A DNA stretch of 64,000 bases from assembly GCA_043228905.1 (NCBI GenBank), contig JBHGNT010000014.1, forward strand, positions 12,834,001 to 12,898,000, read 5' to 3'. The notes under the pieces are model-generated. The model saw only the letters and a list, made by a program, of their open reading frames with translations, did not search any database and was not told where the DNA came from. Shown here one piece after another: positions 1 to 64,000 of the stretch; position 1 is the stretch's first letter; every line of letters starts with the position of its first letter. Origin of the DNA: Azolla caroliniana. Its lineage: Eukaryota; Plantae; Polypodiophyta. The position numbers and the translations under genes are program-made.

Positions 1-36
1 AAATTTTTTGAGAGCTTACAATGCCGAGATGACGGA

Positions 37-1716
37 GTGACAAGGCTAGATTTTTTTTGTCAAGTGGCGGCCGTATCAAGGTACGAAGAGGTCAAGGAGC
101 TCCGAGAAGCTCACGAATCATGGGAGTCCTTTGAGGTAGCTCTATTGGAGGCGTACGGGTATGTGGAACCGGAAGGAAGAGGTCGACATGAGTTCGATCG
201 GTGGGTGGCGTCGGCGAGGCGTCATCAGAGCGCGATGGAGGCATTCCGAAAGTTCGAGCGTCGTTTCTCTCAACTCTCGGAGTGGGAACGGAGATCGGTG
301 GGGGCAGACAAAGTCCTCCTATTTTTGAAGAGAGTCCATCATGAGGAGAGGATGGACGTCCTATTTGAGCTTCAAGATGATTATGGAGCACATGGTCTCA
401 CCGAGGAGTGGTCTGAGGTGGAATGGGTGTGCCGGCAACATGATGTGAGGCGGTCGGCCACAACACGGCCCGCGAGCAGCGGAGAAGAGAGAGCGGCGAG
501 TGACTACGCACTACCGCCGGAAGAGAGCTCAACGCAAAATGGTTTGGAGGAGCTCGACCTAGAAGCGCTAATACGGGAGGCATTCGAGCTTGTGAAGGCG
601 AAAATCGAAGCTGAAGAAAGGTTTATTATGGAGTCAGGCCGGAGTCGATCGGAGGATGCGGAGGAAGAAGCCTCCCTAAGCGTAGAAGGCGGGGCCTATA
701 CAGGGGCCAGGAGAGCGTACGACGGCGACATGGGAGAGAGTGCGGAGCAAGTGACGCTCTTGCCTTGTGGTGAAGGGATGGCCATGGAGGCTGGTAACTA
801 CGGATTCGGGACATGGCGGCCCGAAACATCGAGTGGGGAGGAGACAAGCGGTGGTGCCACGACCTTACACACACTGGCCCTAGAGGCTCCGGCGGTTGGC
901 CCGAGTGCCGACGTGAGACCTAGAGCGACGAGCGGTGGCGGTGGCAAGGCGGGCAACCGAGACGACGACGAAGATTGTAGCGGACGGAGGCAAGACCCCT
1001 TGACACCGGGGCCAGAGACTACGATGGTTGCGCTCGAATGCCAACATAATTTCGGAGAGAAGGGCTGTGGCCGTGAGGAGGCGTGGCCTGGAGCGAACAC
1101 GTACGAAGATGAGGATGCGAGGCCCGGAACGGGCATATACAAGAGGACCGATGGAGAGGTCGAGAGCGACAAAGAGGAGAGAGTCGGGGACCGACTCAAC
1201 CGGAAGACGAAGCGGAAGAAGAGTGAAGTGGGGGCCGGTCAGCCGGGCCCAAACCGAAAGAAGCCGGCAAGACCGGGATTGTTTGATCGACTCCTTACCG
1301 GCCGGTTACGGTTACGATGGGAGCTGGTAAGAGCGAGAAGGAGGGTAACCGGGCACGACGAGTACGGATTGGTGAGAGGCCGAGAGCAAGAGGAACCCTC
1401 CACACCTATTCTTGAGACTTTGGTGGTTGCGGATCAACGTAATACCAAAGAGACAGCGGGTGGCGGTGAGGAGTTGGAGGCCAATGCGGAATCGGGGACC
1501 GGAGCGGATATCCGATGCGGGAAGACGGACGAGCGGGGCCAAGACGGCAAGCCGAAGTCGGAAGGGGCTACGGCAATGAAGGACAAAGAGACCAACGCGG
1601 AGGTCGGGTCTATGACGGATGAAGCGTGTAACACGAAGCATGCATTACGGCGTAAAACGGAGTATGCACTACGAACGGCGAAGGGCCAAGAAGCAAGCAT
1701 GCACCCGGAAGAGTAA
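37..1716 (+). CDS. gag: Gag-like (capsid-only) ORF with acidic low-complexity tail, non-autonomous relative of the Trp-primed Ty3/gypsy group; 5' end probably outside window
   Basis: N-terminal ~135 aa align by eye with ORF at 21234 (WESFEVALLEAY...EFDRWVAS...DKVLLF...GLTEEW) and with Gag of element A; no CCHC knuckle or protease motif; shares PxLETxxV...ETxGGG motif with the 21234 ORF. Confidence 0.7.
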   Translation: MTRLDFFCQVAAVSRYEEVKELREAHESWESFEVALLEAYGYVEPEGRGRHEFDRWVASARRHQSAMEAFRKFERRFSQLSEWERRSVGADKVLLFLKRVHHEERMDVLFELQDDYGAHGLTEEWSEVEWVCRQHDVRRSATTRPASSGEERAASDYALPPEESSTQNGLEELDLEALIREAFELVKAKIEAEERFIMESGRSRSEDAEEEASLSVEGGAYTGARRAYDGDMGESAEQVTLLPCGEGMAMEAGNYGFGTWRPETSSGEETSGGATTLHTLALEAPAVGPSADVRPRATSGGGGKAGNRDDDEDCSGRRQDPLTPGPETTMVALECQHNFGEKGCGREEAWPGANTYEDEDARPGTGIYKRTDGEVESDKEERVGDRLNRKTKRKKSEVGAGQPGPNRKKPARPGLFDRLLTGRLRLRWELVRARRRVTGHDEYGLVRGREQEEPSTPILETLVVADQRNTKETAGGGEELEANAESGTGADIRCGKTDERGQDGKPKSEGATAMKDKETNAEVGSMTDEACNTKHALRRKTEYALRTAKGQEASMHPEE

Positions 1717-2179
1717 CAACGAGTGACCGGCAACGGCGGACCGGTCGAGCCTTTGAGAGTCAAACATGCGGCAAGAGACGGAGCGGTGAGTTTCCGGGAT
1801 CGGCGGATGAATGACGAGAGCGGAGGATGGTGTGCAGAGAGCAAAGAACTATGCATCGGGGAGAGAAAAAGCGGCTTCCCGAAGGGCATGCAAGGCCAAG
1901 CAGGCCAAGAGGGCGCAAGTCGAGGCAAGGCGGTAACGAGAGCCTCGAGGGACACCGACACGGAGGTCAGGATGACGGTACGCTCTACGGTGAGAGAGCA
2001 CGACGAGCAAAGGAGAATCGGATGGAGCTGATGGTTCGGGGACACGCGGTGGACGTGGTGAATCGAATGGAGCCGGTGGGTCGGGGCCGGTAAGGAGCCG
2101 GCAAGACGGATCGACGCCGGCAAGGGACCGGCAAGACGGTTGGGTGCTGGTAAGGCGAAGGACCCGTTTGATCACCGTC

Positions 2180-3259
2180 ACCGACTTCCGGATTTGAAAA
2201 GAATGCCGAAGCCGGTGTAGGGTTTTGTGGGGTCAATACCGATTTCAGTCCGTCGGTGAATCGGGGCACTAATTGTAGCAGACGGCCTAGTGGTAGCATA
2301 ATCTGGCAATCTTGTCATGCTTGTCACATTGGATTCTCATCCATGGTTTCTGTTTGTTCCTCCAAAGGTTTCCTTTGTTCTCGTAGTTCGGTCACATTCT
2401 GTTTGTTCGCGTTTTCTATCCATTCGGTGGCCTGTTTCCGGATTGCTTCCTAAGCCTCCCATTCTACCGTTCGTCCTTTCGATCGAGTGGTGACCTGCTG
2501 AATATAAGCGACCTCCACAATCACCATATTCACTGCCGGTTGTTTCTCATTGGTCTTGACCGGGCACTGACTGCTATAGTGTCTTTCTTGTCGGTAGTAG
2601 TAACAATACATTGTCTGTGTGTTACTTGATTCCTCTTTTCCCATATTACCGGATAGAAAGCCCGTTATCACCTAGTTTGGCTCCTCTATTCTCCGTTGCT
2701 CTGATTGGGCATTGGTCATGTTTTTATCGGGCTCCCGTTGATAGTCTCTAGCCGGTTCCTGACGCTCGTTTCTCCGCAAATTTCTCCTCCGATTTGAGTG
2801 ACGCCTATCTGAATCTGCATATTCTCCTCGTTGGTCATCCCTCTTGTTTTAGTCGGGGGAATAATCACGATCATACCTGTCACGGTTATATTCTCGGCTC
2901 CTATCCCTACGATCTCAATCATATGCCCGTCTGTTGTACCAAATATCTTGTATTGGTCGGTAGCGGTCATCTTGCCTGAACCATTCGTCATCGTTTCGCC
3001 ACTCTGTCTAGGGTTCGATCTGCCGGACTGGTACCGTCTGTCAGTTTAGTAGATTATATTCACATCAGTCCATAGTGTGGGCTCGGGAATGGCATAACAT
3101 GTATTGTGCTCTCATTGTGCAATCTACCATTGAGTGTCCGAGGTTAAGGGACATTGTGCATTGTATGGCCTGCCGAAATCGGAGGTCCTCTTCGGTAGGG
3201 AGTGCTCGTTGGAGTGCCCCCATTGACAGCCACGAATTGTTCTTGTCCATTTCCATTAC
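2180..3259 (-). pseudogene. gag: gag C-terminal part (zinc knuckles, pre-protease linker) of outer host element
   Basis: LPLGRLLQLVPRFT...FFSNPE homologous to ORF 60023; decayed CCHC motifs; internal stops. Confidence 0.75.
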
Positions 3260-3455
3260 CTGGTGTCGTGTTGTCACACTTGCGCGCGGGGGACCGCGGG
3301 GCCCTGAACCAAGGAGTGCGCGAAGATAAAAGGCAAAGAAAGAGAAGGAGTGAGACGGTAAGCGCCAGATGCTGGCAAGTGCAGAGCTTGCTAAACCGCA
3401 CATCCACCGGCATGCACCAGAAAGAGACAGATACCAGGATATAACCGACCCGTGG

Positions 3456-6380
3456 TCAACCTTCGCTCTTTGAATTATCGTCCGCTCTCTCCGGGACTGG
3501 CCTGTCTTCGTGCCACTTCTTGAACGCCTTGATTCTCTTCCCCACCATCGGTACCGCTATCCGTGTTCCGTCGAGCTCCACGGGATGGTAGGTGCCGTTG
3601 CTGTTCGCGCCCGTTACGACGTAGGGCCCATAGGGCCCGACCACCTCCTCGCGAATTACGCATTGCCTTGTGTTGATTGTTGAGGCTGCTGTTGTAAACC
3701 AACACCCAGTCGCCTTCCTCGATCTTCTTCGGTCGTAGCCGGTGCGTCCAGTCGAACCAACCTTTATTCTTCACCCTCCAGCGTGCAGCTTCGCCTTCGC
3801 CCGGTCCACGTCCTCTGGTCTTCGCTCGAGCTGGCGAATCCGCGCCGCCAACAGCTCTTCCCGACCCATCTCGTCTCTCCAGTCCACTACTGCCCCTGAG
3901 GAAATCGTCAGCTCCATCAGCATGATCGTGTTTTGCCTGTACATCAGCTCTACCGGCATGACCCTGATTACCGAACTGTGCATAGTTCGATCTGCCCATA
4001 ACGCGTAAGGTAGGATTCGCGGCCAGTTACCGACTTGTCCTTCGCACGCTCGTACTACGCCTTCACAATTGGCCCGTGTCCGCGCTCTACCTTCCTGTTC
4101 GCCTCCAGATTTTATGTTGTAGTGAGAGAGAGCTTAACCCCTAACTAGCCGAACAACTCCTAGGCTTCCTGCGCGTCCAACTCTCCCTGGTTAGCCACGA
4201 TCTTCCCTATGCACCCGTACCGGCATATGACCTCCTCGATCAGGAACCGACAGATGGCCGTAGTCGTCTTGTTCTGTAGCGCACGACCCTCCACTTGGTT
4301 CGTCAGGTCCTCTCGTGCAAGTGCTAGGTACCGCATCTACCCTACCCCCCATCGACATCGTCACTAAGTCCACCATCCACTTGAAATGGATAGTCGGCAG
4401 GTAGGTCGGGTGCAGCTCGTCTCGGTGTCGGATCGCGGAATGCACTTGGCAGTTTTCACAGGTTGTCACGAATTGGTGCACGTCCTAGTACATTCCTGGC
4501 CACCAATATTTCTCCTTCAGCTTCTCGAATGTAGCCCATGTTCCGCGGTGTCCGGCCCAAGGGCTATCGTGATACGCCGTTATCAATGCCTTCTGTTTCT
4601 CTACTCTTGCCGCTATGCGGAGCGGGACACGTTTCGCTTCTTCGGATGCCTCCATAAGTTGCCATCCCGCAGGAAGAACCAGTACGCCTTCTTCCGGATC
4701 CGGTTGGCCTCGTCCTTCGTCCATGCGGCGTCTGGTGTCAACGTCTTCAAGTACCTGCCGATCTGGAGCCATTCCCTGTCGTACTCGCCTTCATTAAATT
4801 TGTTAAGTGCCGGAGTGTGCTCTTCTCTTGCTGCTACGCGTGCCCACTCGAAGAAGTCTACGCCGACTTCTTCGTCTTTAGAAACCATGTTGTCTTCATC
4901 ATCAAAACGTGCTATGGAAAGCATATCAGCCATGGCGTTGTCCTTCCCAGAGATGTGTTGTATCTCCGGATTGAGGGACTTAATGTATGCGATCCACCTG
5001 AGCATTGCCAGGTCCGACGTCGTGCATCTGGAAACCATACTGAGGATCGGTAGGTAGTCCGTCTCGATTATTACCTCTGTCCCAATCAGATAGTCTTTGT
5101 CGACCTTGACTACCGAAACGATACCCAGAGTTCATGCTTAACCTGGGAGTATCCTCGCCGCCATTCACTTAGTACCTTTGTTCCGAATCAGATGGGGAAC
5201 CTTGTGCCATTCTCATCCTCTTGGTTGGTCACCCATCCAATCCCAGTCGGACTCGTATCCACGGTCACATAAATCGGGACCCCCCTTCGTAAACCACTTT
5301 CCGGAGTGTTGGTGCCGCGGTTAACGCCGCCTTCAACCGTCAGACCAACTCCGCCTGCTCTTCTCTCCATTCAAACTTACGAGCCCTTCTTCAACAACCC
5401 GTACATCGGTTCTACGACGTGTGTGTAGTGTGGAATCCAGATGTGGTAGAATGCACACATGCCCAGGAATCTCCGGACCTCCGTAACCTACTTGCATTCT
5501 TCTTTCATTACGGAGATGGCTTCTACCTTTGTTGGAGACGGTTTCTGGCTACAAGGCCCACACAAGTGCCCAACCACCAAGATTTCGAACTGCCCGAAAG
5601 CCGACTTCTCCCTGGAGAAGGTGAGCCGCGCACCCTCGAGCCTTTGTAGCACCTTCTCGCAATCGTCGATGTGATCCGCCACGAACCTTCGGCATCCATC
5701 TGGCCCGACTGAATCATCCTTATCTTCCACTGGACACCCCTTGATCGGGATGTCATCCAAGAATGGCATGGTGATGTCCGGGATACAGTCCCTTAGCACC
5801 TTGTTCATTGCGTTCACCATGTGCACCACCGAGTTGGTTCCTCCTTGTGGCAGGGTACACATCCGCACTAAACGGAGAGGAGTCCGCATGGTCGTAATAT
5901 CCCTGCTCTCTACGGCTAGTTGGAATTGATTGTATCCTGAGTATAATCACCAACTGAATAGATCGATCTTCCAGTGAAGGCCTTTGCAAACTCATCAATA
6001 GTCGGCCCGATCCCTGCATTTCGTATAATCACTTTGTTGACTAGCTGTAGGTCTTGAATGAAGTGCAACGCGCTGTTCTTCTTCGGGACCGTAAACCACC
6101 GATTTGAATACGGGGCATCTCCACCTTATGCTGACCTTCGTTGAACCAATGGTTATCTTCACAATACCGCATGCATCGTGGAACCTCAAACCAATTCCTG
6201 TACCAAGAGCTCACATCCCGAAATTGATGGATCTATTGAAGCATAAGGTGGAGATGGGCATCCTTGACACCGGTTATCTTACAACCTCCGCTACTGGAGA
6301 ACCAAAACTTCCTACCTATGGTACATGTTTGGGGTTCCTCCGGGGTGTCCGGACTATTGCGGCCCCACGCCTTGATATCC
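3456..6380 (-). pseudogene. pol: pol (RT-RNaseH-integrase) of element D, frameshifted and deleted
   Basis: Fragments TLPQGGTNSVVHM..PFLDD, LRWIAYIKSLNP, HRGTWATF, FKWMVDLV, GPY homologous to ORF 13017. Confidence 0.85.
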
Positions 6381-7439
6381 CTATCTAAAAATCCCCTCGG
6401 CCGTCGTAGCCGAGGGTCTCTCGGTTGTGCTCGTGGTTCGGTCGTACCATCAAGAACTAGACGGAGTGACATTCATCTTGGCTTTTTACCCCTGCGTATG
6501 CCGAACCGTTGTCCAACACCTTGGTCTCCATACGGGCTGCCATAATGTATGGCTCGCCGAGAATAACTGGGTGCGAGGATGTTCCCTACACGAAGAAGTG
6601 CTAATCTATTTCGACGTCGCTGATCTTCACACGCACATTCGGGCACGCTCTGTGTAGCTCCTTCGTAGCGCGTGTAGCCGCACGTATTTTCCACCCGTGC
6701 TTAGTGTTGATCGACCATTTTCCCTTTTTTGTAGAAGTCCATGGACATTAGGTTTATTTTGGAGCTGTGGTTTGTCAATGCTACCACCGGCTCTTGGACG
6801 TTCCCGATCCAGATCCTGGCTGACGCTGAATAGTGGACGACCTCTACATGGTGCACCGCACCTTCCTCCATTAGCTGTTTCATTCCGCCACGTCCGGTAT
6901 TCACCTCCAGGGCTCTCCGGGTGTCGCTAGCGTGCACCCGCTCGTTCCACAAGTAAATTCCGCGCAATCTCTTCTGTTGTGTCTGATCGCGTTGTACCAC
7001 ATGCATCGTTGTCCGGCTGGAGGCCTCCGGTCACGCGATTGTTCTCCACTGTCTCTCCGAGCCTGTGTAACTGGAGGTCACGCACCATCTCCATTAGTTC
7101 TTCTAAAGCCGCTCCTCCGGATGGGCCCTTGACCATGCTGGAGCACCTCCGCGTGGATGCCCCATGTCACCACCCGAGGGAACTCGAACAGTCGTATCTC
7201 CTCCGGGATGTCCCTCATTATCATCTCGGCCCGATAGGCCTCCAAATAACTTGTTGCGTTCTTTCCCCCGAACCGGCCTATCATGCCGACAATAGACTCA
7301 ATGGCCATATCGAGGGTACCCGTACCCTCACGAGCGCTCACTAGCCGGTCGACGGCTACCGCCATGGCTTCGGCGAGTTCGGATCCTCTCATCTTCCAAC
7401 TCCTCTACCTCCTTGTTTCACGTCGGGTTCACCAAATAA

Positions 7440-8198
7440 TCTCGTGTTATCATGCTTGCGCGTAGGAAACTAAGGCGGGACCGCGGGGGCCCTGAACCGA
7501 GGAGTGCGCGAAGATAGAAGGCAAAGAAAGAGAAGGAGTGAGACGGTAATCCCTAGATGCCGGCAAGCGCAGAGCTTGTCGAATCAGACAATGACACGAC
7601 AACACACCAAGACAGACAACGAGTCGCAACGATTTAGAGAAGATTGCAACTGAGCAGAGATCACACTTAGGAAGAATCGATTACAACTAATCAGAGATTA
7701 CAACTTAAGAAGAGTTGATTGCAACTAAACGGAAATTACAACTGGCACGTCGACGTCCTCGCCAATCACTCACACTCACACACACACACACCAGGTCCAA
7801 AGTGTGTTGAGTAGCTTCTTCCAGAAGCACACGGGCTTTCCTCGTGAACAGAGGCATCCACCTAAGAATCCTACAGAGATAACAAAAGAAATTGGTGCTC
7901 GGTTCCCAGTCCGACAACACCTCCCCCTCTGCCTAAAAACGATCCCTCTCTTAGTCTTTCTTTCCCCTGTTATAGGCCATTGAGGGTGGGCCATTACACC
8001 CTTGTTACATCACCTTTATTCTCTATCCCGTCGGACAGAGATGTGTCTTGATTTGCTAATCTATTAACATGTTTATATTTACATCACGCCGGCCTATTCT
8101 TAAATAAGGTACTTAACTTAAATCGGTGCGAATCCGTGTAAAACCCGTTCACGTGCTAGGACTCCCAATTCCTCCTAGGGCTGGTTTTCTCCACGACA
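7440..8198 (-). repeat. 5' LTR of element D
   Basis: Adjacent to Trp PBS; similar to remnant at 3264-3430 and to LTRs of element B; contains GATTACAACT repeats and a CA microsatellite. Confidence 0.8.
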
Positions 8199-8202
8199 CC
8201 GG

Positions 8203-8893
8203 TCCATGACTTGGTCTATGGTCCTAGTTTGGGAATCAATTACCGCACACATTGTTCAGAGAGGTTCTCGAAGCGCTACCAAAAATATCACTTTCACTTC
8301 TTCTTCCGATGGTGCTCTGATGAGTTGACTGTGCAACGTCTGGAATCGGATGATGAACCACGACATGGTTTCTGTTGGTTCCTACCATGTCGTGTAGAAT
8401 TGACTAACGATTTCCCTTTGTTCCACTTTCCTGTGGAAGAAGCGCAAATTTTTTTTCTTTAATTCTTCAAAGGTGGCAATGCTGCAGGGAAGGTGCTTGT
8501 TGTGCCATCGTGCCGCCAGTCCTTCCAGGGTCATGCAGAATTCTGCTAGCTTCGAGTGTTTGGCCTCTGCTTCAGTTGGTTGTTGTGAAACATGGTTCAC
8601 TTTCCATGTTTGGAGAAAGGTGCAGATGTGGGCCTCCGCGTCCGGGTCATCTATCAGATACTGGTACAACATGGTGTTGTCGTCTATCGGTTCAGCTGGA
8701 GGTTGTGTCGGTACCCGCTCCTCTTACTTCTTTGGTGACTCAAGTGGTGATGTCGGAGCACGTTCCTCCTGAGTCTCCAATTGGTTGTGTGGTGATGTCG
8801 GTGTCGTAGTGTATTTCGTACACTACATGAAAAACGGATCCAGCGCCAAAAGGCACGACATCGGTACTTGCTCGTCTGAACCTGGTTCGTTGA
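8203..8893 (-). pseudogene. gag: gag (capsid region) of outer host element, interrupted by the 59-bp insert
   Basis: DPDAEAHICTFLQTW...EFCMTLEGLAARW...QREIVSQFYT homologous to gag at 25900-26400. Confidence 0.75.
8802..8860 (+). mobile_element. 59-bp miniature element/solo mini-LTR of the Trp-primed family
   Basis: TGTCGTAGTGTATTTCGTACACTAC...AAAGGCACGACA, matching the left and right ends of elements C and A; perfect 4-bp TSD TCGG (8798-8801, 8861-8864). Confidence 0.9.
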
Positions 8894-9428
8894 CCAGTGT
8901 CGTGTGGTTTTTCACACACGATATGAAAACTAGTAAAATAAGTATTTACAATTAGCTTAATGGATTAATATGGGAAGATAAATATCTTCAAGAGCTTCAT
9001 AACGCACTTTTCTATGGATGAAACGGATAACGAAGTATCAAGTTATGTGTGAATATAAAGTTTGAGAGGATAAAGAAAATAGAATTGTGAAATATCCCAC
9101 ATAGATAGGAAACTTTAGGATCCATCTATATAAGCACATTGAGAACTATTAGTTTTTATCTATGTGTTGAGAGCACAAAAGGAATGGTTAGACTTAGACC
9201 AATTTGTCTACATGGACAAATGTGGCTAAGGAAACCGGAAACCGGAAACCAGAAACCAGAAACTAGAAATTGGATGCAACCAGCAACCGGAAAGCGGATG
9301 GAGCCTATGATTGGATAGAACCAGCAACAAAACTGGGAACCGGAAACTGGAAACTAGATGGAGCTGGTGACGAAGTTGGGAACCAGAACTGGATGACGAC
9401 GGAACTGCAACTGGCAATCAGACGGAGC

Positions 9429-9897
9429 TGTTGTCCGCTGGAATAGTAACCAACGGACAGGAGCGTAGAAATATAGAATATAGTAAAAACGTAACGCATG
9501 TAAACGGTTCACGCGGGAAGCGTGAATGGCTAAAAGACCCTATGTATATAAAGGGCAGAAATCCTCTGATAGAGGTAGCGTGTAATTTTGAATGCAGAAA
9601 GCGTATCTTAATAGAGTTCTATCTTCTCTAGTCCTTGTGCTTATCTGTGGTTAATCTACTATGTGTCTGTGATTCTTGGTGGTGTAGCGTAATCGTAAGA
9701 GCGTAGGCGTGAATGATAGTGTGGTTACTAGTGCACGGTCTAAGGAGTTCGGTTGTAGTTGTCTCCCTTATACACTACTAGGATACGGGACGTATCCCAT
9801 TAAGTATTACAATACAACAGTACCATTCATTGCAATGCAGTCACTTTGAGGTCTAGGTCGAAGGACTGATTGTAGACCGTGTTCCTAATCGGTAACA
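9429..9897 (+). repeat. 5' LTR of Athila/Tat-like element
   Basis: Direct repeat of 33911-34379. Confidence 0.92.
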
Positions 9898-10016
9898 CTT
9901 TTGGCACGCTTGGTGATCTGTGTCTCTTCACAGACAAACAGTGACGAATGGATGTTTAGCCGTAGACGTCCCAGAGAACCAACACGACAAGACCGACCAA
10001 TCACACGGTGTCGCGT

Positions 10017-10804
10017 TGTCGTAGTGTAGGTTGCACACTATGTGGAAATTATATTTTTGTCCCTCCGGATAGAGAATGGAGTGCTCGGTGAGAACCGGAA
10101 GAAAGCGGCATACCGGCAAGGAGGAAAAACGGCATACCGGCAAGGAAGAGCCGGATAAAGAGACATAAATGTAAAAAAAAGGAAATACTCACTACTGCGC
10201 AAGGCGTGATTCGAACTCTGCACCTCCACGTTGACAAACCCCAACCTTACCATTACATTAAATTATCTTAAGTGTTTTAAATATAGATTTAATATGTATA
10301 AGACCTTTATTTATGCATACCTTTATTAAAAGGTAAATCGTGTATTTCTTTAATATATGAAAAAGAAAAAAAACACGAGACACTAAAAATAACTCATGCA
10401 CATCTAGCGTGCATGAGCCCTATACTTAGGAAATAAATAAAAAAAAAGCATCACATGCACATTTAGTGTGCATGAACATATGAGAAAAAGCATGTAGCTA
10501 TGCTTAGTCTCTCCCATCACTATATAAGGATGGGGAGCACATTGTAGTTGTTGTTGATTATTTGGATTAAGTATTAATCAATACAAAAATTATTCGTGGG
10601 ATTCACGATTTATACATCTACTTCTCTCTTAACACCCTAAGTACCAATTAATATAGTATACTCGTGTGATTCACGAGTTTCTTATCTTTCTCTTCGCTAT
10701 TTATTCATAATTAATCTCTATCTCACGAACTTCTTTCTCCTAGTCCAAGACCTCTGTGGTTCCCACCCGACTCACGCAACGATCCGGAGCCGAAAGGCAC
10801 GACA
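10017..10804 (+). repeat. 5' LTR of element A
   Basis: TGTCGT...ACGACA termini; TATA-like TATATAA near 10521. Confidence 0.97.
10196..10267 (-). ncRNA. Degenerate tRNA-like module (A box/B box, GTC in anticodon position) inside LTR U3, followed by T8; second copy at 16651-16722
   Basis: TAATGTAATGGTAAGG...TTGTCAA...GAGTTCGAATC with canonical tRNA spacing; stems pair poorly. Confidence 0.5.
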
Positions 10805-10808
10805 CAGT

Positions 10809-10825
10809 TGGTGAACCCGACGTGA
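10809..10825 (+). promoter_or_regulatory. Primer binding site, tRNA-Trp
   Basis: TGGTGAACCCGACGTGA complements the 3' end of plant tRNA-Trp(CCA) (...TCACGTCGGGTTCACCA). Confidence 0.85.
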
Positions 10826-10842
10826 AGACGGGTGGCAAGGAG

Positions 10843-12882
10843 ATGGAGGCTCAACAAGCTAACAATATGATGGCGATGTTCGAACGGATGCTTCAAGAAC
10901 AACGCACGATGTCGGAGATTTCGGCATCAGTAGAGCGGCTCGTGCAACGCAACGGGCAATTTAATGGTAAGGATGTGTCGCGATATTTGCAGGACTACAA
11001 GGCGGAGATGCTCCGGTGCCGGGCTTCGGAAGGACTGCAAGTGACATCCTTTAACCGAGTGGCGACCGACGGGCTTCAAGGGAGTATCCACGGGTTGCAA
11101 CAACAAAATCCGACGTGGGAAGCATTCGAAGAGGCGTTAAAGACCACGTTTGCCATCGAGGACTCCTCCAAGGCAACGCGGAGGGGATTCGAGGATTGGG
11201 TGGAAACGTCAGGTAAGGGGCTGAAGGTCCTCGAAGTGTTTTCGGCATTCGAAAGTCGGTTCGGGAGGTTGTCCGCGAGAGATCAAACTATTCTTGCACC
11301 GGACAAAGTCATCATGTTTTTGCGAGCTGTGGACGTCCGGGACCGGAAAGATCTCGGAGTGCTTCTTGAGGACACGACCACCGAAAGCGGCCTCACCGAA
11401 ACATGGGAAAGCGTGCGGGATATCGTCGCACGGTACACGAAGAGGGGGCAATGGCTTGCCAACGAAGAAAAGAGGGTTTCGGAACCGATTCCGAAACCGA
11501 GAACGGGACTGGAAGACCATCAACCGAGGGCTCGGGAGATTACGGCCGAGAAGGGAGTCGACGCGTCTACGGTGGAGCAGCTGCTGAAGGAGATGGAGAA
11601 TCTAAAGATCGCGATGGTGAAGAAGTCGGATGACCGCCCCACAAGCTCCAAATATACGGATCGACGGTGCATATGGTGCGATAGCGCCGAACACGATCGG
11701 AGGGATTGCGACGACCATAAGGAGGCGCTACGACGGGATCTCATCTACTACGAGGGAAACCGGATTCATTCGATGGACTCTCGGAAGCCACTCCGACCGA
11801 ACTTCCGGAAAGGCGGCATGAAGAAGGTGCTCGAGGAGGAGTTAGCGGCAAGAAGCAACTATGCGACAACCGCGGGAATATGTGTCGGGGAGTCAACGGG
11901 AGCGAAGGCGTCTTTCTGGCCGGAGGTGCTAGGAAACACCGAGAAAACCGACTCCAACGATATCCGAAACACCGCGGAAGGCGTCCGGGAAGCTACGGGA
12001 TGGGAGTGCCCTGTCGACAAGAATAGCATATACGCCCTGTGTCAATTACATGAGGTGTATGTGGACGAGAAACGACGGCGCACGGAGGATGCGGCCGGAC
12101 CATCGAAGATACCGGAAAGCTGGAACTCCGGAGGTAAGGGAAAAGAAAAGGCGACTCCGGCATTCAAGCTCGCCTCGGACATAGAACAACAAACCGACTT
12201 GAAAAGAGTGTTCGAGGAAAGAATCTTGGATAGCCGGGTAGATTTTTCGCTGCGGGAACTACTCGGAATAGCGAAGAAGGAGTTTCACGATCTTCTCGTG
12301 GATCTCGTAAAAAGGAAGAGACAAAGTACGGAGGAAAATGCTCCAAGGGTGAATGCAAATACCGTTTCAATGAACGACACCGAAGTGGAAGGCGAAATTC
12401 CGAACTCCCACTATACAAGGCCACACTGGGCACGTGCGACTACGGAGACTCCGGTCCGAATCGGCAACATCAAAGAACCCGTGCTAGCATTGATTGATCA
12501 CGGATCGGAGATCAACTTGATGTCCAAGGAGTTCTACCGAAAGGGGAAGTGGCCTATAAACACCAACCATGGATGGAAGATTCGGGCAGCCACGAAAACG
12601 ACAGAAGACCTATTTGCGGCTTGTCCGGATGTGACGGTAAAGATCGGGGATGTCGAAATTGACCAAAATTTCTTTGTGCAGGATGAGGTTTCACATTCTG
12701 TCATCCTCGGCCAACCCTTTATCACGGCTTCACGGATGGAGACGAAGGTGCTCGATAGTGGTGCGGCTTTTGCGCGAATTCGGAGCCAAAACGGAGGGAA
12801 ATCCGTCCAATTCTTAACGGTGCCGGCAAATCACGAAAGGAACAAGAGGGAACTCTTGTCCCAAGTGAGAATGGATTTTTAA
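10843..12882 (+). CDS. gag: Gag-protease polyprotein of element A
   Basis: First ATG after PBS; CCHC knuckle CIWCDSAEHDRRDC; aspartic protease-like ALIDHGSEINLM...ILGQPF. Confidence 0.92.
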   Translation: MEAQQANNMMAMFERMLQEQRTMSEISASVERLVQRNGQFNGKDVSRYLQDYKAEMLRCRASEGLQVTSFNRVATDGLQGSIHGLQQQNPTWEAFEEALKTTFAIEDSSKATRRGFEDWVETSGKGLKVLEVFSAFESRFGRLSARDQTILAPDKVIMFLRAVDVRDRKDLGVLLEDTTTESGLTETWESVRDIVARYTKRGQWLANEEKRVSEPIPKPRTGLEDHQPRAREITAEKGVDASTVEQLLKEMENLKIAMVKKSDDRPTSSKYTDRRCIWCDSAEHDRRDCDDHKEALRRDLIYYEGNRIHSMDSRKPLRPNFRKGGMKKVLEEELAARSNYATTAGICVGESTGAKASFWPEVLGNTEKTDSNDIRNTAEGVREATGWECPVDKNSIYALCQLHEVYVDEKRRRTEDAAGPSKIPESWNSGGKGKEKATPAFKLASDIEQQTDLKRVFEERILDSRVDFSLRELLGIAKKEFHDLLVDLVKRKRQSTEENAPRVNANTVSMNDTEVEGEIPNSHYTRPHWARATTETPVRIGNIKEPVLALIDHGSEINLMSKEFYRKGKWPINTNHGWKIRAATKTTEDLFAACPDVTVKIGDVEIDQNFFVQDEVSHSVILGQPFITASRMETKVLDSGAAFARIRSQNGGKSVQFLTVPANHERNKRELLSQVRMDF

Positions 12883-12936
12883 AGCGGACTGTTGCGGAGT
12901 GGGGAAGTGATAGTCCGAGAAGCCCTGATACCCCAC
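12873..12936 (+). other. Putative -1 ribosomal frameshift site G_GAT_TTT with downstream pseudoknot
   Basis: pol frame is -1 to gag and open back to the heptamer; stem 12885-12895/12907-12917; loop GTGGGG pairs with CCCCAC 12931-12936; conserved in B and D. Confidence 0.75.
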
Positions 12937-15900
12937 ACAGGAAGAAAAGTCTCGGAGCAAAACAAGTACGAATCGGCCCGGATGGGGCATCTACGTACAC
13001 GGCCGTAACCGGAGGAATGAAGAAACAATACCGACAAGTGGAGGATAAGTTACGGTCGGCATCAATAATAAAAGAAGACGAAGAAATCGTGGGAGTGATC
13101 GAGGAAGTGTTCTATGGGAATACACTACAACGGCTTGAAGAGCTTGCGGAAGATAAAAGCCAAGGGAACCGGGTAGTCCCGGTGGAATCGGTCGAGATGT
13201 ACGAGATCGTTGCGAAAATGGGGCCGGGTGCGCTCCGCAAAGAAGAAGCAATGGTAAGTATGAAATACAAGACCGTGGAGAAGAAGGTGAAACCGGCCGC
13301 GGGACCACTACCCGCCGATAGCGAACAAAAGAAGAAAGAAGTCTCGGGAGATCCGACACTTCGGAAGTCCGTGGATATCGGACATGCCTTCACAGATGAG
13401 ACCCGGAAGAAACTTCGGATCGGTGGAGGTGGGTTCCTCTTACAAGAAGAAGAAAAACGGTTTCGAGAGATGTTGGAGCAACATGGCAAAGCATTCGCGT
13501 TCACATCGAGGGAGATCGGATGCATTGATCCAAAGATAGTGGAGCCGATGGTGATTTTCACGATTGATCATGTACCGTGGAACCTGAAGCCGATTCCGGT
13601 GCCACGGGCGCATATTCCGAAAGTCATCGACTTGCTCAAGGAGAAGGTGGCGATGGGGATTCTAGAGCCATCAAGTGCTCCGTACTCAAATCGATGGTTT
13701 ACGGTTCCGAAGAAGAATGGGTCACTCCGATTCATCCAAGACTTGCAACCGGTGAACAAGGTCACGATCCGGAACTCGGGAGTCGGTCCGATAGTGGACG
13801 AATTCGCGGAAGCTTTTGCCGGACGTGCGATATACTCCATCGGGGACCTATACTCGGGGTATGACCAATTCCAACTAGCCGTGGAGAGCCGAGACATCAC
13901 TACCATGCGGACACCGATAGGACTAGTTCGAATGTGCACACTACCACAAGGAGCGACAAACTCGGTTGCACATATGATGAACGCGATGAACAAGGTGCTT
14001 CGAGATTGCATCCCGGAGATAACGATGCCGTTTCTAGATGACATTCCGATGAAAGGATGCGCGGTGGAAGAAAAAGATGAGACTATGGATGATCGGGGAT
14101 GCCGAAAGTTCGTGGTCGACCATATTCATGATTGCGAGAAAGTGTTGCGAAAGCTAGAAGATGTGCACCTAACACTTTCCGGGGAGAAATCGGCATTCGG
14201 GCAAGAAGAAATATTGGTGGTCGGACATCTATGTGGACCCTACGGCCGAAGACCGTCACCAACAAAGATCGATGCGATTCAAGCTATGAAGGAAGTATGT
14301 GAGTCAACATCGGAAGTCCGAAGGTTTCTGGGTGCGTGTGCATTCTATCACATATGGATTCCGCACTATGCACATATAGCAGACCCGCTCTATCACTTGT
14401 TGCGGAAAGGTAAGAAATTCGAGTGGAAACCGGAACACACTAAAGCCATGAGGAAGCTCAAGAAGACACTATGGAGGGCGGAATCACTTAAGAAGCCAAG
14501 CTACGAGCGGCCAATCATAGTAACGGTTGATACAAGTCCAACCGGTATCGGGTGGGTCATCAATCAAGCCGACTCGGATGGTTCGCGGTATCCGATCCGA
14601 TTTGGAGCAAAGGTCCTCAACGAAAGGCAACGCGGATATGCACAAGTCAAAAGAGAATTGTGGGGAGTCGTGTCGGCGATAAAATCGGATCGGGATTATT
14701 TGATCGGAGCTGAAGTGGTGATCGAGACGGATTGTCTTCCGATACTCGGGATGATGCGGTGTTGTACGATACCGGATGTGGCTATGCTAAGGTGGATTGC
14801 ATATGTCAAGTCACTTAATCCGGAGGTTCGACACATCTCGGGGAAGGACAACGCGGTAGCGGACATGTTATCAAGGGCGCGGTTTGAAGACGACATAACC
14901 GAATCAGATAATGAAGAAGTTTCCGAAGACTACTTCACGTCAGAACACATATGCCGAGTGAACGTGATCCGAGAATTCCGGGAAGAAGAATACGAGGGGG
15001 AAACCTTGATGATCGGGAAGATGCTACAAGAGGTCGAGGATTCAACCAATGATAAAGAAAGGAGAGCCGAGATCCGAAGGAAGAAGAGGCAAGTCCAGAA
15101 GTTCTTCTTGGAAAACGGTTTAATATGGAGGACGCCGAAAAGACCGGATGGGATACCACTTCGAGTAGTCGGGACGAAAGAGCAACGAAACCGGATAATG
15201 TCCGAGTTCCACGAATCCGATTGGGCTGGACATCGAGGAACATGGGCAACTTTTGTGAAAATCAAGCAAAGATATTGGTGGAAGAACATGTATAAAGATG
15301 TCGCGGAGTTCACAGAAAGCTGCGAGAAATGTCAAGTCTACTCCGGGGTCCGACACCGAGATGAGCTGCATCCGACATTCTCACCGACAATCAACTTCAA
15401 GTGGATGGTCGACATTGTAGCTATGCCGACCGGGATTGGACAAAAGAAATACTTGGTGTTAGCTCGAGAAGATCTCACAAACCAAGTTGAAGGTCGAGCG
15501 CTTCGGAGGAAAACGTGTGCCGCGGTGTGCCAATTTCTTTTGGAAGAAGTGTTTTGTAGGTACGGCTGCGTAGGACAAGTGATTGCGGACCGGGGAGAAC
15601 TCGACTCGGACAAAGCTAGGGGATTCTTCGCCAAACATGGAGTTCGGTTAACGTTGACAACGGCCTACAATCCGGAGGCCAATGGGAAGATCGAACGAGG
15701 ACATAGTCCGATCGTGAAAGCACTTGCGAAGGCATGCGACGGAAGGGTGAAGGATTGGCCACAAATGCTTCCGTATGCACTATGGGCGGATCGGACGACG
15801 CATAGCTCCGTGACCGGTTACATGCCGGCAGAACTCATGACCGGACAAGCACCGGTAATGCCAACGGAAACCGCAATCGCGACATGGACAATACTACCGT

Positions 15901-16484
15901 GGAAGGAAGAGATGAGCCGGGAAGAACTACTAGCGGTCCGGATACGACAACTGGAGGGAAGACCGAAAGATGTAGCGGAAGCGTCACGCCGACAACAAGA
16001 AGCACGGTTCCGGAACAAAAGCCGGTTCGACACAAAGCACCGACTACGACCGAGGAGGATTGAAGAAGGAGATTGGGTGATCGTCTATGATAGTAGCTTG
16101 GACCATCAACATACAACGATGCGGAAATTCGCGAAAAGGTGGTTCGGGCCGTACGAGGTTCGGAAGGTCTTCAACAACGGGACGTACCGACTGTCCGAGT
16201 TGGATGGAACAATACTTCGAGTGCCTATAGCCGGGAAGCGGGTGAAGATTTTCAAGAAGCGGACCGACGACAAACCTTATGTGATCCAAGTCGAGGCCGA
16301 CAACGAGGAGCAATCGGACGAAGACCACAATGATGCGGGAAGCGAAGAAAGTGGATTACAACTCATAGTCGACATAAGGGGAGAATCGGAGGAAGCTTCG
16401 GATGAAGACGGATACGAAGAATCAAGAACTTCGGCACATACCGGAGGATGTGCGGGTTTGGAGGGGGCGAGTGTCGTAGTGTAG
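12873..16484 (+). CDS. pol: Pol: reverse transcriptase, RNase H, integrase (Ty3/gypsy order; GPY motif; no chromodomain)
   Basis: DLYSGYDQF, LPQGATNS, PFLDD, VTVDTSP, HHCC (H..GH..CEKC), D-D-E core, WFGPY; first ATG 13017; stop lies within 3' LTR. Confidence 0.95.
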   Translation, partial: GFLKRTVAEWGSDSPRSPDTPHRKKSLGAKQVRIGPDGASTYTAVTGGMKKQYRQVEDKLRSASIIKEDEEIVGVIEEVFYGNTLQRLEELAEDKSQGNRVVPVESVEMYEIVAKMGPGALRKEEAMVSMKYKTVEKKVKPAAGPLPADSEQKKKEVSGDPTLRKSVDIGHAFTDETRKKLRIGGGGFLLQEEEKRFREMLEQHGKAFAFTSREIGCIDPKIVEPMVIFTIDHVPWNLKPIPVPRAHIPKVIDLLKEKVAMGILEPSSAPYSNRWFTVPKKNGSLRFIQDLQPVNKVTIRNSGVGPIVDEFAEAFAGRAIYSIGDLYSGYDQFQLAVESRDITTMRTPIGLVRMCTLPQGATNSVAHMMNAMNKVLRDCIPEITMPFLDDIPMKGCAVEEKDETMDDRGCRKFVVDHIHDCEKVLRKLEDVHLTLSGEKSAFGQEEILVVGHLCGPYGRRPSPTKIDAIQAMKEVCESTSEVRRFLGACAFYHIWIPHYAHIADPLYHLLRKGKKFEWKPEHTKAMRKLKKTLWRAESLKKPSYERPIIVTVDTSPTGIGWVINQADSDGSRYPIRFGAKVLNERQRGYAQVKRELWGVVSAIKSDRDYLIGAEVVIETDCLPILGMMRCCTIPDVAMLRWIAYVKSLNPEVRHISGKDNAVADMLSRARFEDDITESDNEEVSEDYFTSEHICRVNVIREFREEEYEGETLMIGKMLQEVEDSTNDKERRAEIRRKKRQVQKFFLENGLIWRTPKRPDGIPLRVVGTKEQRNRIMSEFHESDWAGHRGTWATFVKIKQRYWWKNMYKDVAEFTESCEKCQVYSGVRHRDELHPTFSPTINFKWMVDIVAMPTGIGQKKYLVLAREDLTNQVEGRALRRKTCAAVCQFLLEEVFCRYGCVGQVIADRGELDSDKARGFFAKHGVRLTLTTAYNPEANGKIERGHSPIVKALAKACDGRVKDWPQMLPYALWADRTTHSSVTGYMPAELMTGQAPVMPTETAIATWTILPWKEEMSREELLAVRIRQLEGRPKDVAEASRRQQEARFRNKSRFDTKHRLRPRRIEEGDWVIVYDSSLDHQHTTMRKFAKRWFGPYEVRKVFNNGTYRLSELDGTILRVPIAGKRVKIFKKRTDDKPYVIQVEADNEEQSDEDHNDAGSEESGLQLIVDIRGESEEASDEDGYEESRTSAHTGGCAGLEGASVVV

Positions 16485-17259
16485 GTTGCACACTATGTGG
16501 AAATTATATTTTTGTCCCTCCGGATAGAGAATGGAGTGCTCGGTGAGAACCGGAAGAAAACGGCATACCGGCAAGGAGGAAAAACGGCATACCGGCAAGG
16601 AAGAGCCGGATAAAGAGACATAAATGTAAAAAAAAGGAAATACTCACTACTGCGCAAGGCGTGATTCGAACTCTGCACCTCCACGTTGACAAACCCCAAC
16701 CTTACCATTACATTAAATTATCTTAAGTGTTTTAAATATAGATTTAATATGTATAAGACCTTTATTTATGCATACCTTTATTAAAAGGTAAATCGTGTAT
16801 TTCTTTAATATATGAAAAAGAAAAAAAACACGAGACACTAAAAATAACTCATGCACATCTAGCGTGCATGAGCCCTATACTTAGGAAATAAATAAAAAAA
16901 AAGCATCACATGCACATTTAGTGTGCATGAACATATGAGAAAAAGCATGTAGCTATGCTTAGTCTCTCCCATCACTATATAAGGATGGGGAGCACATTGT
17001 AGTTGTTGTTGATTATTTGGATTAAGTATTAATCAATACAAAAATTATTCGTGGGATTCACGATTTATACATCTACTTCTCTCTTAACACCCTAAGTACC
17101 AATTAATATAGTATACTCGTGTGATTCACGAGTTTCTTATCTTTCTCTTCGCTATTTATTCATAATTAATCTCTATCTCACGAACTTCTTTCTCCTAGTC
17201 CAAGACCTCTGTGGTTCCCACCCGACTCACGCAACGATCCGGAGCCGAAAGGCACGACA
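16472..17259 (+). repeat. 3' LTR of element A
   Basis: Direct repeat of 10017-10804. Confidence 0.97.
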
Positions 17260-17263
17260 GCGT

Positions 17264-17677
17264 TGTTACGCGCATGCGTGGAGAACGAGGCGGGACCACG
17301 GGGGCCTTGGACCAAGAAATAACCGAATGAGAAGAGGGGAAGTAAACTACCAATGTACTCCGCACGCGCACAGACACACAGATTCACAGGAGTTGCAATT
17401 AACTCTGAACAATGGAGACAGAATGAATGTATGCATATATATAAATCAAGGGGGTTACAACCGGCAAGCCGACGAGTGATAGGCTCCGACGCCTGCACAC
17501 ACACACATAGAATGCGTGCTAATGAATGCGTGCTAATGAATGCGTGCTACCTAGGATTTCACCTCAGCCGACTTGTACCTATCTACGTACTATACAACAA
17601 AACTTGTGCCCACGTGTAAGGGCCGGTTTACGCACGTTATACCCGGTTTCTGCCTAGGGACGGTTTTCTCCACGACA
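17264..17677 (-). repeat. 3' LTR of element B (internally deleted; last 8 bp displaced to 10009-10016)
   Basis: Matches 25077-25736 except for a ~270-bp deletion near 17515. Confidence 0.9.
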
Positions 17678-17699
17678 TCCGCCCCCACCTAACCGCGCA

Positions 17700-20600
17700 T
17701 CCACTGGTATGCGCCAAAATTAGACTCTTGCCGGAGAAGACCGGCCCGTACGTATCGTTCGTCTTCCGGATCGACATCCGTTCCGAGCCGGTCGTTGTCG
17801 CTATCTAGGTCGTTCGGGTCCGGTTCAGCCTCGTGCCGCTTTTAGAATGCTTTGATCCTTTTCCCCGCCACCAGTACCGCCATCCTTGTCCCGTCGAGCT
17901 TCACGTGGTGGTAGGTCCCATTGTTGTTGGCACTTGCCACCACATAAGGCCCGAACCATCTTCTTGCAAACTTCCGCATTGCCCTATGTTGGTTGTCGAG
18001 GCTGCTGTCATAACTAGAACCCAGTCGCCTTCCTCGATCTTCTTCGGTCTCAGTCGGTGAGTCTGGTCGAACCGTCCTTTGTTCTTTACCCTCGCCACAT
18101 GTAGCTTTTCTGCGGCTCGGTCCACGTCCTCCGGTCTTCGCTCCAGCTGCCGAATTCGTGCTGCTAACAACTCCTCTTGGCTCATCTCGTCTTTCTAGTC
18201 CACCGTGGCCCATGAGGAGATTGCCTGCTCTGTTGGCATGATCGGCTTCTACTAGTACATTAGCTCTGCCGGCATGAACCCGGTTACCGAACTGTGTGTA
18301 GTTCGGTCCACCCACAACGCATAGGGTAAGAGCCGCGGCCAGTTCCCGACTTGGCCTCCACATGCCCGTACTAACGCTTTAACGATCGGCCCGTGTCCGC
18401 GTTCCACCTTCCCGTTAGCCTCCGGACTGTACGCTGTGGTGAGCGAGAGTTTAATCCCTAGCCGGTCAAACAACTCTTCTGCCTCTTGCGCGTCCAATTC
18501 TCCGTGGTCGGCCACGATATTACCTACGCACCCGTACCAGCATATCACTTCTTCGATCAGAAATCGGCACACGGCCACAGTCGTTTTGTTCTGTAACGCT
18601 CAACCTTCTAGCTGGTTTGCCAAGTCCTCCCGAGCTAGCACTAGATACCGCATCTGCCCTACCCCCATCGACATCGTCACCAGATCCACCATCCACTTGA
18701 AGTGGACAGTCGGAGGGTAGGTCGGGTGAAGCTCGTCCCGATGTCGGACTATGGAGTGCACCTGACAGCTTTCACAAGTCGTCACGAACCGATGCACGTC
18801 CCGGTATAGTCCCGGCCACCAGTACTTCCCCTTTAGCTTCTCGAATGTGGCCCACGTCCCGTGGTGCCTGGCCGAGTGACTCTCGTGGTATGCCGTCAGC
18901 AATTCTTCCTGTTCCTCTTTCTTTGCCACCACTTGGAGCGGGATGCCGTTTCTCTTCTTCGGGTGCTTCCATATGCTGTCGTCTCGTAGGAAGAATCAGT
19001 ATGCTTTCTTCCGAATCTGGTTGGTCTCTTCCTTCGCCCACGTTGCATCTGGTGTCATTGTCTTCAGGAACCTGCCGATTTGGAGCCACTCCCCGTCATA
19101 ATTTCTCTCGTCGAATTCATTAAGCGCCAGACTGCTCCCCTTTCTTGTTGTTACATAAGCCGCCTCGAAGAAGTCCACGCCGCCTTCCTCGTCCTCCGAA
19201 ACCATGTCATCCTCGTCATCGAACCTCGCTCTCGAAAGCATGTCCGCCATGGCATTGTCCTTTCCGGAAATGTGTCGTATTTGCAGATTCAGGGACTTGA
19301 TGTATGCTATCCACCTGAGCATTGCCAGGTTCGGCGTCGCGCATTTGAAAACCATACCGAGAATCGGTAGGCATTCCGTCTCGATTATCACCTCTGTCCC
19401 GATTAGGTAGTCTTTATCGGCCTTGACCGCCGAAACGATACCCCAAAGTTCGCGTTTAACCTGGGCGTATGCTCGTTGTCACTCACTAAGGATTTTCACG
19501 CCGAACCGGATGGGGAACCTTGCGCCGTCGTCATCCTCTTGGTTGATCACCCATCCGATCCCGGTCAGACTCGTGTCTACGGTCACGTAAATCAGAGTGT
19601 CTTTGCCGTAGACAACCTTTTGGAGCGCCGGTGCCGCGGCAAGTGCTTCTTTTATCTTCCGGACCGACTCCGTATGCTCGTCTCTCCACTCGAATTTACG
19701 CCCTTTCTTCAGCAACCCATAGAGCGGCTCCGCAACGTGGCCGTAATGTGGGATCTAGATATGGTAGAACGCACATGCCCCCAGGAATCTCCGAACCTCC
19801 GTAACCGAATTGCTGTCTTGCTTCATCGCGGAGATGGCCTCTACCTTCACCGGGGACGACTTCCGGCCATAAGGCCCGCATAGGTGTCCGACTACCAGGA
19901 TCTCCGACTATCCGAAGGCTGATTTTTCTCCGGAAAAGGTGAGTCGCGCGCTCTCGAGTCTTTGTAGCACCTTCTCGCAATCGCGGATGTGATCTGTCAT
20001 GAACCTCCGGCAACCGTCGGGCCCGACTGACTCGTCCTTGTCCTCCACCGGACATCCTTTGATCAGGATGTCGTCTAAGAATGGCATGGTGATGCTCGGG
20101 ATACAATCCCTCAACACTTTGTTCATTGCATTCACCATGTGGGCTACCAAGTTCGTCTCTCCCTGCGGGAGGGTACACATCCGCACTAGGCCGAGAGGAG
20201 TCCGCATCGTCGTAATGTCCCTGCTCTCCACGGCTAGTTGGAACTAATCGTACCCCGAGTACAGATCACCGACTGAGTAAATCGACCTTTCGGCGAAGGC
20301 ATCCACGAACTCGTCTATGGTTGGTCCGATTCCTGCGTTCCGAATGGTCACCTTGTTGACCGACTGCAGGTCTTGAATAAAGCGCAACGTGCCGTTCTTC
20401 TTTGTCACGGTAAACCACCGATTCAAGTATGGGGCACTCGACGATTCAAGGATGCCCGTCTCCACCTTCTGTTTCAGCAACTCCATCAACTTCGGGATGT
20501 GAGCTCTGGGTACCGGAATCGGTTTGAGATTCCACGGCACATGCGATACCATGAAGATCATCATTGGTTCCACAACTGTCGGGTCTACGCACCCGATCTC

Positions 20601-22900
20601 CTCCGGTGAGAATGCGAAAGCCTTCCCGTGCCTCCCGAGAATTCTCTGAAACCGGTCCTCTTCCGCCGGCAGTAGAAAGCCACCCCCGCCGACCTTGAGC
20701 TCACGTAGCGTTATGTCGGTGAACCTGTGTCCTATGCTGGCCGGATCTCGTAAACTTGGGTCTGACGTGACCCCCTTTAGCCGTAACTCGCTGCCCTCCG
20801 GCAAGGGTGCCTTGACTGGCCTCACCTTCCGGTCCACAGTCTTGTACTTTGTATCCACTCGGGCCGTCGGATCCGACTCGAGTACATTACTGAAGTCGGC
20901 GATGACTTCGTACATCTTTTCCGAACCTACCGGAATCGTCCGGTCCTCATTAAGGCCTTCTCCGAACACCTCCCATAACTTCCCTAAGGTGTCATCGAAA
21001 GAGACCGCCTCCATGGCTCCGTTGATTTCCTCTTCAGGGCCGACGACTCCGCATGCCCGAAGTCGCTCCTCCGCCCGCTTCTTTTCCCAGCCAACTACGC
21101 TGTCGTAGTGTATTTCGTACACTACGTGAAAAATCCAAAACCTCGGCGGTTCCCACCCGACTCACGCAAACGATCCGGAGCCGAAAGGCACGCCACAGTT
21201 GGTGAACCCGACGTGAAGGCGGGTGGCAAGGAGATGGAGAATCAACAAGAGGCAATGAGTATAACAATGATGATGATGTTCGAGCGGATGCTACAAGAAC
21301 AACGAGTGATGTCGGAGATCACGAGGGCAGTAAAGCGGCTCGTACAACGAAACGGACAATTCAACGGAAACGATGTGTCACGCTATCTACGTGACTACAA
21401 GGCGGAGATGATACGATGTGGGATACCGGAAGGATTGCAAGTGACATCCTTCAATCGGGTGGCCACGGACGAACTACAAGAGAGAATCCACAAGATACAA
21501 CAACAAAACTCGACATGGGCGTCCTTTGAAGAAGCTTTACGGGAGGCATATGACTATGAGAGATGGACGGGACGAGATCGACGAGAATTCGACGAATGGG
21601 TGGCATCGGAGAAGACCCACCGAAGTGCAACACAAGCATTCCTAGAGTTCGAGCATCGTTTTGCTCGACTCTCGGAGCGAGAACAACGATTGGTGGGAGA
21701 GGATAAAGTCCTAATGTTCGTAAAATCGATCGATCGAAAAGAAAGGATGGACATCGGGATCGAACTCGAAGACGATGAAGGTACAAATGGTCTTACTGAA
21801 GATTGGGCCAAAGTCCAAAGGGTATGCCGGAGACATGATGAGAGAAAGATGAGAATCTTGTCAACGACATGGCTGATGAAGGATGGTCGATTGAAGACAA
21901 ACGATGGAGCCGATATGAAGGCCGAAATACAACATGATGGTGCGACGGAAGAGGGTGTAAAACAAGCTACCCTCTTGTCTTGCGAAAGAACAACGACAAA
22001 GGATAAGGCCGATAACCCAAGTGTAGAAGAAGATTTCAGAATACAAGTGTCCGAAACATCGGGTGAAAAAGGGGTAAGCATAATTGATGTTTGCATAATT
22101 GATGCAGTGAAAGAGAGCAAAGAGGACTTGATTGAGGAGGTCGCCACGAAAGATGACATCGAATCGAAGGTGGCTATGGACGAATCAACGACGGATGGCC
22201 ATATCGAGACTTCCCCACCACTGATTCTAGAGACTCCGGCGGTTGCGTTCGAAAGGCAACGTGAGACCGAAGAGACGGAAGGTGGCGGAGAGAAAACAAA
22301 GGTCGAAGTCGATGCATACGACGGAGAGATAGCCGAGAATATGGCTATGGGTGAAACAATGGAGGATGATAATACCGAGGATTCCTACCCACTAATTCTA
22401 GAGACTTCGGCGGTTGTGTCCGAGAACCAACGTGAGACCGGAGAGACGGGAGGTGGCAGCAAGAAAGGTAAAGTCGGAAGCCGGTTCGGATGGAAGGTGA
22501 TCCGGACGGGATTCCGATCCGAAATAAAGCCGAACCGGGTAAAAGAGGATTCGGCCGAAAGACGAACCGAAAGAAAGCCGAACCGGGTGAAAGAGGATTC
22601 GACTGAAAGACAACCCGAAAGAAAGCCGACCCGAAAAGGGGTCGACTCGGTCAAAACCGATCGACCGAGTCTGACTTGGCCGAATACGAATCCGATTGGA
22701 AGCCGATCAAACCGAAAGTTGATCGGACGAAAACGATCCGGAGCCGAAAGGCACGACAACGCTTGTTATCGTACAACCTCCGCTATCGGAGAACCAAAAT
22801 TTCCTACCTATGGTACATGTCTTTTTGCCTATAGTACATCTGTGGGGTTTTTCCGGGGTGTCCGGACTATCGCGACCCCACGCCTTGATAGCCCTCTCTA
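17700..22900 (-). pseudogene. pol: pol of element B, with stops/frameshifts and interrupted by element C
   Basis: Fragments at 20244-21096, 19908-20231, 18996-19391, 18252-18932 and 17901-18185 collinear with Pol of A. Confidence 0.9.
21101..22758 (+). mobile_element. Element C: non-autonomous capsid-only element with 95-bp 5' mini-LTR and only a 28-bp U5 end at the 3' side
   Basis: Ends TGTCGT/ACGACA; Trp PBS 21200-21216; perfect 4-bp TSD ACGC (21097-21100, 22759-22762). Confidence 0.9.
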
Positions 22901-22901
22901 A
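21234..22901 (+). CDS. gag: Gag capsid-like domain plus acidic/repetitive tail (element C); no stop inside the element, so it reads into host DNA
   Basis: MFERMLQEQR...FNGNDVSRYLRDYKAEM nearly identical to Gag of A; no CCHC or protease. Confidence 0.75.
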   Translation: MENQQEAMSITMMMMFERMLQEQRVMSEITRAVKRLVQRNGQFNGNDVSRYLRDYKAEMIRCGIPEGLQVTSFNRVATDELQERIHKIQQQNSTWASFEEALREAYDYERWTGRDRREFDEWVASEKTHRSATQAFLEFEHRFARLSEREQRLVGEDKVLMFVKSIDRKERMDIGIELEDDEGTNGLTEDWAKVQRVCRRHDERKMRILSTTWLMKDGRLKTNDGADMKAEIQHDGATEEGVKQATLLSCERTTTKDKADNPSVEEDFRIQVSETSGEKGVSIIDVCIIDAVKESKEDLIEEVATKDDIESKVAMDESTTDGHIETSPPLILETPAVAFERQRETEETEGGGEKTKVEVDAYDGEIAENMAMGETMEDDNTEDSYPLILETSAVVSENQRETGETGGGSKKGKVGSRFGWKVIRTGFRSEIKPNRVKEDSAERRTERKPNRVKEDSTERQPERKPTRKGVDSVKTDRPSLTWPNTNPIGSRSNRKLIGRKRSGAERHDNACYRTTSAIGEPKFPTYGTCLFAYSTSVGFFRGVRTIATPRLDSPL

Positions 22902-25024
22902 AAATCCTCTCGGTTTTCGCCACCGAGGGTCTCGCGGTTATGCTCATGGTCTGGTCGCACCGTCAAGAACTGGACCGAGTGACGCCCGTACTGGCTCTTG
23001 ATCCGTGCATATGCTGAACCGTTTTCCAACACCTTTGTCTCCATCTGTGCCGTCGTGATGTACGGTTCCCTGAGTATAATCGGATGCGAGGACGTCTCCT
23101 GCACGAAGAAGTGCTGATCGATCTCGACATTGCCGATTTTCCCTCGTACATTCAGGCAGGCTCCATGCAGCTCTTCCGTGGCGCGCGTTGCTGCCCGTAT
23201 TTTCCACCCGGGCTTGGTGTTGATCGGCCACTTCCCCTTCTTGTAGAAGTCCATGGACATCAAGTTGATTTCTGAACTGTGGTCAACCAACGCCACCACC
23301 GGATCCTGAACATCTCCGATCCTAACGGGGGTCTCTGTGGTTGCTCTGGCCCAATGTGGCCTTGAGTAGTGGCTCTCCGCCAACTCGTCTTCTAGAGCCA
23401 TGTCTTCTAGGTGCGTCATTCGTACCTCCACCGGCTTCTTCGGCTCTGGCTTTGTTGAAAGCCTTTTCCGCTTCACCAAGTCCACGATGGAGTCGTGGAA
23501 CTCCTTCTTGGCGATCCCGAGCACTTCCCTCAGTAACAACTCCACTTTGTTGTCGAGGATACGTTCCTCGAGGACATTTCGCAGGTCCGTGGTCCTCTCT
23601 ATCTCTGTGCTCAATCGGTACCCGGCCCTCTTGGCTTTATCCGATGCGCCAGTCGCACCGGCATCATTCTGCTTTTGCCCGAACCGGGTCTCATACCGTT
23701 GTGAGGGTCCGGCCCCTCCGGTCTTATCCGCATGCTTGTCCTCCACCAGAGCCTCGTACTTTTGGCAAGTGGCTTCAACGAAGCCCGTCTTCTCTTCGAT
23801 CGGGTCACTCCACCCGGTTGCCTCCCGAACCCGTCTTTCCGCGTGGTCCGCTTCCACTTTCCTCAGTCGTACGCCGACGAGGCCTTCTAGCACCAACGGC
23901 CAGAATCCGGCTTCCTTCGTCTTCCGGACTTCATCACTTCCGACCCAGATTCCATCCGACGCCGAGTAGTGGACGGTGTCCGCGTGGCAAGCCGCCGTTT
24001 CTTCCATAAGCCGTTTCATACCCCCTCGCCCAACATTCAGATCCAGGGCCCTTCGGGTCTCGCTAGCATGCACTCGATCGTTCCATAGGTACACCACGTT
24101 AGCTCTTATCGCTTCGGCGAAGTCCCCGCAGTCCTTACGGGCGTGGCCGACCACATCGCACCACAAGCACCGGTTCCCAGCCGGAGGCCTCCGGTCACGA
24201 ACTTGTTCGCTACCATCCCTTCGTGCTTGTGCAATCTGGAGGTCCCTCATCATCTGAGTCAACTCCTCTAGAGCCACTCCTCCGGACGAGCCTTTGACCA
24301 TGCGGGTCGAAGTCGAGCTGGTCTGGAGCCAGTCTCGGGTCTCTTCCCTTCGCGCCGGTGGGGGTACCTCGACCTTCCTTGTCGCAACAAAACCCGCCCC
24401 CATCAAGCCTTTATCGACCCACTCACGTCGTTTGTCAAAACAGCCGTAGACTCTCTTTACCACGGCCCAATCGGTTGTTAGGCCGTCATTAGTCTCCAGC
24501 AGGAAGCCCACTTGCTCCCGGTCCCTTATATCCACCGATTTAACGAACAATAGGACACGACTTGTGTCCAATACGGTTCGGTCCAACACCAAAAGACGCG
24601 CGAAGCGTTCTTCAAATTCCCGAAGGAGCACATACGCGTTTCTCCCCTTCTCGGGGGTCTCCACCCATTCCATGAAGTCTCGCTTCGATAGCCAAAGCGC
24701 TTCATCAAGCCAGTATTTTTCAAGGAGCCGATCTTCAAATTCTTCCCAGGTCCGACTCTCAACCTGTACCTCAAGCACCTCCGCATGGATGCCCGGCATC
24801 GCCACCCGAGGGAATCCGGCCAGTCGCCTGTCCTCCGGGATTTCCCTCATCACCATTTCGGTTCGGTAAGCCTCCAAATAGCTCGTGGCGTCCTTCCCAC
24901 CGAACCAGCCTACCGTGCCGACAACTACTTCAATAGCCCTATCGACGGCGCCTGTGCCTTTGCGCGCACTCACTATCCGATCCACAACCGAAGCCATAGC
25001 TTCTGCAAGATCCGACCCTCTCAT
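22898..25024 (-). CDS. gag: Gag-protease polyprotein of element B
   Basis: CLWCDVVGHARKDC knuckle, ALVDHSSEINLM protease-like motif, ends REDF* at a G_GAT_TTT site. Confidence 0.9.
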   Translation of the reverse strand: MRGSDLAEAMASVVDRIVSARKGTGAVDRAIEVVVGTVGWFGGKDATSYLEAYRTEMVMREIPEDRRLAGFPRVAMPGIHAEVLEVQVESRTWEEFEDRLLEKYWLDEALWLSKRDFMEWVETPEKGRNAYVLLREFEERFARLLVLDRTVLDTSRVLLFVKSVDIRDREQVGFLLETNDGLTTDWAVVKRVYGCFDKRREWVDKGLMGAGFVATRKVEVPPPARREETRDWLQTSSTSTRMVKGSSGGVALEELTQMMRDLQIAQARRDGSEQVRDRRPPAGNRCLWCDVVGHARKDCGDFAEAIRANVVYLWNDRVHASETRRALDLNVGRGGMKRLMEETAACHADTVHYSASDGIWVGSDEVRKTKEAGFWPLVLEGLVGVRLRKVEADHAERRVREATGWSDPIEEKTGFVEATCQKYEALVEDKHADKTGGAGPSQRYETRFGQKQNDAGATGASDKAKRAGYRLSTEIERTTDLRNVLEERILDNKVELLLREVLGIAKKEFHDSIVDLVKRKRLSTKPEPKKPVEVRMTHLEDMALEDELAESHYSRPHWARATTETPVRIGDVQDPVVALVDHSSEINLMSMDFYKKGKWPINTKPGWKIRAATRATEELHGACLNVRGKIGNVEIDQHFFVQETSSHPIILREPYITTAQMETKVLENGSAYARIKSQYGRHSVQFLTVRPDHEHNRETLGGENREDF

Positions 25025-25068
25025 CTTTCTGTTCCTCTGCCGCCTGTTGACGTCAGGTTCACCAAATA

Positions 25069-25736
25069 TGTCGCGTTGTTACGCGTGTGTGTGGAGAACG
25101 AGGTGGGACTACGGGGTCCTTGAACCAAGAAATAACCGAATGAGAAGAGGGGAAGGAAACTACCAATGTACTCCGCACGCGCACAGACACACAGATTCAC
25201 AGGAGTTGCAACTAACTCCGAACAATGGAGATAGAATGAATGTATGCGTATATATAAATCAAGGGGGTTACAACCGGCAAGCCGGCGAGTGATAGGCTCC
25301 GACGCCTGCACACACACACACAGAATGCGAGATGGAGACTCTGCCGAAAGCACTCGGGCGTACCGCGGAGCAGAGTCAGCCTCCGGAAACCTGCACAAAA
25401 CGACTACGGAGAAGACAGAGGAGAAGAGCTCAGTTCCAGTTCGGCAACATTTCGTCCTCCACAAAAACACGATATCTTTCTTTACAATACCTCTCTCTCT
25501 CTTTTATAGCCTAAGGAGAGAGGCCATTACCACCCGTTACATCATGTTTATTCCCTATCCTTTCGGACAAGGATACGCCTCGATTTTCTCCCTAATGAAT
25601 GCGTGCTACCTAGGATTTCACCTCAGCCGACTGGTACCTATCTACGTACTATACAACAAAACTTGTGCCCACATGTAAGGGCCGGTTTACGCACGTTATA
25701 CCCGGTTTCCGCCTAGGGACAGTTTTCTCCATGACA
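25069..25736 (-). repeat. 5' LTR of element B (668 bp)
   Basis: TGTCAT...GCGACA termini, next to Trp PBS. Confidence 0.92.
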
Positions 25737-25869
25737 ACGGTCCATCACACGCCAGGTAGAGGAACGCGCATGGCAGAAACCTCGCCTCAGTGACCTCAGT
25801 GATACCTGTCGGGACCACAAAGACGATTTCTCGCTCCCCAAATACCTCGGCGACAAGCGGAAGCGTGCT

Positions 25870-28800
25870 CACCACATAAGCATTGTGGTCTTTCCCTGCC
25901 CGCCGTAGCGTCCAACATGGCCTTCTCTTATCCCTGCTTCAACGGCGAAACCGACGCTGCAACCCACATTCGGCTGTTCTTGAATGTCTGGAATGCAAAT
26001 CACATGGCATAGAAACTTTCCAAAGAAGTAGCGTACCATTCCAAAATGACAGAGTTCGGATTAACCCTGCATGGGAGAGCGGCATTTTGGCATTCGCAGA
26101 TGGATCTACCAACAATCACAACCTTCGACCAGCTGCAGTCGGCCTTTTTGCATTTCTTTCATCGGAGGGTGCCGCAACGTGAAATCCTCGGGAAGTTTTA
26201 TACAATTAAACAGTTGCCAACCGAGATTGTAGCGGATTTTAGTTTACGCTTCCAAAATCTACGACGAAAATTAGAACGGGGCCCGATAGTGGACGAGGCT
26301 CGGGAAACATTTCTGGCAGCTTTACGACGACCGATACGGATGACGCTCAACAACAATAGCGTGAAAGGAGAAACGATCGATATGGTCATAGAATGAGCAC
26401 TACAACTTGAGCTGGATGAAGAAGAGGAAAGGTTTTCCATGTCCTCATTACGGCAAGCGTTACCTCAGGACGAGGAACGACATTTTCGCTAGGCAATCCA
26501 GTGCACAATTTGCTTAAATTCTACGCATTCTGCAGTCGAATGCAACATGTGAATCCACTGCCCAATCTGTCACTCGAAAGCTCACACAGTCGAGCAGTGT
26601 GAGTACAATATGTTGAACAGATCCACACCCACAGTGCGAAACATGGAAACACAATGCCCCCCTCGCCGTAATCAGCAAAGGCGCCAAGAAGAACGACCCC
26701 GGTATACGGATCGGACGCGATGACCTGCACTACCGGAATCGCCGGAATAACAACGATTCCGAAGAAGAAGAGTCAGAGGATGAAGACTACCGAGCCAACC
26801 ACAGATATAATAAAGAAGGACGACGCTACGAGAATTACCATCCGACGAACAAATGGGACGGCTTCAATGGGCCTCGCGGGAAACATCGCCAGTATCGGAA
26901 CCAACAGCGGTACGATGAAAGTTCAGGCGATGACCGACACGAGGAACCGCACCGGGGACCAACAAAAACCACCACGTACGCTCAGAAGAATGAATCAGGA
27001 CCAGGAGGAGCAAGTCACACTCGGGGATCAGCACGCACCACCAGTTGCCGAGAAAGGCGAATCTAGCGTCCATTGTTTTGTTTGCCAACAGCCAGGACAT
27101 TATGCCACACAATGTCTACTACGCAATGGCAAGTGGCCCGCCGTCAATACGATTATGGCGGAAGTCCAGCAAGTCACGACACGACAACAAACAAAAAATG
27201 CTATTTGGGCCGCACAAGATGAGATACGTCTGATGGCCCAAGCATGGGTAGAAAAAGCGAATGTGACAAATACGGAACGCATGCGGAAGGAGTCCCCGAA
27301 CATTGTGGAGCCTTCGGAGGAAGATGTAATATCTCCAAATCCCTTATGGCAAGCACTGGTAGGTTGCGAGATAACATTGACCATGGAGAAGCTACTTCAA
27401 CTAGTCCCACGGTTCTGCCAGCCCATGGAGGATCGCATAATGGGCAAACCTGGGGTAGGCGTCTCCGCCAATTTTACGGACATCAGCGCCGGACCATCAG
27501 TGGTGGATCACCACAATCCGGCTATTAAGTTGATATTACACGGTCAGGAAATCACAGGATGCGTAATCGACGGCGGCTCTGACGTCAATGTAATTAGCGC
27601 GAAGACATGTGAACAATTGGGAATTTCTAAATGGGAAGCTTGCCCGTTTTGGCTTCGCATGGTGGATACCCGCTCCGTACGGCCTTTAGGCTTAATATGC
27701 AAGTTAGGCATAATCGTTGGAGGACATCGCTTCAACGTCTCGGCGGTGGTCCTCGTCCTCGATGCCCCAGGATCATATCCTATGCTGCTTGGTAGATTGT
27801 GGCTTTGTTCAACGAATATCAAACAGAGCTGGCAACATAAGTGCATCAGCTTTCGACGCGGACGCACCAAGGTTCGCATACCAACAGAGGAAATGGCGGC
27901 ACAACCGAAGGGCATCACAACATTATACGTAGAAGACATAAATATGATGGCTGGGATGTATACTTAGACGAGCACCCCCGGATCATTCCGCTATTCGAAA
28001 TCGGCGCCATAGAAGCCGCGACGGAATATGCCACGCCCACGGTGCTCCACGACGAGGCTTACGAACCAGAACCGGAGTCAATATTAGAACTAAGCAGAGC
28101 ACGGGCAACGTTCGAGAGGGAAATGGAAATTTCACAACGAGTCACTGCCTCAGCCCTAGAAGAAGTAAACGTGGGTACGACATCAGAACCCCGATTCCTC
28201 TCCATCACAAAAGAATTACTACCGGATCAGAGAGACGCGATGGTAGCACTACTTAGGAAGTATAAAGATGTGTTCGCCTGGTGCCACGAGGACATGAAGG
28301 GGTTGGATCCGAAGTTCTATCAACATAAGATCAATTTAGCGACCGATGCGAAACCGGTCCAGGAGCGTCAATACCACATGAACCCAAACTACGCGGCTCG
28401 CGTAAAAGAAGAAATTGACAAACTCCTCAAGGCCATTTTACTAGTCAAACAAGCTACATGGTTAAGCCCGATAGTAGTCGTCCCAAAGAAAAATGGCAAA
28501 ATACGTGTATGCGTGGACTACCGGAAATTGAACGTCGTAACCATTACCGATGCATTCCCTTTACCGTTCACTGACAGCATACTGGACGTTGTCGCAAGGC
28601 ATGACATTACAGCTTTTTAGATGGCTTCAGTGGGTACAATCAAGTACACATGCACCCCAACGACCAAGAGAAGACGATGTTTGTCACGGACTGGGGTGTC
28701 TATGTCGCAGTCATCATGATGTTCAGGCTAATGACGGCGCTGGCTACATTTCAACGGACAATCACAGAGATTTTTGGGGAATATATACCGGCCTTCACGC

Positions 28801-30870
28801 AGGTTTTTTTAGACTATTTTGCGGTATATGGGACAACAACCGACCATTTTTCGCATCTACAGCTTTGCTTGGAGCGTTGCTGAACCGCGCGCTTAAGCCT
28901 GAATCCTGCCAAATGCGCCTTCGGCGTTACCAACGAGGCTCTCCTCAGCCACATAGTTAGTAAGGAAGGGATAGTGGTCGATCCGAACAAAATCTCCGCG
29001 ATTACTCACGCGACAACACTGACAAACGCGAAAGCACTCAGCCGGTTTCTAGGACAAATACGATGGCACAGTCGGATGATACGCTATTTGGCGGACTTCG
29101 CCACGCCATTACATGTCGCCGTTCATCGTACTCCTTTCAATTGGACATCAAAGGAAGAGAAGGCATATGATGCGCTAAAGATAATGCTAACACAGGCACC
29201 TATTGTACAGCCACCAGTTTGGGCAAAACCATTCGACGTGTTCATAGATGCCTCAGACATAGCAATAGGTAGTGCGCTAATGCAGCTCACGGAGCCGAAT
29301 TGGTACCAACCAATGTACTACGCTAGTCGGAAACTATCAATGGTTGAGAGTAACTATTCCACAATGGAATGAGAAGCGTTGGGTATGATATACAACATCA
29401 ATAAGTTCCGGCATTATCTGCTAGGGCGGAAATTCACGTTTCACGTGGATCATTCAACATTGCAATATTTGGTAGGGAAACATGCGCTGACGGGGAAATT
29501 GGCTAGATGGATGTTGTTGCTTCAAGAATTCGACTTTGTAATTCAACACCGACCGGGTACGCAACACGTGGTGGCAGATTTCTTGAGCAGACTAGATAAT
29601 GGAGAAACGACGCAAAAGGATGACGACGACTTTCCGGATGCAGACATTTTGCGTGTAGCAACTCTAGCAGAACGAATGGAAAAGACTTTTCCGGATCGGT
29701 GGCTGATGGAAATGGCCTACTTCCTGACCACGGGGTTACCGCCACCCCAATTACGGACAGATGAGAAAAAACGGATGGCCGTACGGAGTCAAAATTTCTG
29801 TTTAGTAGAAGACATCCTATACCACAAAGGCAGTGACGGCATCTAGAGGGCTGAATACGGTAGGATGAGAAGGCCGTAGTTCTACGCGAAGCCCACTGTG
29901 ATATGGCGGGACGACATTACGCGGGCAATGTTACGGCCCGAAAAATCTGGCAAGCGGGACTTTGGTGGCCGACTATGCAAAAGGATGCGTATGAATATTG
30001 CAAACAATGCGATTTATGTCAACGACTGGGCCAGGCCACAGATGTCGCGAGAATGCCACACCAACTAGTGTTGCCATTGGATCCTTTCCAAAAGTGGGGG
30101 CTAGATTTTGTGGGACCCTTTACCCCGGCGGCCGCTTGAACAGGCAATAAGTATATCCTGATGGCCACGGATTACTGTACCAAGTGGGTAGAAGTGAAAC
30201 CACTACGCGAGAATACCGCGGCAGTCATGGCGAAATTCCTTTACGAACACATTTGGTGTCATTTCGGTTGCCCTATCGAGCTCATTAGTGACCAAGGGAG
30301 TCACTTTCTGAATACGGTCATTAGCGAACTGACCCAACATTACGTTGTGGTTCACAAAAAAAGTACGTCGTATTACCCACAGGAAAATGGCTTGGTAGAA
30401 TCCACGAACACAACCCTACAAACTATCCTCAAAAAGATAGTCAATGAGAACAGAACGGATTGGGATACCAAATTGCATAGCGCGTTATGGGCATACCGTA
30501 CCAGCTATAAGACTAGCATACAATGAACGCCTTTCAGGCTAGCATTTGGGCTAGAGGCCGTGATGCCAGTCGAATTCCAGGTACCCAGTCTACGGATTCA
30601 AGTACGAGCCCGGCTGCCAAAGGGCAAATCTAAGCAAATATGGCTACAACAACTGTTGGAGCTAGGCGAAACACAGTTACGCAGTATGGCCATATTGGAG
30701 CAGGAACAACAGAAGCGCAAAGCATTCGTGGACTGACACCGACATGCGCGGGAAAAAGATTTTACGGTTGGGAAAGCGGTATTAGTTTTCCAAGCAGGGT
30801 ACGTTGGACAGGCCCGTACTGGATAGTGGGAGTGGAATAGGGTACGTTTCAACTTGGCACGTTGGCCGGA
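25870..30870 (+). pseudogene. pol: gag-PR-RT-RNaseH-IN of Athila/Tat-like element, multiple stops and frameshifts
   Basis: CFVCQQPGHYATQC, CVIDGGS, VCVDYRKLN, DASDIAIG, KWGLDFVGPF, ISDQGSHF; collinear with ORF 60023. Confidence 0.92.
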
Positions 30871-31249
30871 TAGGACAAAGCCGGGAAATCTGCGGTAAAT
30901 ATTGTATGTAACCGTTACGAAAAAAAAAAGAAAAAAAGAAAAAAAGAGAAGATAGCCACGCTATTAAAAGGACTTAATGCATGCACAAACTTCTAGGCCA
31001 AGAACATGCGGCATCACGATGGCTCGCCGACCAATGACCCCTAGGCCACAAAAAGAAGGAAATAGAAGGTTTTCTGCACAGTACAGAAACCAACCTTCTA
31101 ACTCTCATCGCTCTCATTGCTCTCATCACTCCCCTCCCTCACCCTCTTCTCCATCCTATAACAGAGCTCAAGTTCGCCATAGCCAATAGACCTGACCCAT
31201 TAACTACGAGCCTAACCATCCGACTATCCCGATACCTATTTCTGCCACC

Positions 31250-33863
31250 TTGCGTCGATGGCTCATGGAGAAACGCTTGGATGGATACATCAGAGTCGCC
31301 GAGGCACCTCCCCACCCTGATGCACTGGCCATCGCTAGGAAGCTCAATATCGACACGGTCACCAACACATCCATCCAGAAAAAGCTTGACCTGTCATCAC
31401 TAAGAGAAAGGCATTTCGAAATTCCTCATGTGGAAACTTTGCAGAGATATTTCGGGCCATATTCGGTGTCCGCCAAGGCACATAGAACGAAGGAAATCCC
31501 TGACCCCTTTTTCCGCAAAATAGCCAAGTTCCTGTTGGAGGTCGGATGCGTACATGTAAATGCATATGGGATGCCCAAGCAGAAGGCAGGTATCATCATT
31601 GATACCTTTGAAGGGTGCACGGTCGATTGGGGGGTCATTACGGGACCAACATTACGGGAAGGCCTGCACACATATCAAGGAGGCAAAAAGCTCAAGCCTA
31701 TCATACAACAGTTTATGAGGATACTATTCCAACCCCAAGGATTGCCGGCACCACAGCCCAGCAAACCCACGCCGCCGCCACAATCCGCGAAGCGAAGGTT
31801 AGTGGAGTTGGCCACCACAGAGTGGGAAGATGAACCCCAATCAGCCCAGACAAACATGTGAACAACACAGGAAGAATGGGCGGAGCGCAGCGAGGAAGCC
31901 GCATAGGAGCTAGAAGCCCAAGGAAGCCCAAGGCTGAAACGGCAGAGGCTGGACAGGAAAGATGGGCACGGGTTAGTTAAAGACAGACTCGCGGTCACAA
32001 AGACGACGACCGTGGTCGACGGCTCCGTATCTATGGAGCCCAACACCACCTTCGAAATAATCCGGGAACCATGGTCGATCATTACGACCTAGTCATAGCA
32101 GGGGAAAGGAGTATTTATGGCGGAAAGCGAGGTCCTAGCGTACTCGGACATTCCAGACACGGCCATGAGTTCGGCGCACTATTACAGTTCGGAACCACTT
32201 TTGAACTCATGGAATTTTTGGCAACACAACAAATAAAGTCTCACAACGAATGGCCAAGGAGCACGAGGTGCGCCAAATGATCGAGCGCACGCTAATACAA
32301 ACGGCGGAAAGCGATGATGAGGAGTAGTTAGCCAGAGTCGCCAGACAGTGGAACGCTGATATATTCTGAATGGGGATGGAACTACCCCCATTAAACGTGG
32401 CCCTTGTTGAAGTTCACAGGGAACTGGTGAGGGTCAATATGGGCACCAAGGATATAGTGATTAAAAATAAAAATGTTTGGAAGACTGTTAAACTGACCCA
32501 AGCCAAGCTACAAAAGGCCAACGCACGCATCGCGGAGTTGGAACGTAACGCGACTACGACACAGCAAGTAGCTCAACCAACAGCCAACATCGCCGATGCC
32601 CTAAGAGAAGAAATTGAAGCCCAGATTGCCATTGCCTCGAAAGCAAAATGGGTCGTGCAACTGGCGGAATCGGAGATTGACCGTCTCCGCTCCGAACTTC
32701 GCCAGTCCTCGGACAAAGAAAAGGACATCCGGGCCAACGGCCGAAAGGCAGTGAAGACCCTTGAAGAGAAACTCGTAGCGGAGGCAGCACAACACACCTG
32801 CACGAAAGAAGAAAACGATAAACTATGGGAAGAAGCGAAAAAATCAGAAGCGGTGATTACGGGACTTCAGGCTTTATTAGACAAGAAGAAAGCATGGTTC
32901 AACGAGCATCTAGTAGGGAAACAGGAGAGGAGGCATCAACTCGAAATCCGCCTAAACAATGAAATGGGAAAGCTAGAAGAATCACATTCGAAGGAATCTC
33001 AACTATGGGCAGGAATGAGGAGCACGTATGAGGAAGCGGTGGCGGTTAGTAAACAAGAAATCAAGAACCCCAAGAAAACCGTAGAAGAAGCACGCAACCG
33101 TTGCCAAGCAATAATCGACAACGTGGGCATACTTCTTCAAACAAATCGGGAGAGGTTTATGACGCAATTAAAAGCGGCGCTAGATAAAGGCTAGACGGCA
33201 TGGGCCGCACAAGTGGCGGAATTGCATACATATTGGGCGGACTGGGAGAACCGAAGGGAAGACGGCCGAGGGTTCTACAAACTCAATGAGGAAAGCATTG
33301 CAACAGTACACGAGGACCTAGCGCAGGACTATCGCACACTAGCGGACCAACACTCCGAGGAACTCGCGCAGCTACTAGACGATTTTGGCGAAAGTCAGGT
33401 GGACCTATTTCACCAGATCATGCAAGCCGGCAGCACGTGAACAAACGAGGAATCCATCGCGATACCAATTCTGGATACTGCCAAACAAGAGGAACCTCAG
33501 CCCATGTCACTGGAAATAACCGCTACGGTGGACAGCATGGAACGGCAAGCGGAGCCCCCCGTGATACCAGAAAGCGAAACCGCCGACCAAGAGGAACCCC
33601 AACCCCACTCACCGGAGCGTACGACTATGGCCGACACCACGGAGGAAGTTACAGACGAGATAGAACCTCGACCTACCGCGAGCCTGCCAACAGTTGAACC
33701 AACCACAATAGCACAAGATGAGCTAGTAGAGTCCGGACCGCCCACACAAGAAACCATCAACACTATGGGACAACGCAACGACGCGCCTACGGACACTACA
33801 CCGTCCCCAGACCTGGACACTGGAGCAAAACCAAACATCAGGGCCATTTTGGAGGAAGATTAA
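31250..33863 (+). pseudogene. Sense extra ORF between pol and 3' LTR: globular N-terminus, long coiled-coil, acidic P/T-rich tail
   Basis: Pieces 31250-31861, 32370-33194, 33213-33440, 33504-33863 (last three share a frame); heptad-like E/K/L/A composition. Confidence 0.7.
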
Positions 33864-33910
33864 AGGGGTGGGTCCGATGTGCCATGGGACTATCCCACAA
33901 GCATGCCATG

Positions 33911-34379
33911 TGTTGTCCGCCGGAATAGTAACCGACGGACAGGAGCGCAGAAATATAGAATATAGTAAAAACGTAACGCATGTAAACGGTTCACGCGGGA
34001 AGCGTGAATGGCTAAAAGACCCTATGTATATAAAGGGAAGAAATCCTCTGATAGAGGTAACGTGTAATTTTGAATGCAGAAAGCGTATCTTAATAGAGTT
34101 CTATCTTCTTTGATCCCTGTGCGTATCTGTGGTTAATCTACTGTGTGTTTGTGATTCTTGGTGGCGTAGCATAATCGTAAGAGCGTAGGCGTGAGTGACA
34201 GTGTGGTTACTAGTGCACGGTCTAAGGAGTTCAGTTGTAGCCGTTTCCCTTATACACTACTAGGATACAGGAGTTATCCCATTAAGTATTACAGTACGAC
34301 AGTACCATTCATTGCAACGCAGTCACTTTGAGGTCTAGGTCGAAGGACTGATTGTAGACCGTGTTCCTAATCGGTAACA
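33911..34379 (+). repeat. 3' LTR of Athila/Tat-like element
   Basis: Direct repeat of 9429-9897, followed by GGAGC. Confidence 0.92.
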
Positions 34380-34659
34380 GGAGCTGGCAATCGGCAACCG
34401 GACGCAGACCGGACGGATCGGATGGGCGATGGTCGAGATGGACGGATGATAGGATCATGCGGCGAATTAAAGTAAAGTAAAGTAAAGGCGATGTGGACGC
34501 ATGCAACCAAAAGTAAAGGCGAAGCAACTAAAAAAGGAGGCCATGCAACTAAAAGTAAAGGCGAAGCAACTTAAAAAGGTAGAGGCCATGCAGCTAAAAT
34601 CAAGCTTTATGTAAAGAGAAGAATGGACCTTAGGGGATGAAAACCATCTTTTGGGAAAA

Positions 34660-34930
34660 AAAACCCTAGATTTTCTTATTGAATCCATCTCTCACATTAT
34701 CCCTAATTTTCTTATCTGATGTATCCCTCGAGGAAGCCATAAACCCTAATTTTCCTTACGGAATCTATCTCTCACATAAAATCTAATTTTCCTTATGGAA
34801 GCTATCTATCAAAAACCCTAATTTTCCTTACGGAAGCCATATCACCCAAAAACCTTAATTTTCCTTACGGAAGCCATATCTCTAAAAAACCCTAATTTTT
34901 CTTATTTATTAATCTCTTTAAACCTAAACT
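34660..34930 (+). repeat. Degenerate ~35-40 bp tandem array (AAACCCTAATTTTCCTTACGGAA) within solo LTR
   Basis: About seven recognisable units. Confidence 0.8.
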
Positions 34931-35571
34931 TCTGTATTCCCAAATTTGGGATAGATTGTAATTTTTCTTTTTCATTGGTAATGAAAAATATCAAACTTTG
35001 TCATTTCGATTAATTGTTAAAAGTATAAACGCACAAATGTGATATCCTCTAGTCAGAGGCCCCGAGGTCCTGCCTCAAGTTCACATGTCCTTGTTGTATT
35101 TTCGCAACACTAGGGATGCCGGTTTCTTCGTTTCTAGTTCTAGTGTCGGTAGATTTTCCGAATCGTCATCGTCTAGGTCTTCCGAGGTGTCGTGATTGCT
35201 TTGGTAGTTGGATTGAACGTTGTGCTCCCTGTCCGAATCCGATTCAATCGCCGAGAACGCCCCTGAAACTCCCTCACCCACCACGAGGGTCTATAGGATG
35301 GATTCCACATTCCGCAAACTGCTCAAACTGCTTCCTTCGTCCGGGTATGGATTGTGCTGTAACCGGAGTGACTCCTCCACGACCCGCCGAATCACGCTGG
35401 AGAAAGATCGATCGGATCGGATCTCCTCAGCCACCTGGTGGTAAGACTCCCGCCTTTGCAATCTCTCAGTTAGTCTTCTCGCTCATTCGGCGACTGGGTC
35501 GTTTGTTGGCCTAGTCATCCATCCCCCCACTGTTTGCTGCTTGTTGCAATAATTGTGGTCGCCAAATTATG

Positions 35572-36024
35572 TGTTATTCTTGGGCCGGACTAGCCTCTAA
35601 CACAAGGTGTCCCTTTGGAACACTTCACCAAAGGGTGGTTACGGTAAGGGATTCAACACTTAACAACCATAACCGGTTGTCTTCTGGTTCGGTATTTGTA
35701 TTCACAACACACCTAAAGTACACGCATAAGATTCATACATTGAGCGCAGAATAGAATAGCATATGAAGATCCACAAGATATAATAACAAAACTTCCTTAT
35801 ATTAATATTCCGTCCCTTAATACATCGATACTCAGATCCTTTTATAGGCATCTGATTCTGTGTTACAAAACAGTGCCTAATTGGCAACTGGCTATGAATC
35901 AGTTCGGATTCGGATCGGCATACCTATTCCGGATCCGTCTGTTCCTCTAATTAATAATATTATTTTATATTTGGAAACCAGCTTGCCCCTTCCTCATTAC
36001 ATACTTGGCTGCCAACGGCCAACA
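35572..36024 (-). repeat. 5' LTR of outer host element
   Basis: TGTTGGCC...TAACA followed by TGGCGACCAC PBS. Confidence 0.8.
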
Positions 36025-36827
36025 TTAACTACGTTGTGTTGTACTTATTAATACTTCAATATCTACATTTGTTTGTACATTAGACCAAGTTCATGGTATA
36101 CATTCACACCCCGTGTTCACACACACCCGAAGGAACTTTCTCCTAGTGGCCGGAATTCTTCATGACATTGGCTCAAACGCCGACCATCGGAGGATGCTGG
36201 TACTACGTCACCTTCATCGATGACTCCTCGTGCTATACATGGATCTTCCTGATGAAGAAGAAGAGCGAAGTGCTCTCACACATCCAAAAGCTCAAGAACC
36301 AAGTTGAAAAAGGAACCAGACAACACATTCGATGCCTACGATCAGATGGAGGCAAGGAGTACTTCTCCGATGAATTCATCTCCTACCTCCAAGGTGAAGG
36401 CATTCGAAGAGAATTTTTGTGCCGATACACACCCAAAAAAATGGAGTAGCCAAAAGAAAGAATCGGCACATACTCGAGGTAGCATGCGCCATGATGCATG
36501 AGAAGCACATGCCGAATTTCTATTGGGCCGAAGCGGCATCCACAACAGTCTATCTCATGAATCGGTGCACCACAAATGAACTGCATGAGCTAACTCCATA
36601 CGAGATCTTTGTTGGAAGGAAGTCAATCCTTTCACACCTCAAAGTGTTCAGAAGCATTGCGGATGTATGCATCCCGAACAAAAAATGATAGAAGCTCGAC
36701 GCGAAGTCGAAGAAATGTATCCTCGTAGGATACTCATCCTAGAAAAAGGGATATAAGTGCTTCAACCCCGAGCAGTTCGGATGAGTCGAGACATAGTTTT
36801 CGACGAATCCGCATCATGGTATATGTC

Positions 36828-36900
36828 ATAATATGGCAAGACTCGAACCCATGTCCTTATGTTACATGGGTCAAGCTCTTGACCATTAAACTATATGTTG
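36828..36900 (-). ncRNA. Degenerate tRNA-like module (A box/B box) at the very start of the chromovirus 5' LTR
   Basis: TAGTTTAATGGTCAAG...GGACATGGGTTCGAGTCTTGCC with canonical 73-nt tRNA spacing. Confidence 0.6.
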
Positions 36901-37318
36901 TAATATGAAGAATATTATTTTCATTTAAGTTTTACTATAGAAAATTGATTTATATTCCAGATTTCTCTGGAACATTCTAGAAACTTCAAGAGTACTCCTG
37001 AGAATGCTATAAAAGGAGGCACAAGGCATTATTTCGAACCAAATTGGTTCAACGCCAGTCTTAATCCTACTAGCCATCCTTGTATATTCTTTTCACATAA
37101 GATATCGCTATCATCATCATTCTCTCTCTCTCTCTCTCTCTCTCCTTCTCTCGAGTGTTCTACACCCTCTTTTCCTCTTAGTATTAATTTCCTCTCTGTC
37201 TCAGTACTATTCGTGATAGTTTGAACCGATTTTCCTCACCTCTTTCGTCCTCTTCCTTTTATCTTCTTACGTTTCCCTCCCTTCATACTAATATCTTATT
37301 CCTCTTTCCTCTCATCCT

Positions 37319-38057
37319 ATGGCCATTGTTAGCACTCAAGAATATCAATCCGTTTTCTCGGAGCTGCAATGCTTGAAAGAGAAGTTCCTTGCTTTGGAAC
37401 AAGAAAATCAACAGTTGTTGGGGGATCTTCAACAAATCTCCTTAGAAAAGCAACAGACGCAACAACAACATGGGGAACTAGTGTTACGTGTGCAACAACT
37501 CGAAGCAACCATAACAACGATGCAACAACAAGGACCCAGTACGCAAGGGATTCATAAAGAACCCAAGATCGGCCTTCCCATGAAATTCGATGGAACGCGA
37601 TCGCAATTTAGAGGATTCCTTAATTAGGTACGATTAATCATTCAAATGCATCCTTCCCGATATCCCACTGATGCATCACGAGTGGGTTTAGTAGGCACGT
37701 TCTTAAGTGGCTCAGCTTTGGCATGGTTCACTCCGTTGTTAGAAAAGGAATCTCCTTTACTAAGCAATTTTGATGAGTTTTTACACTACACGTCATCGCG
37801 GACCATTAGCGGAAGAAGAAAAACAGCGATGCCGAGCAAATCAACTATGTCTTTACTGCGGTGGACCAGGGCATATTGCAGTGAAATGTCCCCATAGGCC
37901 AAGAAGACAGGTAAACCAAATAGTTGCTAGTTCTAAGTGTACTAAACCCGAGTCTATTTCAGTAGGAATATCTGATAGTCCTAATAGTACTAATAGCCCA
38001 AATCTATCGAACAAATTTGATGTCCTTAGTCAGTTAGAAGAAAAGTTAAACGACTAA
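37319..38057 (+). pseudogene. gag: Chromovirus gag (internally deleted near 37785)
   Basis: Coiled-coil, PMKFDGTRSQFRGF, LSGSALAWF, CLYCGGPGHIAVKC. Confidence 0.85.
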
Positions 38058-38083
38058 GTCCAGCCAAAATAGGAGTCGTTTGG

Positions 38084-41000
38084 TTGGACATCCCTAGATC
38101 TGTGCAACCCATTAGTGGTTCCATTCCCTCTAAGCAAGCTAGCAATGCGTTCTTAGCCCAAGTAATAGTTAGTACTAAAAGTACCTCTCCAATACATGTC
38201 TCAACACTCCTAGATTCCAGAGCTAATTCTTGCTTCATGGATAGGAATTTTGCCCAAGCTCATCAGATATCCCTAAAAAAACTCCCGTGTCCAGCCTCTG
38301 TAGTAGTCATTGATGGTTGTCCCATTGCTTCCAAAAATATCATAGAAGAGTCAGAGCCTGTTAATATTGTCCTAGATAATTTAGCGTGTGTAGTATCATT
38401 TAATATAATTAGTAGTCCAAATCATCCTATTGTCTTGGGGTTACCATGGTTTGAATTACATAGCCCAGACATAGATTGGAGAACAAGAGAAATCCGGTAT
38501 CGACAAATCCGAGGATCTACTCATAAGATCGCAACCATTTCGCTACATCAATTGCGTGAGGAAGGACACAAGGAAGCAAACTTTGTCTTCGCGGTATCAG
38601 TAAAACCTTCCAACACTACTAAAGAGGAATCCACAGTTCAACTTCCAGAGAAGTATCGTCAGTATGCCGATGTGTTCGATAAGGTAAAAGCCAATACGCT
38701 TCCTCACCACCAACCGTATGATTGCCCCATCAATTTACAACCAAGAAAAGAGCCTATATAGAGGAGAATTTTGCAAACGGTTTCATTCGACATTCGAAAC
38801 CTCCAACTGGCGCACCCATTTTCTTCTTCAAGAAAAAGGATGGATCACTTCGTCCCGTTGTAGACTATCGCGGCTTGAATAAGATCACCATGAGGAATAG
38901 GTATGCACTTCCCCTTATCTCAAGTCTTTTAGAACAAATCAATGGTGCAAGGTTCTTCACAAAGATCGACTTACAAGGAGCATATAACTTCGTACGGATC
39001 CAACTAGGAGATGAATAGGAAGATTGCGTTTCGCACCAGATATGAGCACTTCGAGTATACAGCCATGCCATTTGGCCTCACTAATGTGCCAACAGTCTTC
39101 CAGCACATGGAAAATGATATATTCCGAGATCTCTTGGATGTTTTCTTTATCATCTCTTTGGATGATCTACTGGTTTATTCAAGGACCCAAGAAGAGCATG
39201 ATTCTCATGTACTATTAGTACTAAAATGACTTCGAGAACATGGTCTTTATACAACCAGGTAGAATTTCTGGGCTATGTCATTTCCTCGAAAGTCATCTCC
39301 ATGGATCCAGATAAGGTCAAAACTGTGGTAGAGTGGCAGACTCCGCGTTCGTTGCGAGATGTGCAATGCTTTTTAGGCTTTGCCAATTTCTACCGCAAGT
39401 TTATACAAGATTACTCAAAGCGTGTTCTGCCTCTCACATAGCTTACCAAAAAGGGACAATCGTTCATTTGGTCTGAAGAAGCAGACATGGCTTTTGAGAG
39501 TCTTAAGAAGGCATTTACATCAGCTCCTAGTCTAGCTCATGTTGATTCAGAAAAACCATTCATCATTGAAGCAACCACGTCGGATTTCGCCTTGGGTAGC
39601 ATTTTAACACAACAAGGCGATGATGAAAAGCTACATCCTGTGGCTTTCCACTCACGCAAGTTTCACGCCTCTGAAATCAACTATGAAATTCATGATAAGG
39701 AGCTATTAGCAATAGTGGACTCTTTTACACAATGGAGGCATTTTCAAGGGGATCTTCTCATCAAGTCACCGTATTCAGTGATCACAAAAACCTTGCCTAC
39801 TTTCAGAATGCTCATGTGTTAAATCGACGTCAAGCTCGGTGGGCCCAATTCCTCACTCGTTTCGACTTCAAAATAACATATCATCTGGGGAAGCAACAAG
39901 GGAAGGCATATGCATTATCACAACGCTCGTATCTAGCATCGTGTCCTGGCGAGCCAGCTTTCGATAACCAAAAGCAAGTAATATTGGGACCGGCTCGACT
40001 GCAAGCAATGCAGGTGTTACGGGCATGACCATATAATATCCCGTGGTGAGATTTTACCATAGTATTCTATACACGTGGATAAGTGTGAGGGTTAAACGAG
40101 TGTAAAGAAGTGGAGGATTACTTTTAATCCTTGAGATGGAGAAAACCCATTAGCCCACGCGTGAACTTGCTTGGGGGCCTTGGGTATCGCTATAAATAAG
40201 AGGCCTAGCTACCCTCATTTCATCATCTTTTGACTACGTCGAGACTCTGCTCTTGTGGTAGGTCAACTCTTGTAGCGAGCACGCTAGCACCAGGTACGAC
40301 TCGACGCCACGGCGGTGGTATGGGACGTCGATCGAGGCTCGAGTCCGTCTCGATCCCTTCCCTCGGGAGTGGTCGGGTGGATTGGCACCCTTCTTTCTCT
40401 CTCTCCTTTCTTATTTATCTATCTAACATCCTTATCTCATGCTTACATTAGATCATATCTCTAATAGCAGGTCTTCGGTATGCCCTTGGATTCCCACGTT
40501 ATCGATACCATACGTGAGGACTTGAAGACAGATGCTTTCACCCAAGCCATTCTAGCACAAATTGATCCCTCTCGAGCATCTTGTTCAGTCGCAATAACTA
40601 GGTACGGACTATCGACAATTCGAATGTCATGATGGATTACTATTCTTTAAGAAACTCTTGTATGTTCCTAATGGTTCTTGTCGCCTTCAAGTAATCCAAA
40701 ACTGTCATGACACATATACAATTGTGCATTTTGGTAGTACTAAAACATTAGATTTAGTACAACAATCACTCTGGTGGCCCAATATGCGACAATTTATCGA
40801 AGATTTTGTTCGTACTTGTGACACATGTTGCACAGCAAAAATGCCAAGGCATTATTCATATGGTTTATTAGAACCGTTACCAATTCCAAGCAAGTTGTGG
40901 CAATCCATTGCTCTAGATTTCATCATAGATTTTCTAGTCTCTAAGGGATTTGATGCGATCTTAACAGTATAGATCGATATACGAAGATGGCCCATTTTCT

Positions 41001-42012
41001 GCCATGTACTAAGGAAATCTCCAATGAAGAAACTGCCGAAACTGTCTTGCGTGAAGTATGTCGGCAACATGGTCTTCCAAATAGTATCATCAGCAACCGT
41101 GGACCCCAGTTCATCTCGAAATTCTGGAAGCACCTCTTTAAAATGCTCAAGGTCACTTGTAACCTCTCGTCCGGCTACCACCCGCAAACAGACGGCCAAG
41201 CAAAACGAACAAATCAATCATTGGAGCAGTATCTTCAGTGCTTTCTAAGCTATCATCAAGATGACTGGGCGGATATTCTCCACTTCGCCGAATTTGCGTA
41301 TAATAACTTTGTCCACTCATCGACAAAGGTTACACCATTTTATGTTTATACGGGCTGTCACCCCCGGTTGTGTGTATTTGAAACCCTAGAGTTACCCACA
41401 AATCCTTGCGGAGAGGATTGTTTGGAACGGTTATGCAAGATACAAGCGAATTTATCTACTCATCTACAACAAGCTCAACAAACACACAAGGTTTACGTGG
41501 ATCGTCATCAGCTTCCATCTAGTTTTAACATTGGAGATCGAGTATGGCTACTACGACGACACATCAAGACTACTCGCCCATGCGAGAAGTTGGATTATCG
41601 GCGATTAGGTCCTTTCCGTATTATCGGAAAAATTAATGATGTCGCTTTTTGTCTCGATCTACCTCCGCAACTTCGGATACATCCGGTGTTTCATAGTTCT
41701 CTCCTCGAACCCTATCAAGATAGCAACATCTCATGTCGTATTAAACAACCTCCACCCCCGATTGAACTTGAAGATGGACCTGAGTACGAGATTGTTGCCA
41801 TCCTCGATTCCAAGATTGTTCGTAACAAGCTCTACTATTTAGTCAATTGGCTAGGATATAGTCCCAACGAGCGTACTTGGGAACCAATAGAGAATGTGAC
41901 CAATGCGTGTGCTCTTCTTGAAGACTTCCATCGTCAATATCCAAACAAATCGGGTCCTCAATCCAAAACGACTCGTGACACTCGTCGTTTTAAAGGGGGG
42001 ATAGTGTCATGA
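38084..42012 (+). pseudogene. pol: Chromovirus pol (PR-RT-RH-IN-chromodomain), disrupted
   Basis: [48 protein letters not shown]...YLVNWLGY...TWEP. Confidence 0.9.
40015..40466 (+). repeat. Solo LTR (452 bp) inserted in chromovirus pol
   Basis: TGTTA...TAATA termini, TATAAATA box, perfect 5-bp TSD GCAGG (40010-40014, 40467-40471). Confidence 0.88.
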
Positions 42013-43544
42013 TATGGCAAGACTCAAACCCATGACACTATATTTTGTAATACAAAAGATATTATTTTCATATAAGTTTTACTATAGAAAATTGATGTAT
42101 ATTCCATATTTCTCTTGAACATTCTAGAAAATTTAGGAGTACTCCTGAGAACACTATAAAAAGAGGCACAAGGAATTATTTCGAACCAAATCGGTTCAAC
42201 GCTAGTCCTAAGCGGGTCTTAAGCCTCCTAGCCATCCTTGTATATTCTTTTCACATAATATATCGTTGTCATCATCACACACACACACACACACACTCTC
42301 TCTCTCTCTCTCTCTCTCTCATGTTCTACACCTTCTTTTCCTCTTAGTACTAATATTCATCTCTTAGTACTAATTTCCTCTCTGTCTCAGTACTATTCCT
42401 TACAGTATGAACCCAATTCAACTGCATCCGGCCCGACTGAGGAATAGTTGGACGTCAACTTAGATGATGATATTCGACCAAGTCCTTTACCAAAGGACAG
42501 TCCAAGCTCTACCGAGCTAAGTGGACCACACGAGCCCTGAAGCATTTCAAGCACGTCTCGACCATGGGCCGGATCGGACTAAGGATAAGGTAAGATTCCT
42601 GAGTATGAAGTCGACCGCCCCAGCAAAAGTGATTCGGATGTGTCGACCTGCTCATTAGATAGTGAGTTTGGTGTATCCATTATGCGGACACCTGGAGTAA
42701 AGAAGGCGCTCACGTCGACAAATGAAAAATTTGATGCTCATCTTGAGAGAAGAACCCGGTCACTCGGTTTGGCTACAACGAGTATATGGCCCATCTTTAT
42801 GCCTTCACGATGAAGGTAACGACCAAACAAGAGCTCGAAAGCTTTACAAAAGTGGCTTGTGACCCCTGATGGATGGAAGCCATGGATCAAGAGTTGCAAG
42901 CACTCGGCCTTCGACCATTTAGCACTACAAGCCTTCGTCGTGGGCTTGAGGGGGAGGAACTGAAACTACCCTAAAAAGGCCGAAGAAAGCCGAAACTACC
43001 CTGGATGGTTGAAGGAAGTCGGGAACCACTGACGGAAGCTGACAATGCCGATAATCAAACCGGACATTGGATGCCTCACACTTGAGCTTGAGGGGACGTG
43101 TTGAGATATCAAGCTCAACTAGGTTTAGTTATTTAGTCAACCATGTCACTTAATAGTTACATAATTAGAATCTAGTTAGAAGTGTTGACCTAAAAGCCTT
43201 AAATAGGATTTTTTACTTAAGTGGGGATACATTCTAGATCCTCCACTACCAAGTTCATTGAATATAGGACTTACATCCTTGTACCTATTGTTATCCATGG
43301 GACAAAGGATAGGGGTGCTACAGTCTTGTTAATATAGAGAAAGGTTATCTAGCTACACTCTTGTTAATCATCCCCCATTTATCTTATTGTTCATAAGTGT
43401 AACTTCCTCTCTCTCTTTCTCACACACACATACACACACATATCACATAATCTTCCACGCCTTAATCACATACGTGATTAACTACTCACATAATTAGATA
43501 CTGATTAACCCTTAGTTAATTACCTAATTATTAACATATTCATT

Positions 43545-44678
43545 TATGGTGAGTCAAAACTACACCATGACTAATGGAGATCACTGTGTATATGTTTGAC
43601 AATTTTCTTAAGGTAATTTTATAATTCTCTTATTGTATGTTGATGATATGCTAATGGTAGGACAAGATGTAGACAATATCCACAAGTTAAAACTAGATTT
43701 ATCTAAGTCCTTTGACATGAAAGATCTAGGCCATGCTAAACATATTATAGGCATGGACATTACTCACAATAGGGAACGTGGAAAGTTGTGGCTTTCTAAA
43801 GAAAAATAGATAGAACGGGTATTAAAGAGGTTTAATATGCATCATGCAAAACCGGTAAGCACCCCTCTTGTGAGCCATTTTAAATTATGTAGAAAAGATT
43901 GTACACATACCGAGCAAGAGAAAGAAGAGATGTTTTCAATTCCTTACTCTTGAAAGATTGGTTCGTTGATGTATGTTATGGATAACACAAGGCCAGATAT
44001 TGCCCATGCCATTTGTGTTGTAAGTAGATATCTCTCCAATTCGGGTAAGTCTCATTAGGATGCCATAAAATGGATCTTTAGATATTTAAGAGGTACATCC
44101 TAATTATGTTTATGTTTTGGAGATTCTAAAAAAATCTTGAAGGGTTTTCAGATGCAGATATGGCATGGGATCTTGATGGGAGAAAATCTACTTCGGCATA
44201 CCTATTTACATTTGCAGGGGAAGCCGTATCATGGCAATCTAAGTTGCAAAAGGGTGTTGCTTTGTCTACAACAGAAGCGGAATATATTGTAACCACTGAA
44301 GGTGCCAAAGAGATGCTATGGATGAAAAGGTTTGTTTCAGATTTGGGTTTAAGTCAACTAACTTATTTGATCTTCTATGACAACCAAAGTGCAATAGATT
44401 TGAGCAAGAACTTGATGTACCATTCTTGCATGAAACATATTGATGTAAGGTATCATTGGCTCGCTCCGCAATTGAAGATCAACTTCTACAACTCAAGAAA
44501 ATTCACACAAATAAGAATGTTGCTAACATGTTGACGAAGGTAGTCTATAAAGAAAAGCTTGAGCTATGTGTCAAGATTGCTAGAATGAACACAAACTAAG
44601 TGACTCAATGGAATCTGCTCCTATGTGGCCAACGGGGAAGATTGTTAAGTTTTCTGTCCACATATTTAGAGTGTAAAT
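43545..44678 (+). pseudogene. pol: Old AT-rich Tnt1/Tork-like copia RT-RNaseH remnant with PPT and start of 3' LTR (~44643)
   Basis: LLLYVDDML, DMKDLG, VALSTTEAEY, KHIDVRYHW; many stops. Confidence 0.85.
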
Positions 44679-45109
44679 TGTAGGGAAATCGACCACCCCG
44701 ATTTACCTTCTTCTCTCGGCCACAACCGAGTAATTGCGAATCAAAGGAGCAGAAAATAGGAAACACAGAGAAAGACACGATGACACAGGAATTAACGTGG
44801 AAAACCCTAAATGGGAAAAACCACGGGAGTCCTCAAACTCCAACTATCACTATGAACAGGGATGTACACTGGTGAAGCTACAAGGCAACAACCTTGAGCT
44901 CACTGTCTTCGCCACAGGCGGCGGTAATACACAGAGGCAGCGACCTCTTCGTCTCTCTCTCTCTCGGCTGCTCTCACTTCGCATGAAAAATGAGCAACAA
45001 CATTTAAACTGTTTGCCCTAAGTCATATTTATACACATATATGACTTTCGGGCTATTTACAAATATAGCCTCAAGGGCTCTTGGCAAACATATTTACAAA
45101 TATGTCCCC

Positions 45110-45345
45110 GCATCCGGATCTCTCTCCGGGTACATTCGTCATCCGTCTCCGTAACCGGGGTCTTCATCATTCGGCTCCGTAACCGGGGTATTCATCATCC
45201 GGATCCGTATCCGGGTACTCTTCATCCGGCTTCATGCCGGGTACTCTTCATCATCCGGATCCGCATCCGGGTACTCGTCATCCGGCTTCATGCCGGGTAC
45301 TCTTCATCATCCGGTTCCGTAACCGCAACCGGGCTTGCCGTCATT
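45110..45345 (-). repeat. CCGG-rich tandem repeats in U3 of element E (copy at ~49933-50168)
   Basis: Repeated CCGGGTACTC(TT)CATCCGG / CCGTAACCG units. Confidence 0.8.
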
Positions 45346-45396
45346 CATCTCCGGACATCCCATCCGGAGGGACCGCAATCCCAACAAACTCCCCCT

Positions 45397-48300
45397 TCAC
45401 TTCGGCATGGGATGTCTCTCCAATCCGATCCTCTTCCGGCATGCTTCCAGCTTGTCGGGTGTGAGCACCTTGGTCAGCATATCCGACCCGTTCTCGTCCG
45501 TGTGGACCTTCGTCAGCACGAACTCCTTGTCTTCTATCCTTTCCCGGATCCAGTGATATCTTCGCTGGATGTGCTTCGTCCGGGAGTGATAAGCCGCGTT
45601 CTTCGCAAGGTGGATGGCACTCTGACTGTCGCAGTAGAGTCGGTACTCCTCTTGCCGGATACCGAGCTCTCTAATGAAGTCCTTCATCCATATTATTTCC
45701 TTGCCGGCTTCAACAGCCGCCATGTACTCCGCCTCCGTGGTTGACAGCGCAACCGTCTTCTGCAGCCTCGACTGCCACGAAACAGCTCCACCTGCATACG
45801 TCATCACATACCCTGATGTGGACCGGCTGGTATCTGCATCAGCCGACATATCCGAATCGGTAAAGCCGTCGAGTTCGGGCTTTCCGGAGCCGAATCGGAG
45901 GCACACGTTTGCCGTGCCCTTCAGGTATCGGAGTATCCACTTGACCGCGTTCCAATGCTCTTTGCCGGGATTGCTCATGTACCGGCTCACCACTCCGACT
46001 GCATATCCTATGTCCGGTCTCGTACACACCATGGCGTACATCAAGCTCCCGACGGCTGAGGCATACGGCACTTTCATCATATCCTCCTTTTCAGCCTTTG
46101 TCTTGGGACTTTGCTTGCTGGACAGCTTGCAGTTTGCCGGGAGGGTCGATCCGACCGGTCTTGCTTCCGACATGTTGAACCGGTTAAGCACCTTTGTCAC
46201 GTACTTCTCCTGTGACAGCCACAACTGCTTTTTGCTCCGGTCCCGGATGATGTGCATCCCCAGTATTTGCCTCGCCGGACCCAGGTCCTTCATTGAGAAG
46301 GTTCGGTGAAGAGCCTTCTTCAGCATCCGTATCTTGACCTGGTCCCGTCCGACGATCAACATGTCGTCCACGTACAGGAGGAGTATTAGAGAGTCTCCTC
46401 CTTCGAACTTCTTCACAAACACGCAGTGGTCGGACTGCGTTTTGAGGTACCCTTCGTCGGTCATGAAGGAGTCGAACTTCCGGTACCATTGCCGGGGAGC
46501 CTGCTTCAGTCCGTAAAGGCTCTTCTTCAACCGGCATACCAGGTGCTCCTTCCCTTTCTTCTCGAATCCTTCCGGTTGCTGCATGTAGATCTCTTCATCG
46601 AGGTCACCGTGAAGGAATGCCGTCTTCACGTCCATCTGTTCTACTTCGAGGTCCATGCTTGCCGCTATGCTCAGCACCGTCCGGATGGAGGTCATCTTTA
46701 CTACCGGGGCAAATATCTCATCGAAGTCGACGCCCTTCTTTTGCTGAAACCCCTTCACCACGATCCTGGCTTTGTATCTCGGGGGGTTTCCGGCATCTCC
46801 CGGTTTCAGCTTGAACACCCACTTGTTTCGAAGTGCCCGCTTTCCTTTCGGCAACTCCACAAGTTCATATGTGTGGTTCTCATGCAGGGAATCCATCTCG
46901 TCCTGCATGGCACTCAACCACCTGCGGCTCTGGGTGTCGTGCTTTGCTTCTTCAAAGCTCTCCGGCTCCCCCTCGTCGGTTAGCAGCACGTGCTCTGGTT
47001 CCGGAAATCTCCGGGGGGCCCTTCTCTCTCTCAGAGGATATCTCCGTTCCGGGGCTTCGGTAACCGGTTCTTCCGATTCTTCTTCATCCGAATCCATTTC
47101 GGGATCGGGGCCGGTTCCGGTATCATTTTCATCTTCTTCGGCCGGTTCTGTTTCTTCACCGTCTTCGGCCGGATCCTCGAGTGCTAACCGGTCCCTTGCC
47201 GGTCGGGACTGCTCCTCGTAGAGTTTATCCTCACCGGTCGACTTGGAGCTCTTCATCTTCTTCTCCGACTCCCAGTCGGCGAGTGTCTTGTCCTCCATGA
47301 AGATGATATCTCGACTCCTGAATATCTTCTTGTCGACCGGGTCCCATACTCGGTAGCCGAACTCGTCGTCGCCGTAACCGAGGAATATGCATGGCCGGGT
47401 CTTTGGATCTAACTTTCCTCTCCGGTCCTTTGCCACATGCACGTATGTGAGACACCCGAACACCTTCAGATGCCGGTAGGACACTTCCTTACCGGTCCAC
47501 ACTTTCTGCGGCGTGTCTCCGTCCAAAGGTACTGAGGGTGATCTGTTTATCACGTATGTCGCCGTCGACATTGCCTCAGCCCAAAACCCCTTGTGTAATT
47601 TCGCATGCGCCAGCATACTCCGGACCCTCTCCATTATGGTCCGGTTCATCCTCTCGGCCAGCCCGTTCAGTTCCGGCGTCTTCGGCACAGTAAACTCGAG
47701 CCGGATTCCTTTCGAGCGACAGTACTCCGTGAACTGCCCCCGGTATTCCCCTCCGTTGTCCGCTCGTATCGCTTTGAGCTTCTTGCCGGATTCTCTTTCC
47801 ACTCTCGCGTGGAGTTCTTTGAAGACGGACAATACTTGGTCCTTTGTCTTCAACGGTGCCGTCCACAGCTTCCGGCTGTGGTCATCAATGAATGTCACGA
47901 AGTACTGGGCTCCGCCATGTGACTTCGTTTCTACTTGACACACATCAGTGTGCACCAACTCCAATGGTGCGCTACGTCTCGTCGGTGGCCTTGAGTGGAA
48001 GGAGGCTCGGTTCTGCTTACCGGCCAGGCAATCGGTGCACTTCTCCAGATGCACATGCTTCACTGGAATGAGGTTGTCTTCTGCAAGCCTCTTCATCCCC
48101 TTCTCGCTCATGTGGCACAGTCTCTTGTGCCACAGCTCACCGGCAGTGTCGGCTGCCACGTTCAGCTCCTCCGGACATAGCCGGGAATTCATCAGGTACA
48201 GTGTGTTGACCTTCCGGGCCCGAGCCACTATCAGGCTCCCCTTGCTGAACTTCATGACACCGTTCCGGATGCTACCCGTGTAGCCTTCATCGTCTAGCCT

Positions 48301-49470
48301 GCCGGCCGAAATCAGGTTCAATCGAACCTCCGGAACGTGTCGAACATCCTTCAGCAGCATCTTGCATCCGGTTGATGTCATCAGCCACACGTCTCCTATG
48401 CCGACTATCCGGCACGTACCTTCATTTCCCATCCGGACACAGCCGTGCTCACCGGCTGTGTAGGATGAGAAGTATTTCTTCTCCGGGGTCAGGTGGAACG
48501 ACGCTCCGGAATCGACCACCCAGGTCATCTCTTCACCGGCAAGGTTCAGCTCCCTCTCTTCAGTAATGAGCATTATCTCTTCTTCACTTGCCGCGAGTGC
48601 CGTCGTTCCTTTTCGGTCCTGCCCTCGCCGATCCGGACCTCTCCGGTCCGTGGCTCCCCGGTATGCACCGTTTCTCTCCGGTGACTTCTTCGAATCGGTG
48701 TCGTCGGCTCCGTTGTCCTTTCGGTAATGCCGACAATTCTTCCGGAAGTGCCCCGGCTTCCCACAGTGGAAGCATGTGGGTCTTCCTCTTGACTGCGACC
48801 GGGTCCCCGATTTCTCCCGTCTTTGCGGACTCCGGTTCCATTGTCTCCCCCGTTCCGATTCGGTAAGCAGCGCCTTCGAGTCGGAGGCCGGTTCTTTATC
48901 TCTCCGACGCGCTTCTTCGTTCAAAATACTTGTCTTTACCGTTTGTAGGGACAAGTTGTCTTCCGTGCAGGAGGTGCTGAGAGTCACCACCAAGTTCTCC
49001 CAGCTGTCCGGCAATGTACACATCAGGATGATGGCTTGCATTGCATCCTCCAACGGGAACTTGATCGCCGCAAGCTGGTTCACGAATCCCATGAACGTGC
49101 TTACGTGTTCCACCATACTCTCGCCGTCCCGGTACTTGAGATTCACAATCTTCCTCATCAGGGAGGTCCGGTTCAACGCATTCTTCCTCTCGTAGAGGCC
49201 CGACAGCTTCTTCCACATCTCATATGCGTTGGTGTCATTCGCCACATGTTGTAGGACGCTTACATCGACATATTGTCGGATCGTCGCTACGGCTTTCCGG
49301 TTCAGGAGCTTCCACTCCGACTCAAGTACTCCCTTCGGTATTTCCGACCTGTCAATCGGTTCGTACAGGTCCCGAACAATCAGAAGATCCTCCATCTTGA
49401 TCTTCCAGTCGGCGTAATTCTGTGCATTCAGCACCATCATTCCCGGCTGCCCGCTGCTGTTGCCTTCCAT
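45397..49470 (-). CDS. pol: Copia Gag-Pol polyprotein (Gag, PR, IN, RT, RH)
   Basis: CFHCGKPGHFRKNC, WVVDSGAS, WHKRLCH..CTDC, RADNGGEY, LYVDDML, ALSTTEAEY; ATG downstream of PBS. Confidence 0.96.
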   Translation of the reverse strand: MEGNSSGQPGMMVLNAQNYADWKIKMEDLLIVRDLYEPIDRSEIPKGVLESEWKLLNRKAVATIRQYVDVSVLQHVANDTNAYEMWKKLSGLYERKNALNRTSLMRKIVNLKYRDGESMVEHVSTFMGFVNQLAAIKFPLEDAMQAIILMCTLPDSWENLVVTLSTSCTEDNLSLQTVKTSILNEEARRRDKEPASDSKALLTESERGRQWNRSPQRREKSGTRSQSRGRPTCFHCGKPGHFRKNCRHYRKDNGADDTDSKKSPERNGAYRGATDRRGPDRRGQDRKGTTALAASEEEIMLITEERELNLAGEEMTWVVDSGASFHLTPEKKYFSSYTAGEHGCVRMGNEGTCRIVGIGDVWLMTSTGCKMLLKDVRHVPEVRLNLISAGRLDDEGYTGSIRNGVMKFSKGSLIVARARKVNTLYLMNSRLCPEELNVAADTAGELWHKRLCHMSEKGMKRLAEDNLIPVKHVHLEKCTDCLAGKQNRASFHSRPPTRRSAPLELVHTDVCQVETKSHGGAQYFVTFIDDHSRKLWTAPLKTKDQVLSVFKELHARVERESGKKLKAIRADNGGEYRGQFTEYCRSKGIRLEFTVPKTPELNGLAERMNRTIMERVRSMLAHAKLHKGFWAEAMSTATYVINRSPSVPLDGDTPQKVWTGKEVSYRHLKVFGCLTYVHVAKDRRGKLDPKTRPCIFLGYGDDEFGYRVWDPVDKKIFRSRDIIFMEDKTLADWESEKKMKSSKSTGEDKLYEEQSRPARDRLALEDPAEDGEETEPAEEDENDTGTGPDPEMDSDEEESEEPVTEAPERRYPLRERRAPRRFPEPEHVLLTDEGEPESFEEAKHDTQSRRWLSAMQDEMDSLHENHTYELVELPKGKRALRNKWVFKLKPGDAGNPPRYKARIVVKGFQQKKGVDFDEIFAPVVKMTSIRTVLSIAASMDLEVEQMDVKTAFLHGDLDEEIYMQQPEGFEKKGKEHLVCRLKKSLYGLKQAPRQWYRKFDSFMTDEGYLKTQSDHCVFVKKFEGGDSLILLLYVDDMLIVGRDQVKIRMLKKALHRTFSMKDLGPARQILGMHIIRDRSKKQLWLSQEKYVTKVLNRFNMSEARPVGSTLPANCKLSSKQSPKTKAEKEDMMKVPYASAVGSLMYAMVCTRPDIGYAVGVVSRYMSNPGKEHWNAVKWILRYLKGTANVCLRFGSGKPELDGFTDSDMSADADTSRSTSGYVMTYAGGAVSWQSRLQKTVALSTTEAEYMAAVEAGKEIIWMKDFIRELGIRQEEYRLYCDSQSAIHLAKNAAYHSRTKHIQRRYHWIRERIEDKEFVLTKVHTDENGSDMLTKVLTPDKLEACRKRIGLERHPMPK

Positions 49471-50217
49471 TTTCTGTGTTACCGTCGCTCTGATACCAGT
49501 TTGTAGGGAAATCGACCACCCCGATTTACCTTCTTCTCTCGGCCACAACCGAGTAATTGCGAATCAAAGGAGCAGAAAATAGGAAACACAGAGAAAGACA
49601 CGATGACACAGGAATTAACGTGGAAAACCCTAAATGGGAAAAACCACGGGAGTCCTCAAACTCCAACTATCACTATGAACAGGGATGTACACTGGTGAAG
49701 CTACAAGGCAACAACCTTGAGCTCACTGTCTTCGCCACAGGCGGCGGTAATACACAGAGGCAGCGACCTCTTCGTCTCTCTCTCTCTCGGCTGCTCTCAC
49801 TTCGCATGAAAAATGAGCAACAACATTTAAACTGTTTGCCCTAAGTCATATTTATACACATATATGACTTTCGGGCTATTTACAAATATAGCCTCAAGGG
49901 CTCTTGGCAAACATATTTACAAATATGTCCCCGCATCCGGATCTCTCTCCGGGTACATTCGTCATCCGTCTCCGTAACCGGGGTCTTCATCATTCGGCTC
50001 CGTAACCGGGGTATTCATCATCCGGATCCGTATCCGGGTACTCTTCATCCGGCTTCATGCCGGGTACTCTTCATCATCCGGATCCGCATCCGGGTACTCG
50101 TCATCCGGCTTCATGCCGGGTACTCTTCATCATCCGGTTCCGTAACCGCAACCGGGCTTGCCGTCATTCATCTCCGGACATCCCATCCGGAGGGACCGCA
50201 ATCCCAACATAAATGGC

Positions 50218-50317
50218 NNNNNNNNNNNNNNNNNNNNNNNNNNNNNNNNNNNNNNNNNNNNNNNNNNNNNNNNNNNNNNNNNNNNNNNNNNNNNNNNNNN
50301 NNNNNNNNNNNNNNNNN
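50218..50317. other. Assembly gap (100 N)
   Basis: Run of N. Confidence 0.99.
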
Positions 50318-53300
50318 AGAGCGATCCGGATGCAGGGACATATCCGTGAATATGTTCGCTACGAGCCCCCTGAGGCTATAGTTGTAAATAGCCCAAAGTC
50401 ATATAAGTATAAATATGACTTAGGGCAAACAGTTTTTCTGTTGCTTCTCATTTTTCTGTTTTTCCACTTTAGAGGAGTGAAGAGAGAGCAGCCGTGAGAG
50501 AGAGAAAGAGAGAGAGCGCGAGAGAGAGAAAGAGGTAGACGCCTCTGTGTATTTCCGCCGCCTGTGGCGAGGACAGCGAGCTCAAGGTCGTCGCCTTGGA
50601 GCTCGCCATTGTATATTTCTCTGTGCATAGTTTGGTTCGGAGTCTCGCACTCCCGTGGTTTTTCCCGTATAGGGTTTTCCACGTTAATCCCTGTGTATCG
50701 CGTCTTTCTCTGTATTTCCTATTTTCTGCTACATTGATCCGCGATTAATCGGTTGTGGCCGAGTTGAGAAGGTGAATCCAAGCGTTGATTCCCAACAAAC
50801 TGGTATCAGAGCGACTGTTGCAGAAAATGGAAGGCGGCGGCAGCGGGCAGCCGATGATGATGGTGCTGAATGCACAGAATTACGCCGACTGGAAGATCAA
50901 GATGGAGGATCTTCTGATTGTTCGGGACCTGTACGAACCGATTGACAGGTCGGAAATACCGAAAGGGGTACTTGAGTCGGAGTGGAAGCTCCTGAACCGG
51001 AAAGCCGTAGCGACGATCCGACAATACGTCGATGTAAGCGTCCTACAACATGTGGCGAACGACACCAACGCATACGAGATGTGGAAGAAGCTGTCGGGCC
51101 TCTATGAGAGGAAGAATGCGTTGAACCGGACCTCCCTGATGAGGAAGATAGTGAATCTCAAGTACCGGGACGGCGAGAGCATGGTGGAACACGTAAGCAC
51201 GTTCATGGGATTCGTGAATCAGCTTGCGGCGATCAAGTTCCCGTTGGAGGATGCAATGCAAGCCATCATCCTGATGTGTACATTGCCGGAAAGCTGGGAG
51301 AACTTGGTGGTGACTCTCAGCACCTCGTGCACCGAAGATAACTTGTCCTTACAAACGGTAAAGACAAGTATTCTGAATGAAGAAGCGCGTCGGAGAGATA
51401 AGGAACCGGCCTCCGACCCGAAGATGCTGTTTACCGAATCGGATCGGGGAAGACAGTGGAACCGGAGTCCGCAAAGACGGGAGAAGTCGGGGACCCGGTC
51501 GCAGTCAAGAGGAAGGCCAACATGCTTCCACTGTGGGAAGCCGGGGCACTTCCGGAAGAACTGTCGGCATTACCGAAAAGACAACGGAGCCGACGACACC
51601 GACTCGAAGAAGTCACCGGAGAGAAACGGTGCATACCGGGGAGCCACGGACCAGAGAGGTTCGGATCGGCGAGGGCAAGACCGGAAAGGAACAACGGCAC
51701 TCGCGGCAAGTGAGGAAGAAATCATGCTCATCACCGAAGAAGGTGAGCTAAACGTTGCCGGCGATGAGACGACCTGGGTGGTCGATTCCGGAGCATCGTT
51801 CCACCTGACCCCGGAGAGAAGATACTTCTCATCCTACACAGCCGGCGAGCATGGCTGTGTTCGGATGGGAAATGAAGGTACGTGCCGGATTGCCGGCATA
51901 GGAGACGTGTGGTTGACAACCCCGACCGGATGCAAAATGCTGCTGAAAGATGTCCGACACGTTCCGGAGGTCCGATTGAACCTGATTTCGGCCGGGAGGC
52001 TAGATGATGAAGGCTACACGGGTAGCATCCGGAACGGTGTCATGAAGTTCAGCAAGGGGAGCTTGATAGTGGTTCGGGCCCGGAAGGTCAACACACTGTA
52101 CCTGATGAATGCCCGGTTATGTCCGGAAGAGCTGAATGTGGCAGCCGACACTGCCGGTGAGCTGTGGCACAAAAGACTGTGCCACATGAGTGAGAAGGGG
52201 ATGAAGAGGCTTGCAGAAGACAACCTCATCCCAGTGAAGCACGTGCACCTGGAGAAGTGCACCGATTGCCTGGCCGGTAAGCAGAACCGAACCTCCTTCC
52301 ACTCAAGGCCACCGACGAGACGTAGCGCACCATTGGAGTTGGTGCACACTGATGTGTGTCAGGTAGAAACGAAGTCACATGGCGGAGCCCAGTACTTCGT
52401 GACATTCATTGATGATCACAGCCGGAAGCTGTGGACGGCACCGTTGAAGACAAAGGACCAAGTGTTGTCCGTCTTCAAAGAACTCCACGCGAGAGTGGAA
52501 AGGGAATCCGGCAAGAAGCTGAAAGCGATACGAGCGGATAACGGAGGGGAATACCGGGGGCAGTTCCAGGAGTACTGTCGCTCGAAGGGAATCCGACTCG
52601 AGTTTACTGTGCCGAAGACGCCGGAACTGAACGGGCTGGCCGAGAGGATGAACCGGACCATAATGGAGCGGGTCCGGAGTATGCTGGCGCATGCGAAATT
52701 ACCCAACGGGTTTTGGGCTGAGGCAATGTCGACGGCGACATACGTGATAAACCGATCACCCTCAGTACCTTTGGACGGAGACACGCCGCAGAGAGTATGG
52801 ACCGGTAAGGAAGTGTCCTACCGGCATCTGAAGGTGTTCGGGTGTCTCGCATACGTGCATGTGGCAAAGGACCGGAGAGGAAAGCTAGATCCGAAGACCC
52901 GGCCATGCATATTCCTCGGTTACGGCGACGACGAGTTCGGCTACCGAGTATGGGACCCGGTCGACAAGAAGATATTCCGGAGTCGTGATATCATCTTCAT
53001 GGAGGACAAGACACTCGCCGACTGGGAGTCGGAGAAGAAGATGAAGAGCTCCAAGTCGATCGGTGAGGATCAACTCTACGAGGAGCAGTCCCGACCGGCA
53101 AGGGACCGGTTAGCACTCGAGGATCCGGCCGAAGACAGTGAAGAAACAGAACCGGCCGAAGAAGATGAAAATGATACCGGAACCGGCCCCGATCCCGAAA
53201 TGGATTCGGATGAAGAAGAAGAATCGGAAGAACCGGTTACCGAAGCTCCGGAACGGAGATACCCTCTAAGAGAGAGAAGGGCCCCCCGGAGATTTCCGGA

Positions 53301-55522
53301 ACCAGAGCACGTGTTGCTAACCGACGAGGGGGAGCCGGAGAGCTTTGAAGAAGCGAAGAATGACACCCAGAGCCGCAGGTGGTTGAGTGCCATGCAGGAC
53401 GAGATGGATTCCCTGCATGAGAACCACACATATGAACTTGTGGAGTTGCCGAAGGGAAAGCGGGCACTTCGAAACAAGTGGGTGTTCAAGCTGAAACCGG
53501 GAGATGCCGGAAACCCCCCGAGATACAAAGCCAGGATCGTGGTGAAGGGGTTTCAGCAAAAGAAGGGCGTCGACTTCGACGAGATATTTGCCCCGGTAGT
53601 GAAGATGACCTCCATCCGGACGGTGCTGAGCATAGCGGCAAGCATGGACCTCGAGGTAGAACAGATGGACGTGAAGACAGCATTCCTTCACGGTGACCTC
53701 GAAGAAGAAATCTACATGCAGCAACCGGAAGGATTCGAGAAGAAAGGGAAGGAGCACCTGGTATGCCGGTTGAAGAAGAGCCTTTACGGACTGAAGCAGG
53801 CTCCCCGGCAATGGTACCGGAAGTTCGACTCCTTCATGACCGACGAAGGGTACCTCAAAACGCAGTCCGACCACTGCGTGTTTGTGAAGAAGTTTGAAGG
53901 AGGAGACTTCCTAATACTCCTCCTGTACGTGGACGACATGTTGATCGTCGGACGGGACCAGGTCAAGATACGGATGCTGAAGAAGGCTCTTCACCGAACC
54001 TTCTCAATGAAGGACCTGGGTCCGGCGAGGCAAATACTAGGGATGCACATCATCCGGGACCGGAAGAAGAAGCAGTTGTGGCTGTCACAGGAGAAGTACG
54101 TGACAAAGGTGCTTCAACGGTTCAACATGTCGGAAGCAAGACCGGTCGGATCGACCCTCCCGGCAAACTGCAATCTGTCCAGCAAGCAAAGTCCCAAGAC
54201 AAAGGCTGAAAAGGAGGATATGATGAAAGTGCCGTATGCCTCAGCCGTCGGGAGCTTGATGTACGCCATGGTGTGTACGAGACCGGACATCGGATATGCA
54301 GTCGGAGTGGTGAGCCGGTACATGAGCAATCCCGGCAAAGAGCATTGGAACGCAGCCAAGTGGATACTCCGATACCTGAAGGGCACGGCAAACGTGTGCC
54401 TCCGATTCGGCTCCGGTAAGCCCGAACTCGAAGGCTTTACTGATTCTGATATGTCGGCTGATGCAGATACCAGCCGGTCCACATCAGGGTATGTGATGAC
54501 GTATGCAGGGGGAGCTGTTTCGTGGCAGTCGAGGCTGCAGAAGACGGTTGCGTTGTCAACCACGGAGGCGGAGTACATGGCGGCTGTTGAAGCCGGTAAG
54601 GAAATAATATGGATGAAGGACTTCATTAGAGAGCTCGGTATCCGGCAAGAGGAGTACCGACTCTACTGCGACAGTCAGAGTGCCATCCACCTTGCGAAGA
54701 ACGCAGCCTATCACTCCCGGACGAAGCACATCCAGCGAAGATATCACTGGATCCGGGAAAGGATAGAAGACAAGGAGTTCGTGCTGACGAAGATCCACAC
54801 CGACGAGAACGGGTCGGATATGCTGACCAAGGTGCTCACACCCGACAAGCTGGAAGCATGCCGGAAGAGGATCGGATTGGAAAGACATCCCATGCCGAAG
54901 TGAAGGGGGAGTTTGTTGGGATTTCGGTCCCTTTCGGATGGGATGGTCGGATATCGGAGATGAATGCCGACAAGCCCGGTTTCGGTTTCGGATCCGGATG
55001 ACGAAGACCCCGGCTTCGGTGCCGGATGACGAATGTACCCGGAGAGCGATCCGGATGCAGGGACATATCCGTGAATATGTTCGCTACGAGCCCCCTGAGG
55101 CTATAGTTGTAAATAGCCCAAAGTCATATAAGTATAAATATGACTTAGGGCAAACAGTTTTTCTGTTGCTTCTCATTTTTCTGTTTTTCCACTTTAGAGG
55201 AGTGAAGAGAGAGCAGCCGTGAGAGAGAGAAAGAGAGAGAGCGCGAGAGAGAGAAAGAGGTAGACGCCTCTGTGTATTTCCGCCGCCTGTGGCGAGGACA
55301 GCGAGCTCAAGGTCGTCGCCTTGGAGCTCGCCATTGTATATTTCTCTGTGCATAGTTTGGTTCGGAGTCTCGCACTCCCGTGGTTTTTCCCGTATAGGGT
55401 TTTCCACGTTAATCCCTGTGTATCGCGTCTTTCTCTGTATTTCCTATTTTCTGCTACATTGATCCGCGATTAATCGGTTGTGGCCGAGTTGAGAAGGTGA
55501 ATCCAAGCGTTGATTCCCAACA
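50318..55522 (+). mobile_element. Element F: intact Ty1/copia, sister of E; 5' LTR truncated by the gap
   Basis: 5' LTR part 50318-50797, PBS-Met 50801-50812, PPT, 3' LTR 54914-55522. Confidence 0.95.
50827..54903 (+). CDS. pol: Copia Gag-Pol polyprotein
   Basis: Uninterrupted ORF, nearly identical to element E protein. Confidence 0.96.
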   Translation: MEGGGSGQPMMMVLNAQNYADWKIKMEDLLIVRDLYEPIDRSEIPKGVLESEWKLLNRKAVATIRQYVDVSVLQHVANDTNAYEMWKKLSGLYERKNALNRTSLMRKIVNLKYRDGESMVEHVSTFMGFVNQLAAIKFPLEDAMQAIILMCTLPESWENLVVTLSTSCTEDNLSLQTVKTSILNEEARRRDKEPASDPKMLFTESDRGRQWNRSPQRREKSGTRSQSRGRPTCFHCGKPGHFRKNCRHYRKDNGADDTDSKKSPERNGAYRGATDQRGSDRRGQDRKGTTALAASEEEIMLITEEGELNVAGDETTWVVDSGASFHLTPERRYFSSYTAGEHGCVRMGNEGTCRIAGIGDVWLTTPTGCKMLLKDVRHVPEVRLNLISAGRLDDEGYTGSIRNGVMKFSKGSLIVVRARKVNTLYLMNARLCPEELNVAADTAGELWHKRLCHMSEKGMKRLAEDNLIPVKHVHLEKCTDCLAGKQNRTSFHSRPPTRRSAPLELVHTDVCQVETKSHGGAQYFVTFIDDHSRKLWTAPLKTKDQVLSVFKELHARVERESGKKLKAIRADNGGEYRGQFQEYCRSKGIRLEFTVPKTPELNGLAERMNRTIMERVRSMLAHAKLPNGFWAEAMSTATYVINRSPSVPLDGDTPQRVWTGKEVSYRHLKVFGCLAYVHVAKDRRGKLDPKTRPCIFLGYGDDEFGYRVWDPVDKKIFRSRDIIFMEDKTLADWESEKKMKSSKSIGEDQLYEEQSRPARDRLALEDPAEDSEETEPAEEDENDTGTGPDPEMDSDEEEESEEPVTEAPERRYPLRERRAPRRFPEPEHVLLTDEGEPESFEEAKNDTQSRRWLSAMQDEMDSLHENHTYELVELPKGKRALRNKWVFKLKPGDAGNPPRYKARIVVKGFQQKKGVDFDEIFAPVVKMTSIRTVLSIAASMDLEVEQMDVKTAFLHGDLEEEIYMQQPEGFEKKGKEHLVCRLKKSLYGLKQAPRQWYRKFDSFMTDEGYLKTQSDHCVFVKKFEGGDFLILLLYVDDMLIVGRDQVKIRMLKKALHRTFSMKDLGPARQILGMHIIRDRKKKQLWLSQEKYVTKVLQRFNMSEARPVGSTLPANCNLSSKQSPKTKAEKEDMMKVPYASAVGSLMYAMVCTRPDIGYAVGVVSRYMSNPGKEHWNAAKWILRYLKGTANVCLRFGSGKPELEGFTDSDMSADADTSRSTSGYVMTYAGGAVSWQSRLQKTVALSTTEAEYMAAVEAGKEIIWMKDFIRELGIRQEEYRLYCDSQSAIHLAKNAAYHSRTKHIQRRYHWIRERIEDKEFVLTKIHTDENGSDMLTKVLTPDKLEACRKRIGLERHPMPK

Positions 55523-58500
55523 GTATCAGAGCGATTTGGTAGCTCGATCTATCCCATTCGCCTCATCGTGATCGTGTGTTGTGTTCTACGTCGACGACCA
55601 AGAACCGACTCACAGCTATCGTAGCTTCGCTACATAGCTCGCATTCGAAGAGAGAAGAAGAAGAAGAAGAATCGACTTAATGAACACTCAAATGGGGAGT
55701 GCTCTCCCTACCGAGAAGTTGGATCAAAACAACTTCGCATCTTGGGAGTACAAGATGCACCAATACCTTGTCGGACAAGGCTATTGGAGCTACATCAAAG
55801 GAGCACATGAAGACCGACCTGCCAAAGCGGCTCCCGGATACGCGACATGGGAGCAAGGCGCAAGCCGCATGATGTATTGTTTGGCGACATGTGTTCACAA
55901 CCACATGCTCGGTTACATTCGAGAAGCCAAGACGCCGAAGGAAGCGTGGGAAAATCTACGAAAGATTTTTGCCGCCAACACGACCGCGAGGAAGCTTCAA
56001 CTCCGCCAAGAGTTGAACAACATTCAACAAAGGGACATGTCCATCACGACATACACCTTGAAGATCAAGGAGCTTTGCGACTCGCTCGGCTCAATAAGTG
56101 TAAGTATAGATGATGATGAGATGGTGCAAATATGCCTCGGCGGCCTCGCACCTCGGTTCGGCGCGATGCGAACCGCCGTTCTAGCACGGGAGAAATCTCC
56201 CTCCTTCTTCGAGCTCCAGTCAATGCTATTGGTCGAAGAAAACCACGTACGTACAAGGAGTAATGAGTCGGAAGGCCACATGCTCTACACGCACTCTAAT
56301 GGAGGAAGAGGACGCGGACGAGCGAGAGGCTGATTCGGCCAAGGACAAGGCGGACGAGGTCTGACCTACGACAATAACTCCCAATTTCGGCCGCAAAACG
56401 GAGGCTAACGAGGAACCTTCGCAAGAAAGGGGGGCTTCCACTCCGGCCCGAGCCGTCAAAACGCAACAGAATGTGGATATTGCGGAAAGCTCAGCCACCA
56501 CGAAGAAGAGTGTCGAAAGAAGATGCGTGAATCATCTTCCACAAGCCGACAACTCACAAATTACGCACACAACTCCGACTATGAAGATCGTGGTGGAATG
56601 TATGCGCATAACTCTGACCGTGGTGAAATGTACGGGCACAAGTCCGACTACGAAGATCGTGGCGGAATGTATGCGCACAACTCCGACCGTGGCGGAATGT
56701 TCATGATGAAACATAGAGCAAACTCTATGTCGGCCGCCACCTCAACTAGTGCCTCCGGTCTGGAAGACGTATGGTTCGTCGATTCCGGTGCCTCGAACCA
56801 TATGACATCTTATCAAGAATGGTTCCGAGAACTTCGAGAGCTGGACCGACCCGGCTATGTCGAAACCGGAGACGATACTACGCACCCAATTCGGCACATT
56901 GGCAATGTTCCGTTCGGAAAAGAAGGTAAGAAAAATTACATTAAAAATGTCTTGCATGTACATCCCATTACAAAGAATTTGGTCTCCGTCGGCCAAATTG
57001 TAGAGCAAGGGATGCAAGTTTGATTTAATCAAGGCGGTTGCTTCATCGAAAAAGAGGGTTGAATCATCGCACGCGGACGAAGAGAGGGCCGGATGTTCAT
57101 TCTCGATTCACGCGAGATGAAATCCGCCATGTTCACGAAAAACACGAAAGTCGACTCCGACATAGAGCTATGGCACAAGCGAATCGGCCACATCAATCTC
57201 AACAAACTCAAAGCAATGAAATCGAAAGGAGTCGTCGTTGGACTCCTGACATTCAAAGAGAAGGAGATTGAAGGTGTATGCGAAGCGTGCCAATTCGGCA
57301 AGCAACACCGACACCCATTCCCAAAAGAGCGGAACGTGAGCAAAGGTCTACTCGACATAGTCCATTCCGACATATGGGGACCGGCGCAGACGGCTACATT
57401 CGTCGGATGCCGATATTACGTGCTCTTCATCGACGACTTCTCTAGGCACACTTGGATCTACCCGATGCGTCAAAAGAGCGAAGTGTTCGGACACTTCCAA
57501 AATTTCAAGAATGAAGTCGAGAAAGCCACGGGCCGACATGTACGATGCCTTCGATTGGATGGCGGCAAGGAGTACTTCTCGGACAATTTCACGGCATATC
57601 TCCGAAAGGAAGGAATTCGGCAAGAATTCACTTGCCGACACACTCCGCAACAAAACGGAGTAGCCGAGCGCAAAAATTGGCACATCCTCGAAGTAGCGCG
57701 GGCCATGATGAACGAGAAGCATATGCCCAAGTCATATTGGGCCGAAGCTGCAAATACGGCAATCTACCTAATGAACCGGTGCACAACATCCGGCGTGCAC
57801 GACGTCACTCCGCACGAAAATTACTTCGGAAGGAAGCCAGACTTATCGCATATCCGGATATTCGGCATGATAGCATACGTGCACATCCCCGACGAGAAGC
57901 GTCAAAAGCTTGACCCAAAGTCGGAGAAATGTATCCTCGTAGGATACTCACTTGAACAAAAGGGGTAGAAGTACTACAACCCCTCAACTCGAAAATCTCG
58001 AGTAAGTCGAGACGTCGTTTTTGACGAGTCCGCATCCTGGTATGCACCAGAGACAACTTCACCTCCGCTCGACCCGGAATTTGCCGAACAAGAGATCGAG
58101 GATGAAGATCGCCCTACGCGCATGATCGAAGAAAGTCCGATCACGACCCGACTGAGCAGAACACAAGAGCCTTTGAGCGATCAAAGCACATCACGACCTA
58201 GCCCAAAGATGGACAAAGGCAAGGCGAAAATGGCGGAATATGAAGACGATCGCTTCGACGACGATGAATTGACTCACTCACTCGACAGTGAGTTCGGTGG
58301 TTTCGAGGTACCAATCGGAGCCAAGAAAGCCCTCATCTTGGCAAATGAAAAGCTCCTCCGATCCACTCGTGAAAAGAACCCCGTAAGCCGATTCGGCTAC
58401 AACGATTATATGGCATACCATTACGCCTTTATGATGAAGGTAGCGACAGTACGGGAGCCGGAAACCTTTTCGGAAGCCGCGAAGGACCCGCGATGGATCG

Positions 58501-59683
58501 AAGCAATGAACGAGGAGATGCAGGCACTATGGAAGAACGAGACGTGGGATCTCGTTCCCACCTCATCACACAAAAAGGCGATTGGATGTAGATGGATCTA
58601 CAAGGTGAAGTATAACGTTGATGGCTCCGTAAACCGCTACAAAGCTCGACTCGTAGCGAAAGGATATGCTCAGACACATGGCGTCAACTACGAAGAGACC
58701 TTTGCCCCGGTAGCAAAGATGACGACGGTGCGGACTGTAATTGCGATTGCCGCGGCGAAAGGGTGGCATCTCCATCAAATGGACGTCAAGAACACCTTTC
58801 TACAAGGTGAATTAGAAGAGGAGGTGTACATGATCCAACCACCCGGCTTTAACTCGAGCAGTCATCCAAAAGTCGTATGCCGACTCAAGAAGCCACTCTA
58901 CGGCCTCAAGCAAGCACCGTGTGCTTGGCATTCGAAGATAACGCAATATCTTCATCAAATCGGCTTCCGTATGTCAAAATTAGACAACTCCCTCTACATA
59001 CAAAGCGATTCTGCAAGTCCGATCGTCATCATCTTATATGTGGATGACCTAGTCATTGGATGTGAGCATCTCGCCGAAATCACTAAGGTCAAATCTCTCC
59101 TTTTCGACAAGTTCGAGATGACGGACAGGAAGGAGCTCCACTACTTCCTCGGCATCGAGGTAATTCGGACTCCGGCCGGAATCATGATCTCTCAACGGCA
59201 CTACATCCTCAACTTGTTATACAAGTTCAGGATGACTGAGTGCAAATCCGTGGCAACCCTGCTCGATCGTAATCTCAAATTAGATGCGAACTCCGGCACC
59301 AAAGCGTGTGAGCCGACTCAGTATCGGCAACTCATCGGGAGTCTCATCTACCTCACGATCACACGACCCGATCTCAGTTATCCGGTCGGTCTCCTTAGCC
59401 AATTCATGCAAACATCGTGTGATACTCACTTGGATTGCGCTAAGCGAGTTCTACGCTACGTGAGCAACACAATGGATTGCGGCATCCTCTACAAGACCGC
59501 GATGCCAATACGACTCGAGGGGTACACAGACGTCGATTGGGCCGGCTACAAAGCCGATAGAAGATTAACCTCCGGATTTGTTTTCTCCCTCGGCAGCGGA
59601 GCAATATCCTGGAGTAGCAAGAAGCAGCCTATCGTCGCTCTTTCGAGTACAGAGGCGGAATATAGGGGCGCAACGGTAGCTGC
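55523..59683 (+). mobile_element. Element G: mildly degenerate Ty1/copia of a second family (gag-pol 55680-59683), interrupted in RNaseH by element H
   Basis: PBS remnant GTATCAGAGC, gag from 55680, WFVDSGASNHMT, WHKRIGH..CEAC, LYVDDL, ALSSTEAEY; several stops. Confidence 0.9.
56561..56699 (+). repeat. In-frame 69-bp (39+30) tandem duplication in copia gag-PR linker
   Basis: YAHNSDYEDRGGM-YAHNSDRGEM-YGHKSDYEDRGGM-YAHNSDRGGM. Confidence 0.85.
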
Positions 59684-62600
59684 TGTTGGCCGGTCAGAGA
59701 AGGCAAATGGGAAAGCAAGGTCGGATCGGATAAATATAGAAATAGGAATAGAATTATTAGGAGGGACGGATCCGGTAGTTGTAACCGATCCGGATCCGAA
59801 CCGATTCGGTTTCGGTTAACGGTTGCCTACCGAGCACCGATTGTAATCTGGCCGGATGCCTATAAAAGGATCCGATGTTTTGTAATGAAAGCGCGAAGAA
59901 TTAATATAGTTTTGCTTATGCTGATTAATCTTGTCTTCGTCTGTGCTTAAGTGTAATTATCATACGCGTGTATTAACATCCTATCCCTACCACCCCTTTG
60001 GAGAAGTGTCGGATAGACACCTGTGTTGCGGCTAGTCCAGCCATACATACAACACTATTTTGGCGACCACGATGGGATCAGAAAACAAGCGGCACAATGG
60101 ATCAAAGAAGCCAACGAACAAGGTGCGGCGGAAGTAAGAAACCAAAATATGCCAAGGGAGGAGGAAATCGTACAGCCAGGAGAAAACCCGACATGGCAAG
60201 CACTACAAGATTGTCAGATCGTGCTGCCGTTGGCACGGTTACTGCAGTTGGTGCCACGGTTCACAGCAGACTTACAAGCCGCCGTGAGCAAACCGACGCC
60301 GACGCCAGCACCGGCATTTTTCTCCAACCCGGAGGAAGGCCCAGCGGTGGTTGATACCAGTAGCCCAGCAATCACGACAATCGTCAAAGGAAAGGAGATT
60401 CCAGGAACAATTATTGACGGAGGTTCCGGGGTGAACGTCATTAGTCGACAGACATGCGACGACCTAGGCATCCAGGAGTGGGAACCATGCCCCTTCTGGT
60501 TACGCATGGCGGATACAAGCTCAGTCCGACCAACTGGTCTTATCCGGGACTTGGAAGTAACAATAGGAGGCCACGTATTCCGAATATCGGCCGTGGTACT
60601 AGAGCTGAATGTACAAGGCGCATATCCCCTACTGTTAGGACGACCATGGCTGCGAACGGCGCATATCAAGCAAAACTGGCAAAAGAATATGATCACGTTC
60701 CGACGAGGCAAAACAAAGGTACGGGTAGCCACGCAACCACGGGTGCTCACTAGCAAGGAGGCAACCCCTTTATATGCCGAAAGCATCAACATGTTGGAGG
60801 GCTTACCGGATGAGGAAGTTGATCGGTACCTCGAGGAACACCCACAGATCGTTCCACTTTTTGAGGTGGATATCACGGCAGCAGTAGAGCCGTACATCAC
60901 AATGCCGGACGAGCCGGACAAAGTGGCGATCCGGGAACTACGCCAAGCACAGGAAGCCCTAGAAAGAGAAATGACGATATCCCAAAGGGTGAAAGCATCC
61001 CAGCTGGAAGAGGTGGACCTCGGCACAACAGAACAACCCCGACCGGTAAAAGTCGCGAAGGAATTGTCGAAGGAGGAAAAACAGGCAATGGTAGCACTGT
61101 TAACGGATTTCAAGGACGTGTTCGCATGGTCATACGAAGACATGCGAGGGTTGGACCCCCAGCTCTACCAGCACCAAATTCATCTAAGTACTGACGCGAA
61201 GCCCATCGCTCAACGTCGGTACCGGATGAATCCAAACTATGCGGCAAAGGTGAAGGAGGAAATTGACAAGCTTCTCCGGGTCGGATTTATCCGACCAGTC
61301 AAGCAGGCAACCTGGCTAAGCCCGATAGTGGTGGTCCCGAAAAAGAACGGCAAAATCCGGGTATGTGTGGACTACAGGAAACTAAATGCCGCGACAGTGA
61401 CCGACGCTTTTCCACTACCATTCACGGACGGAGTGCTAGATGCGGTGGCCGGCCACGAAGTTTACAGCTTCCTGGACGGATTCAGCGGCTACAACCAAAT
61501 CCGAATGAACCCGGCCGACCAAGAGAAAACAGCGTTCGTGACGGAATGGGGAGTGTTCGTCGCGATCGTGATGATGTTCGGATTAAAGACAGCCCCTGCA
61601 ACATTTCAAAGGATAATTATGGAAATCTTCGGTGATTTTATTCCCGGTTTTATGCAGGTCTTCCTAGACGATTTCGCCGTCTACAGCCGACACGGAGAAC
61701 ATCTCGATCACCTACGACTATGCTTAGAAAAGTGTCGCGAGTACCGATTAAGTCTGAACCCGGCTAAGTGCGTCTTTGGAGTCGCAAGCGGCAATTTGTT
61801 AGGCCACGTGGTGAGTCGAGAAGGAATCGCGGTAGATCCGGATAAGGTAAAAGCAATTCTCGACGCACCGGCACCGAATAGCGCAAAAGCTTTAAGCCGA
61901 TTCCTTGGTCAAATAAGGTGGCATAGTCGGATGGTACGGCACCTTGCCGACTTTGCGACACCATTGCACGCTGCTGTACATAGAGTACCTTTCCAATGGA
62001 CAGAAATGGAGGAGGCAGCCTACCAAGCGTTGAAGGTCATGCTGTCACAAGCTCCGGTGGTGCAGCCGCCGGACTGGAGTAAAAGCTTTCACGTCTTCGT
62101 CGACGCGTCGGACGTAGCGATCGGCAGTGTTTTGATGCAACTCACGGAACCGAAATGGTATCGGCCGGTGTACTACGCAAGCAGGAAACTCTCGAAAGCC
62201 GAACGGAACTACTCTACAACGGAACGAGAGGCATTAGGAATGGTGTACAGCGTCACAAAGTACAGGCACTATCTGCTCGGACGAAAGTTCTCCTTCCACG
62301 TTGACCACTCGGCACTACTCTACCTGGTCTCAAAGGCAGCCCTGACAGGAAAACTCGCACGGTGGACGCTGCTATTACAGGAATTCGAATTCGACATTTT
62401 CCACCGACCCGGGGTGCAGCATGCGGTAGCAGACTACCTGAGCAGACTAGAATCCGGAGAATCAGGGGACGGCGTACAGGACGAATTTCCCGACGCCGAG
62501 CTGTTTAAGGTCACGACGGCACCGGCAACGGAGACCACAGTAGCGGACGAAGACAAATGGCTAACCGAAATGCATCAGTTCCTGAGCACCGGAGTTCCCC

Positions 62601-64000
62601 CGGAAAACCTGGACCGAGACGAACGGAAAAGGATGGCAGTACGGAGCAGACATTTCTGCTTGGTAGGAGACACCCTCTATCACAAGGGGGCAGATGGCGT
62701 ATGGAGGCGAGCAGTGCGGAGCGATGAAAAGGATCTGATCCTGAGGGAAGCCCACTGTGGAATTGCAGGCGGGCATTATGCCGGCGAAACAACAGCCCGG
62801 AAGATATGGCAGAGCGGACTATGGTGGCCGACTACCATGAGAGATGCCGTTAAGTATAGCAGGGAATGCGACCTGTGTCAACGACTGGGCCAACCCACGG
62901 AGCAGGCCCGGATGCCACATCACCCGGTCTTGCCATTAGAACCATTCCAAAAGTGGGGCTTGGACTTTGTCGGTCCCTTTAAGCCACCGGCAATGCGGAC
63001 CGGAAATCGGTATATAATAGTGGCTACCGACTACTGCACCAAATGGGTAGAAGCAAAGGCATTACGGGACAACACGGCGGCGTCCACGGCCAAATTTTTA
63101 TATGAATGCATATGGTGTCGGTACGGATGCCCGATTGAGCTGATCAGTGACCAGGGAGGACATTTCCTCGGGCAGGTGGTGGAAAGTTTGACCTCATTCT
63201 ATGCGGTAGTACACAAACGAAGCACTCCCTACTACCCTCAAGCCAACGGATTAGCGGAATCAACGAATAAAACGCTACAGAACATCCTTAGAAAAATCGT
63301 CAATGAGAACCGGACCGACTGGGATACGAAGTTGCAGAGCGTGTTGTGGGCGTACCGAACGGCGTACAAGACCAGCATCCGGACGACCCCGTTCCGACTG
63401 GCATTCGGCTTGGAAGCAGTCATGCCAGTAGAATTCCAAATTCCTAGCTTAAGAATACAGGTTAAGGAGCGGTTAAGCGAGAAGGAATCGGAACGAATCC
63501 GGCTGAAGATGCTGTTAGAACTGGAAGAAAATCGAATAGCCAGCCTGCTACAGCTAGAACTAGAGCAAAGGAGGAGGAAAGCCTTTGTAGACCGACACCG
63601 GCGCGGTAACTAAAAGGAATTCGGGGTCGGGAAACCGGTATTACTGTTCCAGACAAGGATGGGGAGCATGCCAGGGAAATTGCGATTTCGGTGGACCGGA
63701 CCATTCTGGATCACAAAGGAGTACAATGGGTCTTACCAGCTCGGGACGTTGTCAGGAGAAGTTGTGGGCAAATGGGCAAATGGTTTTCGCCTAAAACCGT
63801 ATAAGGGGCACATGCCAGCTAACCCCTTCAAGCAAGACCCGGAAAACCCGAATGGCGAGGAACCGACACCGACGCGTAACAACGACGAGGAACCGACAAC
63901 AGTGCGCACCGACCCGAACACATCGGGGGGAACCGAACAATGATGCGGCATATGTAAATAATAATAATAATAATAAAAATAAAAAATAAAATAAAAATAA
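59684..64000 (+). mobile_element. Element H: Athila/Tat-like Ty3/gypsy lacking gag; continues beyond window
   Basis: 5' LTR 59684-60054, PBS TGGCGACCAC 60061-60070, pol starts directly after PBS. Confidence 0.9.
60023..63943 (+). CDS. pol: Pol (PR-RT-RH-IN), open except for one in-frame TAA at 63611-63613 before the GPF module
   Basis: IIDGGSG, LDGFSGYNQI, QVFLDDF, VDASD, GGHY..CDLC, KWGLDFVGPF; ORF 63659-63943 (WTGPF) is in the same frame. Confidence 0.9.

What the first reader, a model, noticed from the sequence alone, without database searches (positions are those of the whole stretch)
3260..35113. Trp-primed Ty3/gypsy group inserts into CpG-centred 4-bp target sites (N-CG-N)
Seen: all six insertions with TGTCRT...ACA-type ends have 4-bp TSDs: A GCGT, B ACGG, C ACGC, 59-bp mini TCGG, D CTGG/CCGG, solo LTR CCAG/CTAG. 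Five have a central CG in at least one copy; the mismatches in D and the solo LTR are those expected from methyl-C deamination of CCGG. The four other elements with both flanks visible have 5-bp TSDs with no shared motif (GGAGC, GTATR, GCAGG, TAAAT). If a central CG occurred about 1 time in 16, five of five by chance is roughly one in a million. Established: plant LTR elements mostly make 5-bp TSDs with weak specificity. Inference: this chromodomain-less integrase reads CpG, possibly methyl-CpG, which would steer it into already silenced TE nests. The lineage may be a described bryophyte/lycophyte non-chromovirus clade; I cannot tell whether this target preference has been reported.
Basis: partly seen in the sequence, partly recalled or inferred. 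Interest (0 to 1): 0.85.

Follow-up and report, generated by a model that had tools for sequence, protein, structure and literature searches.

The report
Phygy-type retrotransposons inserting at CG sites
These jumping genes land in 4-base sites with CG in the middle, a real preference that is already published for the moss Phygy lineage, to which they likely belong; whether the CG must be methylated is untested.

Summary
Six related Ty3/gypsy insertions have 4-bp duplications: four perfect and CG-centred (GCGT, ACGG, ACGC, TCGG), one CTGG/CCGG, one CCAG/CTAG with no CG. Four unrelated elements have 5-bp duplications. Outside the window, 13 of 17 junctions in related metagenome loci are CG-centred, 3 are TG/CA and none is TA; contigs of public runs agree. 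Neumann et al. 2019 (PMC6317226) state that Phygy elements prefer NCGN: 186 elements, all with 4-bp duplications, 81% Trp-primed, no extra domain. These elements match on every feature I could test except length (A is 7,243 bp; Phygy range 7,656-9,968). Placement beside reference Phygy proteins could not be run. Corrections: element ends alone do not define the group, because a chromovirus here also starts TGTCAT and has a 5-bp duplication; the solo LTR site needs three changes to come from CCGG but only one from CCAG. Likely mechanism: the integrase kinks DNA at a central pyrimidine-purine step, as 4-bp retroviral integrases do, narrowed to CG. Methyl-CG reading is untested.

The parts
10017..17259 (+). 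Element A: intact-looking Ty3/gypsy, LTRs 10017-10804 and 16472-17259, Trp primer site from 10809, gag-protease ORF to 12882 overlapping pol 12759-16484 (RT, RNase H, integrase, no chromodomain); TSD GCGT/GCGT; sits inside B's 3' LTR
   Evidence: (LTRs differ by 1 substitution and 1 gap column)
10009..25736 (-). Element B: decayed relative (RT-RNase H 73% identical to A), 5' LTR 25069-25736, Trp primer site at 25064, 3' LTR split by A and 247 bp shorter; TSD ACGG/ACGG; sits in E just past its primer site
21101..22758 (+). Element C: non-autonomous A-like copy inside B's pol; 95-bp 5' LTR, Trp primer site at 21200, only about 32 bp of the 3' LTR end left; TSD ACGC/ACGC
3264..8198 (-). Element D: decayed B-like copy, Trp primer site at 7434, 3' LTR largely deleted; TSD CTGG/CCGG
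8802..8860 (+). 59-bp internally deleted solo LTR with both ends of the A/C type; TSD TCGG/TCGG
   Evidence: (54 of 59 bases match C's 5' LTR)
8898..35109 (+). Solo LTR of the same group (8898-9428 plus 34385-35109), interrupted by E; both ends match the Trp-primed LTR of L020; TSD CCAG/CTAG, no CG
   Evidence: 75% at the start, 81% over the last 259 columns
9429..34379 (+). Comparison: element E, a distant gypsy element (22-31% identical to A in RT-RNase H) that holds B, A and C; 5-bp TSD GGAGC
36824..42404 (+). Comparison: chromovirus with TGTCAT...ACA ends and 5-bp TSD GTATA/GTATG; holds a solo LTR 40015-40466 with TSD GCAGG
   Evidence: (Chromo domain)
44679..50209 (-). Comparison: Ty1/copia element with 5-bp TSD TAAAT

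Best explanation
These are Trp-primed, chromodomain-less Ty3/gypsy retrotransposons, likely of the bryophyte Phygy lineage, that insert into 4-bp sites centred on CG, likely because their integrase kinks the target at the central pyrimidine-purine step and reads CG there without needing methylation. Shown: the duplications, primer sites, domain order, relatedness and CG excess. Inferred: integrase joins the two LTR ends 4 bp apart on opposite strands and repair copies the 4 bases; the CG choice comes from the integrase; TG, CA and TA centres are mostly later decay of methylated cytosines, with some imperfect choices.
For: Window: 5 of 6 sites CG-centred in at least one copy. Metagenome loci: 13 of 17 junctions CG, 2 TG, 1 CA, 1 AG, 0 TA; P=6e-13 at 6.4%. 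Contigs leaving the LTR's right end have majority letters ACGT (63 contigs in X5, 85 in X8, one sample). At the left end 21 of 23 listed loose-ended contigs in X8 and X11 run on through CGT. A, B and D fall in one 19-row clade (SH-aLRT 97, quick tree) beside Riccia and Adiantum proteins and far from E and the chromovirus. Phygy: 4 bp 100%, NCGN, tRNA-Trp 81%, no extra domain. Over 29 pooled junction copies T is first in 1 and A last in 1, as in the foamy-virus site VYRB, where the central step is unstacked (PMC4422553). The modelled integrase core matches foamy-virus integrase best (Z 16.9, rmsd 2.9 A, 163 residues).
Against: No reference Phygy protein was on hand, so lineage membership rests on shared features. 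A (7,243 bp) is shorter than the Phygy range 7,656-9,968. The solo LTR site and L020 (AAGT) have no CG. The metagenome loci mostly carry record names of one series and L047 is 99% identical to A, so they likely sample the same or a close host. The 12 window copies in the pooled count are only 6 sites. Nothing here separates methylated from unmethylated CG.
Confidence: 0.72

Rival explanations
1. The integrase prefers methylated CG and so aims itself at silenced DNA, doing by DNA mark what chromoviruses are thought to do by histone mark.
For: No chromodomain. All six window sites lie in other elements. The non-CG centres are mostly TG or CA, as methyl-C decay would give. Phygy nested in Tcn1 were the commonest repeated pairs in P. 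patens (PMC6911290 passage), and Phygy domains are enriched at Apopellia centromeres (PMC12885004 passage). A 1992 paper on CpG methylation and retroviral integration in vitro exists (title only, seen in a reference list).
Against: Decay of a duplication shows methylation after insertion, which any silenced element gets. The window is nearly all transposon DNA, so nesting is expected.
Confidence: 0.15
2. A separate non-chromovirus clade (TatI-like, Selgy-like or unnamed) with the same CG preference, not Phygy itself.
For: TatI also has 4-bp duplications and a Trp primer (4 elements). Relatives reach a fern genus (Adiantum), while Phygy was defined from P. patens alone. A is shorter than any listed Phygy element.
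Against: TatI carries an extra archaeal-type RNase H; Pfam shows only one RNase H in A's pol. Selgy is Ala-primed and about 5 kb. The paper names Phygy as the only lineage with a TSD motif, and it is this motif.
Confidence: 0.1
3. The CG excess comes from chance or from how the ends were called.
For: The window sample is small, and the LTR ends themselves contain CG.
Against: Junctions were called from primer-adjacent LTR ends and polypurine-adjacent LTR starts without looking at the flanks. Two contig read-outs agree. The four unrelated elements show no such motif.
Confidence: 0.03

Closest known systems
Phygy, non-chromovirus Ty3/gypsy clade (Neumann et al. 2019, PMC6317226; REXdb)
   Same: 4-bp NCGN duplication, Trp primer site, no chromodomain, no extra RNase H, no extra ORF, coding sequence filling the internal region.
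   Different: Defined from Physcomitrella patens only; listed at 7,656-9,968 bp against 7,243 bp for A. The host here is not determined, and relatives occur in Riccia and Adiantum proteins.
TatI and Selgy (same paper)
   Same: Non-chromovirus, 4-bp duplications; TatI is Trp-primed.
   Different: TatI has an extra archaeal-type RNase H; Selgy is Ala-primed and about 5 kb; no TSD motif is listed for either.
Drosophila errantivirus subgroups gypsy, ZAM and Idefix (PMC5408687)
   Same: Ty3/gypsy-type elements with sequence-specific palindromic targets, one of which is CGCG.
   Different: Insect elements with all four bases constrained (TATA, CGCG, ATAT); here mainly the central CG is fixed.
Prototype foamy virus integrase (PMC4422553, PMC4005685)
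   Same: 4-bp stagger, central pyrimidine-purine step, T and A avoided at the outer positions; best sequence and fold match in the PDB.
   Different: Weak preference for any YR step; it has a small residue (Ala188) where this clade has Glu or Asp.

Membership tests
Ty3/gypsy | LTRs and domain order gag-protease-RT-RNase H-integrase | tested here: met
Phygy | RT/RNase H/integrase cluster with REXdb Phygy references (the formal definition) | not testable with these tools
   No REXdb library; no named P. patens protein in the 120 listed rows of either homolog search, the cluster look-up or the atlas
Phygy | 4-bp duplication with NCGN motif | tested here: met
Phygy | tRNA-Trp primer site | tested here: met
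Phygy | No chromodomain, no archaeal-type RNase H, no extra ORF | tested here: met
   Pfam on A's two ORFs; integrase ends in a short acidic tail in A and in the relatives printed
Phygy | Length 7,656-9,968 bp (descriptive; the paper calls size weak for classification) | tested here: inconclusive
   A is 7,243 bp, about 400 bp below the range
TatI | Extra archaeal-type RNase H domain | tested here: not met
   One RNase H region only in A's pol; TatI 100% aRH
Selgy | tRNA-Ala primer, 4.4-6.7 kb | tested here: not met
Chromovirus | Chromodomain at the integrase end | tested here: not met
   Pfam finds Chromo in the element at 40954-42012 but not in A
Fungal Ylt1-like gypsy elements | Clustering with Ylt1/Tca3 references | not tested
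   A link through the DUF4100 gag domain is recalled; the passages of PMC2864245 that I saw name only fungal members

The most novel reading that the evidence does not exclude
Phygy-type integrases read methylated CG directly, giving an LTR retrotransposon a chromodomain-free way to aim at silenced DNA, and the trait runs through a clade spanning mosses, liverworts and ferns. Candidate readers are the Glu/Asp at the foamy-virus Ala188 position (100 of 100 motif hits) and a conserved Gln-His/Tyr loop before the GPY/F motif (77 of 83).
Probability: 0.15. Interest if true: 0.75.

Novelty: new member of a known kind. Interest (0 to 1): 0.2.

Why it matters
As it stands it confirms, in further element families, a preference already reported for Phygy. 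What stays open is how CG is chosen. I found no paper on that. Element A looks recent and intact, so its integrase is a usable reagent for the test. A methyl-CG-dependent integrase would be a new targeting route; a methylation-blind one would still show how a weak retroviral bend preference becomes a near-strict dinucleotide rule.

Tried and rejected
No whole genome is held, so no genome-wide paired-TSD logo. IMG/VR gave nothing by pattern or protein. GTDB genomes gave 1 locus, L063, a 3.3-kb contig with no LTR outer end, so the target preference of liverwort and fern relatives is untested. In one search, 12 of 62 loci were dropped because the primer-site match did not continue as in the retroelements (none had a gag or pol hit), and 1 of 18 junction hits was a duplicate; one further ACGG junction seen by eye in L049 was not counted. 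One search had a threshold error and was replaced. In one search three loose-end rows were hidden, one X8 record begins at 10015 (not CG), and the short stretch favours flanks ending in T, so it tests only the two bases before a final T. The atlas gave generic gypsy clusters with no useful taxa. Earlier findings of the scan: none by sequence or words. GingerRoot is not comparable (6-bp TSD, GC-rich without motif). The P. patens RLG paper had no TSD data in the passages seen. The careful tree did not finish; the quick tree is quoted. L052 was entered in the wrong orientation and ignored. No base preference beyond the 4-bp core was evident in 29 flanks.

Full report
What is there. The window is a nest of LTR retrotransposons. 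Six insertions between 3264 and 35109 belong to one group: A (10017-17259, +), B (10009-25736, -), C (21101-22758, +), D (3264-8198, -), a 59-bp mini LTR (8802-8860) and a solo LTR (8898-35109, split by element E). A encodes gag with DUF4100 and a protease motif, then an overlapping pol with RT, RNase H and integrase and no chromodomain. Its LTRs differ by one substitution and one gap column, so it is recent. B and D are 73% and about 65-77% identical to A in RT-RNase H, while E and the element at 60017 are 22-31%. The solo LTR belongs to the group because both its ends match the primer-bearing LTR of locus L020.

The duplications. A GCGT, B ACGG, C ACGC and mini TCGG are perfect; D is CTGG/CCGG; the solo LTR is CCAG/CTAG. 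The four unrelated elements have 5-bp duplications GGAGC, GTATA/GTATG, GCAGG and TAAAT. With CG at 6.4% of dinucleotides, 5 of 6 gives P=6e-6 and 4 of 6 (both copies) P=2e-4. Two corrections: the chromovirus at 36824-42404 also has TGTCAT...ACA ends but a 5-bp duplication, so termini do not define the group; and the solo LTR site is most simply CCAG with one C-to-T change, not CCGG with three.

Tests outside the window. No genome is held. A metagenome scan for LTR end plus primer site gave 62 loci; 50 were kept as retroelements and 12 dropped. Calling LTR starts and ends without looking at flanks gave 17 distinct junctions: 13 CG, 2 TG, 1 CA, 1 AG, 0 TA (P=6e-13). These include families other than A's, but most records carry names of one series and L047 is 99% identical to A, so they are not independent host taxa. 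In contigs of public runs that hold A, contigs leaving the LTR's right end have majority letters ACGT (63 in X5, 85 in X8, one sample; overall agreement 0.38-0.39 over random flanks). At the left end, 21 of 23 listed loose-ended contigs in X8 and X11 continue through CGT and 2 stop at the LTR edge; 3 rows were hidden and one further record starts at 10015. Summed depth in X8 is 29,909 at 10015-16, 15,484 at 10013-14 and 617 at 10011-12. The preference is real.

What it is. Named relatives of A's pol are Riccia proteins at up to about 60% identity over the full length and Adiantum fragments. In a quick maximum-likelihood tree of 43 rows, A, B and D sit in one 19-row clade (SH-aLRT 97) beside Riccia and Adiantum rows, far from E and the chromovirus. 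The host is likely a bryophyte; I did not determine it. Neumann et al. [quoted passage not shown] That is this finding. TatI shares 4 bp and Trp but has an extra RNase H that A lacks; Selgy is Ala-primed. I did not see a per-element TSD table or reference sequences among that paper's supplements, so the tree-based membership test was not possible, and A is about 400 bp shorter than the listed range. Phygy has since been reported in a liverwort, enriched at centromeres (PMC12885004, passages), and nested in Tcn1 elements in P. patens (PMC6911290, passages).

How it likely works. Shown: 4-bp duplications with a CG centre. From published work (PMC4422553, passages): integrases with a 4-bp stagger bend the target sharply, favour a central pyrimidine-purine step and avoid T first and A last; the foamy-virus core is VYRB. 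Over 29 junction copies here (17 metagenome, 12 window copies from 6 sites) T is first once, A last once, C second 24 times and G third 26 times: the same pattern with YR narrowed to CG. A's integrase matches foamy-virus and Ty3 integrases by sequence, and its model (pLDDT 81) matches the foamy-virus core best. Inferred: flexibility alone does not explain the result, because TA, also a YR step, is absent among the 17 junctions, so some direct base reading is likely. Two leads: the position aligned with foamy-virus Ala188 is Glu or Asp in 100 of 100 relatives with the motif, among 120 examined, although such substitutions reportedly abolish strand transfer in Rous sarcoma virus integrase (PMC4005685, one passage); that residue contacts bases outside the duplication in retroviruses, so it may not read the centre. 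A Gln-His/Tyr loop before the GPY/F motif is kept in 77 of 83 relatives; that foamy-virus Arg329 lies in the matching loop is recalled, not tested.

Methylation. TG and CA centres fit decay of methylated CG, but that follows silencing after insertion and says nothing about target choice. Nesting is uninformative in an all-transposon window; 4 of 14 metagenome flanks matched known element sequence and flank CpG content varied widely. Searches for Phygy, NCGN, CG-targeting LTR elements and methyl-CpG target choice returned no test of this; the library lacks most subscription papers. CG-containing targets are also known for Drosophila errantiviruses (CGCG; PMC5408687, passages). on moss methylation was seen as a listing only and is not relied on. 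PMC2864245, PMC6839031, PMC7466625, PMC7910972 and PMC13469084 were seen as passages and added no target-site data for this group.

Verdict. Real, well supported, and already reported for the lineage these elements likely belong to. Interest 0.2; the open question worth an experiment is whether the integrase distinguishes methylated from unmethylated CG.

Noticed in passing
window 10017-10050, 21101-21134, 8802-8835, 8898-8931; LTR starts of L019, L020, L034, L056: The first 30 bases of many LTRs of this group can form a hairpin whose arms change together between families (predicted -8 to -14 kcal/mol in 8 of 13 starts folded; weak or absent in B, L035, L052, L055, L061; no shuffle control). 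It lies just after the polypurine tract.
   Followed up: partly
window 8802-8860 and 21101-21195: The mini LTR (59 bp) and C's 5' LTR (95 bp) keep both ends of an LTR that is about 700-720 bp in L044, L048 and L054, and both deletions start just after the terminal hairpin; possibly a family of miniature non-autonomous elements. One contig joint skipping 723 bases of the LTR was seen.
   Followed up: partly
window 22727-22758 and 3264-3390: C and D both lack the start of their 3' LTR and the polypurine tract yet keep the outer end and the duplication.
   Followed up: no
window 10009-10016 and 17260-17263: A inserted only 4 bases from the outer end of B's LTR, into a CG that lies in B's own terminal sequence.
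   Followed up: no
window 44679-50209 and 50318-55534: Two close copia copies lie in opposite orientation on either side of a 100-N gap (50218-50317); the first has identical 709-bp LTRs. Could be recent activity or an assembly join.
   Followed up: no
window 1-2200: Another C-like stretch (A-type gag start followed by unrelated sequence) appears to run off the left edge (by eye).
   Followed up: no
L063:1-3322: A plant-type retrotransposon pol (60% identical to A's integrase) sits in a contig of a cyanobacterial metagenome-assembled genome, likely plant contamination.
   Followed up: partly
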